Positions 1 through 64,000 are shown, numbered from the stretch's first letter. The stretch: DNA of 64,000 nt from an uncultured Methylomirabilota bacterium (GCA_963705305.1 OY970067.1:4320001-4384000); one strand, 5' to 3'. Numbers and translations: made by a program. Notes: a model not told the origin generated them from the sequence alone.

Positions 1-223
1 GGAAAGGAAGATGGTCTACATCTCTGAAGAGGCTCATGGACGGCTCAAGCTCTTGGCCGCCCGCCGCAATCGGCCAATGGGGGAGCTCGTCGACGAGCTG
101 GTCGCGCAAGAGCTGGCCGACCTCGTCAACCCCTGGACCGGTCCCGAGGGCCTGATGCTCCAGCAGAGCATCTTGGCGCGGATCTGGGATGATCCCGCCT
201 TGGATGTGTATGACCATGATTGA
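1..223 (+). CDS. Putative RHH/CopG-like antitoxin (start lies 7 nt before the window), partner of MazF-1
   Basis: Small ORF overlapping a MazF gene, N-terminal RHH-like 'MVYISEEAHGRLKLLAA'; full copy at 14814-15044. Confidence 0.7.
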   Translation, partial: ERKMVYISEEAHGRLKLLAARRNRPMGELVDELVAQELADLVNPWTGPEGLMLQQSILARIWDDPALDVYDHD

Positions 224-587
224 GCTCCGGCGGGGTGACGTCGTCCTCGTAAGCTTTCCATTCGTCATCCCCAACCATACCCAGCGGAAGCGACGGCCGG
301 CCGTGGTCGTTCAGTCCGATCGGTACAACCGCCGGCGAGCGGCCGTTATCGTCGCCGCCATCACCAGTACCCAGGGCTACGCCCACCTTCCCTGCAAGCT
401 CCTGGTGGCGAAAGACACGCCTGAGGGCCGCGAGGCCGGTCTCCGCCTGGATAGCGTGGTAGACTGCCAGACCCTGGCCACGATCCCCCGAGGGGAGATC
501 GTCCGCCGTCTCGGCAGATTTCCCCAGGACGTGATGCGTCGTCTGGACCAAGCCCTCCAGGACGCGCTGGGCTTGCCAGTGGTCTGA
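210..587 (+). CDS. mazF: MazF/PemK family toxin (type 1, copy 1)
   Basis: RRGDVVLVSFPF...KRRPAVVVQSD...VAAITS...GLRLDSVVDCQTLATI PemK motifs. Confidence 0.9.
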   Translation: MTMIELRRGDVVLVSFPFVIPNHTQRKRRPAVVVQSDRYNRRRAAVIVAAITSTQGYAHLPCKLLVAKDTPEGREAGLRLDSVVDCQTLATIPRGEIVRRLGRFPQDVMRRLDQALQDALGLPVV

Positions 588-740
588 AATGCTGGCGAGG
601 AGTGTACGATTGGACGCCTGGGCGAACCTACCGTCCGCTGGCAGATTGGAAGCCGACAGGGACGCGTTGGAGTATGCACGGATGGGATGGGGAGGGGCGG
701 CGTCAGATTTGGGACTGGCGGAGAGAGGAAGACAAGCAGC

Positions 741-771
741 AAATAAGGTAATTACGGTTACAACGTCCCCC
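741..771 (+). repeat. Cassette-boundary site, subtype A
   Basis: aaataaggtaattacggttacaacgtccccc. Confidence 0.9.
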
Positions 772-845
772 CGACGCTAGTTGGGGTCAGAGCTGTGCGG
801 ATAAATATGCTGTACATTGTTGACCGAACCCTGATGGAGCATTTC

Positions 846-1025
846 TTTGCGACCTTTGCGTCTTGGCGTGAGAATATTCCGGGTCTCTCTCCATTTCGCA
901 TTTCGAACTTCAAATTTCGAATTTTCCTTTGCGCCTCTGCCCCCCCCACTCGCCCCTGCGCCTCTTCGCCTCAGCGCCTCTACGGCCCCCTTCCCTTTAC
1001 CCTTTGCCCTTTGCCCTACGCCACA
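846..1025 (+). repeat. Composite low-complexity linker (9-mer motif, atttcga 7-mers, cgcctctn 8-mers, tgccctt 7-mers)
   Basis: ctttgcgac ctttgcgtc ttggcgtga; atttcgc atttcga acttcaa atttcga; cgcccctg cgcctctt cgcctcag cgcctcta; ttccctt taccctt tgccctt tgcccta. Confidence 0.75.
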
Positions 1026-1056
1026 GGATACGGTCAATAATGTCGCAACGTCCCCT
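1026..1056 (+). repeat. Cassette-boundary site, subtype B
   Basis: ggatacggtcaataatgtcgcaacgtcccct. Confidence 0.9.
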
Positions 1057-1207
1057 AGACCGAGTGGCGGAGAGTACCTCCCGGAGAGCGATCCATGTCC
1101 GGGCGATCGGCCGCTTCCCGCGGCGTTCGGAGAGGGTCCCGGGATGCAGTTTCCCCTTGCTGGCACGTCGGGATGGCGCTACACTATGGGCACCCTGGAG
1201 GTGCTAC

Positions 1208-1531
1208 ATGAGTGTAACCACGCACAGAACCCGGACCAAGGCAACGTCGCAGCGGGAGGCGGCGCCCATGGCCTCCCGGATTGTCCGCCGGAGCTTTGCG
1301 CTTCCCCGGCACATCGTCATGGAGGCCACGGCAGTGGCCCCGGCTGAGCTGCAGACCAACCTCAACCGGCTCGTCACGACCGCGCTAGAAGAGTACACGG
1401 CCACCCGCAAACAGCAGGCCTTTGCAGCCGCCATGGCCGCCATGGCGGCGGACCCTGCGGTCACCCGCGTCTCCAGCGACCTCCTGGCGGTCTTTCGCAC
1501 GACCGAGGTGGACGGCCTCCCCGATGATTAG
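1208..1531 (+). CDS. Putative RHH-like antitoxin of MazF-2 (copy 1)
   Basis: GGAGGTG RBS, ATG 1208, overlaps downstream MazF start. Confidence 0.7.
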   Translation: MSVTTHRTRTKATSQREAAPMASRIVRRSFALPRHIVMEATAVAPAELQTNLNRLVTTALEEYTATRKQQAFAAAMAAMAADPAVTRVSSDLLAVFRTTEVDGLPDD

Positions 1532-1886
1532 CCGCGGCCAGATCTACCGCGTCAACCTCAATCCCGTCCATGGCCGCGAGCAGAAGGGGATGCGCCCCGT
1601 CCTGGTCGTCTCCGCCGATGCCATCAACCGTCAGCCGCTCGTCGTGACCGTCGTGGCAGGCACGGACGCGACCACCGTGCCCCGCGACTACCCGACGAAC
1701 GTCCGGGTGCCGGCCCGCGAGAGCGGCTTGCCGAAGGACACGGTCTTCCTGTGCTTCCAGCTCCGAACCCTCGATCCGACGCGCTTCCAGGATCCTCGCA
1801 CCGGCCAGGTGACGCCGGTGGGCCAGCTCCCGGCGGCGCGCATGGCCGAGGTCGATACAGCGCTCCGCGCCGTGCTGAGCTTCTAG
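1524..1886 (+). CDS. mazF: MazF/PemK family toxin (type 2, copy 1)
   Basis: RGQIYRVNLNPVHGREQKGMRPVLVVS...ESGLPKDTVFLCFQLRTLD. Confidence 0.92.
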   Translation: MISRGQIYRVNLNPVHGREQKGMRPVLVVSADAINRQPLVVTVVAGTDATTVPRDYPTNVRVPARESGLPKDTVFLCFQLRTLDPTRFQDPRTGQVTPVGQLPAARMAEVDTALRAVLSF

Positions 1887-2260
1887 GAGCCTGGAGAGCG
1901 CCAACAAGTCTGTGGTCGCCGAATCATGCCGGCGGGACCGTTCCGCGAATAGCCCCTCCTCTTGCGTTTCAGCGCCTGATCCTACGTCCGTGCGCGATGG
2001 CACGGAGCTGGCCGACCTGACCGGCCAGGCATTGTGCCCCAAGACGGCTTGTGAAACGAGGCCCTATCGGCAATCCCACGTCTCCCCCGTGCCGGCGGAT
2101 CGCCCTCGACCGCGAGAACCGCCTCGACGCTCATCTAGCCGCTTTCTCCCGAGCGTCGCGGGAGCGGAGAAGGGCATGCGGACGGCGGTCGTCAGGAGCG
2201 GCAGGCGGGAAGGGGGGGGATCGGACTCAGGGACTTGAGGGAGGCCCGGAAGGGTGGCGG

Positions 2261-2291
2261 CAACAAGGTAATTAAGGTTACAACGTCCCCT
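2261..2291 (+). repeat. Cassette-boundary site, subtype A
   Basis: caacaaggtaattaaggttacaacgtcccct. Confidence 0.9.
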
Positions 2292-2902
2292 CGGCCTTGT
2301 TCCCCTCCATCAGGGGCACGTGTTTGTGGGCCGCCGCGTGGAAGAGGACCTCGGGCAGGTGCTCCTCCAGGACAGCCGTCATCCGCGCCTCGTCGGTGAC
2401 ATCGGCGATCACGGGGTGGAGGACGAGCTTCGGGACCTTGTCCCGCAGCTCCAGCTCCACGAAGAAGAGGCCGTTCTCGGACCGGTCCAAAAGGACCAGC
2501 TCGGCCGGCTCGAACCGGGCGATCTGGCGGCACAGCTCCGACCCGATGGAGCCGCCCGCCCCCGTCACCAGGACCCGCTTCCCGGACACGAACTGCTCCA
2601 CCTCGGCCTGGTCGATGCGGACCGGCTCGCGCCGCAGGAGGTCCGCGATGTTCAGCCGGCGGGGCCTCACCGCCAGGGCCGGGCTGTCCGTCAGCTCGCG
2701 CAGGTTGGGGATCGTCTTGAACTCCACCTGGGCGGACCGGCAGGCCCCGATGATCCGGCGCATCTGCTCGCCGGTGGCCGAGGGGATGGCGATCAAGAGC
2801 TCGTGGATCGCATGCGTGTGGCACAACCCGGGCAGCTCGTCGATCGTCCCCAGCACCTTCTTGCCGTGGATGCGCCGGCCCTGCCTGGCCGGATCGTCGT
2901 CC
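2289..2902 (-). pseudogene. Internal fragment of a capD/pglF-like dehydratase allele (copy 1)
   Basis: Colinear with 22268-22881 with scattered substitutions; begins exactly at the site 3' end. Confidence 0.9.
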
Positions 2903-2943
2903 GCGGGCCCCACCGTACCGTCCGTCCCTCTCCTCGGAAGGTC

Positions 2944-2971
2944 TTGACATGTGTTGTCAGATCTGCCAACA
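2944..2971 (+). promoter_or_regulatory. -35 box and palindromic operator upstream of higBA
   Basis: TTGACA at 2944; near-perfect palindrome tgttgtcagatctgccaaca 2952-2971. Confidence 0.55.
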
Positions 2972-3008
2972 TCGCAATTACCGGCGGCCCAAGGGAAGGC
3001 AAGATACG

Positions 3009-3355
3009 ATGACTCGGAAGACACGACCAATTTCGTGGGTCAGCGCGGCGCTCAGGGAATTCCAGGCGTTCCCGGAGGGGGCCAAGGCGATTTGTCTTGC
3101 CGCTCTCACGGTGGCCGCTGAAAACGAGAAAGCTGACATTGCGAGCCGATGCACGGCATGGGCGCGGGTGTATTTGAGATCGCTCTGCGGTTTCGGAGCA
3201 ATGCGTTTCGAGTCGTCTATCCCGTGCAGCTTGGAGACGACATCTGGGTGCTCCATGCGTTCGAGAAGAAATCGAAGCGGGGCGCCAAAACTCCGGGGGG
3301 CGAAATCGATTTGATTAAGAACCGCCTGAAGAGATTGAGGGAGATGTTGCCATGA
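3009..3355 (+). pseudogene. higB: RelE/HigB (Gp49-like) toxin, frameshifted near 3144 (copy 1)
   Basis: MTRKTRPISW...KADIA in one frame continues as MHGMGAGVFEI...HAFEKKSK in another; gcgagccg lacks one A. Confidence 0.8.
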
Positions 3356-3672
3356 AAACAAAGGGGGAAGTTATGCGCGGCAGCGGGAATGTTTTCCGCG
3401 ACTTGGGCCGTGAGACCGCGGATATTGAGCAGTTCAAGGCAATCCTGGCCGCGGAAATCATTAAGACCCTCAACCGGGAGCGCTTGACCGTGCGGGCCGC
3501 GCAGGCGCGCACGGGCATTGCTGCGGCCGATTTCTCGCGCATTCGGAACACGGACCTCGGCCGGTTCACCGCCGACCGCCTCATGGCGACCCTCAACCGA
3601 CTCGGGGCGCGGGTGGAGGTCAAGGTCAGGGTGCGGCGCGCCGAACCTGTCGCGCACCGCGCCACAGCCTAG
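3352..3672 (+). CDS. higA: XRE HTH antitoxin (HigA-like, copy 1)
   Basis: GSGNVFRDLG...HTH...FTADRLMATLNRLG; overlaps toxin stop. Confidence 0.85.
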   Translation: MKTKGEVMRGSGNVFRDLGRETADIEQFKAILAAEIIKTLNRERLTVRAAQARTGIAAADFSRIRNTDLGRFTADRLMATLNRLGARVEVKVRVRRAEPVAHRATA

Positions 3673-3780
3673 CTGTCACGTTGGCTCGTTCACTGCGCAG
3701 CGCAAAGGCTGAAGACGGCGGTGGGCTGGCAGGGGCAGCGGAGTCAGGGGTGAGCAGAGGCTGGAAGGAGGGGAGTTGGA

Positions 3781-3811
3781 AAATAAAGTCAATAATGTCG
3801 CAACGTCCCCT
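3781..3811 (+). repeat. Cassette-boundary site, subtype B
   Basis: aaataaagtcaataatgtcgcaacgtcccct. Confidence 0.9.
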
Positions 3812-3896
3812 AAACGTTCTGCCGTTCGACGTTCCACGTGCTCCGCTCGATGTTCCTAACCGCCGCACGTCGAACCGCAGCACGTCGAACCGTCTC

Positions 3897-4280
3897 CTAC
3901 CGCAGCACCCCGGAGGCCCAGCCGAGGATCCCGAGGCCCGCACCGGCAGTATCCAGCAGCACGTCCCACGGGGTGCCGTGGCGGCCAGGCACGAAGGTCT
4001 GGTGCCACTCGTCCAGTCCCCCCACCGCCATTGCCGTCGCCAAGGCGCAGGCGATGACCAGCGTTCGCTGCCGGCCGTTGCCATTCGTCGCAGATCGGGA
4101 CAGCAGCCAGCCGAGGACCGCGTACTCCGCCAGGTGGATGCTTTTTCGAAGAAGCAGGCGCAGCACGTCCCCGTCCCGCATGGGGAGCGCGTGGGACGAG
4201 CCAATCAGAAAAATAACGCCAACCCAGATGAGCGTGAGCATCCAGAGTCGGCGGCGATCGGTTACCGTCGCAATCTGCAT
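3897..4280 (-). CDS. vanZ: VanZ family membrane protein
   Basis: RKSIHLAEYAVLG...DEWHQTFVPGRHGTPWDVLLDTAG. Confidence 0.85.
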   Translation of the reverse strand: MQIATVTDRRRLWMLTLIWVGVIFLIGSSHALPMRDGDVLRLLLRKSIHLAEYAVLGWLLSRSATNGNGRQRTLVIACALATAMAVGGLDEWHQTFVPGRHGTPWDVLLDTAGAGLGILGWASGVLR

Positions 4281-4416
4281 TTGGCAATCTGACCTTCGCC
4301 TGGAGATGCAGTCAAAAAGCGTATACTGGGGCCTGCTCCAGGCGAGATAATCTCCGTCCCGCTATCCTGCACGGCCTGAAGGAGTTCCTCAACAGAGACC
4401 TCCCCCTCGCTCAGCC

Positions 4417-4764
4417 TTAGATGTAGAGAAGTTGGTCCGCCACCTCGGAGGCTGCCAACCGCGTGAGGAGGCGGCCCACTCTCGCCACTATCTCCGTCGG
4501 TAGACGCCGGCGGGCAATGATGATGCCTGTATGGTGCCTGCCCACCCCCAGCCACTCGCTGTGAAGGCGTTCGAAGTCGGCACGGTTGTGCGTCAGCAGG
4601 GCCCGCCGCATCCTCGTGGCATGCGCCAGCTGCTCGTTGTCGGAGAGACCCAGTTGTCCAAGGTCGCGGGTGGTCACCGCATCAAAACCGCGGCCCCGCA
4701 GGATAGCGGCGACGACGACCGAGACATCTTCGTCGAGGTAGAGGGCGGCAGGGGGATCAGGCAT
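4417..4764 (-). CDS. DUF5615 PIN-like toxin
   Basis: LYLDEDVS...LSDNEQL...LLTHNRADF...HTGII. Confidence 0.85.
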   Translation of the reverse strand: MPDPPAALYLDEDVSVVVAAILRGRGFDAVTTRDLGQLGLSDNEQLAHATRMRRALLTHNRADFERLHSEWLGVGRHHTGIIIARRRLPTEIVARVGRLLTRLAASEVADQLLYI

Positions 4765-5041
4765 CGGGGCGGGATGCCGGGTGGGCTAGCTCGTCCGGAA
4801 CCTCATTGCGCTCGGTGTGCAGATCGATTTCCCCCTGGTGATCCGCATAGTAACTGAGCGCATCAAAGACCTGCGCTAGGGTCAGGTAGGGAAAGTGCAC
4901 GGGAATCTCTTCGGGCGTCACGCCCCCCCGCCAGAGACCCACCACGGCTCGCACGGGAACGCGGGTGCCCTGGATGACCGGCTCGCCCCCGAGGATACTG
5001 TCGTCCCGGATGATGTACCGATGTTCCGTGGCAACGACCAT
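4757..5041 (-). CDS. DUF433 antitoxin
   Basis: ILGGEPVIQGTRVPV...LTLAQVFDALSYY. Confidence 0.88.
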   Translation of the reverse strand: MVVATEHRYIIRDDSILGGEPVIQGTRVPVRAVVGLWRGGVTPEEIPVHFPYLTLAQVFDALSYYADHQGEIDLHTERNEVPDELAHPASRPDA

Positions 5042-5065
5042 ACGCCTTCCCTCCGGCTGCTCCGC

Positions 5066-5093
5066 ATTATAGGCCATCCTGGCCCATTGGCAA
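5066..5093 (-). promoter_or_regulatory. Sigma70-like promoter for the DUF433/DUF5615 pair
   Basis: Minus strand TTGCCA-16 bp-TATAAT. Confidence 0.65.
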
Positions 5094-5316
5094 GTCTCTT
5101 CCTACCGCGGCCCCTCTCGCTCGCTGAAGCCTGGCGGCTCTCTGCGTCCGTCGCCGCCTTGACCGGGTGGCGCCCGGGTTGCGCACGTAGGCGAGATCCA
5201 CCGCAGGCGTAGGGCTTGCCGCGCAGCTTTCCGACCCGATCGTGCGGCGACAGCGGACGAGCGGAGAAAGGCATGCGGACGGCGGTCGTCAGGAGCGGCG
5301 GCAGGCAGGGCGGTGA

Positions 5317-5347
5317 CAATAAGGTAATTAAGGTTACAACGTCCCGT
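5317..5347 (+). repeat. Cassette-boundary site, subtype A
   Basis: caataaggtaattaaggttacaacgtcccgt. Confidence 0.9.
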
Positions 5348-5519
5348 CGATGCTTTGGTGGGGAGAGGAGACGGGGAAGTCGGAAGGAGAGAGGGTCGAT
5401 CGGCTTTCGGCGTGTGCGGTGGGGGTGCGTACGGTGGGACGGCAAGGCGCGATCGGAATCAGAGGCGGCTTTGCCCTTTGCCCTGTGCGCTATGCGCTTC
5501 GCCCTTTGCGTTTCAAGGC

Positions 5520-5790
5520 GAGCCAATGAGAAAAATAACGCCGACCCAGGCGAGCGTGCGCGTCCAGAGCCGGCGAGGGTCAGTCAGATTGGAGATCCGC
5601 ATTCGGAGGACCGACGAAAGATATATCCACTACCCTCCAGCTAGAGCCGCTTGGTGCGCCCCAACCTCAAAAATGAGTTGCCACCACGAGCCCGATAGAC
5701 GCACCGGTCAGCGCGACCGCGAAGACTCTGAGCAGTGTATGCCCATGCCGGCCTGGAAACGCTCCTTCGCCCCCGCTTTTCCGATTCTTC
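5520..5790 (-). pseudogene. Fragments of the vanZ 5' end and of the small membrane-protein gene upstream of it
   Basis: Diverged paralogue of ~20580-20840 (...LLRVFAVALTGASIGLVVATHF; ISNLTDPRRLWTRTLAWVGVIFLIG). Confidence 0.65.
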
Positions 5791-5833
5791 CCTACTCGCC
5801 GGCGCCTTCGTCCTCCACACCCTGGTTGATTAC

Positions 5834-6187
5834 CTACGAGGGTGGCGTCGAGATCCGTATCCGTCCGCCGCGGACCGTGATGATCATTCCACCCGTGAGG
5901 GCGTCTTCATGTCGTTCCAGAACCTGCGCCATCAGCTCAATGCGTTGCTTCGCCGGAACATCGGGCAAGCGGACGATGCCGCGGTGTGGCGCTGCCTCGA
6001 GAAAGACCAGTTCGCCGAAGTCTGTGTCGATCGTGACGAGAATGCGCTCTTCGCTCGCGGCCCACTGGAGCAGCACCCGATCCCCAGGATCGTGTCCGCG
6101 CACCCGGGACTCGAGGACGTCATGCCCCTGCCCACGGAGCCAGTCGGCGAGTCGCCGGCCGGCACACCGGTCCACCAGGAATCTCAC
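5834..6187 (-). CDS. DUF5615 PIN-like toxin
   Basis: RFLVDRC...GHDV...ILVTIDTDFGEL...HRGIVRL. Confidence 0.88.
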   Translation of the reverse strand: MRFLVDRCAGRRLADWLRGQGHDVLESRVRGHDPGDRVLLQWAASEERILVTIDTDFGELVFLEAAPHRGIVRLPDVPAKQRIELMAQVLERHEDALTGGMIITVRGGRIRISTPPS

Positions 6188-6432
6188 TGCCCGGCCACCC
6201 GGACCGCATCGAGGGTATCGTTGGCGATCACGGCGCGCGCGTACGAGAGGCACGCGCGGATGTCGTCGGGTTCCAGATCGGGATACTCAGCGAGAATATC
6301 CTGCACCGACTCACCCTGAGCGAGCAGGCTCAGAATGAGTTCCACAGAAATTCGCATCCCGCGGATAATCGGTTTCCCGCCGAAGATTTCCGGGTTCGCA
6401 ACGATTCGCCTGAGAAGCTCTGGATCTGTCAT
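6184..6432 (-). CDS. DUF433 antitoxin
   Basis: NPEIFGGKPIIRGMRISV...EYPDLEPDDIRACLSYA. Confidence 0.9.
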   Translation of the reverse strand: MTDPELLRRIVANPEIFGGKPIIRGMRISVELILSLLAQGESVQDILAEYPDLEPDDIRACLSYARAVIANDTLDAVRVAGQ

Positions 6433-6673
6433 GGTCTCACCACCCCTCCACGGAGCATTCCGGCAGAGTGTCACAGCGCCCATAGTATACCATCAATCCG
6501 CCGGTTTTCCTGGTTTTTGCCCTGAGCGCGGAAACCCTAACCCGCAACGGTCCGACCCTCGACGCTTCGGATGGAACGCGGTAAGAGGAGAGGGGTCGGA
6601 ATATCTGGGTGGCGGGACGGCAGGGCGCGATCGAGGTCAGGGGTGAACGGAGGCTGGAAGGAGGGGAGCTGGA

Positions 6674-6704
6674 AAATAAAGTCAATAATGTCGCAACGTC
6701 CCCT
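6674..6704 (+). repeat. Cassette-boundary site, subtype B
   Basis: aaataaagtcaataatgtcgcaacgtcccct. Confidence 0.9.
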
Positions 6705-6974
6705 CGACGCATTGGTGGGGAGAGGAGACGGGGAAGTCGGAAGGAGAGGGGGTCGATCGGCTTTCGGCGTGTGCGGTGGCGGTGCGTACGATGGCACGGC
6801 AGGGCGCGATCGGAATCAGAAGCGGCTTTGCCCTTTGCCCTGTGCGCTATGCCTTTTGCGCTACGCTCTTCGCTTTTCGCACTGTGTCCCTTGCCGCAGA
6901 GCCCCCCTCGTGGTAGGCTCACGCCAGCATCCCGGGCAAACGATCAGCCGTGCAACTGCCTGGAGGAGTTGGCC

Positions 6975-7226
6975 ATGAAACCAAAGAGGCCCGCACCTGT
7001 CGAGATCGCGCCTCGCATCGCGGTGAATTCGCGGGTACGATTCGGGCAGCCCGTGATCAAGGGAACGCGGGTCCCCGTGGCCGTGGTCTTGGATGAAATG
7101 GCGGCGGGGACCGCCATCGAAGATATCACACGGGAATACGGCATCACGCGTGATGATGTGCGTGCGGTGTTTCGCTACGCCGCCAAGGTACTGGGTACCG
7201 AGGAAGTCAGGGCAGCGAGCCGGTGA
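6975..7226 (+). CDS. DUF433 antitoxin
   Basis: GGAGGAG RBS; RFGQPVIKGTRVPV...EYGITRDDVRAVFRYA. Confidence 0.88.
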   Translation: MKPKRPAPVEIAPRIAVNSRVRFGQPVIKGTRVPVAVVLDEMAAGTAIEDITREYGITRDDVRAVFRYAAKVLGTEEVRAASR

Positions 7227-7591
7227 TCCGCTTTCTGATTGACGCGGACCTCCCCCGGTCCGTTTCCGCCGCCCTGCGGGAGCGTGGTTTCCTGGCTGAT
7301 GATGTGCGGGATCTGGACCTCGGCACAGCGACCGACAACGTCATACTTCACTATGCACGGACCCACGCCTACACTCTGGTATCGGCTGATAAAGGGTTTA
7401 CAAACCTCGTGCGATACCCTCTGGGCTCCCATTGCGGGATCGTTGTCGCACGATTTTCCCCGCATACTTCCGCGCGGATGAAAACCCGCCTCCTGGTCCG
7501 GTGGCTTCCCACTCTGCAGGATGAGGACGTGGCGGGAAGCCTCTTGATCGTCCAGCCAAAAGGCATCCGGATCCGGCGTGCAAAACAATAA
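7223..7591 (+). CDS. DUF5615 PIN-like toxin
   Basis: RFLIDADLP...ATDNVI...LVSADKGF...HCGIVV. Confidence 0.88.
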   Translation: MIRFLIDADLPRSVSAALRERGFLADDVRDLDLGTATDNVILHYARTHAYTLVSADKGFTNLVRYPLGSHCGIVVARFSPHTSARMKTRLLVRWLPTLQDEDVAGSLLIVQPKGIRIRRAKQ

Positions 7592-7906
7592 CGCCGGCCG
7601 GGCGATAGTAAGCAGCCCGAGCCGGCGCAGATCAGTCAGCCGTCAGAGCGGTATTCCCGCAGCAATAGAGCAATGAAAATACCCGAGAAACTCTTTTGCG
7701 GCTGAGGCATCCCGGCCCAGTCGCAAGGTTCTTCCTGCGGCCGCTCCTCTTCCTCAGCACCCCTGCTCCCTTGCGCCCTTGCGCCTCCGCCCCATGCCAT
7801 ATGCTCTGTGCCCTCTGCCCTTTGCTATCCGGACCGCAGGCTGACCCCTGACCGCTGGCTACTAGTCTTTGCGCCATGCTCTTTGCTCTTCGCCCTGTGC
7901 GCTTCA

Positions 7907-7937
7907 CAATATGGACCATGGCTGCTTGACGTCATGG
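7907..7937 (+). repeat. Possible highly degenerate boundary site
   Basis: caatatgg...acgtc at the spacing of subtype A; ends a ~200-bp linker shared with 14405-14640, which also ends in a site. Confidence 0.4.
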
Positions 7938-7958
7938 CGGTTCCGAACGTTTCGCAAT

Positions 7959-8399
7959 TCAACGCGAGGAGGTCCGACGAACAGGTCCCGGCGCGAGTGT
8001 AAATCCGGCCGCCGCAAAGTGTGAATCAAATGCAAAGGCCTGCGTGATGTGTTCCTGGCGCATCAGCGCAAAGCTCGTCCCATCCACAAAGCTGAAAGCG
8101 TGGTCCGCATACTTCTGAAGCAGGTCATAGGCTTGCCGCTCCAGCGGCTCCGTGATGACCATCCGCTCAAGTCGGCGGCCCTGTCCCAGGGCGTCTATGA
8201 ACCGCCAGGCAGGGTCATAACCCGCAGCATACCGAAGGAGCGTGTAGGTCTCGCCGATCACCAGGTTCGACGTGACCAGTGTGCAATCCTCCCTGGTCAG
8301 TGCCATCAGCGTGCGTGCCGCTCGCTGGTGGTGCGCGTCATCGGTCGCCTGGATCGCGAACCACGCCCCCGTGTCGACAAAGATCCGACGGATCGTCAC
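7959..8399 (-). CDS. vapC: VapC PIN-domain toxin
   Basis: IFVDTGAW...TSNLVIGETYT...FSFVDGTSFALMR...AFAFDSHF. Confidence 0.92.
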   Translation of the reverse strand: MTIRRIFVDTGAWFAIQATDDAHHQRAARTLMALTREDCTLVTSNLVIGETYTLLRYAAGYDPAWRFIDALGQGRRLERMVITEPLERQAYDLLQKYADHAFSFVDGTSFALMRQEHITQAFAFDSHFAAAGFTLAPGPVRRTSSR

Positions 8400-8644
8400 T
8401 GCCTCCTCCCCCGCCGAACGCCCAGGAGGCAGGCGTCATGAAGCCGGGACACATCTCTCCGGCCGACCCGGCCTGCCTGACCCGCCAAGCTGGCAATCGG
8501 ATTGTCGGACTGTTCCGCGGCCGTACGGAGGACGATATCGACACCACGGCGAACCAGGCTCGTCTTGGAGACGCGCATACGGCGCGCAGCCTCCTCCAGT
8601 TTTCGGTCCTGCTCTTCGGTTAAAAGAACCTGCACACGGGTCAT
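8396..8644 (-). CDS. CopG/RHH antitoxin (VapB-like)
   Basis: MTRVQVLLTEEQDRKLEEAARRMRVSKTSLVRRGV; overlaps vapC start. Confidence 0.82.
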   Translation of the reverse strand: MTRVQVLLTEEQDRKLEEAARRMRVSKTSLVRRGVDIVLRTAAEQSDNPIASLAGQAGRVGRRDVSRLHDACLLGVRRGRRQ

Positions 8645-8931
8645 TGCCTCCTCCGTCCTATTTGTCCTTGAACCGAATCCAGCCGGGCCCTTCTTGGCGC
8701 ATCGGCGGCAAGAGGCTTCCGGGATAGAGCTAATTGTGTAACTATTGTCTAGTATTACACATCCAATGAACACAGTCAACCCGCAACTCGGCGCGCCATC
8801 TGACCGCAGATGAGGATTCGGAGAAACTGAGGCGGGTCGTGAAGGGGGACGGCTGAAGCGGGATCGGAATCAGGAGGGGCCGCGCTTGGCGCTCTGCTCT
8901 ATGCTCTTCGCCCTTTGCGCTGTGCGTTTCA

Positions 8932-8962
8932 CAATAAGGTAATTAAGGTTACAACGTCCCCT
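8932..8962 (+). repeat. Cassette-boundary site, subtype A
   Basis: caataaggtaattaaggttacaacgtcccct, in phase with the upstream heptamer tract. Confidence 0.9.
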
Positions 8963-9154
8963 CGACGTGACCGACCTGACCAGCTCCGGCCGCTGGGCGG
9001 TGATCGCCGCCTGCGGAGTCCCCTCCGCAACCGCACCCGCCCCCACCGCGGCCGATTCCGCGAGCACCGCCTGGGCCGGTGAAGATGGCAACGGAACTTT
9101 CAGAACTGAAAAATCCGGATGGATTTTGTCGGTAAGGCCGGCATGATCGATGAC

Positions 9155-9400
9155 TCAAAAGATCTTCAGATGCGCGCGGAACACATCGTAGTTTCGCCGC
9201 ATCTCCCCCAGGCTGTCACCCCCGAACTTCTGGATCAACGCCCGGGCCGTCTCGAAGGCCACCACCGCCTCTCCCACCACCCCGGCGGCGGGGACCGCGG
9301 TGATGTCCGTCCGCTCCACGCCCGCCTTGCTGGCCTCCTTGATGACCACGTCCACCGATGCCAGCGGCTTGAGCTGGGTGGAAATAGGCTTCATGGCGCG
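9155..9400 (-). pseudogene. aroC: Chorismate synthase 3' fragment
   Basis: MKPIST...[20 protein letters not shown]...KFGGDSL is the AroC C-terminus. Confidence 0.85.
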
Positions 9401-9457
9401 TCAGGCCTGCGTGCGCAGGGGTATGAGATCATACCGCGCCAGCATGCCTCCCAGAAA

Positions 9458-9489
9458 GCAAAAACGCACCCTGGTGGGTGCGTTTTTGC
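9458..9489. terminator. Putative bidirectional intrinsic terminator
   Basis: Perfect 14-bp stem gcaaaaacgcaccc-tggt-gggtgcgtttttgc. Confidence 0.7.
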
Positions 9490-9518
9490 CTCAGTGAAGC
9501 CCTGGTTTTCTCCGGTGG

Positions 9519-9660
9519 TCAGCTCAATTTCGTCTCTTCCAGGATCGTCGGCGTGATGAAGATGAGCAGTTCGATCTTATCCTGGGGACCGATCGTGTGC
9601 TCTTGAAGAGAGCCCCCAGCAGCGGCACCTGGCTCAGCTAGGGGACCCGGGACTCCGGCC
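9519..9660 (-). pseudogene. pilQ: Secretin (PilQ-like) 3' fragment, frameshifted
   Basis: SQVPLLGALFKST then, in another frame, ELLIFITPTIL. Confidence 0.7.
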
Positions 9661-10030
9661 AGCTGTCGTCGGTTTGCAGGAGGCCGCGATGACAACCGTG
9701 GAGGCGTTGGATACCAGGAACTCATGATGGAAGCGATGGCGAGCGCTGGGTGACGTTACACTCAAAGTCGGTGCCTTCTCACCGTGTCACCAGCCGGGGG
9801 AAGCGCGGTGCGCGTCAATGCGCGTTCCCGAAAGTTCAACGTCTTTCCTCCGGTCCGGAGACTCCCCCGGATTCAGCCTCCTCGCCGGGGATCTACAGAT
9901 CCGCCCGCTCCTTTCCCGGCTCCTGTGATAGGATTATCCGCAGGTTGACGTGGCGGACGGCACTCCTACCAGCCCACGTCGTCTCGGGCGCCCAAACGTA
10001 TCTGGTCCATGGTACAGGGACCAACGAACG

Positions 10031-12541
10031 ATGGCTGACGCCGACACGAACGCTCCGCAGGATGAACTGGCCCGTGCGGAAGCCGCACTCGCAGAGCTGG
10101 AGCAAAAGACCCGCGAGGCCCGCGCCCGCGTGCAAGCCCTGCGAGCGCGGAAGACGGCTGTCCACGAATCACCGCCGTTGTATGTCGCGCTGCCATCTCC
10201 CCCGACAGCATGCGACAGTCTGACCCCGGAGCGAATCCAGCTCTTCCGTCAACTCTTCCGCGGTCGGGAGGATGTCTTCGCCCGTTTGTGGACCAATCCG
10301 AAGAAACAGACCAAGGGTTATGCGCCCGCCTGCGCCAACGAGTGGGCACGGGGCGTCTGCGAGAAGCCGCGGGTCAAGTGCGGGGAATGCCCGAACCAAG
10401 CATTTCTCCCGGTTGACGACAAAGCCATTCGGGGACATCTCCAGGGCCAGCACGTTATGGGGGTCTACCCCCTCCTGCGCGATGAGACCTGCTGGTTCCT
10501 TGCGGTTGACTTCGACGGGGCGGGGTGGCGCGACGATGTGGCGACCTTCGTTGAGACGTGTGCTAGCGTGCGGTGTCCGGCCGCCGTAGAGCGGTCTCGG
10601 TCTGGGAATGGGGCGCACGCTTGGTTCTTCTTCGCGACACCCGTGGTCGCCAGCCTGGCCCGGAATCTCGGCTCTTTCCTGCTCACCGAAACCATGGCCC
10701 GGCGGCACCAGCTCAGTATGCGCTCCTATGACCGCCTCTTTCCTAACCAGGACACCCTGCCCCGCGGCGGGTTCGGGAACCTGATCGCGCTTCCACTCCA
10801 GCACGCGGCCACGCTAAAGGGCAACGCGCTCTTCGTCAATACGACCTGGACACCATACTCCGACCAGTGGGCCATGCTGGCCTCGGTGCCCCGTCTGGAC
10901 CCAGCCCACGTGGAGTCCCTGGTCAAGGACGCCGCGCGACGGGGACAGATCATCGGCGTCCGGTCCGCCGGACTCGACGACGAGGCCGACCACGCCACGC
11001 CGTGGACCCGACCGCCATCCGGGACGCGCCAGGCCCCGGTGATCCCTGGGCCGCTCCCCCCGGAGGTCCGGGCCGTCCTGGCCCAGCGCCTCTTCGTCGC
11101 GAAGGCCGGCCTCCCCTCCCCGCTGCTCAACCAGATTAAGCGCCTGGCGGCCTTCCAGAACCCGGAGTTCTACAAGAAACAGCGAATGCGACTGTCCACG
11201 GCCGGCACGCCCCGCGTGATCGCCTGCACCGAGGAGTTCCCCGAGCACCTCGCCCTGCCCCGGGGGTGTTGCCCCGATCTCCAGGCCCTCCTCCACCAGC
11301 ATGGGGTGCGTCTCGTCATCGACGATCAGCGCACGGAAGGCGACCCTCTGGACGTCCGCTTCCACGGGGAACTGACCCCCCTCCAGGAAGACGCCGCACG
11401 CGCCCTCCTCCGGCACGAGACCGGCGTGTTCGTCGGACCCCCCGGCGTGGGGAAGACCGTACTCGGTGTCTACCTCGCGTCCCAGCGGCGGCGCAGCACC
11501 CTGGTGCTCGTTCATCGGCGGCCACTCCTGGATCAATGGAGGGTGCAGCTCGCCCTGTTCCTCGGGATCGAGGATGCGGCCATCGGGGAGATCGGCCGGG
11601 GGAAGCAGAAGGCGACCGGACGCCTGGATGTGGCCATGCTCCAGAGTGTCACGCGCAAAGACCGCGTGGATGATCGCGTGGCCGCCTACGGCCAGGTGAT
11701 CGTAGACGAGTGCCACCACATGCCCGCGGTCTCGTTCGAGCGGGTGCTCTCCGAGGTGCGCGCCCGCTACGTCGTCGGCCTCACGGCCACCCCCCAGCGG
11801 CGTGATGGGCACCAACCGATCACCGAGATGCAGCTCGGCCCGGTCCGGTACACAGCGGGCCCTCCTGGACCACGGTCCGGGAGACCGTTTGACACCCAGC
11901 TCATCACCCGAGAGACGCGGTTCCGCCTCGTCTCGGAACAGGCGACCCTCCCCATCCAGGCCCTCTATCGAGAGCTGGCAGCCGATCCCGCACGGAACGA
12001 TTTGATCCTCACCAACGTCATCCAGGCCATTGACGAGGGTCACTCCCCGATCCTCCTTACCGAGCGGAAGGATCACCTCACCTTCTTCGCGGAGCACCTC
12101 CGCGGATTCGTGCAGCACCTGGTCGTCCTGCAGGGCGGGATGACCGAGAAGGAACGGCGAGCGAGCGGGGCGGCCCTCGCGGCGATCCCGGACGATGAGG
12201 AGCGTCTGGTCCTCGCCACCGGGCGTTACATCGGCGAGGGCTTTGATGACGCCCGCCTGGATACGCTCTTCCTCGCGCTACCCATCTCGTGGAAGGGAAC
12301 GCTGGTGCAGTACACTGGCCGCCTGCACCGATCCCATCCCCGGAAGACGGTCGTCCGAATCTTCGACTACGTCGACCGTGCGGTCCCGATGCTCCAGAAG
12401 ATGTTCGAGCAACGTCTCCGCGCGTACCGCGCCATCGGCTATGTCGAGGACCAGGGGGCGGGCGGGTCTCTCTTGTCGCCGCGCAGCGAACGGTTCGAGG
12501 CGGAGCCGGAATTGCGGAGCAAGCCGGAGAAGCCCCGATGA
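10031..12541 (+). CDS. Primase-like (TOTE/AEP-type) N-terminal domain fused to a ResIII-type SF2 helicase
   Basis: LFRGREDV, Cys cluster, FLAVDFD, ERSRSGNGAHAW, GNLIALPLQ; GVGKT, DECHH, GLTATP, GEGFD. Confidence 0.8.
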   Translation: MADADTNAPQDELARAEAALAELEQKTREARARVQALRARKTAVHESPPLYVALPSPPTACDSLTPERIQLFRQLFRGREDVFARLWTNPKKQTKGYAPACANEWARGVCEKPRVKCGECPNQAFLPVDDKAIRGHLQGQHVMGVYPLLRDETCWFLAVDFDGAGWRDDVATFVETCASVRCPAAVERSRSGNGAHAWFFFATPVVASLARNLGSFLLTETMARRHQLSMRSYDRLFPNQDTLPRGGFGNLIALPLQHAATLKGNALFVNTTWTPYSDQWAMLASVPRLDPAHVESLVKDAARRGQIIGVRSAGLDDEADHATPWTRPPSGTRQAPVIPGPLPPEVRAVLAQRLFVAKAGLPSPLLNQIKRLAAFQNPEFYKKQRMRLSTAGTPRVIACTEEFPEHLALPRGCCPDLQALLHQHGVRLVIDDQRTEGDPLDVRFHGELTPLQEDAARALLRHETGVFVGPPGVGKTVLGVYLASQRRRSTLVLVHRRPLLDQWRVQLALFLGIEDAAIGEIGRGKQKATGRLDVAMLQSVTRKDRVDDRVAAYGQVIVDECHHMPAVSFERVLSEVRARYVVGLTATPQRRDGHQPITEMQLGPVRYTAGPPGPRSGRPFDTQLITRETRFRLVSEQATLPIQALYRELAADPARNDLILTNVIQAIDEGHSPILLTERKDHLTFFAEHLRGFVQHLVVLQGGMTEKERRASGAALAAIPDDEERLVLATGRYIGEGFDDARLDTLFLALPISWKGTLVQYTGRLHRSHPRKTVVRIFDYVDRAVPMLQKMFEQRLRAYRAIGYVEDQGAGGSLLSPRSERFEAEPELRSKPEKPR

Positions 12542-12900
12542 GATCCGGCATCTCGCGCAAGGGTAGAAGGGCGGGAATGGGATCGAAGCCCTCGGTGGCA
12601 AGGCTCGACGCCCTCATTGCGGAGGCCTTGGTGGACGCGTACGGCGACTCTGAGCAACGCACGGCATTCTACACCGTCTTGGAGGACTCGTTGGCTTTGC
12701 CCTTCACCACCCAAATCCTGGGCGTGGAAGTGATCGTGGAGCGTCTCGACCTCACCACCGACGAGCAGATCGTGGCCGTCTGTCGGCACGGGCGGGCGCG
12801 GCAGCGCATTCCGATCCTGGACCTGCCGCTTCCCGACCCCGTACCGCAGGGAGCGGAATGGATCGAGGCGTACCGACGCTGGGCGAATGCCGCGAGGTAG
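12538..12900 (+). CDS. CcbP-like ('calcium-binding') family protein
   Basis: EALVDAYGDSEQ...LALPF...WIEAYRRW; coupled to the helicase stop. Confidence 0.6.
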   Translation: MRSGISRKGRRAGMGSKPSVARLDALIAEALVDAYGDSEQRTAFYTVLEDSLALPFTTQILGVEVIVERLDLTTDEQIVAVCRHGRARQRIPILDLPLPDPVPQGAEWIEAYRRWANAAR

Positions 12901-13254
12901 ACCGCACCGATCCTCACCCTCACTGCCGCAGCCAGTTGCGCCCCACTGAACGTCTCCGAGGCGAATCCCCCGTCAAGTTTCTACCACAGCGCCCTGGAAC
13001 ATCGCCGATCTCGGCCCATATCGTAGGGACTATAGAGGCAACGATAAGGCCCGCAACCAACACAGGCCTCGACATATCGCGTTAGCCCTCCTTGACCCGC
13101 GAGCTGCGGTCGCGCGTAGCGCACCCATCGGTGTCACGCAGCGAACGACATGGACGTCATCATTAGTTCCTCTTCCCCGCTCCTCTTGGGGCCCTTTGCG
13201 AGGCGGTGATTTCGTCGGAATGGAGCTAGCGAAAGGCGGGAGGAAGGGAGGCGG

Positions 13255-13329
13255 CAACAAGACAACTTATGCTACAACGTTCCATCGTACACGAAATTCG
13301 GCAACAGCAATAACCAGATCGCGTCCCCT
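13255..13329 (+). repeat. Two tandem degenerate boundary sites
   Basis: caacaagacaacttatgctacaacgttcc (13255) and cggcaacagcaataaccagatcgcgtcccct (13299). Confidence 0.55.
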
Positions 13330-13433
13330 TTCTTGTGCCTGCGCGGAGAACCGACCCTACGCCTCGACGAGAATGACGGAAGTGCCTCGCTGTTTAGTGT
13401 GCGACGCTTTCCGAGGTTCGGCAGGAGATGCAG

Positions 13434-13748
13434 TCAAAAAGCATATACCGGGGTCTGCTCCAGGCGAACGGGAGGCGTGGACCCGATCAGGTCCAGGATC
13501 CTGCGGGTCACGGCCTCTTCGAGCAGCACTTCGTCCGTCAGCAGATCCACGAGGACCGGTACCTGCTCCACAATGGTCACTTTCCCGCGGACGGTGAGGG
13601 AGATCGTTCGAACATCGCACCGCAGCTCGCTCATCTCCGCGGCCTCCTTCCACGAAAATCTGCGCTCCAGCGTTCCGGGTGAAGATCTGGCCGGTAGGTT
13701 GTCACCAACTTCACTCGCTCACGAACAATCCCGAACGCCATATGCCAT
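13434..13748 (-). pseudogene. YgiT/MqsA-like antitoxin remnant
   Basis: RTISLTVRGKVTIVEQVPVLVDLLTDE...VRLEQTPVYAF; in-frame stop at 13719; related 3' scrap near 4300-4350. Confidence 0.4.
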
Positions 13749-13824
13749 GGTCGCCCCCCGTTTCTCGCTTTCGCCGACTCTCCGGCTCTCCGCACCAAAA
13801 CACGGAACCCAGCGCGCCGGTCCC

Positions 13825-14073
13825 CTATTCCTGTGTGTAGAATTCTCTTCGAAGATCATCCTGGGGAACGAAACGGCTCGCCTGCCGAATGATCGCCTAG
13901 AGGGTGCCCACATCCAATTCTCTGTGCTGCGGGAGAGTCAATGTCTGCACGCTCCCCGAAGGTGCCACTCGTCTCAGCTTTACGTGACTCCCTCGTTGAG
14001 CGTGGACCCGAAAGCCAAACCGGGCGAGAATGGTGATCACGTCGTCGCCGGACAGCCGTCTAAGCTTGGGCAC
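13825..14073 (-). pseudogene. hicA: HicA toxin with a premature TAG at codon 59
   Basis: Hand translation MPKLRRLSGDDVITILARFGFRVHAQRGSHVKLRR...LPQHRELDVGTL*AIIRQA; stop at 13897-13899; absent from the ORF track. Confidence 0.85.
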
Positions 14074-14296
14074 CGGCCGGCTCCAGCTCCATGGTCACCA
14101 AGATCGTGGGGTGCGGGACGAGGCCGAAGTCAGCGGCGTTTTCCCCTTCGAGGTGGAGGGCGACGGCCTCCTGCAGGTTTGCAAGGGTTTCGTCTACCGT
14201 CCTTCCCTGGGTTACGACAGCCAGCTCCATGCATTCGGCGACATACCAGTCGTCGCCCCGGCGAAGCAAGGCCTTCACGGTGTGCTGCAGCGTCAT
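14060..14296 (-). CDS. hicB: HicB-like antitoxin
   Basis: WYVAECMELAVVTQGRTVDETLANLQEAVALHLE. Confidence 0.88.
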   Translation of the reverse strand: MTLQHTVKALLRRGDDWYVAECMELAVVTQGRTVDETLANLQEAVALHLEGENAADFGLVPHPTILVTMELEPAGAQA

Positions 14297-14398
14297 AGCT
14301 TTCTCCGCTCTCCTCTCAAGTGCTCTTGCCGTGCCCCCGCTCGCGACCGACCAACGGAACTGTCATCGCTTCTTACGCGTGCCATCGGAGTCTTCAGC

Positions 14399-14426
14399 AT
14401 TATAAGCCATCCCGGCCCAGTCGCAA
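14399..14426 (-). promoter_or_regulatory. Sigma70-like promoter for hicBA
   Basis: Minus strand TTGCGA-16 bp-TATAAT; homologous to 5066-5093. Confidence 0.65.
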
Positions 14427-14636
14427 GGTTCTTCCTCCAGCCGCTCCTCTTCCTCAGCACCCCTGCTCCCGAGCGCAGCGGTGCGCCCCCTCCCTCCGGG
14501 GTGGAGCCCCTACGGGGTGGAACCCGGACCGCAGGCTGACCCCTGACCTCTGACCTCTGACTACTAGTTTTTGCGCCATGCCCCCTGCTCTCTGCCCTCT
14601 GCTCTTTGCCCCGTGCCCCGCGCCCTATGCGCTTCG

Positions 14637-14666
14637 CAATCTGGTCAAAAACGTCGAATGTCCCCT
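14637..14666 (+). repeat. Degenerate boundary site (B-like)
   Basis: caatctggtcaaaaacgtcgaatgtcccct after a long heptamer tract (~14535-14640). Confidence 0.65.
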
Positions 14667-14732
14667 AAATTCACAGGTTGGGGACGGTCTTGAAGTCCAC
14701 CTGGATGGAGCGTGGTCCCAGCATGGATGCCC

Positions 14733-14780
14733 TTGACCTGTGATAAGAGGGCTGGTACTGTCTTGACCGTCTAGACGGTC
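14733..14780 (+). promoter_or_regulatory. Promoter and operator of the MazF-1 module
   Basis: TTGACC-17 bp-TACTGT (extended -10); perfect 16-bp palindrome gaccgtctagacggtc 14765-14780. Confidence 0.65.
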
Positions 14781-14813
14781 TAGGCAGCCTTAGTCGTCTT
14801 GGGGGGCGTTCAG

Positions 14814-15044
14814 ATGAAACCGGAAAGGAAGATGGTCTACATCTCTGAAGAGGCTCATGGACGGCTCAAGCTCTTGGCCGCCCGCCGCAATCGGCCAATG
14901 GGGGAGCTCGTCGACGAGCTGGTCGCGCAAGAGCTGGCCGACCTCGTCAACCCCTGGACCGGTCCCGAGGGCCTGATGCTCCAGCAGAGCATCTTGGCGC
15001 GGATCTGGGATGATCCCGCCTTGGATGTGTATGACCATGATTGA
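14814..15044 (+). CDS. Antitoxin of MazF-1 (copy 2)
   Basis: Duplicate of 1-223. Confidence 0.75.
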   Translation: MKPERKMVYISEEAHGRLKLLAARRNRPMGELVDELVAQELADLVNPWTGPEGLMLQQSILARIWDDPALDVYDHD

Positions 15045-15408
15045 GCTCCGGCGGGGTGACGTCGTCCTCGTAAGCTTTCCATTCGTCATCCCCAACCATA
15101 CCCAGCGGAAGCGACGGCCGGCCGTGGTCGTTCAGTCCGATCGGTACAACCGCCGGCGAGCGGCCGTTATCGTCGCCGCCATCACCAGTACCCAGGGCTA
15201 CGCCCACCTTCCCTGCAAGCTCCTGGTGGCGAAAGACACGCCTGAGGGCCGCGAGGCCGGTCTCCGCCTGGATAGCGTGGTAGACTGCCAGACCCTGGCC
15301 ACGATCCCCCGAGGGGAGATCGTCCGCCGTCTCGGCAGATTTCCCCAGGACGTGATGCGTCGTCTGGACCAAGCCCTCCAGGACGCGCTGGGCTTGCCAG
15401 TGGTCTGA
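15031..15408 (+). CDS. mazF: MazF/PemK toxin (type 1, copy 2)
   Basis: Same protein as 210-587. Confidence 0.9.
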   Translation: MTMIELRRGDVVLVSFPFVIPNHTQRKRRPAVVVQSDRYNRRRAAVIVAAITSTQGYAHLPCKLLVAKDTPEGREAGLRLDSVVDCQTLATIPRGEIVRRLGRFPQDVMRRLDQALQDALGLPVV

Positions 15409-15561
15409 AATGCTGGCGAGGAGTGTACGATTGGACGCCTGGGCGAACCTACCGTCCGCTGGCAGATTGGAAGCCGACAGGGACGCGTTGGAGTATGCAC
15501 GGATGGGATGGGGAGGGGCGGCGTCAGATTTGGGACTGGCGGAGAGAGGAAGGCAAGCGGC

Positions 15562-15592
15562 AAATAAGGTAATTACGGTTACAACGTCCCCC
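15562..15592 (+). repeat. Cassette-boundary site, subtype A
   Basis: aaataaggtaattacggttacaacgtccccc. Confidence 0.9.
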
Positions 15593-15599
15593 CGATGGC

Positions 15600-15827
15600 T
15601 CAGGTGGGCGGACCGTAGAGGCACTGGTCGTGCCGGATGGAGATATCGGTTTCGGTCGATTCCCCGTTCCCGATGAGCGCCTCCAGTCCTCGTCGCTGCC
15701 CCTCTGCGATTCGGGCAGGCTCATCTGGAAGCAAGAGCACATAGATGTGCTCCTTCTCCCTCAGGTCCACCGACTCCAGAGGCCGAAGGATGCCACACTC
15801 ATAAACGGCCTGAACGACTTTTGTCAC
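15600..15827 (-). CDS. AF2212/DUF104 family antitoxin (orphan)
   Basis: VQAVYECGILRPLESVDLREKE; no toxin downstream, site A lies 7 bp past the stop. Confidence 0.78.
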   Translation of the reverse strand: MTKVVQAVYECGILRPLESVDLREKEHIYVLLLPDEPARIAEGQRRGLEALIGNGESTETDISIRHDQCLYGPPT

Positions 15828-16001
15828 CGTATCTCCTTCCCAAGCCAGGAGGTAGATTCCCTTGAACCTGAGAGTAGCTATGTGCGCTTAGGAAGTCAAG
15901 GCTTGTTCACCCGCTGCCCCCCGCGCCCCCTCTCGCCCCTGCGCCTCTTCGCCTCAGCGCCTCTACGGCCCCCTTCCCTTTGCCCTTTGCCCTACGCCAC
16001 A

Positions 16002-16032
16002 GGATACGGTCAATAATGTCGCAACCTCCCCT
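16002..16032 (+). repeat. Cassette-boundary site, subtype B
   Basis: ggatacggtcaataatgtcgcaacctcccct. Confidence 0.88.
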
Positions 16033-16216
16033 AGCTTTTTCTCGGGCGGGTGCCGGTGAAGGTGACGGGGATGAGCTTGCCGGGCGACCACCGCTTGGAG
16101 GCAAGTGCGTGTTTCGTCTCCCGCTTCCCCTCAAGTCGTGATATGCTATGCTCTAAAATAGAGCAAGCCAGGGGGTGCTGTCGACGGCACCGGTGGACTG
16201 AACGGTCAGGACGGCA

Positions 16217-16498
16217 ATGGATATCGTAACCGCCAACCGACATGACATCTTGCGGATCGCACGCCGCCACGGGGTGGCTCAGGTCCGCCTGTTTGGCTCC
16301 CAAGCACGAGGCGTTGCGGGTGAAAGCAGCGACGTCGATCTCCTGATCGAGGTGGAGGGGCCCACCACACCGTGGTTCCCGGGCGGGCTGGTGGCTGACC
16401 TCGAGGCATTGTTGGGGTGCCGCGTGGACGTCGTGGAGGCGGACGCGCTGCACCCGGATGTCCGGGCACAGGCGCTGGCGGAGGCGCGGACGTTGTGA
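16217..16498 (+). CDS. Minimal nucleotidyltransferase (MNT) antitoxin
   Basis: LFGSQARG...SSDVDLLIE...LEALLGCRVDVV. Confidence 0.9.
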   Translation: MDIVTANRHDILRIARRHGVAQVRLFGSQARGVAGESSDVDLLIEVEGPTTPWFPGGLVADLEALLGCRVDVVEADALHPDVRAQALAEARTL

Positions 16499-16848
16499 AG
16501 GATGACCGGGTCTACCTCCGGCATATCCTCCAATGCATCGAGGCCATCGGCGGCTATATCACGTCGGGACGCCCGCAGTTCTTCGCAGATCGCAAGACCC
16601 ACAAGGCCGTCCTTCGCGAGCTCCAAGAACTCTCTGAGTCCGTCCAGCGGCTTTCGCCGGAACTACGAGCGCATCACCCTGAAGTCCCTTGGGCCGCCAT
16701 CGGCGGATTCAGGAACGTGCTGGTCCATGACTACCTGGGAATCAGCCTTTCCCGTGTGTGGGACGTGATCGAGCGGGATCTTCCCGCCCTTCGGACAACA
16801 GTGCTGCATATGCTCCGAGATCTCGGCGAGCGCCCTCCCGCGCCCTAA
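16495..16848 (+). CDS. HEPN (DUF86/HepT-like) toxin
   Basis: YLRHIL...PEVPWAAIGGFRNVLVHDY (RX4H motif). Confidence 0.9.
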   Translation: MKDDRVYLRHILQCIEAIGGYITSGRPQFFADRKTHKAVLRELQELSESVQRLSPELRAHHPEVPWAAIGGFRNVLVHDYLGISLSRVWDVIERDLPALRTTVLHMLRDLGERPPAP

Positions 16849-17062
16849 CTCCCTGCTCTATACTTCAGCCCCCAGTGTCTTCTTCTCGACGTACGCTCGC
16901 ACCCTCATACCTCCTCGTCTTTTCTGCCCGCCTCCCCTGCTCCTCGCTTCTCCGCGCGGTTCTCAATTTCGAATGTCGCATTTCGAACTTCGAATTCCCC
17001 CCGTCGCCCGCTCCCCCCTCCGCCCCATGCCCTACGCTCTGTGCCCTTTGCCCTACGCCACA

Positions 17063-17093
17063 GGATACGGTCAATAATGTCGCAACGTCCCCT
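17063..17093 (+). repeat. Cassette-boundary site, subtype B
   Basis: ggatacggtcaataatgtcgcaacgtcccct. Confidence 0.9.
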
Positions 17094-17244
17094 AGACCGA
17101 GTGGCGGAGAGTACCTCCCGGAGAGCGATCCATGTCCGGGCGATCGGCCGCTTCCCGCGGCGTTCGGAGAGGGTCCCGGGATGCAGTTTCCCCTTGCTGG
17201 CACGTCGGGATGGCGCTACACTATGGGCACCCTGGAGGTGCTAC

Positions 17245-17568
17245 ATGAGTGTAACCACGCACAGAACCCGGACCAAGGCAACGTCGCAGCGGGAGGCGGC
17301 GCCCATGGCCTCCCGGATTGTCCGCCGGAGCTTTGCGCTTCCCCGGCACATCGTCATGGAGGCCACGGCAGTGGCCCCGGCTGAGCTGCAGACCAACCTC
17401 AACCGGCTCGTCACGACCGCGCTAGAAGAGTACACGGCCACCCGCAAACAGCAGGCCTTTGCAGCCGCCATGGCCGCCATGGCGGCGGACCCTGCGGTCA
17501 CCCGCGTCTCCAGCGACCTCCTGGCGGTCTTTCGCACGACCGAGGTGGACGGCCTCCCCGATGATTAG
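17245..17568 (+). CDS. Antitoxin of MazF-2 (copy 2)
   Basis: Duplicate of 1208-1531. Confidence 0.7.
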   Translation: MSVTTHRTRTKATSQREAAPMASRIVRRSFALPRHIVMEATAVAPAELQTNLNRLVTTALEEYTATRKQQAFAAAMAAMAADPAVTRVSSDLLAVFRTTEVDGLPDD

Positions 17569-17923
17569 CCGCGGCCAGATCTACCGCGTCAACCTCAATC
17601 CCGTCCATGGCCGCGAGCAGAAGGGGATGCGCCCCGTCCTGGTCGTCTCCGCCGATGCCATCAACCGTCAGCCGCTCGTCGTGACCGTCGTGGCAGGCAC
17701 GGACGCGACCACCGTGCCCCGCGACTACCCGACGAACGTCCGGGTGCCGGCCCGCGAGAGCGGCTTGCCGAAGGACACGGTCTTCCTGTGCTTCCAGCTC
17801 CGAACCCTCGATCCGACGCGCTTCCAGGATCCTCGCACCGGCCAGGTGACGCCGGTGGGCCAGCTCCCGGCGGCGCGCATGGCCGAGGTCGATACAGCGC
17901 TCCGCGCCGTGCTGAGCTTCTAG
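17561..17923 (+). CDS. mazF: MazF/PemK toxin (type 2, copy 2)
   Basis: Duplicate of 1524-1886. Confidence 0.92.
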   Translation: MISRGQIYRVNLNPVHGREQKGMRPVLVVSADAINRQPLVVTVVAGTDATTVPRDYPTNVRVPARESGLPKDTVFLCFQLRTLDPTRFQDPRTGQVTPVGQLPAARMAEVDTALRAVLSF

Positions 17924-18548
17924 GAGCCTGGAGAGCGCCAACAAGTCTGTGGTCGCCGAATCATGCCGGCGGGACCGTTCCGCGAATAGCCCCTCCTCTT
18001 GCGTTTCAGCGCCTGATCCTACGTCCGTGCGCGATGGCACGGAGCTGGCCGACCTGACCGGCCAGGCATTGTGCCCCAAGACGGCTTGTGAAACGAGGCC
18101 CTATCGGCAATCCCACGTCTCCCCCGTGCCGGCGGATCGCCCTCGACCGCGAGAACCGCCTCGACGCTCATCTAGCCGCTTTCTCCCGAGCGTCGGAGGA
18201 CTGGTTTGTCCGTCGCGCCTCATTGCCCATGTCGATCGTGGCACGGGCGATGTCCTTCCCGCCGAAACCTGGCGAGATCGATGGTGGCGCCTCCACCGCG
18301 GCCCCTCTCTCTCGCTGAAGCCTGGCGGCTCTCTGCGTCCGTCGCCGCCTTGACCGGGTGGCGCCCGGGTTGAGCACGTGGGCGAGATCCACCGCAGGCG
18401 TAGGGCTTGCCGCGCAGCTTTCCGACCCGATCGTGCGGCGACAGCGGACGAGCGGAGAAGGGCATGCGGACGGCGGTCGTCAGGAGCGGCAGGCGGGAAG
18501 GGGGGGGATCGGACTCAGGGACTTGAGGGAGGCCCGGAAGGGTGGCGG

Positions 18549-18579
18549 CAACAAGGTAATTAAGGTTACAACGTCCCCT
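18549..18579 (+). repeat. Cassette-boundary site, subtype A
   Basis: caacaaggtaattaaggttacaacgtcccct. Confidence 0.9.
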
Positions 18580-19190
18580 CGGCCTTGTTCCCCTCCATCA
18601 GGGGCACGTGTTTGTGGGCCGCCGCGTGGAAGAGGACCTCGGGCAGGTGCTCCTCCAGGACAGCCGTCATCCGCGCCTCGTCGGTGACATCGGCGATCAC
18701 GGGGTGGAGGACGAGCTTCGGGACCTTGTCCCGCAGCTCCAGCTCCACGAAGAAGAGGCCGTTCTCGGACCGGTCCAAAAGGACCAGCTCGGCCGGCTCG
18801 AACCGGGCGATCTGGCGGCACAGCTCCGACCCGATGGAGCCGCCCGCCCCCGTCACCAGGACCCGCTTCCCGGACACGAACTGCTCCACCTCGGCCTGGT
18901 CGATGCGGACCGGCTCGCGCCGCAGGAGGTCCGCGATGTTCAGCCGGCGGGGCCTCACCGCCAGGGCCGGGCTGTCCGTCAGCTCGCGCAGGTTGGGGAT
19001 CGTCTTGAACTCCACCTGGGCGGACCGGCAGGCCCCGATGATCCGGCGCATCTGCTCGCCGGTGGCCGAGGGGATGGCGATCAAGAGCTCGTGGATCGCA
19101 TGCGTGTGGCACAACCCGGGCAGCTCGTCGATCGTCCCCAGCACCTTCTTGCCGTGGATGCGCCGGCCCTGCCTGGCCGGATCGTCGTCC
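18577..19190 (-). pseudogene. capD-like internal fragment (copy 2)
   Basis: Duplicate of 2289-2902. Confidence 0.9.
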
Positions 19191-19296
19191 GCGGGCCCCA
19201 CCGTACCGTCCGTCCCTCTCCTCGGAAGGTCTTGACATGTGTTGTCAGATCTGCCAACATCGCAATTACCGGCGGCCCAAGGGAAGGCAAGATACG

Positions 19297-19643
19297 ATGA
19301 CTCGGAAGACACGACCAATTTCGTGGGTCAGCGCGGCGCTCAGGGAATTCCAGGCGTTCCCGGAGGGGGCCAAGGCGATTTGTCTTGCCGCTCTCACGGT
19401 GGCCGCTGAAAACGAGAAAGCTGACATTGCGAGCCGATGCACGGCATGGGCGCGGGTGTATTTGAGATCGCTCTGCGGTTTCGGAGCAATGCGTTTCGAG
19501 TCGTCTATCCCGTGCAGCTTGGAGACGACATCTGGGTGCTCCATGCGTTCGAGAAGAAATCGAAGCGGGGCGCCAAAACTCCGGGGGGCGAAATCGATTT
19601 GATTAAGAACCGCCTGAAGAGATTGAGGGAGATGTTGCCATGA
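19297..19643 (+). pseudogene. higB: HigB-like toxin, frameshifted (copy 2)
   Basis: Same frameshift as copy 1. Confidence 0.8.
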
Positions 19644-19960
19644 AAACAAAGGGGGAAGTTATGCGCGGCAGCGGGAATGTTTTCCGCGACTTGGGCCGTG
19701 AGACCGCGGATATTGAGCAGTTCAAGGCAATCCTGGCCGCGGAAATCATTAAGACCCTCAACCGGGAGCGCTTGACCGTGCGGGCCGCGCAGGCGCGCAC
19801 GGGCATTGCTGCGGCCGATTTCTCGCGCATTCGGAACACGGACCTCGGCCGGTTCACCGCCGACCGCCTCATGGCGACCCTCAACCGACTCGGGGCGCGG
19901 GTGGAGGTCAAGGTCAGGGTGCGGCGCGCCGAACCTGTCGCGCACCGCGCCACAGCCTAG
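19640..19960 (+). CDS. higA: XRE antitoxin (copy 2)
   Basis: Duplicate of 3352-3672. Confidence 0.85.
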   Translation: MKTKGEVMRGSGNVFRDLGRETADIEQFKAILAAEIIKTLNRERLTVRAAQARTGIAAADFSRIRNTDLGRFTADRLMATLNRLGARVEVKVRVRRAEPVAHRATA

Positions 19961-20068
19961 CTGTCACGTTGGCTCGTTCACTGCGCAGCGCAAAGGCTGA
20001 AGACGGCGGTGGGCTGGCAGGGGCAGCGGAGTCAGGGGTGAGCAGAGGCTGGAAGGAGGGGAGTTGGA

Positions 20069-20099
20069 AAATAAAGTCAATAATGTCGCAACGTCCCCT
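20069..20099 (+). repeat. Cassette-boundary site, subtype B
   Basis: aaataaagtcaataatgtcgcaacgtcccct. Confidence 0.9.
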
Positions 20100-20231
20100 A
20101 AACGTTCTGCCGTTCGACGTTCCACGTGCTCCGCTCGATGTTCCTAACCGCCGCACGTCGAACCGCCGCACCTAGAACCGTCTTTCCCCCCACCTCGCAC
20201 CGTTCTCAACCGCAGCACGTCGAACCGTCTC

Positions 20232-20660
20232 CTACCGCAGCACCCCGGAGGCCCAGCCGAGGATCCCGAGGCCCGCACCGGCAGTGTGTAGCAAAATTCG
20301 AAATGTACTTTCCGAGAGGACATCCAGGGGTTCGTCACAATTCGAAATCCGAAATTCGCAATCCGCAATGTCCTTCATGCTGCCACTCGTCCAGCCCCGC
20401 CACCGCCATTGCCGTCGCCAAGGCGCAGGCGATGACCAGCGTTCGCTGCCGGCCGTTGCCATTCGTCGCAGATCGGGACAGCAGCCAGCCGAGGACCGCG
20501 TACGCCGCCAGGTGGATGCTTTTCCGAAGAAGCAGGCGCAGCACGTCCCCGTCCCGCATGGGCAGCGCATGGGAGGTTCCAATCAGAAAAATCACGCCGA
20601 CCCAGGCGAGAGTCAGCAGCCAGAGTCGGCGGGGATCAATCAGATTGGAGATTCGCATTC
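20232..20660 (-). pseudogene. vanZ: VanZ allele disrupted by a heptamer-rich replacement
   Basis: Matches 3897-4280 except 20286-20380. Confidence 0.8.
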
Positions 20661-20722
20661 GGGAGACCGAGAACAAATAACCGCACTATCATCCAACCTG
20701 GTGCACGTGACCTGCCCCCTCC

Positions 20723-20920
20723 TCAGAAATGAGTTGCCACTAGGAGTCCTATGGACGCACCGGTCAGCCTCACCGCGAGAACCCTAAGCAGTATGCGCCG
20801 ATGGTGGCCTGGAAGCGACTCTTCACCCCCACCTTTAACCAACATTACGAGGCCCACGACGAGGCCTAAAAATGGCAAAACGCGCAGAGCCAAATTCATC
20901 AACCCAGAAAGTTGATCCAT
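20723..20920 (-). CDS. Small putative membrane protein
   Basis: Two hydrophobic segments; paralogous scrap near 5667-5790. Confidence 0.45.
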   Translation of the reverse strand: MDQLSGLMNLALRVLPFLGLVVGLVMLVKGGGEESLPGHHRRILLRVLAVRLTGASIGLLVATHF

Positions 20921-21152
20921 GACTATACCCTTGTCGAATAGCAACGAATCAGTCGGCTTACCACCAGATCCGTTTCCTCAAGGAGGATAAACTCGAACCT
21001 CCCCAGGCGAGAGTTAGCAGCGATAACCTACGACGCTCGGTCAGCTTCGAGATTCGCATTCCGAACTACATCCGTCCGACTGTTCTCCTTTGCGCCCTTT
21101 GCGTCTTGGCGTGAAATGCGAGTGTTTTCCGTGTCGAATTTCGAATTGTCTT

Positions 21153-23444
21153 TCAGTCATCCGCCGTGCCGGCGCTGGTTTCGGCGGCCGATGGCGAGCG
21201 CCTGAGCAGCTCCTGCACCCGCTTCTCCACGATGCTGACCGGGAGGGGCTTGTAGATCCGGTCGGCGGCCCCCAGGGCCGCGACTTGGTCCATGCTGAGC
21301 ACCTCGGCCGAGTCGGCCAGCAGGAGGATGGGCACCCCCTGATGCCTGAGCTTCTCGCAGAGCCGCTTGATGTTCGTCCGGGGCAGATGGTGGTGCAGGA
21401 TGACGAGGTGGAGGGGTGCATCTTTCAGGTGCTGGAGGGCCTCCCGCTCGGTCTCGGCCTCCAGGACGAGGTAGCGGGCCTGGAGGATCCGTTTCAGGGT
21501 CTTCCGGGTGTAGGGGTCCGCCTCTACTACCAGGATCCGCTCGGTGCGCCGGGGGCGACGGGTCGGGGGCGGGGCCCCATCCACGTAGCCCGGGACCAGC
21601 GCGGCCAGCATGGCCGAGAGCGCTCGCTGATCCTCGGTGTCGGCATGTTTGAGCAGATCCTGGATCCCGGCCTCCAGCTTACCGAGGTCGTTCGGCTCCG
21701 CCTCCACGACCATGATCTTCTCGTGAAGGGTGGGCAGGACGCGGGTCTCGGAGTTCAACAGCTCCTCGAACAGCTTCTCCCCCGGCCGGACCCCCGTGAA
21801 GGTGATCTCGATGTCCCGCTCGGGATCCAGGCCCGAGAGGGCGATGAGGTCCTTGGCCAGGTCCAGAATCCGCACCGGATCGCCCATGTCGAGGACGAAG
21901 ATTTCCCCGCCCTCTCCTTGCGTTGCCGCCTGGAGGACGAGCTGGCTGGCTTCCGGGATGGTCATGAAGTAGCGCAGCATGTCGGGGTGGGTGACCGTGA
22001 CGGGCCCCCCGGCCTCGATCTGGCGCTGGAAGACCTGGAGGACGCTCCCCTCGCTGGCCAGGACGTTGCCGAAGCGCACCGTCATGAAGCGGGTGGCGCT
22101 CTTGACGTTCAGCGCCTGGACGTACATCTCGGCCAGGCGCTTGGTGGCGCCCATGATGCTGGAGGGACGGACGGCCTTGTCGGTGGAGATCATCACGAAG
22201 TGCTCCACCCCGACCCGCTCGGCCGTCCGGGCCGCCACCATCGTCCCCCGGACGTTGTTCTTGACCGCCTCGGCCTTGTTCCCCTCCATCAAGGGCACGT
22301 GCTTGTGGGCCGCCGCGTGGAAAAGCACCTGGGGCAGGTGCTCCTCCAGGACAGCCGTCATCCGCGCCTCATCGGTGACATCGGCGATCACAGGGTGGAG
22401 GACGAGCTTCGGGAATTTGTCCCGCAGCTCCAGCTCCACGAAGAAGAGGCCGTTCTCGGACCGGTCCAGCAGAACGAGCTCGGCCGGGTCGAACCGGGCG
22501 ATCTGCCTACACAGCTCCGACCCGACGGAGCCGCCCGCCCCCGTTACCAGGACCCGCTTCCCCGAGACGAACTGCTCGACCTCGGCCTGGTCGATCCGGA
22601 CCGGCTCGCGCCGCAGGAGGTCGGCGATGTTCAGCCGCCGCGGCTTGACGGCCATCGCCGGACTGTCGGCCAGCTCGCGCAGGTTGGGAATCGTCTTGAA
22701 CTCCACCTGGGCGGACCGGCAGGCCCCGATGATCCGGCGCATCTGCTCGCCTGTGGCCGAGGGGATGGCGATCAAGAGCTCGTGGATCGCATGCGTGTGG
22801 CACAGGTCGGGCAGTTCGTCGATCGTCCCCAGGACTTTCTTGCCGTGGATGCGCCGGCCCTGCCTGGCCGGATCGTCGTCCACATATCCGACGACGTTGT
22901 ACGGCAGCCCGACGTTCCGCTCGATTTCCCGGACGAGCATCTCCGCCGCATCGCCCGCCCCCACCACCAGGGCGCGCTTCTCGCGGCGCTGGCCGTTCAT
23001 GGCTGACTCGCGCAGAGCCCGGATAGCCAGGCGGCCGCCGCCGGCGAACAGCAGGCAGATCCCCCAGTCGATCGGAAAGATCGGCCAGGGAAAGTCTTGG
23101 TTTATCAGTCCCAGCACGATGGCGGCAAAGAGCACGGAGCTGAGGGTTACCGCCTTCACAATCTTGAGAATGTCCCGCATGCTGACGTATCGCCAAACCT
23201 CCTCGTACATGTGGAACCAGGCGAACGCCAGCAGGCGCAGGGCCAGGATCAGCGGCAGCGTGTGGACGAGCTGCCGCCAGTCGTCCCGGTCCACCGGGTA
23301 CTCGAACCGCAAGACAAATGCAAGACAGTACCCGCCCCCGACCAGGCCGGCGTGCAAGAGGACGATGATCACCCGCCGCAGCGGCGCGATAGCCTCCACG
23401 AGACGCCCCATCCGATTCTTGACACCCACCGCAGAAGCGCTCAT
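21153..23444 (-). CDS. capD: CapD/PglF/WbpM-type nucleotide-sugar dehydratase with N-terminal TMs and a C-terminal receiver-like domain
   Basis: VTGAGGSVGSEL, HAAAHKHVPLME, ISTDKAVRP, RFGNVL, RPGEKLFEEL; C-terminal ILVVEAD...YKP. Confidence 0.92.
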   Translation of the reverse strand: MSASAVGVKNRMGRLVEAIAPLRRVIIVLLHAGLVGGGYCLAFVLRFEYPVDRDDWRQLVHTLPLILALRLLAFAWFHMYEEVWRYVSMRDILKIVKAVTLSSVLFAAIVLGLINQDFPWPIFPIDWGICLLFAGGGRLAIRALRESAMNGQRREKRALVVGAGDAAEMLVREIERNVGLPYNVVGYVDDDPARQGRRIHGKKVLGTIDELPDLCHTHAIHELLIAIPSATGEQMRRIIGACRSAQVEFKTIPNLRELADSPAMAVKPRRLNIADLLRREPVRIDQAEVEQFVSGKRVLVTGAGGSVGSELCRQIARFDPAELVLLDRSENGLFFVELELRDKFPKLVLHPVIADVTDEARMTAVLEEHLPQVLFHAAAHKHVPLMEGNKAEAVKNNVRGTMVAARTAERVGVEHFVMISTDKAVRPSSIMGATKRLAEMYVQALNVKSATRFMTVRFGNVLASEGSVLQVFQRQIEAGGPVTVTHPDMLRYFMTIPEASQLVLQAATQGEGGEIFVLDMGDPVRILDLAKDLIALSGLDPERDIEITFTGVRPGEKLFEELLNSETRVLPTLHEKIMVVEAEPNDLGKLEAGIQDLLKHADTEDQRALSAMLAALVPGYVDGAPPPTRRPRRTERILVVEADPYTRKTLKRILQARYLVLEAETEREALQHLKDAPLHLVILHHHLPRTNIKRLCEKLRHQGVPILLLADSAEVLSMDQVAALGAADRIYKPLPVSIVEKRVQELLRRSPSAAETSAGTADD

Positions 23445-23579
23445 TTCGTTTCTAACGTAAACATTTCACCGACAAGATGGCGAAGGGGGGTGAATCGGCG
23501 AGCCGGAGAGTCGGTGAACCGGCGTAAGAAACGCTTCCAAATTGAACCCTTGCGGGAGGAGGCGCATGGGATATGCCGC

Positions 23580-24239
23580 TCAGACTTCCCATCTGCAACG
23601 AATTGTGGCCCAGACAGAGCGGAAGATCAGACCGAGGTCGTACAGCAGCATCTCAACGTCCCCCGCCCACCCCCGCTCGTTCATTCGCCTGACCCGGCGG
23701 ATATAGATCAAGTCGTACCGGAACTTCTGGCGGTGCGGCACCTCCCGTGGGGCGAAGAGCTGGGTGATCCCCGTGAGGCCCGGCCTGACGATCTGCCGCT
23801 GGGCGAAGCCCGGGACGTCCCGGATGTACAGTTCCTGTGAGGTATCCTTGACCCGCACGATCTCTTTCTCGGGTTGCGAGCGGGGGCCCACGAAGCTCAT
23901 GTCCCCCTTAAAGATGTTCCATACCTGCGGAAGCTCGTCCAGCGCCGTCATGCGCAGCAGCCGGCCTGCGCGCGTGATGCGAGGGTCGTTGCGGCTGGCC
24001 TGCACCTCCACCCGGCCGGGCTCCTTGCGCATCGAGCGGAACTTCAACGCCCGGAACATCCTGCCGTGCCGCCCGATCCGGTCCTGGCGGAAGAAGATTG
24101 GCAGCCCATCCTCCCACCAGATGCTCACCGTGATCAGCAGCCATAACGGAAGGCTGATCAGCAGGCCGAGGGAGGACAGAGCGAGATCGAGCGGCCGCTT
24201 GAATCGCGGCTCGCGGAGAGTTCCCTGGACTGCATTCAT
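23580..24239 (-). CDS. Priming phosphoglycosyl (bacterial sugar) transferase
   Basis: KFRSM, DPRIT, LDELPQ, GDMSFVGPR, RPGLTG. Confidence 0.92.
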   Translation of the reverse strand: MNAVQGTLREPRFKRPLDLALSSLGLLISLPLWLLITVSIWWEDGLPIFFRQDRIGRHGRMFRALKFRSMRKEPGRVEVQASRNDPRITRAGRLLRMTALDELPQVWNIFKGDMSFVGPRSQPEKEIVRVKDTSQELYIRDVPGFAQRQIVRPGLTGITQLFAPREVPHRQKFRYDLIYIRRVRRMNERGWAGDVEMLLYDLGLIFRSVWATIRCRWEV

Positions 24240-24291
24240 CTCCTGCACTGTCTGACGCGGCACACCCCCCTGCCCCGCTGAACCGAGAAAC

Positions 24292-25281
24292 TCAGAGGTC
24301 GCCCGCATGTCGCATCTCGGCAATGGTTTCCCGCCACCCCGTCATGAGATCATACTGCGGGCGGAATCCCAGCTCGTCCTGGATCCGCTGTCCGGACACC
24401 GCAATGTCTTCCAGGTACTTCTCGATCGTCGCCCGCCCTATGGGAAGGGCTAGTCGGAATAGACCCGCTGTATCTTCCAGTATCCCCGCCACCGCACGGA
24501 CAGGTCCCGCAGGAAGAGCGATCCGCGGCGGTCTTCTCCCCATGGCAGAGCAGATGGCACCAACGATCTCGGAAATCGCGTGGAACCGGCCGTCCGTCAC
24601 GTTGTAGACCCGGCCGGCCGCCATGGGATGCTCGAGGGCCAGGACCGCTGCCCGCCCGACGTCCCGGTCATAAACCAGCGTTCGGCGGTTCCGCCCGTCG
24701 CCTATCGGCACGAAACGGCGCCGCGCCAGAAGCTCCACCAGCCGCCGGTAGTTGCCTTTGATGCGGGCGCCGTAGATCGCCCCCATGCGCAGCACCGTCC
24801 CGATCCGCTCTCCGCTCGAAGATGTCGCCCCCAGCACGATCCGCTCCGCCGCCAGCTTCGTCTCCGCGTAGAACGTTTTCGGGGCCGCCGGGCCGTCCTC
24901 GGTCAGGATGGCGCCGTTCGAGTCGTCGTATACGTTGATCGTGCTGAAAAAGACCAGCCGTCGGACGCCGGCCCGCACGGCCGCCTCGACCACTGTGGCG
25001 GTTCCCCCCACATTGACCCGCTCGAACGACGCCCGCGCCTCGGGCGGTGGATTCAGGATGTGCAGCAGAGCCGCCAAGTGGATGACGCCATCGACGCCCT
25101 CCACGGCAGCACGCACCGCCTCCGGATCCGTGATGTCTCCCTGGCACACCTCAACACCATCTGGTAACGACCCGGGTACAGGACGATCTATGGATGTTAT
25201 CCGAACTTGAAATCCGGCCTCACATAACCCCCCCACCACTCGGGGCCCAACGGAACCGGTCGCACCCGTCACCAAAACCAT
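24292..25281 (-). CDS. NAD-dependent epimerase/dehydratase
   Basis: VTGATGSVG, HLAA, YAETK. Confidence 0.88.
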   Translation of the reverse strand: MVLVTGATGSVGPRVVGGLCEAGFQVRITSIDRPVPGSLPDGVEVCQGDITDPEAVRAAVEGVDGVIHLAALLHILNPPPEARASFERVNVGGTATVVEAAVRAGVRRLVFFSTINVYDDSNGAILTEDGPAAPKTFYAETKLAAERIVLGATSSSGERIGTVLRMGAIYGARIKGNYRRLVELLARRRFVPIGDGRNRRTLVYDRDVGRAAVLALEHPMAAGRVYNVTDGRFHAISEIVGAICSAMGRRPPRIALPAGPVRAVAGILEDTAGLFRLALPIGRATIEKYLEDIAVSGQRIQDELGFRPQYDLMTGWRETIAEMRHAGDL

Positions 25282-25297
25282 ATCCCGTCTTTTACTT

Positions 25298-26545
25298 TTA
25301 TGCTGCGCCGCAACACACCCTTCGGAGGACCTCGTCATACTCACCGATGACGGCATCTTTGCTGTAGTGGTCGAGGATCCACTGACGACCATTCTTGCCC
25401 ATTTCCCGGCCGAGTTCTGGTGATCGATAGAGTAGGCAGATTGCCTGGGCCATCTCACTCGCGGATTCCGGCACGACCACTATTCCGGCCTTCGACATGC
25501 TCAGCAACTGCGCAGACTCAGTGTCAGGCTCCGAGGCCGAGACCACGGGCCGTCCTGCGGCCATTGCCGTGTAAATCTTGGAAGGAACGGTATCATAAGA
25601 AAACCCGAAGCGCATCGGCGAGAGACAGACGTCAGCGGTGGCATAGACATCGGGGACCCGTTCCTCCGGCTCAAAGGGCAGCAGCCGCATGTTCTTCGCT
25701 CCGGAGGCTGCAATTGCCTCTTCCAGCTTGGTCCGGCCCGCCCCATCCCCGATCAAGACGAGAAGGATATCCTGCTCCTTTTCGAGTTCCTTGGCCACCT
25801 CGATCAGCACCTCCAACCCTTGGGTTAGGCCTATATTTCCCCCGTAGAACGCCACGTACCTGTCGACGAACCCGTGCTGTCGGCTGAAAGGGTTCTGCTT
25901 ATCTCGTGGTTGGATCCGGTCGACGTCGACAAAGTTGGGCGTGAAAAACAGCTTCTCCCGAGGGACACCCCGCTTCAGCAGGCTGGCGATGAAGCACTCG
26001 GCGATCGAGGTGATGCACGCCGACCGACGGTAGACGAAGGTCTCGAGGGCAGTAACCAGCCGCACGAGAAATGGATTCCGAATCAAGCCCAAACGGATCG
26101 GGACGTCAGGCCAGAGCTCCCGCACATCATAGACGAGCTGGCCCCGCTTCAGCCTAGCAAGCAGGTAGCCCTCCAAACCCAAAGTGATGGGGGGAGAGGG
26201 CACGAAGATGACATCCTGGCGAGGTATCCTGATAGCTGCGACAATCAACGTTGCGAGATGAAACCAGAGATAATCGAGTGCGCGGCTCCGCACTCTTTTC
26301 CGTTTAAGTGGCATGTAGACCCTGAATACCCGAACCCCGGATTCCTTCGACTCGGTGAAAAGGCGCCGCGCCCTGTAGATTGGATTATTCAGAATCTTTT
26401 CCGAGGGATTGTAGTGCAGCATGGAGGTGAGGACGGTTACCTCATGCCCCCTGGCTCGCAAGCCGTGGGCGAGCTCCTCCATCATCTTCGCGGTCGAAAC
26501 ATTGTCCGGGCCAAAGACCAAGGACAGCATCAGAACTCTGGCCAA
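25298..26545 (-). CDS. GT4 glycosyltransferase (WbuB-like)
   Basis: PSPP, DVRELWP, GNIGLTQGLE, VPSKIYTAMAAGRP. Confidence 0.9.
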   Translation of the reverse strand: MARVLMLSLVFGPDNVSTAKMMEELAHGLRARGHEVTVLTSMLHYNPSEKILNNPIYRARRLFTESKESGVRVFRVYMPLKRKRVRSRALDYLWFHLATLIVAAIRIPRQDVIFVPSPPITLGLEGYLLARLKRGQLVYDVRELWPDVPIRLGLIRNPFLVRLVTALETFVYRRSACITSIAECFIASLLKRGVPREKLFFTPNFVDVDRIQPRDKQNPFSRQHGFVDRYVAFYGGNIGLTQGLEVLIEVAKELEKEQDILLVLIGDGAGRTKLEEAIAASGAKNMRLLPFEPEERVPDVYATADVCLSPMRFGFSYDTVPSKIYTAMAAGRPVVSASEPDTESAQLLSMSKAGIVVVPESASEMAQAICLLYRSPELGREMGKNGRQWILDHYSKDAVIGEYDEVLRRVCCGAA

Positions 26546-26579
26546 CGGAAAGGGACCCTTTCTTTTGGTACCCGACGGT

Positions 26580-27572
26580 CTAAGCTTTCTGCCGCGTTCC
26601 GATCATCTTTCTTTGAACCTGATCTTCAATCCAGTCATACGTCCGCTTAAGGCCGTCTTCCAGGGAGACCTGGGGCTCCCATTTCAGGACCTCGCGCAGG
26701 CGAGTATTGTCAGAATTCCGCCCGCGTACTCCTTGCGGACCAGGAACATGCTTCTTTTTGATCTCGATTCCAGCGATAGATGCGACCAGGTCCGCAAGCT
26801 CGTTTATGTTGATCAGCCGGTCTTGGCCCAGGTTCAGGGGCTCGTGGTGATCGGAGCGCATCAGTTTGTAGATGCCCTGCACGCAATCATCAATGTAGCA
26901 AAAGGACCGAGTCTGCTCGCCGTCTCCCCAGATTTCGATCTCCGGATTCCCCGTGAGCTTAGCGACCGCCACCTTTCGGCACATCGCCGCCGGCGCCTTC
27001 TCGCGCCCGCCCTCCCAGGTGCCGAGAGGGCCAAAAATGTTGTGAAACCGAACGACCCGCGTCTCCAGACCGTAGTCTTCCCGGTAATGTGCACAGAGCC
27101 GCTCCGTAACCAGCTTTTCCCAACCGTAGGCATCCTGCGGCTGTGCCGGATAGGCGTCGTCCTCTTTCAAGGGCACAACGTTCACGTCTGTTTGCTTGTA
27201 CTCGGGATATATGCAGGCTGAAGAGGTATAAAAGTGGCGCTTCACGCCGTTGACTCGACCCGCTTCCAGCGTATGGATGTTAATAAGAGAATTATTGTGA
27301 AGGATCTCGCTATGGTGACAAGAGATGAACCCCATGCCCCCCATGTCGGCGGCCAGAGCGTACACCTCATCGATGCCTCGTGTCGCCTGAAGGCAGTTGT
27401 CCCAGCGCCGGAGGTCCAAGATCTCGAACTCGTCGGCATCCGCATTGCTGAATTCCGGATGCTTGATGTCAACGCCACGCACCCAGTAGCCTTCCTTCTT
27501 GAGGAAAGTTACCAGATGGTGGCCAATGAATCCGCCAGCGCCAGTGACGAGCGCTCTTGCCTTTATCGACAT
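26580..27572 (-). CDS. GDP-mannose 3,5-epimerase-like SDR
   Basis: LAADMGGMGFI, YTSSACIYP, YGWEK, GGREKAPAA, GVRGRNSDN. Confidence 0.82.
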   Translation of the reverse strand: MSIKARALVTGAGGFIGHHLVTFLKKEGYWVRGVDIKHPEFSNADADEFEILDLRRWDNCLQATRGIDEVYALAADMGGMGFISCHHSEILHNNSLINIHTLEAGRVNGVKRHFYTSSACIYPEYKQTDVNVVPLKEDDAYPAQPQDAYGWEKLVTERLCAHYREDYGLETRVVRFHNIFGPLGTWEGGREKAPAAMCRKVAVAKLTGNPEIEIWGDGEQTRSFCYIDDCVQGIYKLMRSDHHEPLNLGQDRLININELADLVASIAGIEIKKKHVPGPQGVRGRNSDNTRLREVLKWEPQVSLEDGLKRTYDWIEDQVQRKMIGTRQKA

Positions 27573-27664
27573 CTTTTGCCTCCTATCAGAGTGGTCCCAC
27601 AAGCCAATGCGTCGGTTTCAGAGCCATTTGGAACCCCGGCCGAGTTCACCCGCATTCCGTCGAA

Positions 27665-28669
27665 TCAAAAGGGGGGTTTTCGTGCCAGGCGAACCAAGTG
27701 ATTCTTCAGGTTGGCCAGTGGCGACAGGTACACGAGACGGGTCAAGGCTCGGCTATGGAAGATGATCTGTGCGACGTGCTGCAGCAGATCACCCTTGGCT
27801 TGAAAGCGCCGGCAGGCCACCGCGGGCGCTTGCACCTCTCGATGGCCTCCAAACATCGGGGTCCCATGGACCCTCAGCGCGTACTGCAAGTACGGAACCG
27901 AACGCTCGTCGATTCCCATGAAGCGACTGCCAAGAATGTCCCCTACGAGGAGCGGGGCGCTGAGCAGAAGTAGGTTGAGCGGAAACACATCCCCATGGAT
28001 TGGTCCAAAACCATCCATCGCCCAGGTGCCGTCGATCAAGGACCACCCCGGACCCCAGAGGGCCAGCATCCCGGATAGGACTTCGGGAAGTCTCGCATGG
28101 TGCAGGAGACGCTTGGAGCTCGGGATGCACCCCCAGAGATTCTTGAGGCCGAGGGTTACCGTCGTGAAGGCGTGAGTCTTGAGGACTGGCACACTGAAAA
28201 GGATCCCCGGTTTCTCCATGAGCCGCCGGGGCAATTCGACGGGGATCTCATCCTCTCGCCGCCCCGGCAACAGGGTGCGAACGGACGGCTCCCGGCTCAG
28301 GTTGACGGCAGGAACCCCGAACTGCTGCTCCAAACGTCTGACGCCGTGCCCTTCGAAGGCCTGATCGGCAGTCCAGGAATCCAAGCTCCCATCGGATTCG
28401 ATGATGATGGGCCAGGCCCCGAGCCGGCACAGGGCCTCTATGATAGCCGCCAGGACTTCGGGCGACGTCGTAACACCCGGGCGATACGCCGGCGCCGTGA
28501 AATTCGGCTTGACATACACGATCTGCCCCGCCCAGGAATCGGCCCCCCGCAGGCAGGACGTCAACTGGTCCGCAAGTGGCGGACCACCCGCAGGCTCAAT
28601 CTTGAGCCATTGCACGAAGATATCGCGCGGCTCACTCTTGCCCGAGGTCTCCCTCGGCGGCCCCGTCAT
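27665..28669 (-). CDS. DUF362 domain protein
   Basis: VKPNF, PVLKTH...TLGLKNLWG, IDG...MDGFGP. Confidence 0.8.
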   Translation of the reverse strand: MTGPPRETSGKSEPRDIFVQWLKIEPAGGPPLADQLTSCLRGADSWAGQIVYVKPNFTAPAYRPGVTTSPEVLAAIIEALCRLGAWPIIIESDGSLDSWTADQAFEGHGVRRLEQQFGVPAVNLSREPSVRTLLPGRREDEIPVELPRRLMEKPGILFSVPVLKTHAFTTVTLGLKNLWGCIPSSKRLLHHARLPEVLSGMLALWGPGWSLIDGTWAMDGFGPIHGDVFPLNLLLLSAPLLVGDILGSRFMGIDERSVPYLQYALRVHGTPMFGGHREVQAPAVACRRFQAKGDLLQHVAQIIFHSRALTRLVYLSPLANLKNHLVRLARKPPF

Positions 28670-28776
28670 TGTCGTCTGGCCCCATTAGTCTCCACCTCAG
28701 GGATGGTGGAAACCCCTCAGCTTCAGCTGAGGCCCACTGGGCGATAGGGGCGCCACAAACTCCCACATTCCTTCGT

Positions 28777-30093
28777 TTATACGCCCAGCGTAGTGGCGCC
28801 CCTGAGCCCGCTGGGAGTTGTTGACGAGAGCGGTGTCGACTTCGAATCGACCCTGCCATTCGATGGCAATGGCCGAGCCGAGGAAGGACTCGGCAACGAC
28901 CGGATGTGATCAACCCCTCGGCTTACAGCCGAGGGTCGTTGAGTTCGCTCAAGGAGATCCGCATACAGCTCGGCATGTCGGAGCGCGCTGGCCGATGCAG
29001 AGTGCCGCTCTTGAACCCGCCGCCTGGCGGCCTCGCCGTACTCCCTGGCCCTGATCGGATCGGCCAGCATGCTCATGATTGCCTCGGCGAGGCTACTGGC
29101 GTCGCCTGCGGGCACCAGCAAACCCGTCACACCATCCTCGATCAGGTCCCGGATCCCGCTCACGTTCGTTCCAACCACCGGGATGCCGGCGGCCATGGCC
29201 TCCATCATTGCTCTCGGCATCCCCTCCCACAACGAAGGGAGGGCGAACACATCCATCGCCGCAAGGTACGGTCTCACGTCTACCTGCTGGCCGACGCAGA
29301 CGAACGCAGATTCCAGGCCTCGATCTGCAATCTGCCGGTGGATCTCCAGTGCCTTCGGCCCGGAGCCCACAATGAGGAAGTAGACATCGGGTCGCGTCCG
29401 ACGAATGCAACCAGCGGCCTCGATCAGGTACGGGTACCCTTTCTGTTCCTTGAATACCGCAACTGTGCCGACCACGGTGGCCGATTCGGGAACGTTCAGG
29501 AGTTGCTGCTTCGTACGCGGATCCCTCTCGATCTCCCGGAGACCATCTAGATCCACGCTGTTGGGAATCAGCACGATCTGTTGAACGGGAAATCCTTCTG
29601 AGAGGAGACGGTCCTTGACATCCTCCGAGAGAGCAATGAGCACATCTGCCCATCGTCCGGTCCATCGGTCAAGACGGGAAGCGAGAACGGCTACCGCACC
29701 CCCGTACTCCCCCCGATACATCTCCCGGTGCAGGTTTCGGATGCTCGAGACGATCACCGGAGTGCCGGCGAGGCGACCTGCCAGGCGGCCAACCCAGTCG
29801 GCCCGGCTCAGGTTCGTGTGCAGCACCTCGATCCGCCCTTGCTTGAGAATTCGAGCCAGGCGGTACACAGTGCGCACATCCCACAACCCCCGCATGCCGA
29901 GGCACACGTGCGGGACGCCATGCTTCAGCAGCAGCGCCTCCATCGTCGGATCGGCGGCCGAGAGGCTGCACGCCAGGGATTGGACTCGGTCCGCTGGCAG
30001 ATATCGCATCAGAGCAAGCATGCCGCGGCCAGGCCCGTCCAGCCTAAAGGCGGGATTCAGATGAAGTACCCGGATGGGTAGGCGATCAGCCAT
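28777..30093 (-). CDS. GT4 glycosyltransferase
   Basis: QKG, PSLWEGMPRAMMEAMAAG. Confidence 0.9.
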   Translation of the reverse strand: MADRLPIRVLHLNPAFRLDGPGRGMLALMRYLPADRVQSLACSLSAADPTMEALLLKHGVPHVCLGMRGLWDVRTVYRLARILKQGRIEVLHTNLSRADWVGRLAGRLAGTPVIVSSIRNLHREMYRGEYGGAVAVLASRLDRWTGRWADVLIALSEDVKDRLLSEGFPVQQIVLIPNSVDLDGLREIERDPRTKQQLLNVPESATVVGTVAVFKEQKGYPYLIEAAGCIRRTRPDVYFLIVGSGPKALEIHRQIADRGLESAFVCVGQQVDVRPYLAAMDVFALPSLWEGMPRAMMEAMAAGIPVVGTNVSGIRDLIEDGVTGLLVPAGDASSLAEAIMSMLADPIRAREYGEAARRRVQERHSASASALRHAELYADLLERTQRPSAVSRGVDHIRSLPSPSSARPLPSNGRVDSKSTPLSSTTPSGLRGATTLGV

Positions 30094-30156
30094 GCGCTCC
30101 CGCAGGGATAGCTTCGAGGCGGATGGGAGAGGGGTCTGGCCTACCGATGCACTCAG

Positions 30157-31624
30157 CCCGAACATTGCAGTTGAGTTCAGGAATTCTCCTCCGCCAGAGC
30201 AACTGCATTGCAGTTGGGAACCCACGTCAAGAGGCGATGGAGGTGGTTGAGGAACCGCTGCTGCCATGCGGGCGCCCGGGAAAGCCGGAGGACAGCCTGG
30301 CGGCCCACGCGGCCGAGGATGGCGCCGCAGGCGAACACCGTGACCCGAAGCGTGCTGAGCGTCCGACGGACAGACGCAGCCAACGCCCCCTGGAAGGCCT
30401 CGACGAGGTTGTAGAGCAGGCAGATCGCCCGAAGGGCCGCTTCGGTCGCCCAGAACCGCCGGGAGCAGAAGCCGTCCGCGCCGAAGCTGTACTTCAGTTC
30501 CTTCAGCCGGTTCTCGGTATCGGCCCGGCCGTTGTAGGTGCGCCAGACATCCTCGGGCGCGGCCGTGAGGGTCGTCACCACCGCGTGAAAGCGGTAGCCG
30601 GGCGCGTGGAAGAGTTCTCGCCCCCGGGCCGTGGGGCGCCGGGCGAGCTCCTCGCGGACGACGACCAGGCCCCGGGCCGTGGTCCAGCGCAGGGCTCGGT
30701 AGGCGATCTCCCCCACCTCCAAGCCCGGGGCGAAGGGGCGGAAGGCCAGCCGGTAGGTGGCCGCTTGCAGCGGGTTCGTGAACCGCGCGGCGACAATGTA
30801 GGGCAGGTGCGCGGCTTCCACCGCCAGGAGGAACGCCTCATCAAAGAAGCCGCTGTCGGCGCGGACGAGGCTGATGGCCACGTGGGCGGGGAGGAGCGCG
30901 CGGACCTCGGTGAGGAAGGCGGTCGCGCCGCGGGCGGCCCCGGTGTTCCCGCTCCGCAGCCAGACGTGGGCGAGGCCGCGAGCCTCCGCCAGGACCGCGA
31001 AGAGCGGGTGGTGGGAGGGCCGGCCGCGCTTCTTGGGGTTGTAGCCCTTCAGCGCGCCCTCCTGGGTGCCGTACCGCTCGAAGACGCTCGAGTCCAGATC
31101 GCGCAGGGTCCCCGTGGCCCGGTGCGGCAGGCGGGCCAGGCAGCCGGCGAACAGCGGGGCGAAGGTCTCCGTCACCGTCTTCGCGGTGAACCGCCGGAAG
31201 AACCGGGTGAAGGTCGCCGTGCTCGAGAAGCGCCGCAGGGCGAAGAGCTGGCGGATCGGTTCATCAGCGCGGAGCACCGCGAGGTGCGCGAAGCGCCGGG
31301 CGCCGGCGAGGACCCCGGCGAAGAAGGCCAGGAGGATCTGGTGGGGCGGCGTGGCGTTGGGGGACGTCACCGTGAACGGGAGGGCAGCCTGGAGCGTCTC
31401 TGCCAGCCCGATCCGCTGGGCGAAGGCGATGAAGAGCGCGAGCCCCCCGAACGCGGTCACCGGCTTGTCCGTGAAGGTAATCCCGATTGCCTTTTGCCCG
31501 TCCATCGGCGTAAGCTCGGCCTGCATCGTTTTGTCCTCCCTTCGCTAGGGTGTGAGGTATGGCAACCCCACGTTAGCAAAGGTTCAGGGCAAAACGATGC
31601 GCTTTTTTGACTGCAACGTTTGGG
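30157..31624 (-). mobile_element. IS1380-family insertion sequence
   Basis: TIRs cccgaacattgcagt / cccaaacgttgcagt; 5-bp CTCAG target duplication (30152-30156, 31625-31629). Confidence 0.88.
30177..31526 (-). CDS. IS1380-family transposase
   Basis: DLDSS, GYNPKKRGRPSHHPL, RADSGF, YNGRADTENRLKELK. Confidence 0.9.
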   Translation of the reverse strand: MQAELTPMDGQKAIGITFTDKPVTAFGGLALFIAFAQRIGLAETLQAALPFTVTSPNATPPHQILLAFFAGVLAGARRFAHLAVLRADEPIRQLFALRRFSSTATFTRFFRRFTAKTVTETFAPLFAGCLARLPHRATGTLRDLDSSVFERYGTQEGALKGYNPKKRGRPSHHPLFAVLAEARGLAHVWLRSGNTGAARGATAFLTEVRALLPAHVAISLVRADSGFFDEAFLLAVEAAHLPYIVAARFTNPLQAATYRLAFRPFAPGLEVGEIAYRALRWTTARGLVVVREELARRPTARGRELFHAPGYRFHAVVTTLTAAPEDVWRTYNGRADTENRLKELKYSFGADGFCSRRFWATEAALRAICLLYNLVEAFQGALAASVRRTLSTLRVTVFACGAILGRVGRQAVLRLSRAPAWQQRFLNHLHRLLTWVPNCNAVALAEENS

Positions 31625-31695
31625 CTCAGTCATGATCGCTGCTCCCACAAGAAAAGGTAGCAAGAAGTCATTCGGAAGCCCCCCGTAGTGAGTTG

Positions 31696-31995
31696 TCACC
31701 GGGTTCCCGGCGTCGTGGTGCCACACCGGCCCTTCTTTAGCGGGAGGCCGGGTTCCGTGCAATCGAGGGCCTGGATCTGGCTCTTCTCATCGACCCACAT
31801 CACCAAGGGATTATCCGGCGGTTTCAGGTACAGCCCCACCACGACGGAACACATCCGCCGCGACGTGTTCCAGAGCGTCCCGGACCTCACCGCTGCTATC
31901 GGGTCCTTCATCGCGCACCGCACTTGGCACCAGCCGTCGTTCACGTGTAGGGTCAAGGTCGAGGACATTCTGGTGAGAGTGGCACGCGCTCAGGC
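31696..31995. pseudogene. IS630-family transposase remnants (two pieces, opposite strands)
   Basis: Minus: LYLKPPDN...[11 protein letters not shown]; plus: [16 protein letters not shown]...[10 protein letters not shown]. Confidence 0.7.
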
Positions 31996-33555
31996 GGTTC
32001 GCCCAGACTCTCCAATACGCGCGCCACTCGTCCCCGGGGTCTGCTCGAGGGGCCGGTACTCGACGTGTGAGCGGTAGCCTTCCGAAGCCTTGAATGGGAC
32101 GTACATCCTTTGCGTGTAAATATCTTCCAGGTGGACGCGCCCATGTCCGTCGTAGGAAATCTCGATGTTCTCCGGTGGCACGGTCGTCAGCGGCAAGGCG
32201 GCGAGCGTGAATGCGTTTGCGATCTGCGGAATCTTCCGCCAGTCGAAGCCCATGATAGCGGTGGCAACAGCATCGAGAGCCACCGGATTTCCTGCTCCAA
32301 GCAGTAAGCCTGCCGAGACCGGGTCGGGCGAGAGAGGACTTTCCCCCTCCCCACCGATGATGCCGTCAACGATCGCCAGGAAGCGCAGGTCCCGGCTCGG
32401 AGCGTCGCCCATGACCAGATTTCTACGATCAAAGTAGAAAAAGGCACGATTGACATCTAACACGGTGCGCCAGAGGGTGTCATTGCCATGCCAGGCTCCT
32501 CCGCCGATGGACTTTAATTCGCGCAGAGGCACTCCCATGAGGAACATGGCCAATGCCACTACCTTGGTCATGGCGTTGAGCCCGACCTTGACGACGCCCC
32601 CATCGTGCTCCCAGGCCCGATGGGCCAGCGCCCAACGCAATTCGCAGAGAGCGCCGCGATAAGGGTACTCGTCACCTCCCGAGCGAGAACTCCCATAGCG
32701 GAAATGAGGGAGGTAGTCCTTGTGGCCATTAACCCCGACCAGATTCTTCATCGCACAGGTTATGCCTGCCTTGCAATGCGTCTTGAGCTTAGGAAGATTG
32801 ATGACTACGTCTGCTAACAGGAAATCGCGGGGAACGATGAAGCGATGGGATTCCTGCGTATGAGCTCGCTGGAGATTCTCCGCAGCATAATCGGTCACGC
32901 CGAAGGGGACCGGTCCCGTTATCGGGTGCAGCAGGCTCTTCTTTCCGAGTTCGACCTCCAAGTAATCGGCGAGGGGAGAGTCAAAGCATCCACTGCGGAA
33001 GATGACCCCGCCGATCCGCCTAGCTGTCGCCAGACGGTAGTCGCGTACCTTGAGTTGGCAGCCAGGAAAAGCGCGGCCGAAATGCTCCTGGATTCCACCC
33101 GCACCAACCGTGTCAAGAAGTAGACTCCAATCGGTGGTCTGCAGCGGGCAATCGCCGAGGATAATCCGCCCCTGGCCGCGCAGAGCCTTTCCGGTGTAAT
33201 CGAGGACGGCGCGAATCACGCTGCCGTGAGTGACAAGGCTGTCAGCGTCGTCTTCCCTCCCAGTTGCATTGCGAAGTCGCCGATGGCTGACAAAGTTCGG
33301 CTTCAGCAGCACGGTGTTGCCTGGCTTGATGAGGTCGCCGAGGGGGTTCCACTCGGGGGTGCCAAAGCGGATCGTGTCAAATCCCAACACATGGAATAGG
33401 CGGCGGACTCCGCGATAAACAGGGTTGTCCTCGCTCCCCACAACGGCGCCTGGCCACTCCGGAAATTCCTCGGAAGGATGAAACGGCGATTGCCGCGCGT
33501 ATCTGCTCTTCTCCTTTACGATGGCAACGTGTCCGTTGGAAAGCATGTCACTCAT
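31990..33555 (-). CDS. DUF362 domain protein (long form)
   Basis: LLKPNFV, NLPKLKTHCKAGITCAMKNLVG, DGIIGGEGESP. Confidence 0.8.
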   Translation of the reverse strand: MSDMLSNGHVAIVKEKSRYARQSPFHPSEEFPEWPGAVVGSEDNPVYRGVRRLFHVLGFDTIRFGTPEWNPLGDLIKPGNTVLLKPNFVSHRRLRNATGREDDADSLVTHGSVIRAVLDYTGKALRGQGRIILGDCPLQTTDWSLLLDTVGAGGIQEHFGRAFPGCQLKVRDYRLATARRIGGVIFRSGCFDSPLADYLEVELGKKSLLHPITGPVPFGVTDYAAENLQRAHTQESHRFIVPRDFLLADVVINLPKLKTHCKAGITCAMKNLVGVNGHKDYLPHFRYGSSRSGGDEYPYRGALCELRWALAHRAWEHDGGVVKVGLNAMTKVVALAMFLMGVPLRELKSIGGGAWHGNDTLWRTVLDVNRAFFYFDRRNLVMGDAPSRDLRFLAIVDGIIGGEGESPLSPDPVSAGLLLGAGNPVALDAVATAIMGFDWRKIPQIANAFTLAALPLTTVPPENIEISYDGHGRVHLEDIYTQRMYVPFKASEGYRSHVEYRPLEQTPGTSGARIGESGRTA

Positions 33556-34976
33556 TTCTGTCGGTCCAAGCGTTCGGTCCGCGCCGACACTTTAGAGATC
33601 GTGAAACGGAACTTACCCGAGGGCAGCGGCGCGATGTCGGGAACGTATTCCAGCTGGACGTCGCAATCATTGCCCATGGCCGCCTTGGTGCCCGCGATGA
33701 TCTCCTCAACTTCCTGCTGCGGAAGACGGCGACCGTCGCTCACCAATAGGTATTGCACCTGGTGGAAATTCGTCTGAACGATCTGGAATTTGCGTACACA
33801 ATCGCGGAAGTACATCAAGTGAGTGAAATACTCGCCATCGACGAGCGTGCCGTCTGTGCGAACGAAGACATCAACGGTGCGACCGACGAGACGATCTAGT
33901 ATCTGGCCCCGCCGCCCACAGGGGCACGAACCTTCCGGGGCGAGTACTCCCCTGTCACCGATGCGGTATCGGATCAGCGGCATCGCATAATTGATCAGCG
34001 ACGTGACCACGATTTCGCCCTCGGTCCCCACCGGCACCGGCGACCCCGCCTCATCGAGAACTTCGACGTACGCAGACCAGGGCGCGACATGAAGGGCCCC
34101 CCTGTAGCTGCACTGGCACGCGACGTCACCAACCTCACGTGAACCGTAGCGGTTGAACACGCTGGCGCCGAAGGCCGCTTCGATCGTCTTGCGCATATTG
34201 GGCAACAGGATTCCCGCCGAGGTGATGATGCCCTTGGGGGCAGTGATCTTGAGGTCATGCTTTAGGGCGAAGCGGGCCAACTCAAACGCTGACTGGGCAT
34301 AGGCGACGACCAGTTTCGGCTTGAAGCGGTTGATGATGTCCACATATCGGACCATGTCTTCGCCGGACATACGGAACGCGTTCACGAACCTCGTGTTCGT
34401 CAGCCAGTTTTTCACGTGGTTCCTGAAGCCGATCGACCCCTTCAGGATATCCCTCTCTGAGCCCCAAAGGCGCAACTCCCGCTCGCCGATCTCCTTCCCA
34501 GCCCAGCGCGAAAAGGTGGCAGTCACCGCGAGCTGCTTGCCGGCGTACTCCGCATCCTGGATCAGCACCACAGGCTCGCCCGTGGAGCCCCCCGAGGTGT
34601 TTCTGAACCACTTGCGACTTTTCAAGTCACGCGAACACAGATTCGCGCCAAGTTTCCGAATCAGGTCCTTGCTGAGCAGAGGCATCTGACGCAACTGGTA
34701 AAACGGGTCCTTCACGCGGCCCCCTGGAGGAGCAAATGTTCCGAAATAGGGAACGTTGCGGAATGCATGCTCCAGAATGGCAATGAGCCGCTGCGTCAAT
34801 AAAAGCGGGTCAATTCCAGCCCGGTCATCGTCGGCGATTGCCCGATGGAAGGGCCCCACCACGTAACCGCGCAGGGCGTTCAGCCCGAAATACAACGGTC
34901 TTCTCCAGGACACTAGCACTCCCCGTTCCTGAGGTTCTCCAGCGGAGCAGCCAAAAAAAGCGAGAGGGCCGCGCAT
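33552..34976 (-). CDS. Phenylacetate-CoA ligase/CapK-like adenylate-forming enzyme (start uncertain)
   Basis: TSGGSTGEP, YGSREVG, MPLIRYRIGD, SGKFR. Confidence 0.85.
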   Translation of the reverse strand: MRGPLAFFGCSAGEPQERGVLVSWRRPLYFGLNALRGYVVGPFHRAIADDDRAGIDPLLLTQRLIAILEHAFRNVPYFGTFAPPGGRVKDPFYQLRQMPLLSKDLIRKLGANLCSRDLKSRKWFRNTSGGSTGEPVVLIQDAEYAGKQLAVTATFSRWAGKEIGERELRLWGSERDILKGSIGFRNHVKNWLTNTRFVNAFRMSGEDMVRYVDIINRFKPKLVVAYAQSAFELARFALKHDLKITAPKGIITSAGILLPNMRKTIEAAFGASVFNRYGSREVGDVACQCSYRGALHVAPWSAYVEVLDEAGSPVPVGTEGEIVVTSLINYAMPLIRYRIGDRGVLAPEGSCPCGRRGQILDRLVGRTVDVFVRTDGTLVDGEYFTHLMYFRDCVRKFQIVQTNFHQVQYLLVSDGRRLPQQEVEEIIAGTKAAMGNDCDVQLEYVPDIAPLPSGKFRFTISKVSARTERLDRQK

Positions 34977-35176
34977 AAAACGACAAGGACTGCCTCTGGT
35001 CGGCGCTTGTTAGGAGAAAATCCGAAAGTTCCACTGAATTGAAGCCAAGAAAACTTCAGCCCCTCCACCATCCTAACCCCCTATTACTCGGACGAGGCCG
35101 CTCCGAGCTGAACCTTCTGTTGCGCCTACCCTATGCAAGTTATCCGTTGTTTGAAAAGCTGAGAGCTCAATCAACC

Positions 35177-36679
35177 CTAAACGGAACGGGCGGATTCATC
35201 GACAATTTCAAGATCAAGAGAAGCTCGAACCCCCTCGATAATCCCACCCGTCCGTTTCTTCCATCCATCGGCCACTCGGATCATCGCGATCGCCAACCAA
35301 ATTTCACGCTGCGTATCGTCAAGGCCGCTCAAGCCAAATGCCATTACTCCAACTACGACAGCGGTAATGAACAGCATCGACCGCCGGGTTTCATCAGGAA
35401 GTCGGACATCTATCGCCATTCGGTGTCCTCGGATGAATGCCGTCCCCCAAAGAAATACGATCAACATTAGCCCTACAATCCCTTCCTCCGCCATCACCTG
35501 GAGATAGGCATTGTGTGCGAACCCGATCGTGGTTTCCAAAACCCGAAAATTACCCGCACCAACGCCACCAAACGGATGATCGCTCCACATCTGCAAGGCG
35601 GCCTCTTGGACGTATCGTCTCTCGACGATGGACTCGTCCTGGGTTCTTCCCAGCAGGGATATGAGGGACACCGTACGCTCCCACGCGAGGTCCCTGAAAT
35701 GAAATGGATTCACCACTGCGAGACACAAAGCGACCATCAATGCAAACCCCACGTGCGATTGCCGGATGCGGAGGAGTCTCCCCAGGGAACGTGCATTTAT
35801 CCAAACAATGTATGCTAACGTTATAAAGGTAGCAACATACGCCCCACGCGAGAAAGAAAGCGCGATTGCCAACAAATTTACTCCTGCGATCAGACCTTGA
35901 AATAGTTTGCCTCCAGGGGGGCGAGTCAGCGACCAGTTTGCCATGGTCCCTGAGAGGATGAAGCAGGCCGCAGTGTTTGCCTCGTAAAAGAGCGCGCCGC
36001 CTCGCAACCGTGGGTCAGCAAGAATGGCCGCCGAAACGCCTTGCTCCGCGACAACCAGCCGGCCAACTGTCAGGTACTGAAAAATCACCATGACGGAACT
36101 AACCAGAGAGGCTAGAGACCAACCCAAAAGCATCTGCTCTCGCCAACGAGAGTTCCAATGCTTCGGAAACACCGCGAGGCTCCGAACATAGAAGTATAAT
36201 GCTACTGGGATGGCAAGCTTCGCGATCTTCAGAGCCGCCTCGACATGATCATACGCCCATGCAACTGAGAGAAGGCTCCACATCCCATACAAGAGAGCCA
36301 GTTGATCCAAAATATGCCACCGGAGACTGCCATTCGAGGATCGGAATGGGGCTGCGACAACCACACGACCGGAGATGGCCAGGAGTGCCCCAAAGAAAAC
36401 CAAATCCGGCACTCTTACATTCAGTGGTAGACTGGAGAGGATCGGGATAGGCAAGAGCCGGAATCCGAGAGAAAACGCCACAAGAAAAGGAAAAACCTGC
36501 TCATGAGCCACCAGCCCCAGGATCATTACCGCTATCAGCCCGAGCGGTATCAGTAACAACGACTGGGACTGAACCACTTCCTCGGTCACCCATCCAGCTC
36601 CAAGCAGGCAGAATCCTCGCCAGAGCCATCTCCTGGTGCCTTCCCTGCCGTCGATATGGTGTGCGAATAACCTCAACAT
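35177..36679 (-). CDS. O-antigen ligase/polymerase (Wzy_C) family protein
   Basis: Many TMs; SFSRGA, HPFGGVGAGNF, AHNAYLQVMAEEGIVG. Confidence 0.85.
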   Translation of the reverse strand: MLRLFAHHIDGREGTRRWLWRGFCLLGAGWVTEEVVQSQSLLLIPLGLIAVMILGLVAHEQVFPFLVAFSLGFRLLPIPILSSLPLNVRVPDLVFFGALLAISGRVVVAAPFRSSNGSLRWHILDQLALLYGMWSLLSVAWAYDHVEAALKIAKLAIPVALYFYVRSLAVFPKHWNSRWREQMLLGWSLASLVSSVMVIFQYLTVGRLVVAEQGVSAAILADPRLRGGALFYEANTAACFILSGTMANWSLTRPPGGKLFQGLIAGVNLLAIALSFSRGAYVATFITLAYIVWINARSLGRLLRIRQSHVGFALMVALCLAVVNPFHFRDLAWERTVSLISLLGRTQDESIVERRYVQEAALQMWSDHPFGGVGAGNFRVLETTIGFAHNAYLQVMAEEGIVGLMLIVFLWGTAFIRGHRMAIDVRLPDETRRSMLFITAVVVGVMAFGLSGLDDTQREIWLAIAMIRVADGWKKRTGGIIEGVRASLDLEIVDESARSV

Positions 36680-36955
36680 CTCCCTCGTTGAAACTCAGCG
36701 GTTTCCCAATGGATCCTGGGGATACCGAAACACCCCTGCCAGCCTCCGGGTTTGGATGTATGGTACCTCGCCTGTATTGCCATACTCTGAGCGGTAAGCC
36801 TCCCGAACAGTCGCGATCTCCTCAATTCGTGATGGTACAGCGGGGCACCGCGTCCTCTCCTTCTCGGCTAACGCGCTGACGTCCCCGCCGCCTACTACTA
36901 TATCCACTATCGACACTCACTAACAGAACACTCATACCTGCGCTCCACTGGCCTT

Positions 36956-37906
36956 CTACACCTGATTACGCGCTCTGACGATCATGCTCCGGACCCGCTT
37001 AAGCAGCAGCAATAGTCTGAAACCCAGAAATGTCTTACCGATCTCAACGTAGGCCCTACCCTGGAACGGACTGAATCTGATAGATCTAACCAGTTCCCCT
37101 CTTGCAGCTCCCATCTGGCCATTCCTGCGCAAGCGGTTTCCTGCAAAGTAAGCTATGGTCGATTCACATCGACGCCAATGCTTCAGGACGTAACCTCTCT
37201 TCCGTGGGTCTGCAAGCAAGTCGGAATATATCTTGCTCAGGCTATTCCTCATGTCTCGAGCGCTAAGGGAGTTGTGCCTACTGTCGGGGGTCACACGCAC
37301 CTTTACAAGCGCATCCGGAGCAAAATCATATACATAATGGAACGCGAGCCGAAGCCAAAGATCCCAATCTTCTGAAAACGCCGAATCAGCGCGAAATGGT
37401 AACTCTTCTTCGAAGCAGGTCCGCCGAAGAAGAACAGCGCTCGCCGATCCTGTCACAACATTGTCAGTCAGCAGTTGTTTTAAGATCCGTCCTCGGTGCC
37501 TCGCCCTCTGGATAGAAAGAATGTTGCCGCTAATGTCCACATTGTACGCACTACAATAAACAACGTGGACACCAGGATTCTTCAGAAGAGCGAGCTGTTT
37601 CTCGAGCTTTAGTGGAAGCCACTCATCGTCGGAGTCCAGAAACGCCACGTATTCTCCTGACGTAGCCTCAAGACCAATATTTCGCGCAAACCCGACACCC
37701 CTCCTGTTCCCGGATGGAACCCTAATGTACCTCATCCTTCCTGCGAAGGCTGAGAGACGCTCAGGTGTATCATCGGTTGATCCATCGTCAACGACAACGA
37801 TTTCCGTGTCGGCCTTCGTCTGGCTCAAAACGCTCTCTACGGCCCGCACCACGGCGCCACCGCGATTGTAGGTCGGTATGATCACACTCACCTGCGGCCG
37901 CACCAT
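36956..37906 (-). CDS. GT2 glycosyltransferase
   Basis: VIIPTYN, VDDGSTD, FLDSDD, EDWDLWLR. Confidence 0.92.
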   Translation of the reverse strand: MVRPQVSVIIPTYNRGGAVVRAVESVLSQTKADTEIVVVDDGSTDDTPERLSAFAGRMRYIRVPSGNRRGVGFARNIGLEATSGEYVAFLDSDDEWLPLKLEKQLALLKNPGVHVVYCSAYNVDISGNILSIQRARHRGRILKQLLTDNVVTGSASAVLLRRTCFEEELPFRADSAFSEDWDLWLRLAFHYVYDFAPDALVKVRVTPDSRHNSLSARDMRNSLSKIYSDLLADPRKRGYVLKHWRRCESTIAYFAGNRLRRNGQMGAARGELVRSIRFSPFQGRAYVEIGKTFLGFRLLLLLKRVRSMIVRARNQV

Positions 37907-37940
37907 CGATTCCCCATTGCGTGGAGGGCATGCTACGCTT

Positions 37941-38818
37941 AGAGCTTATCCGTGAATGACGATTATCTTTCGAAACACGGTGAGTGCACAGGCTAACCGC
38001 CGAAACGCCAAGTGACTGACGCTCAGCTTCTCCAAGCGCGCGAGCAACTTGCGGAACCGATTCACTCAGGAGAGCGTGCGCTTCACTCCCAGCTGGGGGA
38101 CATCCGTGTGTCCGCCATCACCCTGCCGTTGCTCGCCGAGACCTGGACCAAGCCGCCGCCCGCGAACGGGGAGGTGCGGGTCCGGGCCGATGCCGCGTTC
38201 TTCGACCGAAAGATCATCGACGCATTGGAGGCGCGACGTGCCTCACCGACGCCATCAAGCGGGGCCTAACGAACCTGCGCTACCAACGGGTCTCGAGCGA
38301 GGTCGCCGCGGCAGAGTTTCTCTACCAGCCTCAGGGCTGGCTCGGGGGCCGCCGGTTTGTTGTGATCCGGCAGCCAGTCTCCGAGAAGCCGTCCTGAAGT
38401 TCCACCTGTTCCAGGTGGGCCGCATCCGCTACCAGGACTTCGTCATCAACCTGTCCTTGCAACCGCTCAAGGGCCGAGCTCATTATCCGCGAACTCAAGG
38501 AAGCCTACGCCCGAGGCAAGCCCCTCACCCGCGACTTCGCGGCCAACCTTGCCTTCTTTCCCCTCATCCCGTTCGCCTACAACCGTTTGAACTAGTCCAC
38601 ACGGTACTGCGCGCCGCTTGACTTCGCCCGGACCAATTTGCCGCAGCTTCGCCAGTGTCTCTTCGTTGCCCACGCGCTGCTCGTTCGACTAGCGCCTCGG
38701 CCGACCCTGCGACCGGCCGCAAGCCACCCCTCTCAATGGGCTTTCTGGAAGGCCATCAAATGGATTGTCCCCTTCGGTCTCCCTGGAAAGAATGACAGTC
38801 TTCACGCCAGATTCAGGT
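37941..38818 (+). pseudogene. Decayed IS1380-family element
   Basis: Frame-broken pieces RADAAFF, YQPQGW..RRFVVIR, AELIIRELK; 3' end ttcacgccagattcagg. Confidence 0.65.
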
Positions 38819-38874
38819 TAATCTGGGCTGCTCCGCTCGGAACAGCGCGTTAATGACGCTTGCATTCGTGTTCA

Positions 38875-40389
38875 TCATCGCCACGCTGTCGCAATCTGCC
38901 ATAGGCCGACGAGCGCGCGCTTCTCCGTTTCACCGAACACCCCGATCCAGTAGCCAACAGCCACGTAGAACGACCCCAGTGTTGCGCCCGCCATGCCCAA
39001 CCCTATCCATGATGACGCCAGCGGACGGATCACAAACGCCAGTGCCGCCAGCACAATGCCTAAAGCAATTGGCTTGAGATATGCCACCCGGAAAAGCACC
39101 ACGGGCCGGATGCCGAGATAACGGCGCAACACAATGACAAGGTAAACAACATCAACACTGCACGTGAGCAGCAACGCCCACCCACCACCTTTCAATCCCC
39201 AAGGACGAATAAAGATGAAACAGAAAGTCGCTAACACCACCGCGCGGATCGTTGTATAGATCGTAAATTGCCGCATTTTCCCAAGCCCCACCATCACGTT
39301 GTTAGACAAGGAAGCTGTCAGCGTTCCGATATAACCTGCCAGAGCCAATAATCGTAAAACCCCCGCCGCTTGCGCTGCAATGCTCGGTGTCCAGATCGCC
39401 AAAAATGAGTCGCCGAGAACAAACAAGGGGATAAATATCAGTCCCGCTAACGCCGCGATAAATTGAGACGCGCGAATAAATATCTCGCGCAGTCGATCCA
39501 TCTGTCCCAGACTCTGCAACTCGCTCGCCATCGGAAAGATGAAACCAAGCATATAGGCAAGCATATAGCCGAACGAGTTCACCGCCAAAAAAGGTACGGA
39601 ATAAATGCCCGCCGCTGCCACACCTGCCGAAATGCCAATCAACGTTTGGTCAAGCCGGCTGACCAGACTACTCGTAATTCGATTCCATGTACCATACCCC
39701 ACATAGCCCCTCACTCGCCGCAGCGTTACCCAGTGTAGTCCCCGATGAAAGCGAAAATCAGGCAACAGACGGCGTGTTAACAAAAAATATGTGGGACCCG
39801 CAAGCGTAGTAAAAATCGTACGCGCCAGCACATAGCCGACCACACCGTACCCAGCGTACACCAAGCCGAGCCCAATCAGCGAGCCTGCGGTACTGAAGAC
39901 GACCGAAACGGAATATGTCAGATCGAAGCGTTGTAAGCCCATCGCAATGGCGCGTCCCCAGGACATTCCTACGCTGCCCAAGAACCCAATTCCCGCCAGC
40001 CGAAATACAATCACTGCATCGTCAACCAAATCAGCTGGCACCTGGAACACCGACCGCGCGATCCAGTGCGACAGAAGCATAATGCCTGACATGCCAGCCA
40101 ACCCAAGAACAGCGTACAACTGCAGTGTAGTGCTCAATAGATGGCTTTCTGCATCGGCATCTTCGCGCGCACGATCCTCAGCTAGAAGCTTGATAATCGG
40201 CAAGTCCAGGCCCATATCCACAAAAGCTAGATAGCCGATGATCACTGCCACTAGGCTTTGTAGGCCGTACGCTGATTCTCCTAGCGCACGCAGCAGAAGC
40301 GGCGTCGTTATCACGTTGACCAGCATCGGCACGAAAAAACCTGCCGTGCTGGAGACCGCATTAATTGAACACCGATCCAACCGGTTCAT
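38875..40389 (-). CDS. wzx: Wzx-type flippase
   Basis: Many TMs, TPLLLRALGESAYG, LDQTLIG, within a polysaccharide operon. Confidence 0.85.
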   Translation of the reverse strand: MNRLDRCSINAVSSTAGFFVPMLVNVITTPLLLRALGESAYGLQSLVAVIIGYLAFVDMGLDLPIIKLLAEDRAREDADAESHLLSTTLQLYAVLGLAGMSGIMLLSHWIARSVFQVPADLVDDAVIVFRLAGIGFLGSVGMSWGRAIAMGLQRFDLTYSVSVVFSTAGSLIGLGLVYAGYGVVGYVLARTIFTTLAGPTYFLLTRRLLPDFRFHRGLHWVTLRRVRGYVGYGTWNRITSSLVSRLDQTLIGISAGVAAAGIYSVPFLAVNSFGYMLAYMLGFIFPMASELQSLGQMDRLREIFIRASQFIAALAGLIFIPLFVLGDSFLAIWTPSIAAQAAGVLRLLALAGYIGTLTASLSNNVMVGLGKMRQFTIYTTIRAVVLATFCFIFIRPWGLKGGGWALLLTCSVDVVYLVIVLRRYLGIRPVVLFRVAYLKPIALGIVLAALAFVIRPLASSWIGLGMAGATLGSFYVAVGYWIGVFGETEKRALVGLWQIATAWR

Positions 40390-40409
40390 GACGACTCTTG
40401 CAATATTCG

Positions 40410-41459
40410 CTAAAGGTCCAGAACCCGAATAATCGTATCCGCGAATGCTGGTGGTAGGAAGCGCGCAAAGCGATCGCTTAACAAGTACGTCTGTATAGCA
40501 TCCTGAAACGATGCATACTCTTTCTCAGTCATTCCGAGAAGATAGTCTTCGAGTTCTGCGTCCGACTTGAAGTCACGCCTATCAACAAATGCATCTGCAT
40601 CTACATAATCCACAATATTAGGTGCACCCAAGTAAATTGGAACGCAGCCTGCTCGCATGCTGTCAAAAAGCTTCTCAGTTATATATCCCGGCTCATCGCG
40701 GATATTTTCGTAGCACACACTGAACCGGTAATACGGCAGAATCTCCCACTTGTGCCGCACAATACCACGGTAAGAAGGGTACGCCTGCCATTTACATCCA
40801 AACAGCCGACCAGCCAGTTTCGCCCCTCGCTCCCATCCTACGCCGTATAGGTCAAAATCATTCGGCCGTCTCTCCTCAAAGTGCCGAATCGTGGCCCGAC
40901 GGGCCGAATATAATTCCCGGGGATGACGCGAGTACTTATTCATAGAAATGTTTACCAGCAGTTTCTTCTGAGAAAAGGCGGTCCTCGGTACTTCCGGGAA
41001 CTCACGCGTCTGAGGCCAGTGAATCTTTACAAATTTACGCCCGTCATTAAAGTCATCATGCCATGTAAAGATAATTGAAAATAACCGATGAAGCTTAGGG
41101 TCCCAATTCTCTGGACTGACCGCTGGTGCCTCCCACAAGAAAAGAGCCATCCGTTGCGACATCCCAGCGTGCAAGCACTCCCGGTACAAGTCTCGAACTA
41201 GCGGTTTGCCGCCATATCTCTTTTTAAGCCTACTGGCAAATCCGCGAACACCCGAATATGTATTGACGCTAATGGCGTCGTTGAAAAGAACCCATTCACA
41301 GTCCGCGAGTGGATGTTCATCAGCAGTTCTCAGAGAGTACCCAAGCTGCCCGAGGCGCTCACGTAGGTAGATAGCGGGATCGTTACATGCATCTCTCTCA
41401 TTAGGATCAAACAACCGGTTGTTGCTACCCGACAATGAATGAATTAGAATCGTTCGCAT
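40410..41459 (-). CDS. GT10 (alpha-1,3-fucosyltransferase-like) glycosyltransferase
   Basis: YRFSVCYEN...GYITEKLFDS...VPIYLG. Confidence 0.85.
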   Translation of the reverse strand: MRTILIHSLSGSNNRLFDPNERDACNDPAIYLRERLGQLGYSLRTADEHPLADCEWVLFNDAISVNTYSGVRGFASRLKKRYGGKPLVRDLYRECLHAGMSQRMALFLWEAPAVSPENWDPKLHRLFSIIFTWHDDFNDGRKFVKIHWPQTREFPEVPRTAFSQKKLLVNISMNKYSRHPRELYSARRATIRHFEERRPNDFDLYGVGWERGAKLAGRLFGCKWQAYPSYRGIVRHKWEILPYYRFSVCYENIRDEPGYITEKLFDSMRAGCVPIYLGAPNIVDYVDADAFVDRRDFKSDAELEDYLLGMTEKEYASFQDAIQTYLLSDRFARFLPPAFADTIIRVLDL

Positions 41460-41465
41460 TCAGAG

Positions 41466-42498
41466 TCATACCTTCGCATCATGTTTTAGACGGTCGAAGA
41501 TGCGCTGAAATCGCTGTTCCATTCTGTGCTCTCTCAACGTGCGCTCGTATCCTCGTTGAGCGATCTCTTCCCGCTCCTCTTCATGCCTTAGATAGTAGCG
41601 GACCTTCTCAATCATCTGATCCACTGATTCATAGACAGCAATCTCTTCGCCAATTCGATAGTGGCGTTCCAATCCCTCAACGTAATATGACAGCTGGAAC
41701 CCACCGCACGAATTAATCTCAAAATGCCGTCCCTTGACCTGCTCACAAACCTTGCGATCAGGCCTACGCGAGGAATGTATCACATTCCACCAAATACGAA
41801 GGCTATCTTTGAGTGGCCGGCCAAGAGCTGTCATGTAGCGTACATCCCACGACACAGAGTTGGACAAATTTAGGTTGATCCGGCTCTGATTAAAGACCTC
41901 AATCATCCTCGGGGAAATAAGAGTCTTAGTGTTCCAACCCGCTCCCCAGGATTGCACACGCACTCCCGCCTTCCTCAACTTCTGAATACACCACGCTCGG
42001 TAAGGATGACGCTGCCCGACAAAGGTTACATCATATAACTTGGGGATGGATTTCTTGACGTAGTACTCAGTGTTGCAGCCAAACGGCGAGTAGATGACAT
42101 TGGCGTAACCCGCGTCCCTGAACTTATGAACGCCGTTGACGTTCTGAGGTAGTAATGTAGCAAAAGTGTCCAGCCCAGAAGCGGGAATACTCGACGCGCC
42201 ACATATCGTCAAATAAATAGCCGACCGTGATAGTGTGCTGATTAATTTCATCCACCACCTCCGGGATGAACTGATCAGTGTGAGGAACAAAAAGAACGAC
42301 GTTGGGGTGCTCGCGCTTGACAACTGCAAGGAGCGTCTGATTCATTTTAGATCGCCCCTGTGTGCTCAATACGGCGACGAAGTCGAAAGGAACAACTGCC
42401 CGCACGAGCTTTTCCAAGGGCTTTTGGAAGTTGTTGTACTCGTATGATTTGGTGGGGTCCAGCGGGCCAGCGACCAAAAGTACCTTCATGCTTTTCAT
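41466..42498 (-). pseudogene. CgeB-like glycosyltransferase, frameshifted near 42140
   Basis: N-terminal ORF 42124-42498 and C-terminal ORF with INLN, KGRHFEI, GGFQL in different frames. Confidence 0.7.
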
Positions 42499-43763
42499 GA
42501 ATATTGGCGAATAAATCGATCAAATGTCTCGAATAGGCGATCCATATTCTGCCGCTCAGCGAATGGATGCAGTCCTACGTAAAACCCGCGCTTATGGACA
42601 ATATCGGAACCGGGCAGGCAATCCTCCTGTAGTTCCGGAAACAGCCGGCACACGGGTTGGCGAGCCAGATTGCCAGCAACAATGGGACGCGTCTCGACAC
42701 CTTGCATTTCAAGGTAGGTCAACAAATCGGCTTTCGAAAAGGCGCAATCGGCGGTCAACAGAATCGGCAGTGCAAACCATGAGCACTCAGACTTTGGGTG
42801 CACCTCCATCGTGCGCATCAGATCGGCATGGCGGCGCAGATACTGCTGAAAGTACACTGCATTTGCAAGTCGCTGAGCGTGAAAAATCGGTAGGCGCTTC
42901 ATCTGCTCTAGGCCGAAGCCCGCTTGCAGTTCAGTAGGACGCACGTTTAACCCCCAGTTCAGGAACATATATCGCGGGTCCAAGTCGTCCTGAGTCTCGA
43001 TCGCAGTATACTTGGCGTTCCGCGCCCAACCGTGCGCACGGAGCAATCGAAAGACATCGGACAATGTCCGATCTTGGCACGCAATCATTCCGCCTTCCAT
43101 CGTAGTGATGTGGTGAGAGAAAAAAAAGGAGAAACTACCTGCAATTCCAAATGTGCCAACCGCTTTGCCCCTGAACATGGCACCCAGCGACTCGCAGCAG
43201 TCTTCAATTAACACTAAATCGTACTTTCGGGTGAGACCCAGAACGCGATCCATGTCGCAAGGGTTGCCCATCAAATGGACCAGCGAGATCATGCGGGTTC
43301 TGGGGCCGATTTTTGACTCCAAGTCATTCAAATCCATATTTAGAGTCTGCGGATCTGTGTCTACAAGCCGCACCTTCAACCCGGCCATCATCGCTGACCA
43401 GACCTGCGTGGGCCATGTCACAGAAGGAACCAAAATCTCATCGCCTGGCGCAAGCACTCTTGTTTGCGGATTCACTAACGCAAGTGCAATTAGCAGGTCT
43501 GCCGACGAGCCACTGTTCACCATAATCGCTTCCGCGCTACCTGCTGCTTCAGCGAACTGGCGTTCAAACTCCACTGTCTTCTCCCACATCGTAGTCCGGA
43601 ATGAACACAGCGAATCCACAGCTGCCAGGATCTCTTCCACATCATAGGTTGCCATGCTGAGAGGATACCAATATTTCTGTGGTTTGTAAGTATTGATGCG
43701 TGATCCCTCATCAATCAATGCTTGCAACGGCTCTCGCAATCGATTCGTGTATTCCAAATTCAT
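42495..43763 (-). CDS. DegT/DnrJ family, ColD-like GDP-4-keto-6-deoxymannose 3-dehydratase
   Basis: NSGSSADL, EDCCESLG, FFSHHITTMEGG (His at the PLP-Lys position), no Fe-S Cys cluster. Confidence 0.75.
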   Translation of the reverse strand: MNLEYTNRLREPLQALIDEGSRINTYKPQKYWYPLSMATYDVEEILAAVDSLCSFRTTMWEKTVEFERQFAEAAGSAEAIMVNSGSSADLLIALALVNPQTRVLAPGDEILVPSVTWPTQVWSAMMAGLKVRLVDTDPQTLNMDLNDLESKIGPRTRMISLVHLMGNPCDMDRVLGLTRKYDLVLIEDCCESLGAMFRGKAVGTFGIAGSFSFFFSHHITTMEGGMIACQDRTLSDVFRLLRAHGWARNAKYTAIETQDDLDPRYMFLNWGLNVRPTELQAGFGLEQMKRLPIFHAQRLANAVYFQQYLRRHADLMRTMEVHPKSECSWFALPILLTADCAFSKADLLTYLEMQGVETRPIVAGNLARQPVCRLFPELQEDCLPGSDIVHKRGFYVGLHPFAERQNMDRLFETFDRFIRQYS

Positions 43764-43777
43764 TGCATACCCCGTGG

Positions 43778-44734
43778 TTAGGCAGGATAACGTCGTTCAA
43801 AGTCTGCAACGACAGTCCGTATGCCTTCCTCAAGTCCAATCTTGTGCCTCCAACCGAGTGCGTGCAATTTACTGACGTTTAGAAGCTTACGTGGCATGCC
43901 GTCTGGCTTGGTGCCGTCCCACTCCAGTCTCCCTGCGTAGCCCACAATCCGAGCAACCGTCTCTGCCAGCTTACGGATTCTGAAATCCTTTCCTGACCCA
44001 ACGTTAATAAAATCTGGCGAATCATATTGCTGCAACAAAAACAAGCAAGCATCTGCCAAATCATCCACATGCAAGAACTCTCGGTGAGGATTGCCTGTGC
44101 CCCACAAGGTCACACTTGGCGTGTTGCTTCGTCTGGCCTCCATAAGCCGGCGTACAAGGGCCGAGACGACATGCGAACGCTCGAACTCAAAGTGGTCACC
44201 CGGCCCATACACATTGCACGGCATCGGGCATATCACATTTAGCCCATACTGCTGACGTAGCGCCTGTGCCAGCCGAATTCCTGCGATTTTCGCAATTGCA
44301 TAGGATTCGTTCGTCGGCTCTAACGGACCATGCATAAAATAGTCCTCGCGCATGGGTTGCGGAGTCTCCCTGGGATAGATGCATGAACTCCCCAAGAAGA
44401 TTGCCTTGGTCACTTGGAAATGCTGGCATGCTTCCAGTACATTGTTCTGGATTTTCAGATTCTCCAGCAGGAAATCCACTGGTGCAGCTATGTTCGCGGC
44501 AATCCCGCCGACTTTGGCTGCTGCGAGGATGACAAATTGTGGGCGCGTACTTTCAAAAAGGGTCCGGACCGCACATCGTGAAGTCAAATCAACCTCTTCC
44601 CTAGAGCGCAGAATGAGGCCCTCAAAGCCATTTTGGGTGAACTTACGAGTAAGTGCGGAGCCGACCAACCCCCGATGACCAGCAATATAGATGCTCGATT
44701 CGAGATTCAGATTACGCATCGTCCTAGCCTCCAC
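43778..44734 (-). CDS. fcl: GDP-L-fucose synthase/ColC-like reductase
   Basis: AGHRGLVGS, AAAKVGGI, GSSCIYP, YAIAK, WGTG, REFLHVDD. Confidence 0.9.
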   Translation of the reverse strand: MEARTMRNLNLESSIYIAGHRGLVGSALTRKFTQNGFEGLILRSREEVDLTSRCAVRTLFESTRPQFVILAAAKVGGIAANIAAPVDFLLENLKIQNNVLEACQHFQVTKAIFLGSSCIYPRETPQPMREDYFMHGPLEPTNESYAIAKIAGIRLAQALRQQYGLNVICPMPCNVYGPGDHFEFERSHVVSALVRRLMEARRSNTPSVTLWGTGNPHREFLHVDDLADACLFLLQQYDSPDFINVGSGKDFRIRKLAETVARIVGYAGRLEWDGTKPDGMPRKLLNVSKLHALGWRHKIGLEEGIRTVVADFERRYPA

Positions 44735-45066
44735 ACAACTGCGGGAGGATGATATAGATGGCGGCCGCTATGCGGTCCTCGGATTTGTCCATTATCCACC
44801 GTCCACGGCATTCTGTCTGCTCCTAAGCCAATACGAGCTTCGAACCTTCAACCCGCTGCATCCATCCTACAAGGCATGCACCACTATGATCTACCCACTG
44901 TATCGCTCCCGGTTTCTTTCCCGCGATCACCCTCCTTCTGCCTCCCCATTGTACGCGAGCTGGGTGTCCAAAGAAACCGGGTCCGATCGACCACCGTGCT
45001 CCAATAGGGTCGTGGCCTATGTGGAGCCAATCTAACCCTCGCCCCGGGTCATCAGAACTCGCCCGT

Positions 45067-46137
45067 TCAGCCTCTGCCCTCCTCAAGCGGTTCTCGCCGC
45101 CGCTGCAAATGGCGTTCGTACGCTTGCAGCACTTGCCGTCCCATAAAGGCGCCTAATCCCAGCCAGCTGCTCATCAGAAAGCCAATCCCAGCCAGGAGGA
45201 GGGCCAGGCGACGCGGACGCTCCCGAGCAGTCACAAGATGCCGCCAACACAAGGCATTACGCAGCCGGACTTTTGCCTCTGCTACCTGACCTTGCGCTAG
45301 CAGATTCATCGCGCACAGCACCTGGTCAGCGCTGCGCTCCATCTGATACACTGCTAACGACTGCGGCTGTACGATTTGCCGCAGCTCAGGCTGAGCCAGA
45401 TAATAATCTAGCGTCACGAATAGATGCGCCAGATATGTTCTGCGCCTGTTGAGCTGGGCGCTTCCCTGGTGGACGCTGATCCGGTACCGATGTAAAGGCT
45501 CATCAATGATTCCGATCGGTCCCCATCGTGCCATCCGCAGATACAAATCAATGTCAGACGCAGATGCAAACTGTTCCCAACGGAAAACCCCAACGGCATC
45601 AATGACTTGACGCCGCGTCATCATCGTGGGTACAGGAGTAATGGTGCCGTATTTCAACACGGCATTGAAAAACAATGGAAAGTTGAAATATTCTTGCCCC
45701 CGCAATTCTTGCGGCAAGCGCGTACTACCCAATCGAATGGGGCGATCCAGTTCGTCAATCATTTGTATCATGGTAAAAACTGCACTGATTTGGTGGTGCG
45801 TTTGCAGGAACTCGACTTGCCGCCGCACCATCGTGGGCGTGTACAAATCATCAGCGTGATAGAGTGAAATGAGTGGGCCCCGCGCGAACGAAAGCACGCA
45901 GTTCCAATTGCTCTCTCCACATGCCTCCAGTTTGGGATTCAAGCAATACTTGACCCCGCGTCCGGCATATTCCTGCACGATCTGAGCCGTATCATCCGTC
46001 GAGCAATTGTCAGAAACAATCACTTCATAGTTCGGATAGTCCTGCGCCAGAATTGAATCCAACGTCCGCCGGATCGTTTGACTTCCATTGCGAACTGGAA
46101 CGCACACGGTGACTAAAGGCATAATCATTGAGTTCAC
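45067..46137 (-). CDS. GT2 glycosyltransferase
   Basis: VCVPVRN, SDNCSTD, HADD. Confidence 0.88.
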   Translation of the reverse strand: MNSMIMPLVTVCVPVRNGSQTIRRTLDSILAQDYPNYEVIVSDNCSTDDTAQIVQEYAGRGVKYCLNPKLEACGESNWNCVLSFARGPLISLYHADDLYTPTMVRRQVEFLQTHHQISAVFTMIQMIDELDRPIRLGSTRLPQELRGQEYFNFPLFFNAVLKYGTITPVPTMMTRRQVIDAVGVFRWEQFASASDIDLYLRMARWGPIGIIDEPLHRYRISVHQGSAQLNRRRTYLAHLFVTLDYYLAQPELRQIVQPQSLAVYQMERSADQVLCAMNLLAQGQVAEAKVRLRNALCWRHLVTARERPRRLALLLAGIGFLMSSWLGLGAFMGRQVLQAYERHLQRRREPLEEGRG

Positions 46138-46649
46138 CTAAACCCATTCTGAAAATATCTAACCGCAAGATACCAAGACTACCATGGCCGGAATGGGCGG
46201 AACGCCCAGGGACTGGAACTGCGTCAAATCCCCTGAGGGAGCTTTCCGGAGCTTGGAGTCAAAACCGTTGAACTCGATGAATTGTGGAACCCTGGCGTCA
46301 TGGCGGTTCAAGAGTTTTCCCGGTTCAGGGTTAGATCAGGGCCAAATTAATCAATCTATCCGGATCCAGGCCGGAAGCATGTCGCAGATACACCTGTGTG
46401 CTAACCCTATGAAAAACAGAGCCCGACAAGCTGACCCGCTTTAGGCAGGGGGTAGCCACGTCCAGCTGCTCCAGCATCGACGCAACTGCTTCGCCCAATC
46501 CCCCAGCGCGACCATGCTCCTCACCTGTCACTTATTGAGTGAATGAAGAACCGCCACGCCATTCTCGCAAACCAACGTCCAACCATTGCCTGCGCATCAC
46601 AACACACGCACCATCCCAAGCCGACTGCAACTGCGCCGCATATCTTCGC

Positions 46650-47153
46650 TCACAAAAAGCGCTTATAAATGTCATGAACCGCCAAGAGCTCTTTCGGGCA
46701 GCCGATGTGCCATTTCCACTGATCAGCCATTGGCCTTCCGGAGTTATAGCGGCGACTCTCGGGAAGTGGCGTTGTCAATGAGCATCGAAAGAGGAACGAA
46801 ATGAAGTGGCCGCGAATCTCATGGTCCGGACGAATGATCTCATTCAGCGCCAACGGGGCGGGCTCAATGAACACGTCCGCGCCGAGTTCACTCAAAGCCA
46901 CCGCTCTCGCTCGAGTCTCAAGGCGCTCCTTGAACCGGACAATGCCTCCGGGCAACTGCCAGCCCGCTCCATAATGGTCATCCTCCCGCCATGTCAGCAG
47001 ATTTCGCCCCTGTGAGTCCCTAATAAGCAAGTCCACATTCACCATCGGGGTCAATTTGCTAACAAGTAGGAAGACATCAAGGGGTAGGCCTCGCGTCGGA
47101 TTCTCTATCCGGCGCCACAGTTGATCTACCAGGAGTGGGATATCATTGGCCAT
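46650..47153 (-). CDS. NUDIX hydrolase (GDP-mannose hydrolase-like)
   Basis: PMVNVDLLI, WQLPGGIVRFKE, SELG. Confidence 0.75.
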   Translation of the reverse strand: MANDIPLLVDQLWRRIENPTRGLPLDVFLLVSKLTPMVNVDLLIRDSQGRNLLTWREDDHYGAGWQLPGGIVRFKERLETRARAVALSELGADVFIEPAPLALNEIIRPDHEIRGHFISFLFRCSLTTPLPESRRYNSGRPMADQWKWHIGCPKELLAVHDIYKRFL

Positions 47154-47191
47154 GGCGTTGTCCCGCATCGTCCTTGCATGCGCGTGCGTAA

Positions 47192-48554
47192 GGGATTGGT
47201 AAATAATAACATTTACATATGGCGATTTGGCAACAGGGGTGCCATGCCGACCGTTACCCCGTCGGGCGCGGCTCGAGGGTGTAGTTCCAATCGCCATGAA
47301 AGGCATGGGGGTTCAGGTGCAAGGCGCGCATCTCGGCAGCCGCGATCTTCTGTCCGGCTTCGTACTCCATGGTATCCAGGCGCGCTTTGACCTTGAGCCC
47401 ACTCTTGGTCGTGGTGCCCCCAATGAGATTGACGACGGCCTCGAAAGTGAGGAGCGGGCGGCCCCGCCAGTTCATGCTGATGAAGGAAAACAGGCGATGC
47501 TCCACCTTGTTCCACTTGCTGGTCCCAGGCGGGTAGTGGCACACGGTCACCGGGATCCCGAGCCGATCCGCGAGGGCTTGCAGGTGCGCCTTCCACGCGC
47601 GGAGCCGCGTCCCATTGCTGCCGCCGGCATCGGCGCAGATCAGCAGGCGCCGGGCCTGGGGGTACGCCTTCCGCCCCAGGAGGCGCCACCACCGGCGAAT
47701 GCTCTCGACGGCGAATTCCGCCGTCTCGTGCGTCATGCCCACGTTGACCATCGCTTCGTCGCGGGCCACGTCATACGTCCCGTAGGGGATCGCCTTGCCC
47801 ACGCCCGCTCCCGGGAAGTCGTGGACCGAGACGGCCTCGGGCTGCCCTGTCGGCTGCCAGCGGCGGCCGCGATTCTCAAAGGTTCCGACCAACTCCTTCT
47901 TCTTGGTGTCCACGCTGATGACCGGGTCGTGGCTCCGCACATAGCGCCGGATCTGGTCATTGAGGTACCGAAACTGGGCGTCCCGATCGGGGTGCTGGGT
48001 CCCTTCGAGGGTCTTCACGTTCGCCTGCAACGAGTAGCCCAGCTCGCGCAGACAGCGCGCGACCGTGACATGGGACACCGCGTACCCGTGGCGCCGGAGC
48101 TCCTCGGCGAGGGTACGGGTGGACTTGTTCGTCCACAGCAAGTAACTCATCGGATTGCCCGGGGTGCTGGCCTCCACCAACCGCGTCAGCACGCGCTTGA
48201 CCCGCGGGGCGGCCTCGTCGACCCGCTTGCGCCCCCCGCCCCCCGCGCGGATCCGCCCGGCCTCTGCTGGGGCCGGCAACCGGTCACTCGCCAACTCCGC
48301 GATGCCCTTCAGAATGGTGGGCCGCGACATCCCGGTCAGTCGGCACAGGCGACTGATCGCCCCCCGACCTTCTTCGAGGGCCTTCTGGGCCACAAACACC
48401 CGGGCCTGCGCCTCATTCAACGTGCCCAGCACACGCAGCCAGTGGCGTTCCATCTCCGGTACGGTCGCTGTCGCCGCCATCTTCGTATAGTCTCTCACGG
48501 GCGACAGTATACTCGCGGATTCCCACTTTGTAAACTTTATTATTTACCGGGCCC
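47192..48554 (-). mobile_element. ISAzo13-family insertion sequence
   Basis: TIRs gggattggtaaataataacatttaca / gggcccggtaaataataaagtttaca; 3-bp TAA target duplication. Confidence 0.88.
47254..48498 (-). CDS. ISAzo13-family transposase
   Basis: HPDRDAQF, SVDTKKKE, DAGGSNG, PPGTSKWNKVEHRLFS. Confidence 0.93.
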   Translation of the reverse strand: MRDYTKMAATATVPEMERHWLRVLGTLNEAQARVFVAQKALEEGRGAISRLCRLTGMSRPTILKGIAELASDRLPAPAEAGRIRAGGGGRKRVDEAAPRVKRVLTRLVEASTPGNPMSYLLWTNKSTRTLAEELRRHGYAVSHVTVARCLRELGYSLQANVKTLEGTQHPDRDAQFRYLNDQIRRYVRSHDPVISVDTKKKELVGTFENRGRRWQPTGQPEAVSVHDFPGAGVGKAIPYGTYDVARDEAMVNVGMTHETAEFAVESIRRWWRLLGRKAYPQARRLLICADAGGSNGTRLRAWKAHLQALADRLGIPVTVCHYPPGTSKWNKVEHRLFSFISMNWRGRPLLTFEAVVNLIGGTTTKSGLKVKARLDTMEYEAGQKIAAAEMRALHLNPHAFHGDWNYTLEPRPTG

Positions 48555-48580
48555 TAAGGGAAAGAAGCCCATTCGAGGCG

Positions 48581-49663
48581 CTAGAGCCCACGATTGTAAA
48601 TGAGCGCCCTGAGGTGCTCGTTCTTTCCGTATGGTGTATCAACCACTTCGATCATCAAGGGCGCATCCTTTGGGCAGGCCTTGATGATCCTCTGCCCGTG
48701 CATAATCTCCCTGCAGGACAGTTGACCTTTCTGCAGGGGGATTGCCAAGTACACATCCTCATCAGACAGGACATGATCAACATCCAAATCGCGCCGCGCA
48801 TACACGCCGCGGACAAGCAAGTCCAGGTACTTCGTTTCCTTATCAGGTACTAAACGGCGCTGCGATCCGGGCGCGCCGCACATTTCCTTTGCCTTTTGCC
48901 AGGCCTTAAACCAGCTATCAATTTGCTCGGGCAGCGAACAATATGGCGAAACCGGAATCCCGTCGTCGTTAATGTCGATGTGCCGCTCAAACATCCGGGC
49001 GCCCTTCGCGTAGGCAATCATGATTGAGGACGTCCAGTCGTGATACTCGTGCGTGGAGAAACCGATGGTGTTGTTCGGATACCGGTGCTTGAAGAAATCA
49101 ATCTGATTGAGTTCGAGCTCCGAATCCTCGGACGGGTAGATCGAGACACAATGGTTAATCGCCAGCGGTATGTTGCGATTCGAAAAGAAGGTCACAAGGT
49201 CGTCAATATCCTTCATGGGGGAGCCGCCGGTCGAGACGACGACGGGCTTGCGTGTCTTCGCGATCTTCTCAATCAGAAACCAATCGTTCAGATCCGAACT
49301 CGCAAGTTTAATGATGGGCAGACCAAGTTCTGCACAAATATCCACCGAAGCCTCGTCGAAGGGGGTCGCTATTGGAATGCAGCCACTCTCGCGGATGGCA
49401 TGGGTCAACCTGGCAAGGTCGTCGTGAGAAAGCTGAGTGTCAAGAGTCTTCTTGATGTACCGAATGTCCGTACGGCATCGAAATTCCTTATGGATGAAGG
49501 TGTCTGCGTCGCGAATCTGCAGCTTGATAGCTGCGCGCAGATTATTGAAGCGGACAACACGACTGTAGTCCGCGATGATCTTGAGGCCGCGTTCCAGCTT
49601 GCCCCAGTGGTTGTTAGCCAACTCGAGCACAAACAGGTCCTCGAAGATGTCCCGGTCAATCAT
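48581..49663 (-). CDS. NeuB-family (N-acetylneuraminate synthase-like) with SAF domain
   Basis: [37 protein letters not shown]. Confidence 0.85.
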
Positions 49664-49934
49664 GGGCGTCAGCCTCCCAACGCGAAAATGCGGTTATACT
49701 CGGGCGGGGTGGCATAGATGACCATATCAACGCTGTCGAAGGCATAAGGCCTAGATGTGGTTAATAATTCAACCGCGATCTTTCATGCGCAGCCGCAGGA
49801 AGTACATACCGGACCATCTTGCCCCGCCTCGAAATGATCGCATGAATATCACGTCTCACATTCCCCGCGCTGTGCAGGATCACACTCGATCGATTTGCGG
49901 GACCTGTCGATGACTTAAGGAATCCTTCTCCTAT

Positions 49935-50603
49935 TCATGGCTTCCCAGCTGTGAACAGTTCAAGCAAATCGGAGAGTTTATCGCAAACCAACGCCACCGG
50001 GAACTCTGCTTGCCGATGCGCCTCACCGTATCCGCCGCCGACCGCGGCGAAGATGAGCCCCGAGGCCGCCGCAGCGCATGCGTCGTCTACCCCATCCCCG
50101 ACTAGCACACTGCATCTCGGGTCCAGCTGGTATTGACTAAGGAGCACATGCACCGCCTCCAACTTGGATGAGAAAGGAGGGGTTCGCGAGTCAGGTGAAA
50201 GAAACACCCGAAAGTACTGATCCAGTCCGCAATATGTGAGGATCCGTCGCGTTGCCAATCCTGGTTTGTTGGTCACTCCATAACAATTCACTCCACGCTT
50301 CACCAACAGCGACAGCGTTTCCACTACACCTGGATAGACGGTTGTCTTCCTCCATCCGTCGGTGTCGTAGTGCTCTCTGAACGCTCGCTCCAATTGGCCA
50401 ATCGTGTCCGAATCCGCCTCCGGCAATGCCTGGCAAAACATCTCGCGAACCGGTGGTCCGATGAGCGTACCAAAGGAGGGGCATGCCTGGCCCGGCAGGA
50501 CAGATTCCCAGGCTGTTTTGGCGGACCAATCAATTCCCGCCATGGAGTCCACTAGAGTCCCATCCAGGTCAAAAATGGCATTCGAAACAACTGCGATGGG
50601 CAT
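49935..50603 (-). CDS. HAD-family phosphatase
   Basis: FDLDGTLVDS, VTNKP, VGDGVDD. Confidence 0.88.
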   Translation of the reverse strand: MPIAVVSNAIFDLDGTLVDSMAGIDWSAKTAWESVLPGQACPSFGTLIGPPVREMFCQALPEADSDTIGQLERAFREHYDTDGWRKTTVYPGVVETLSLLVKRGVNCYGVTNKPGLATRRILTYCGLDQYFRVFLSPDSRTPPFSSKLEAVHVLLSQYQLDPRCSVLVGDGVDDACAAAASGLIFAAVGGGYGEAHRQAEFPVALVCDKLSDLLELFTAGKP

Positions 50604-50619
50604 GTTGTCATCTCCTCCA

Positions 50620-52425
50620 CTAGGGCTCGTATGGAGGGATTAGCAGATTGTCGAGCAGTTCTTCCCGCGGCAGAAATGGATACAAGTCCTCGAGGGGGGC
50701 TGACACGATGCGGCCATCCGGCAACTGCCTCGAACTTAGCTTGGGCTCGAACTCCTGCTCTGGATCGAGCATCACTTCACACACGTAAGGACCAGGAGAA
50801 TCCAGCGCACGATCAACCGCGGACATGAACTCAGGCCCCTCAATTCGCACCGCCGGGAGCTCATAGGCTGTTGCCACCTTCATCATGTCGGGGAAGGAAA
50901 CCCCGCTCCTAGGGCTCTCCCCCACATATCGCTTGAAGAAATTGCTCTGCGTCAGGCGAATAGAAAGATAGCCGTCGTTGTTCAGGACAAAGAGTTTGAT
51001 CGGAAGCTGATGATGGGCCACGGTCTGAAGTTCCTGGATGTTCAGTTGGACACTCCCGTCTCCCGCGAGGCAAATGACCCGCCCCCCATCCCTGGCAACG
51101 GCAGCACCCACCGCCGCGGGCAGGTCGTGCCCCATCGACGCGCTGCCCGAGTTTGAGAAGAGCCGTTGCCCTCGCTTGATAGCAGCAACCTGGAAAGTCA
51201 CGATGCAGGCGGTGGCATTGCCGCAGACGACTATGTCGTCAGCGCGAAGGCGTCGGAACAGCAAGTCAATGAAGTGATAGGAGTTGATCAATCGTGAGGG
51301 TACTCGATGCTTGGGGAGAACAGCAGGATAGCGAGCGACGCGCTCCCTGCACCAGGCGAGCCAGGACGCATGGCGAGTCGCATCCCAGCCGACCACAGGC
51401 AGTTGCCGGCCCAACTCTTCGAGGAACACCCGGGCATCGCAATGGATCGCCATGTCGGGTCTGATCGTCGGCTTGTCCAGTTCCGCCGGATCCACATCCA
51501 CCTGGATCTTATACGCATGGCGCGCGAAAGCCTTCCAGTTGTAGCTCACTTGCCGGATGTTCAGCCGGCTGCCGATGATCAGCAGGGTGTCGGAATTCTG
51601 AACCGTAAAGTTACCTGCGCGTTCGCCAATCGTGCCCGGGCGACCGCAAAAGAGCGGGTCATCCGAAGCAATCAAATCATGAGTCCACGCTGTGGTAACC
51701 GGAATATCGAGCTGATGAACGACTGCTTCAAACACCTCCACTGCCTTCGCGTGCCGGACTCCACTACCTGCCATGATCACTGGCCGTGCCGATGCCTTGA
51801 GTCGTTCGAGAACTTGGCGACACTGTACGGCCACCACATCCGAGTCCCACCCTGACGGTTCCTCGGCGGGATCATAGCCCATCAACTCGTCAGGATCGAT
51901 GCGACTCGCCTGCACGTCAATTGGAATGTCCAGCCAGCATGGGCCGGGCCGTCCACTCGTGGCCAGATGTAATGCCTTTTCAAGATGGTACCGGATCGAC
52001 GAGGGGTCATGCACGAGGACGGCATATTTCGTGATGCCCTTCACCATACGTATGATATCCGCCTCTTGGTCGCCCATTTGGCGCAGATCCGGCAAGGTGT
52101 AGGATGCCATGCAGGTCTCCCGCTTCACCTGGCCAGAAACGACGAGTACCGGAATGGAGTCCGTCCAAGCCCCAAAGACTCCATTGAGCGCATTGATACC
52201 ACCGGGACCAGTGGTTACAACCGCCACGCCGATTCCGCCCGTTGTTCTCGCATACCCTTCGGCGGCCATGGTACTGGCCTGCTCGTGGTGATTGTGGATG
52301 CACCTGAGCAAAGGGCTATGGCCGAAAGAATCGTTCAGGTGCATCGCCCCGCCACCGGTCACCGTGAATACGTGACGCACACCATACTCGGCGAGGCGCC
52401 TCACCAGATAATCGGAGAGCTTCAT
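50620..52425 (-). CDS. TPP-dependent acetolactate-synthase-like enzyme (YerE-like)
   Basis: VTGGGAMHL, HHEQA, TTGPGG, GDGS...NNDGY. Confidence 0.88.
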   Translation of the reverse strand: MKLSDYLVRRLAEYGVRHVFTVTGGGAMHLNDSFGHSPLLRCIHNHHEQASTMAAEGYARTTGGIGVAVVTTGPGGINALNGVFGAWTDSIPVLVVSGQVKRETCMASYTLPDLRQMGDQEADIIRMVKGITKYAVLVHDPSSIRYHLEKALHLATSGRPGPCWLDIPIDVQASRIDPDELMGYDPAEEPSGWDSDVVAVQCRQVLERLKASARPVIMAGSGVRHAKAVEVFEAVVHQLDIPVTTAWTHDLIASDDPLFCGRPGTIGERAGNFTVQNSDTLLIIGSRLNIRQVSYNWKAFARHAYKIQVDVDPAELDKPTIRPDMAIHCDARVFLEELGRQLPVVGWDATRHASWLAWCRERVARYPAVLPKHRVPSRLINSYHFIDLLFRRLRADDIVVCGNATACIVTFQVAAIKRGQRLFSNSGSASMGHDLPAAVGAAVARDGGRVICLAGDGSVQLNIQELQTVAHHQLPIKLFVLNNDGYLSIRLTQSNFFKRYVGESPRSGVSFPDMMKVATAYELPAVRIEGPEFMSAVDRALDSPGPYVCEVMLDPEQEFEPKLSSRQLPDGRIVSAPLEDLYPFLPREELLDNLLIPPYEP

Positions 52426-52445
52426 CGAATGGCCCTTCATCACGG

Positions 52446-53660
52446 CTATGCAATCCTCAAGGAGACAATGGGGTTGGTCAGGGAGAGGGCTCGGATGCAA
52501 TCTGCGATCGCCTGATAATGCAGAATGGACGTGACGATGATCGGGACCTCGCTGGATTTCAGTTGATCCGGCGACAAGATCGGAATGCCTTTCAGTGTGC
52601 GGCCTTGATTGATCGGGTTGCCATCCACGAAGGCAATGATTTTCGCATTGCCCAGGCATGTTTCCGCCAACATCTTCATGGCCAGCTGTCCCGTTCCCCA
52701 CACCATCACTTCGCTCGACCGGGTCAAGACCTCTTGGAGGAATACGCCTATCTCTTCCATGATTCGTCGCGATTCCGCGATATATCGGAGCAGGGAGCCC
52801 TTTAGGTGTTCATCCTTCCGCAGCCCGCCAGGGGATACGGGCTCCTCCGTGGGGGCTCCGAACATGAATAGTGCCGGATACGGCATCCCAGGCGCCGATT
52901 GCAAGAGCTTGTTGCCCGCGTTCGCAGGACGGAATCCACCCCTCACCAGTAGGTTCTCCATGCACTGAAGCGAGAAGTGATTGATGTGCTCGGTGTTGAA
53001 ATCTTGGAAAGGGGCGAACACGTAATCCGCATACCGCATAGCGTCCGGGACCTCAACATAGATACTGGCCTGGGGTCTCAGGAACTGCCGGACGTAGGCG
53101 AAGGCCTCGCATAGATCCCGTACGTGTTCAAGAACGTGGGACAGGATGATACAGTCGATTGTACCGGGCTCCAGGGGGATGTGGGAAAGGGAGCCAATTG
53201 CAGCGTGAACGCCCGGCAACTCGTTCGTCCGAGCTACACACGCGGGCGATGGATCGAGACCGTAGAGGTTCGTGTAGCCCAATTCGCGTAAGGTGCGCAG
53301 CAGTCCGCCGCCAGCGCAACCGATGTCCACGACGTGTGCATCCGGGTTGCGAAGGGCATTGCCGACCAGGCGCCCCGTTTCCCGCAATCGGGCTGCATCT
53401 TCCGTCGAGTCCCCGCCACCAGTGGATGTCGCCTTATCCCCGTACTTCGAGAAACCCGTATAGAAGGCGTCATAGTCGCACTGGTTCGCCGACGTATCGG
53501 CGTAGGCAAAGCCACACGCAGGACAGCACACCACGTCATACCCGGCTTCCAGTGGGTGACCCGACGGAAGTACAAACTCCTGGGTGTGGATGACCTCGCC
53601 GGTGTGGCCATCACAGATTGGGCAAGGCCGCGCAACGGACTTGAGAGATGTCATGAGCAT
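52446..53660 (-). CDS. SAM-dependent methyltransferase with N-terminal Zn motif
   Basis: CPIC...CPAC, DIGCAGG, SHVLEH, EVPD, EHINHF. Confidence 0.85.
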   Translation of the reverse strand: MLMTSLKSVARPCPICDGHTGEVIHTQEFVLPSGHPLEAGYDVVCCPACGFAYADTSANQCDYDAFYTGFSKYGDKATSTGGGDSTEDAARLRETGRLVGNALRNPDAHVVDIGCAGGGLLRTLRELGYTNLYGLDPSPACVARTNELPGVHAAIGSLSHIPLEPGTIDCIILSHVLEHVRDLCEAFAYVRQFLRPQASIYVEVPDAMRYADYVFAPFQDFNTEHINHFSLQCMENLLVRGGFRPANAGNKLLQSAPGMPYPALFMFGAPTEEPVSPGGLRKDEHLKGSLLRYIAESRRIMEEIGVFLQEVLTRSSEVMVWGTGQLAMKMLAETCLGNAKIIAFVDGNPINQGRTLKGIPILSPDQLKSSEVPIIVTSILHYQAIADCIRALSLTNPIVSLRIA

Positions 53661-53681
53661 CGTGTGATGCGCTGTGCCGAC

Positions 53682-54764
53682 TCAGCGATCCCCATACCAG
53701 CGCACTGTGCGACGGATTGCCTCATTCAGATTGATGCGCTGCTGTAACCCAAGTTCGCTCTGCGCACGCGAAACCGAGGGCACGTACCGCTCCGCGGGCT
53801 TTCCAGGGGACGCAGCCTTGGCAACCTTGACCGACACAGGGGACGCAAACGTCTCCGCCACGACGCGGGCCAATTCGGCGATTGAAACTGCCTCGGACGA
53901 CCCAACATTGTAAGGACGCGATGCCTCTCCGCGGAACAGGATAGTCCAAAGCCAGACAGCGAGATCTGCCATATAGAGATAGGAACGGTACGGTGTTCCA
54001 TCGTCTTTCACCCAAATCGGTCCCCCTTTGAGGCCGTCCTGGATGAAATTGCCAATGGCGAAGTGGGTATCGAGCGGGAGATAAGGTCCCACGAATGCAA
54101 AGCAGCGCGCGATCTTCACCTGGAGTCCGAACTGCTTGGCAAACACCACCGACAGCAGCTCCGCAAGGCGCTTTCCCTCCCCATATGCCGAACTTGGATT
54201 CGTGGAGTCCGGCCCGCCCAGATACTCCTCCGGCACATGCGACAGGTCCGGGGGCTGTTTGCCGTAGACGGCGCCCGAGCTGGTCAGCAAGAACTTTTTC
54301 GCGCCGCAGGACCGTGCGAACTCAAGAACTCGTCGCGTTCCCAAGACGATAGTATCGCACATCGTCAGCGGCGCTTCCTCATTCAATACGACGCTGGCCT
54401 CCGTGGCCGCGTGGATCACGTGCGAAAACGTGCCTCCTGGAAACTCAAACGACCGGATGTCCCCCACGTGAAATCGGATGGAATCATCAGAAGCCAAGTG
54501 GGGGGCCTTCTGGCGAAACGCATCCGGATTGCGCGTCAGCACCACGACTGATGCGCGGAGGTCCAGACTCGCGTTCGCCCACGCGAAGCTCTCCACCAGC
54601 CATGTGCCGAAGAATCCGGTGCCTCCGGTGATGAACAGCCGCTGCCCGCGCAGCTCCTCCCAGAGGCCTCTCGTCTGGGCGAGGATAAGCTCGAGATCTT
54701 CCACTAGAGGATGGTCATGGCGGGCGCTGAGGCTCCCGCCCGAAGAGAGGTTTGTGGTCCCCAT
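53682..54764 (-). CDS. NAD-dependent epimerase/reductase
   Basis: TGGTGFFG, SSGAVYG, YGEGK, ARCFAFVGP. Confidence 0.88.
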   Translation of the reverse strand: MGTTNLSSGGSLSARHDHPLVEDLELILAQTRGLWEELRGQRLFITGGTGFFGTWLVESFAWANASLDLRASVVVLTRNPDAFRQKAPHLASDDSIRFHVGDIRSFEFPGGTFSHVIHAATEASVVLNEEAPLTMCDTIVLGTRRVLEFARSCGAKKFLLTSSGAVYGKQPPDLSHVPEEYLGGPDSTNPSSAYGEGKRLAELLSVVFAKQFGLQVKIARCFAFVGPYLPLDTHFAIGNFIQDGLKGGPIWVKDDGTPYRSYLYMADLAVWLWTILFRGEASRPYNVGSSEAVSIAELARVVAETFASPVSVKVAKAASPGKPAERYVPSVSRAQSELGLQQRINLNEAIRRTVRWYGDR

Positions 54765-55531
54765 CACTCCCACGCATCGACCCGAATGGAACCCTGAGAG
54801 ACTCCCCGGGCGCGGAGATCTCGAGAGATTACAGACACCATTTGTGGAGGACCTGAAATGTAATAGTGCGATGCAAAGGGTTCTGGAACCTCGGACCAAA
54901 TAGAATCAACCGCGATACGGCCGGAGAGCTCGTATGGTACCAGGGCTCCGACGTATCCAGATGACGACCCGACGCAAGATGCCCCCCCTACTGCCGCGAT
55001 CCTATCTTCAACGAAAAAGCGCGCCTGAAGCTGGGGAGCTTTCTCCAGACACCGGCACACCAAGTCCTGGTAGATCAAGAGCCGTCTGCTGCGGGCACCA
55101 TAGATGAGAAAGACGCTCTGCGGATGAGAAGAATCCAGGTGCCCGAGAAACGCCGTGAATGCCGTGATCCCTGTCCCCCCCGCAAACATGACGACTTTCC
55201 GGCTGCCGTCTATCACGAACTCCCCGTACGGCAGCTTCACCCACACCCAGCGGTTGTCCGTAAGTTCTTGCTCCATTCGAGCCGTGAACCGGCCCCGCAC
55301 GGAATACGAGATTTGCAGGCGGTCCCTCTCGAGGGGGGAGTTTGCGATAGAGAAGACGCGCGATTCCGGCCAGAAGCTGCTCGGATCGTACTCGTCCAAC
55401 GCCAGATGGAGAAACTGGCCTGGTCGAAATCGCGGGGCAGCACGCTCGGGCGTAAGATCCACAGTATACACATGGTCGCTGTGATCGGTGATTTTATTTA
55501 CCAGGCAACGGAGTTTCTGTGGGGTGGCCAT
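54764..55531 (-). CDS. FAD/NAD(P)-binding ferredoxin-reductase-like protein
   Basis: FRPGQF, RVFSIAN, AGGTGITAF, ISGPPQMV. Confidence 0.82.
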   Translation of the reverse strand: MATPQKLRCLVNKITDHSDHVYTVDLTPERAAPRFRPGQFLHLALDEYDPSSFWPESRVFSIANSPLERDRLQISYSVRGRFTARMEQELTDNRWVWVKLPYGEFVIDGSRKVVMFAGGTGITAFTAFLGHLDSSHPQSVFLIYGARSRRLLIYQDLVCRCLEKAPQLQARFFVEDRIAAVGGASCVGSSSGYVGALVPYELSGRIAVDSIWSEVPEPFASHYYISGPPQMVSVISRDLRARGVSQGSIRVDAWE

Positions 55532-55569
55532 TGTTTTTTAGCTGAAAGCGGAGAGCAAAGAGCTGAGAG

Positions 55570-55665
55570 TCAGGGGCGCACAGATCGGGAAAAAGCAATG
55601 ATCATTCTGCAGAGCTCATCAAGATCCTGGAGAATTTCTAAATTTTCGAATCGAAATCTTACCAT
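55570..55665 (-). pseudogene. Internally deleted four-helix-bundle gene remnant (31 aa)
   Basis: MVRFRFENLEI-type N-terminus fused to DELCRMIIAFSRS-type C-terminus; flanked by inverted heptamer tracts. Confidence 0.55.
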
Positions 55666-55708
55666 TCTAAGATTCTTATTCTCTGCTCTTCGCTCTTCGC
55701 TTTCTACC

Positions 55709-57028
55709 TCACGCTCGTTCTCCCTGCATGAACCGCCCAAAAGCTCCCGCCGCGTACTCCAACTGGGCCTCATCCAAGCCGGGGTACACGCCGATGAAGA
55801 ACGAGTTCTTCATAATGAAATTAGTATTGTGGAGATTGCCCACGACCCGGTGCTCGATACCCTCGAAGGCGGGATGCCGAAGCAGGTTGCCGCTGAAGAG
55901 GTTTCGCGTCTCGATCCGATTGAACTCCAGGAATCGCGTGAGGTCATTCCGCGCAAAGCCCGAATCATTACGGACGGAGATGACAAATCCGAACCAGGAA
56001 GGGTCGGAGTGCTTCGTCGCCTCAGGCAGGATTAGCCGATCCTCGTATTGCCGCAAGATCGCCAGCAGGTGCTGAAAGTTAGCTTTGCGCTGCGCAACGA
56101 ACCTGTCCAGCTTCTGCAGTTGGGCGCACCCGATCGCCGCCTGCATGTCCGTGACCTTGAGGTTGTAGCCGATATGGCTGTACACGTATTTGTGATCATA
56201 GCCCAGGGGAAGAGTCCCGAACTGCTGCGTGAAGCGTTTCCCGCACGTATTGTTCTCGCCTCCGGAACAGTAGCAGTCGCGCCCCCAATCACGAATGGAC
56301 CTTGCGATCCGAGCCAAGTCCTCGTTATCTGTCACCACGCAGCCGCCCTCGCCCATGGTAATGTGGTGGGCCGGATAAAAAGAGACCGTTGCTAGATCTC
56401 CGAAGGTGCCTGTGAGCTGGTCCCGATACCGAGATCCCAGGGCGTCGCAGTTATCTTCGATTAGCCACAAATCGTGCGCCTTCGCCAGGGCCATGGCAGT
56501 GTCGAGGTTGAACGGAACGCCCAGCGTATGGGCCATCATGATGGCGCGCGTCCGCGGCCCCACCGCGGCAACCAGTTGCTCCGGAATCGCTGTATAATCT
56601 CCCAGGTTCACATCCACGAAAACCGGGACCAAGCGATTCTGAACGATCGGCGCCAGCGTGGTGGGGAATCCGGCGGCGACGGTAATCACCTCGTCCCCGG
56701 GCTTCAGCCGCCGCTCACCGAGCTTGGGCGATGTGAGGGTCGTCAGAGCCACGAGGTTCGCGGATGAGCCGGAGTTGACGAGCAATGCGTTGGAGAGGCT
56801 GAAGTATTCCGAAAATTCCGCCTCAAACCGCTCTGCATAGCGATTGGCGGTCAGGAAGAAATCCAGGCTGGCGTCAACCAGGTTGCAGAGCTCTTCCTCA
56901 TCGAAGACACGACCCGCATAGTGAACCAAGTCTCGCGATGGGTCAAAGATCCTTCCGGCAAACTTCGCCCGATAATACTCTCTCACCGACTTCAGGATCG
57001 TCTGCCTGAGGTTTTCGGCGGGCTCCAT
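55709..57028 (-). CDS. rfbH: CDP-4-keto-6-deoxyglucose 3-dehydratase (E1)
   Basis: SFYPAHHITMGEGG, RDWGRDCYC...NTCGKRF, YDHKYVYSHIGYNLK. Confidence 0.93.
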   Translation of the reverse strand: MEPAENLRQTILKSVREYYRAKFAGRIFDPSRDLVHYAGRVFDEEELCNLVDASLDFFLTANRYAERFEAEFSEYFSLSNALLVNSGSSANLVALTTLTSPKLGERRLKPGDEVITVAAGFPTTLAPIVQNRLVPVFVDVNLGDYTAIPEQLVAAVGPRTRAIMMAHTLGVPFNLDTAMALAKAHDLWLIEDNCDALGSRYRDQLTGTFGDLATVSFYPAHHITMGEGGCVVTDNEDLARIARSIRDWGRDCYCSGGENNTCGKRFTQQFGTLPLGYDHKYVYSHIGYNLKVTDMQAAIGCAQLQKLDRFVAQRKANFQHLLAILRQYEDRLILPEATKHSDPSWFGFVISVRNDSGFARNDLTRFLEFNRIETRNLFSGNLLRHPAFEGIEHRVVGNLHNTNFIMKNSFFIGVYPGLDEAQLEYAAGAFGRFMQGERA

Positions 57029-57061
57029 ATCAGAACGTCTCCAAGTCAACACTCGTCAGCG

Positions 57062-58054
57062 TCAAACGCTCCGCGAGGGCTGGGTGGCTAGAAAGTCTCG
57101 ATACCACTGGATGGTCAGCTTCAGGCCTTCCTCGAGAGTGAAACAGGGCTGCCATCCCAATAGCCGGCGCGCCTTGGCCGCACTCAAGTACTGGTGACGG
57201 ATCTCATTGCTCGCCTCATTCCGGACATCCGGCGCGAGTTTCGATTCCATCAATGCCAGGATACGCTGCACCAAGTCAAGCACGCTCTCCTGGAACTCGT
57301 TGGAGAAATTGAATGCCTCCCCTCGCAGCTCTGGCCTAGCCGCCAACTGCTCGGCAAGCAGCATATATGCCGCCGCTCCGTCCTCCACGTAGAAGTAATC
57401 CCGCACAAAGCTCCCATCGGAACGAATCATCGGGCGCTGGCCTCGCAATACGGACCGAATCGTCCCCGGAATAATCCGGTTCCAATTCAAGTCGCCGCCA
57501 CCGTAGAAATTGCCGCAGCGGGTAATGGCCACCGGCACGCGGAATGTCTTCGCATAGGTGTGGGCGATGAGGTCCGCGCACGACTTGCTCACGTCATAGG
57601 GGTGTCGACCCTGTAAAGGGGTGGCCTCGTCATACGGGAGACGTTCCTGGTCTCCATAGGCCTTGTCGGAGGAGGCGACAACAATCTGTTTCGCCGACGG
57701 GCTGCGACGGCAGGCCTCAAGCAGATTCCATGTACCTTGAATATTGGATTCGAAGGTGGAAACAGGATTCCGATTGGCGATCCCCACGATTGTCTGGGCC
57801 GCGAGATGGATGACCGTATCTGCCTCATATTCCCCGAGGGCCCGCTCCAGCAGTTCCCGATCGCGCACGTCGCCCCGAATGACTTTGACCTGGTCGATGA
57901 GGTGTGCGCGTACTAACTCAGACTGCGGTACCCAATCCCGCACCAGACAGACGACATCGGCTCCGGCCTGCAGGAGACGCCGCACCAGCCATGTTCCCAC
58001 TAGGCCGGTTGCACCGGTCACCAACGTGGGCCGATCGAGCCAAAAGCCACTCAC
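57062..58054 (-). CDS. rfbG: CDP-glucose 4,6-dehydratase-like
   Basis: [30 protein letters not shown]; lies between rfbF and rfbH. Confidence 0.75.
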
Positions 58055-58821
58055 CGCCAGATCTTCCAAGGGGCTCTGCCCTGCTGCCACAGGCTTTCCA
58101 GCAGCCGCTTATCCCGCAGGGTGTCCATGCATTGCCAAAAGTTGTCGTGCCGATACGCCACCAACTGCCGCTCCTTTGCCAAACGTTCCAGACCATCTTT
58201 CTCAAGGATGCTCTGATCGCCGTCCAGATACCTAAATATCCTGGGCTCCAATACCATGAAGCCGCCGTTGATCCAGCCTTCTCCAACCTGGGGCTTTTCA
58301 GTAAACTCCGCGACCATATCACCCTCAAAGACGATGCCCCCAAATCGCGCCGGGGGACGCACCGCCGTGATTGTGGCAGCACATCCGTGGGCACGATGAA
58401 ATCTAACCAGATCCTGGAGGTTGATATCGCTCACCCCATCCCCATATGTTAGCATGAAGGTTTCATCCTTGAGCCATTTCTCCAATCTCTTGACTCGTCC
58501 TCCGGTTGCGGTGTCCTGGCCCGTGTCGATCAGGTGGATGGTCCAGTTGTCCTTTTCTCCTTTGTGCCGCTCAATCTCGTCGCGCGAGAAACGAACTGTC
58601 ATGTCCCCATTCAAATTGCAGTAGTCCATAACAAAGTGCTTTATCACATCTCCCTTGTAGCCCAAAGCCACGAAGAACTCTGTGAATCCGTAGTGCTCGT
58701 AATGTTTTAGGATATGCCAAAAAATGGGTCGGCCGCCGATCTCCACCATGGGTTTCGGCTTGACCTCTGTTTCCTCGGTCAGTCGAGTACCAAGACCGCC
58801 AGCCAAAATAACCACTTTCAT
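58051..58821 (-). CDS. rfbF: Glucose-1-phosphate cytidylyltransferase
   Basis: [44 protein letters not shown]. Confidence 0.95.
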
Positions 58822-58892
58822 TGCGACATCTCCCGTCGTTTGATCTCGTACCACTCGACCATCCGCCGTAGGCCATCTTCAAAAGGCGTTCA

Positions 58893-61624
<2,732 letters not shown>

Positions 61625-61670
61625 GTCAGGACACGTTATGCGTTACACGTTCAACGTTGAACGTGCCACG

Positions 61671-62714
61671 TCATTGGACGATGAATTGCGCATTTCGGTA
61701 CCGCGCATCTCCTGGATCCTTGATGAGCCCTGATTGAAGCGCATCGCGAACTTCAATCACGCCATCCTCCACGCTCAGCCTTGTCTTGAAGCCGAGCTGG
61801 CGCCTTACTTTTGCAAATGACACGGTAATATCACGCATATCCCCGCCGAAGCTCAGGTCTTTGTGGGTGACCTTGAGCCCATCCACGTGCTTCCTCACCA
61901 ACTCCGCGATCTCGTCCTTGGTGTAATTTCCCTCGTCGGATCCCAAATTGAACACCTGTCCGGAAATCTTCTGTTGTGGCGCGGACAAGCCAAGGACTAT
62001 TCCCTCAACGACGTCACGCACATGCACAAACGAACGTGAGTAGCCTCGCTGGTAGATGATCAGTTCCCGCTTCGTCATGGCTTCCAGGACGAACTGGTTG
62101 ACAATCAGATCAAATCGTGTGCGCGGCGAGATTCCGAAGAGCGTCGCAAAGCGAAAAACGAGTGGGGCGCAGCGCGATTTCTTAGCCTGGTCCAACAGGA
62201 ATTCCTCTGCCGCTATTTTGGTCTCCGCGTACAGCGATTGCGGGTACAATGGGGAGTCCTCGGTGACCGCCTGACCGTTCTTAGTCAGGCCGTAGTTACT
62301 GTAGGTCGAAGAGAAGATGAATCGCTCTGCGCCAGCGTTGTCAGCGACCTCGAACACGCGCTGCACAGACTCAACGTTGTACCGCCAAGCCACCTGTTTG
62401 CCAACAGCCTGACATGCCGGGAAGCCCACGATGGCAGCCAAATGCACGACTGCCTTGAACGTTGAACGGTCAACGTCGCGCGTTGCACGTTGCAAAACGT
62501 CGGAGTCGCACACGTCGCCCTTGATGAATCGGAAATTGGGATGATGCCAATAGCCCAACAGCGATTCTCCGCCGAACAGCAGGTCGTCCACCACGGTCAC
62601 ATGATGACCTTGGCTCAGGAGTACACCGGTCAGCAACGAGCCGATGTAACCCGCGCCGCCGGTGACAAGAACATGCATGCGAGCTGGGGAGCTCGGGGGC
62701 AGGGGTGAATTCAT
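61671..62714 (-). CDS. NAD-dependent epimerase/dehydratase
   Basis: VTGGAGYIG, HLAAIVG, YAETK, RFATLFG. Confidence 0.9.
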   Translation of the reverse strand: MNSPLPPSSPARMHVLVTGGAGYIGSLLTGVLLSQGHHVTVVDDLLFGGESLLGYWHHPNFRFIKGDVCDSDVLQRATRDVDRSTFKAVVHLAAIVGFPACQAVGKQVAWRYNVESVQRVFEVADNAGAERFIFSSTYSNYGLTKNGQAVTEDSPLYPQSLYAETKIAAEEFLLDQAKKSRCAPLVFRFATLFGISPRTRFDLIVNQFVLEAMTKRELIIYQRGYSRSFVHVRDVVEGIVLGLSAPQQKISGQVFNLGSDEGNYTKDEIAELVRKHVDGLKVTHKDLSFGGDMRDITVSFAKVRRQLGFKTRLSVEDGVIEVRDALQSGLIKDPGDARYRNAQFIVQ

Positions 62715-62743
62715 TCGTTATCCTCTTCAGCTCTCACGGTTGA

Positions 62744-63139
62744 CTACCGGAGGTGGGATCTTTCATTCTCTGAGTCTTGTAGGTCGGCAAGATCCGCGCC
62801 CACCATCATATGTACAAGTTCTTCGAATCCAACTCTCGGAGCCCAATCAAGAAGTCGCTTTGCCTTCGAGGCATCACCCAGGAGAAAGTCGACTTCAGTC
62901 GGGCGGAAGTAGCGCGGGCTGATTTCGATCAGGGAGCGTCCGTCCGGGCCAATCGCCTTCTCTTCAACCCCCGCCCCTTCCCACCGCAGCGGGAGGCCGG
63001 CGCGGGCGAATGCCAGCTCGCAGAACTCCCGCACGGAGTGGGCCTCGCCGATGGCGATGACGTAGTCGTCCGGCTCGGGTGCCTGGAGCATCATCCACAT
63101 GGCCTCGACATAATCGCCCGCGAATCCCCAATCCCGCTT
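62744..63139 (-). pseudogene. gmd: GDP-mannose 4,6-dehydratase 3' fragment
   Basis: [19 protein letters not shown]...[17 protein letters not shown]; 5' part absent, inverted site B ~25 bp upstream. Confidence 0.9.
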
Positions 63140-63163
63140 GCGGCTCGGCCGCCTCGCCGATTT

Positions 63164-63194
63164 GGGGGACGTTGCGACATTATTGACTTTATTA
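63164..63194 (-). repeat. Cassette-boundary site, subtype B (inverted)
   Basis: Reverse complement taataaagtcaataatgtcgcaacgtccccc. Confidence 0.9.
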
Positions 63195-63312
63195 TGGGGC
63201 ACAGGGCAAAGGGCACAGAGCATAGCGCGAAGGGCACAGGGCCGGGGACAGAGGGCACGGACCACAGGACTACTGACGACTGACCACGGGACTACTGACT
63301 ACTGGCCATGTG
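63195..63312 (-). repeat. Heptamer tracts (agggcac- and gactact-type)
   Basis: ggggcac agggcaa agggcac agagcat agcgcga agggcac; gactact gacgact gaccacg. Confidence 0.8.
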
Positions 63313-63318
63313 GAACCT

Positions 63319-63349
63319 AGGGGACGTTGTAACCTTAATTACCTTTTTG
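63319..63349 (-). repeat. Cassette-boundary site, subtype A (inverted)
   Basis: Reverse complement caaaaaggtaattaaggttacaacgtcccct. Confidence 0.9.
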
Positions 63350-63481
63350 CGAAACCCGCGGGTCAAGTTCGAAATGCGAAATGAAGAACTCGTGTCTCAC
63401 GCCAAGATCGCCATTTCCAGTAGGCAGTAGGCAGAGGTCAGTAGTCCTGTATTCCACCCTCGCCCCTGCGACCTTTGCGTC

Positions 63482-63907
63482 TTAACGTGAGGAAAAGTTC
63501 GATCCGATCGCTGTCGTCGCACAGGATACAACGAACCGCGCGTCGTCGATGGCGCGTTGCGCATCCGCCCTCGTGTACTCCTCTGTGGGGATGAAATCGA
63601 TGTCCCCGTAGAAGGCGAACTCGCGCTCCTTCCGCAACCACCCCGAGATCTCCGCCAATCGCTCGACCTGGCCCGCCACCTCGCCGGGAAACCGGTCCCG
63701 GTACTCCAGCAGCATCTGCCCCACGTCGTGCCACTTGGGCGGCTCGACCCCGATGCCCCGGAGCATGCCCTTCAGCGCCAGCTCCACGACCTCCTGCGCC
63801 TCGCGCACCACATCTGAAAAGGCCTCGTCCTCCAGCAACACGGACAGGACCCTGAGGCGCTTCTGCGCCTTCGTGAGATAGCTCTTGGCCAGCGAGGTGT
63901 TCGTCAT
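63482..63907 (-). CDS. HEPN-domain protein
   Basis: EAQEVVELALKGML...PPKWHDV...REFAFYG. Confidence 0.85.
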   Translation of the reverse strand: MTNTSLAKSYLTKAQKRLRVLSVLLEDEAFSDVVREAQEVVELALKGMLRGIGVEPPKWHDVGQMLLEYRDRFPGEVAGQVERLAEISGWLRKEREFAFYGDIDFIPTEEYTRADAQRAIDDARFVVSCATTAIGSNFSSR

Positions 63908-64000
63908 AGCTCGAATACCTCGCCGGGCCGGTAATCCGGCTTCAGGTCCCAGAACCAGGCATTCCCCCGCCAGATGCGGCGCGCCCCCAGGCTCTCCAGC
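63904..64000 (-). CDS. Probable nucleotidyltransferase antitoxin, 3' end (partial)
   Basis: ...LGARRIWRGNAWFWDLKPDYRPGEVFEL*, overlapping the HEPN start. Confidence 0.55.
   Translation of the reverse strand, partial: LESLGARRIWRGNAWFWDLKPDYRPGEVFEL

Follow-up and report, generated by a model that had tools for sequence, protein, structure and literature searches.

The 31-base site that recurs along the first 20 kb of the window (the whole stretch of 64,000 nucleotides analysed here, from a Methylomirabilota-like bacterium) is, judged from its sequence, the end of a TIRYT element, one of a family of single-strand-DNA (tyrosine/HUH) transposase elements that has received little study. The reading we favour, with a probability of roughly 0.6, is that Y1 transposases would drive the orientation-specific insertion and exchange of units made of cargo plus one site, immediately 3' of the terminal CGTCCCC. 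To a wider proposal we give slightly less than even odds: TIRYT transposases may run a second, independently evolved gene-cassette platform, in which HUH nicking of single-stranded DNA at the end of CAACGTCCCC would shuffle gene-plus-site units into self-seeding arrays on one strand. If this is true, such arrays grow to the size of a superintegron, as in a Desulfobacterota genome with about 100 sites in 121 kb, and in several phyla they serve as stores of toxin-antitoxin (TA) and defence genes; the 20-kb array of the window would be a small example.

The site is the terminal repeat of ~1.07-kb elements encoding a Y1/HUH transposase of 330 aa. In the genome, six inverted pairs of the site lie 1.04-1.08 kb apart, with complementary ends of 20-35 nt, and the ORF between them (329-343 aa) has the form MPRxxRLDxPG..HxH..NRY(K/R)S, with the motifs NHAHLL or HCHLLL and NRYKS or NRYRS. 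The transposase ORF reached 28.3 bits against Pfam Y1_Tnp (cut-off 23) and 59.4 bits against NCBIfam REP_Tyr_transpos, under the cut-off of 80. By tblastn, the genome holds 13 near-full-length transposase genes, two of them identical, and 13 fragments, but no remnant falls within window 1-24000. Subclass 2.1 enzymes have a C-terminal helix-turn-helix (HTH; Bac_DnaA_C, HTH_23 or HTH_28); in the single copy scanned from the genome under study, Pfam gave no match of this kind at E ≤ 0.01. Over its full length, the copy at L128:2831-3859 shares 42% identity with a homologue from genome G034, which scored 27.4 bits against Bac_DnaA_C, below the cut-off of 31.5.

The element at genome positions 1465626-1467877 has a subtype-B terminal repeat identical to the B sites of the window, and its enzyme gene (1466912-1467832) lies 2.85 Mb from the window array; a full-length enzyme of subtype A was not found in this genome. 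Along genome 1464-1469 kb, an inverted end is followed by the TIRYT gene, a site, an adenosine deaminase gene and a further site, and the duplicated site is 35 nt long. The preliminary description had placed the enzyme outside the window and listed an HUH/Y1 transposase among its candidates, in agreement with this gene. It had also presented the system as undescribed, and had taken a match to the end of a known insertion sequence as evidence against its own proposal: the site is such an end, since TIRYT/TIRtron elements, which are already published (PMC3733652, PMC6006769), have it as their terminal inverted repeat.

TIR repeat families associated with TIRtrons/TIRYTs were reported by Di Nocera, De Gregorio & Rocco (2013, PMC3733652), and in the classification of Quentin et al. 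(2018, PMC6006769) they fall under TnpA_REP subclass 2.1; our elements are of this kind. As in the published TIRtrons, the Y1 gene is RAYT-like and has HUH and Tyr motifs, the terminal inverted repeats around it are long, begin with GGGG and are not REP hairpins, repeat copies are single, paired or grouped, and there are several paralogous enzymes, each with its own repeat; a C-terminal DnaA_C-like HTH may also be common to both, the Bac_DnaA_C score of the G034 homologue lying below the cut-off. The terminus found here, GGGGACGT, matches the printed GGGGWSAS (PMC3733652) at 6/8 positions and differs at positions 7 and 8. The portions of the TIRtron literature used here mention "clusters" but not same-strand arrays, cargo between copies, half-sites or unit boundaries at repeat edges, and those of Quentin et al. 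report that no repeats were found near subclass 2.1 genes (PMC6006769).

The 10-mer CAACGTCCCC, with up to one mismatch, occurs 22 times in the window against 6.54 ± 2.38 in shuffled sequences, a count reached by 0/100 shuffles. A site profile made from 116 genomic copies and scanned on both strands recovered 12 sites within 741-20098, all on the + strand and each with E ≤ 4.5e-4, plus a weak extra match at 13254-13280 (E 0.086), while nothing exceeded noise on the - strand of window 1-24000. These are the same 12 clear + strand copies of the preliminary description (Table 1). Among the degenerate copies that it listed, those at 13299 (ending in CGCGTCCCC) and 14637 (GGTCAAAAACGTCGAATGTCCCC) are plausible by eye and that at 7907 is very weak; we count 3-4 decayed copies besides the 12. 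The 10-mer matches at 12410, 22239 and 23654, which lie inside ORFs and lack the A/T-rich part, were discarded as chance.

Two subtypes of the site were recognised in the window, A (AAGGTAATTAAGGTTA-CAACGTCCCC) and B (AAGTCAATAATGTCG-CAACGTCCCC). The site consists of two tandem half-sites 8-9 nt apart, specific to each subfamily, followed by the core CAACGTCCCC, which is common to several phyla. In the 22 nt before the core, self-identity peaks at 0.50 at offset 9 in this genome (shuffles: mean 0.28, maximum 0.31) and at 0.47 at offset 8 in G033, a Desulfobacterota MAG (shuffles: mean 0.29, maximum 0.34). When the 70 nt surrounding each of four sites were folded as single strands, in two cases for both strands, no stable hairpin appeared at the site (z-scores of the six folds: +0.88, +0.81, -1.65, -2.01, -1.37 and +0.66). 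Coherently with these non-significant folds, and with an internal repeat that is direct and not inverted, the site had been called non-palindromic. Rfam gave no match to it.

Table 1. Sites and cargo of the window, in window coordinates. The 12 clear sites are listed as profile matches; taken as 30-nt features they have the same first base (741-770 to 20069-20098), except the seventh, at 8932-8961.
Feature	Position	Strand	Remarks
Cassette-like array	1-20098	+	begins upstream of the window
MazEF	189-587, 1422-1886, 15010-15408, 17459-17923
Gp49/HTH_37	3149-3672, 19437-19960
DUF5615/DUF433	4417-5077, 5834-6483, 6609-7591
PIN/RHH	7959-8779
MNT/HepT	16217-16848
AF2212-like	15600-15827
AEP-TOTE primase-helicase	9950-12541
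capD fragments	2291-2902, 18579-19190
Site, subtype A variant (AAGGTAATTACGGTTA-CAACGTCCCC)	741-773	+	profile E 7.3e-6; 3' end of first MazEF module
Site, subtype B	1026-1059	+	10-mer and profile; closes a 285-nt interval without genes, mostly 7-8-nt low-complexity repeats
Site, subtype A	2261-2294	+	capD-like internal fragment abuts 3' edge
Site, subtype B	3781-3813	+	3' end of capD'-HigBA-like module
Site, subtype A, core CAACGTCCCG (1 mismatch)	5317-5349	+	10-mer and profile
Site, subtype B	6674-6707	+	10-mer and profile
Site, subtype A	8933-8965	+	10-mer and profile; from +6, a three-piece mosaic whose parts are copies of genome 4.642-4.646 Mb
Two adjacent decayed sites	13254-13284, 13301-13328	+	first: profile E 0.086
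Decayed subtype-B-like site	14637-14666	+	preceded by heptamer repeats; duplicate copy at genome -185 relative to window start
Site, subtype A variant	15562-15594	+	profile; duplicate of 741 site
Site, subtype B, core CAACCTCCCC (1 mismatch)	16002-16035	+	10-mer and profile
Site, subtype B	17063-17096	+	3' end of MNT/HepT module
Site, subtype A	18549-18582	+	profile; duplicate of 2261 site
Site, subtype B, last of array	20069-20101	+	profile
Second array, first two sites	B 63162-63193, A 63316-63349	-	profile

The low-complexity spacers of the window array extend ~4.4 kb before base 1. All sites are intergenic, with none inside a Pfam-supported gene, as had been stated for intact genes, and the statement that most intervals hold one TA pair is borne out by TA-type genes in 10/12 intervals (MazEF four times, DUF5615/DUF433 three times, Gp49/HTH_37 twice, PIN/RHH and MNT/HepT); of the remaining two, one has only a small ORF, AF2212-like, and the other is empty. 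The suggestion that modules often have their own promoter is weakly backed, with 6 sigma-70-like sites against 2.9 ± 1.8 in shuffles. The orientation of the cargo is mixed (~9/14 modules co-oriented with the sites), which counts against a cassette reading of the window. Past the last site lie an acyltransferase-like fragment and an intact capD-like gene (21153-23444, - strand).

Window 1002-4259 is repeated at 17039-20637 with 99.8-99.9% identity, and genome positions -1341 to 774, relative to the window start, are repeated at window 13480-15595. Because of these segmental duplications, ~5 of the 12 sites are recent copies and not independent events; most of the repeated cassettes in the window fall within one segmental duplication of 5.6-7.2 kb. 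The indel between the two copies begins at a site edge but ends within a cassette. In the window island, 14/60 of the 3' HSP ends lie at site ends, against ~0.3 expected.

Roughly 110-170 sites are present in the genome, with exact 10-mers in nearly equal number on the two strands (62 + and 61 -); scatter of this kind had been named beforehand as refuting the proposed platform. Within arrays, the strand is uniform: a second array, which begins at the window end and runs to genome 4392717, has 8/8 sites on the - strand and, where spacing is close, one MNT/HEPN-type pair per interval. The + and - arrays are on the same replichore, and across replichores 110 sites are mixed (left 41 - and 35 +, right 20 - and 14 +), thus replication does not determine site orientation. 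Elsewhere in the genome, many solo sites are accompanied by transposase-gene remnants or form ~230-nt inverted pairs; therefore, decay of whole elements also occurs.

In G033, about 100 sites stand on one strand across 121 kb (C1:1277903-1398475): the exact cores are 66/66 on -, and a relaxed count (up to one mismatch, A/T-rich flank) gave 102 on - and 4 doubtful ones on +, with at least 12 half-site subfamilies. On contig C65 of G034, 16/16 sites are on +. Self-BLAST of the G033 array gave 172 HSPs of at least 150 nt, with 344 3' ends and 344 5' ends. Of these, 63/344 3' ends fall at -2 to +10 of a site end (3.3 by chance) and 37/344 5' ends at 0 to +16 past a site end (4.3 by chance), and shifted control windows held 0-6 HSP ends. 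Unit boundaries are located at site edges, and one cassette stands behind two different site types. This cassette, of 1,145 nt and with a PemK/MazF gene, is found 99.8% identical at 1297039-1298182 and 1290688-1291832; both copies start right after the CCCC of a site (+0 and +5), the type of this site differing between them, and end at their own site, with different downstream neighbours. In 22 G033 pairs in which one copy starts after a site, the internal copy has no site-like sequence before the break, which argues against the simple use of pseudo-sites as left ends.

Arrays across distant phyla have the same kinds of cargo (PIN, MazEF, HicAB, BrnTA, DUF5615/DUF433 and MNT/HEPN). In four genomes of the same genus as ours, the regions around the best matches contain homologous TA modules (74-85% nucleotide identity); G032 has four of them in changed order, with spacers of 7-8-nt low-complexity repeats. 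The CAACGTCCCC site is absent from the TA-module stretches compared (G032:C4:1-40000, G005 and G015), thus TA modules do not need sites. The notion of an integron-like platform, advanced in the preliminary description, holds in part: related arrays are cassette-like, with boundaries exactly at site edges, but most repeated cassettes in the window belong to one segmental duplication, and relatives have the modules in another order and without the sites.

In the mechanism that we favour, each site would be the right end of a TIRYT-type Y1 (HUH) single-strand-DNA transposon. The half-sites would be read by the C-terminal DnaA_C-like HTH of the transposase, and the core CAACGTCCCC would be the HUH nicking site, cleaved at or just after CCCC. 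The enzyme may nick one strand at the 3' edges of two consecutive sites, freeing the cargo with one site, probably as a single-stranded circle, and the freed unit would be re-joined 3' of another site. Each insertion would preserve the old target and add a new one in the same orientation; therefore, arrays would self-seed and gather modules that are small and complete in themselves, TA pairs and defence genes among them. Occasionally the 3' edge could be joined to DNA of another origin, and the gene fragments abutting sites would have arisen in this way. It is the cleavage position, the single-stranded intermediate and the movement of the window's own cassettes that we infer in this scheme. 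Neither excised units or circles nor gains or losses between strains were seen; the public reads consisted of low-depth contigs alone. The own movement of the inverted-end element is not accounted for by a one-strand mechanism.

The sites could also be the remains of TIRtrons, whole or in miniature form, that inserted into a variable island where they were tolerated and later lost their interior to deletions; the TA modules would have been present beforehand or have come by other routes, and no cassette would move. Signs of such decay are the 13 transposase-gene fragments and several ~230-nt inverted pairs in the genome, the TIRYT fragments inside the G033 array and the other IS elements (IS110, DDE and ISL3) that accumulate in these regions; the site-free TA modules of the relatives and the origin of the window repeats, largely one segmental duplication, point the same way. 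Random decay, however, predicts both ends and both orientations, whereas a single strand was observed (12/12, 8/8 and 102/~106). The absence of transposase remnants by tblastn in window 1-24000, the G033 homology blocks that start and end at site edges far above chance, and the intact cassette behind two different site types also speak against this explanation, which we judge unlikely. Less probable again is a REP/BIME-like behaviour, in which the transposase would spread ~31-nt sites alone into intergenic DNA, favouring spots beside existing copies or low-complexity tracts, with the sites serving, or being tolerated, as regulatory or insulating elements and the genes between them as bystanders. 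Such a spread leaves unexplained the repeat units that run with their cargo from site edge to site edge and the gene fragments fused to site edges, and the site has neither a hairpin nor an Rfam match. It agrees with the intergenic position of every site, with sites of different type 11-66 nt apart without cargo (genome 4384427/4384467 and several G033 pairs), with solo sites beside ordinary genes (e.g., 20 nt upstream of a conserved gene, genome 694728) and with the published description of TIR repeats as "single, dimeric or grouped" (PMC3733652).

An atypical integron or CALIN, with the sites as unusual attC recombined by an IntI-type tyrosine recombinase, is very improbable. The layout is array-like with TA cassettes, and one IntI-like ORF was detected at 853432-854377 (TIGR02249, 317.8 bits against a cut-off of 265), but it is 3.47 Mb away and interrupted, with a match in two pieces and an in-frame TGA in the larger one. 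Moreover, attC-like dyad symmetry is missing from the sites, which have the same sequence as the termini of Y1-transposase elements, and the array ORFs scanned gave no Phage_integrase-type match. The earlier view that the sites are neither attC nor dif was right. They are not folded palindromes, and no IntI gene stands beside the array.

Sedentary chromosomal integrons, such as the Vibrio superintegron, combine IntI with arrays of attC. The arrays described here are like them in their long runs of sites in the same orientation, with one small module per interval and many TA cassettes, in the site at the 3' end of the unit, in a likely single-stranded substrate and, in G033, in cargo all co-oriented with the sites. 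Unlike integrons, which have a tyrosine recombinase and a folded palindromic site, they are associated with an HUH Y1 nuclease and no palindrome, have no attI or Pc platform gene at the array end, have enzyme genes that are cassettes or separate IS-like units, and contain many site subfamilies within one array.

The "peel and paste" transposition of IS200/IS605 elements (IS608, ISDra2) is described by Quentin et al. (PMC6006769). The likeness lies in the Y1 HUH enzyme, in insertion on the 3' side of a specific short sequence, in ends of the same polarity on the active strand and in possible passenger genes. IS200/IS605 elements lack inverted repeats, carry subterminal hairpins and show a replication (lagging-strand) bias, whereas here ends are inverted, no hairpin was found, the replichore counts above show no bias, and the element seems to target its own end. 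The REP/RAYT systems (REPtron, REPIN, BIME) differ in their palindrome of 20-40 nt with a 5' GTAG and in a RAYT that is usually single-copy; our site has no palindrome and CGTC in its core, and the enzyme genes are 13 at full length. IS91/ISCR elements and Helitrons encode Y2 or Rep-helicase proteins; their 5' origin is fixed, and read-through at the 3' end is variable. Both they and our elements have HUH chemistry and a single fixed end and capture fragments of neighbouring genes, but here the enzyme is a RAYT-like Y1, and it is the 3' end that repeat units have in common, their 5' ends being variable.

Genes of TnpA_REP subclass 2.1 also occur among the procA (prochlorosin) clusters of marine picocyanobacteria, for which a role in gene-cluster diversification was proposed, the causal claim being later withdrawn (Laurenceau et al., bioRxiv 10.1101/2020.03.09.984088). 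The two cases share the enzyme subclass and many truncated C-terminal gene fragments among clusters of small accessory genes. Unlike the procA clusters, for which no associated inverted or direct repeats were found (10.1101/2020.03.09.984088), the units described here are bounded by a defined site.

The core of the site, CAACGTCCCC, occurs 22 times in the window with at most one mismatch, against 6.54 ± 2.38 in shuffled sequences (22 or more in 0/100 shuffles). A search with a profile built from 116 genomic copies recovered, between 741 and 20101, the same 12 clear + strand sites as the preliminary description (each E ≤ 4.5e-4), plus one extra weak copy at 13254-13280. The - strand of positions 1-24000 gave nothing comparable in the same search. 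Of the degenerate copies also proposed, two can be made out by eye on the + strand (13299 and 14637), and the one at 7907 is doubtful. The sites fall into two subtypes, A and B. Six ssDNA folds, covering four sites with 70 nt around each and including both strands for two of these, gave z-scores of +0.88 to -2.01, hence no hairpin. A structured RNA was rejected, with no Rfam match at the gathering score in positions 1-24000.

The 22 nt preceding the core contain a direct internal repeat, with self-identity of 0.50 at offset 9 in this genome (shuffles: mean 0.28, maximum 0.31) and of 0.47 at offset 8 in G033, a Desulfobacterota MAG with a large array (shuffles: mean 0.29, maximum 0.34). The core is near-invariant in both genomes; the six bases 3' of it are a conserved CATTAC in G033 and YMGAYG in the window. 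Directly 3' of some sites, in both phyla, there are tandem repeats with a 14-17-nt period, made up of the last 7-8 core bases plus 4-8 bases of flank, as in the repeated ACGTCCCC-CATTAC; these repeats could be "empty" mini-units or the footprint of repeated nicking and joining. Other tandem-repeat tracts, of 7-8 nt (also 14-16 nt; e.g., CCCTTTG, CTTTGCC), lie just upstream of many sites, and analogous 7-8-nt repeats (GCTGGGAG, AATGCGG) form the spacers of a site-free TA island in the same-genus genome G032 (C4 6-20 kb, stretch L142).

Genome-wide, the exact core is found 62 times on the + strand and 61 times on the - strand, with about 24 expected by chance per genome (an estimate from base composition); candidates with an A/T-rich flank numbered 172 under looser and 110 under stricter thresholds. 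Six inverted site pairs, 1.04-1.08 kb apart, enclose an ORF of 329-343 aa with the motifs HxH and NRY(K/R)S, which matches Pfam Y1_Tnp and scores under the cut-off of NCBIfam REP_Tyr_transpos. By tblastn, the genome holds 13 near-full-length copies of this transposase (47-100% identity, two identical) and 13 fragments, none of them in window 1-24000. The 16-nt subterminal sequence before the shared core differs by paralogue, each having its own. Subtype B of the window is the repeat of the element at 1465626-1467877, and no full-length transposase gene with subtype A was found in the genome. Two direct B sites at 1464-1469 kb enclose an adenosine deaminase gene, which immediately follows the B-type transposase gene. 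In G034, another genome with an array (contig C65), a homologue (Y1_Tnp + Bac_DnaA_C) with 42% full-length identity to the subtype-B enzyme is encoded between two direct sites.

One report describes RAYT-like genes flanked by long inverted repeats starting GGGGWSAS, with repeat copies that are single, paired or grouped (PMC3733652), and another equates TIRYT genes with TnpA_REP subclass 2.1 and describes a DnaA_C-like C-terminus (PMC6006769). The terminus GGGGACGT matches GGGGWSAS at 6/8 positions, and the site is almost certainly a TIRYT end. The preliminary description had proposed an undescribed, integron-like cassette platform run by an enzyme encoded outside the window; "undescribed" has to be withdrawn for the site, which matches an IS end, is scattered over both strands of the genome and belongs to a described kind.

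In G033, several 5'-truncated TIRYT genes begin at the same codon (after ..YPW, before GHS). Each comes immediately after a site, of a different type each time, and retains the C-terminal DnaA_C-like part only; an excess of C-terminal fragments has likewise been reported in picocyanobacteria (10.1101/2020.03.09.984088). In this genome, a miniature element of ~214 nt, present in three copies, has inverted ends of two site types, gacagataatg-CAACGTCCCC and tacaaataatg-CTACGTCCCG.

A Pfam scan of 121 ORFs for cargo between the window sites identified MazF with a small ORF upstream (four times), Gp49/HTH_37 (HigBA-like, twice), DUF5615/DUF433 (three times), PIN/RHH, MNT/HepT, an AF2212-like small ORF, and an 863-aa AEP-TOTE primase-helicase (helicase ResIII/DEAD), a conflict-system protein (9950-12541). 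The gene of the latter is conserved at 73-85% nucleotide identity in three same-genus genomes (G013, G014 and G006). Cargo lies on both strands, and the interval 771-1055 is gene-less. The cargo had also been described as often having its own promoter: sigma-70-like promoters are present (6 vs 2.9 ± 1.8) and not clearly enriched. A large part of the array is made up by one segmental duplication, and an internal fragment of the capD-like gene, intact at 21153-23444 on the - strand, occurs in it twice. The joint of fragment and site reads ...CAACGTCC/CCTCGG; in the intact gene, CCGCC and CGTCGTCC precede the fragment's two breakpoints, a single case that may be chance. The DNA 3' of the site ending at 8961 is a three-piece mosaic copied from 4.642-4.646 Mb.

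The arrays belong to the family, not to this window alone. A second one extends from window position 63162 to genome position 4392717, with 8/8 sites on the - strand; its closely spaced sites are separated by one MNT/HEPN or Polbeta/HepT pair per interval, in the orientation of the sites. A copy of IS110 is also present, and a fragment of GDP-mannose dehydratase, a neighbouring gene, begins ~25 nt after a site. When one genome per species was scanned with a pattern of 15 specified bases, at least 114 stretches matched, many of them by chance, and only multi-site loci were used. Among the matches listed, four Desulfobacterota MAGs have loci in which 5-12 sites of mixed subtypes share a strand, and Myxococcota MAGs have close inverted site pairs. 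Subtype A was matched at ≤3 mismatches in 2/30 other genomes, which, these being fragmented MAGs, says little.

The exact core is found 75 times on one strand of the single 5.2-Mb contig of G033 and 6 times on the opposite strand (3 and 0 for the reversed-pattern control), and C1:1277903-1398475 holds 66 exact cores, all on the - strand. Allowing one mismatch, there are 102 sites on the - strand and 4 doubtful ones on the + strand, with a median spacing of 796 nt and at least 12 half-site types. Pfam cargo of this array comprises PIN, MazE/MazF, BrnT/CopG, HicAB, DUF5615/DUF433 and HEPN/MNT, with five Y1_Tnp matches and further DnaA_C-only fragments. By hand count, 53/53 Pfam-annotated ORFs other than classical transposases/recombinases are on the site strand, and the 11 opposite-strand Pfam ORFs are DDE, rve or resolvase genes. 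ORF-based cassette statistics for G033 were set aside owing to crude ORF calls (21/95 sites within a called ORF of ≥70 aa). A MarR/HTH_24-type gene of ~128 aa has five copies within and next to the G033 array and one in that of G034, three of the G033 copies having the same site type ~150-165 nt downstream; it is either frequent cargo or an accessory factor.

In our view, the arrays are best explained, with a probability of roughly 60%, by orientation-specific joining: units of cargo plus site would join in fixed orientation at the 3' edge of the core, behind existing sites, and through such insertions the arrays would seed themselves. Comparison of a 140-kb stretch of G033 with itself gave 172 self-BLAST match blocks (HSPs) of ≥150 nt, with 344 ends of each kind. 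Of these, 63 of the 3' ends fall at -2..+10 of a site end (chance 3.3) and 37 of the 5' ends at 0..+16 after one (chance 4.3); shifted control windows contained 0-6. At least one copy spans site edge to next site edge in 15 HSPs, and both copies do so in one: a 1,145-nt unit with a PemK/MazF gene inside (1297039-1298182 and 1290688-1291832, 99.8% identity). It stands behind cores of two site types, directly in one copy and after CATTA in the other, has its own site at the end, and differs between copies in its downstream neighbours. Homologous recombination could not easily have placed it, because the flanking sites have only the core in common. In the window island, 14/60 3' HSP ends lie at site ends (~0.3 expected) and only 2/60 5' ends do, both belonging to the capD fragment.

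Same-genus genomes carry homologous TA modules at 74-85% nucleotide identity, which counts against cassette mobility in the window. G032 has four of them within 10 kb, in a different order and with spacers of 7-8-nt tandem repeats, and no site was found in the stretches around the module matches (G032:C4:1-40000, G005, G015). For 22 G033 pairs with an after-site partner, the DNA immediately before the internal copy holds nothing site-like (CGTCC-like). Decay occurs too, as shown by solo sites that carry transposase remnants and by inverted pairs ~230 nt apart. The main rival, that the arrays are a graveyard of decayed elements, we consider unlikely; if true, they would be an ordinary, though unusually tidy, pile of transposon ends. 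That bare sites spread in a REP-like manner seems improbable to us, and an atypical integron can hardly be credited, the one IntI-like ORF being interrupted and 3.47 Mb distant. This ORF (853432-854377, - strand) matches TIGR02249 over the cut-off (317.8 bits) in two pieces, the larger with an in-frame TGA, and is broken or recoded.

Replication-strand bias was rejected as the cause of orientation, since the sites have no replichore bias; this argues against a simple lagging-strand rule and is unlike IS200/IS605. Public reads cover part of the window in three runs of one study (best share 0.39), all low-depth Logan contigs. One 548-nt read contig joins 3776 to 6670, skipping exactly two cassettes between two B sites; it was not accepted as excision, as both sides have 35 nt in common and it may be an assembly path through a repeat. 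Another joins 14485 to 958 through low-complexity DNA and was not accepted either. Five relatives conserve the genes that flank the solo site at genome 694728; the DNA between these genes does not align, which left the inserted unit without defined limits.

To our knowledge, no established system other than the integron stores genes as site-bounded cassettes in long ordered arrays, and where those cassettes come from is a long-standing question. If the integron's job is done with a non-folded site by a Y1/HUH enzyme, cassette platforms would have evolved at least twice, and the function of the widespread TIRYT/TnpA_REP subclass 2.1 proteins would become directly testable, with the 31-nt substrate defined, the cut site predicted and circles to be looked for in natural arrays. 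It would also explain the clustering of TA/defence modules in such islands of uncultured soil and sediment bacteria, and offer a compact ssDNA-insertion enzyme with modular, half-site-encoded specificity. Both the enzyme family and the inverted repeats have been published. The same subclass has been linked to clusters of small genes, with no repeats found and the claim softened later (10.1101/2020.03.09.984088). The open-access literature searched gave no account of arrays that are same-strand, carry cargo and are bounded by Y1/HUH (TIRYT) sites; relevant grouped repeats may be listed in the supplements of PMC3733652 (Figure 9 lists, Additional file 5).

Coordinates of repeated, truncated and fragmentary features (L numbers: fetched stretches with their own local coordinates)
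Feature	Genome	Coordinates	Remarks
Duplicate pair	this genome	genome -1341..774 = window 13480-15595	99.9%
Duplicate pair	this genome	window 1002-4259 = 17039-20637	93-100%, with indels
73-nt stretch copies	this genome	window 4210-4282, 5532-5604, 7584-7656, 20588-20660, 20989-21061	
Polysaccharide gene fragments	this genome	window 2291-2902, 18579-19190; L125:792-1140	capD-like, GDP-mannose dehydratase
Polysaccharide gene fragments	G033	L176:16831-17724, L178:17242-17763	NeuB, gmd
Polysaccharide gene fragments	G034	L078:147-593, 4269-4649	Epimerase_2, GNVR
Truncated TIRYT genes	G033	rc 115366, 79045, 112620	genome about 1292635, 1328956, 1295381
~214-nt miniature element	this genome	genome 3156913-3157126, 4911108-4911321, 4919454-4919666	
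MarR/HTH_24 gene	G033	L176:13296-13679, L176:15410-15793, L178:12953-13336, L180:5495-5791, L182:11882-12265	
MarR/HTH_24 gene	G034	L078:5148-5528	
Core-flank tandem repeats	this genome	genome 480984-481007, 482067-482100, 503097-503120	
Core-flank tandem repeats	G033	1362994-1363037, 1305719-1305761, 1398451-1398475	
Tandem-repeat tracts	this genome	window 893-1017, 5468-5510, 6826-6863, 14492-14616, 15929-15964	

In three distant genomes, the arrays adjoin polysaccharide-biosynthesis loci and contain fragments of their genes. Across the window array and its right flank, a 73-nt stretch recurs in five diverged copies (64-85% identity to the reference copy) and on the - strand resembles the beginning of an ORF for a membrane or acyltransferase-like protein. 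A Tn7/Tn5053-like module, with a rve + Mu-transpos_C transposase, a TniB-like ATPase and a TniQ-like protein, lies 6.5-12 kb upstream of the window (genome 4308054-4313542, L129:54-5542), and the TA island may be in or beside its cargo region.
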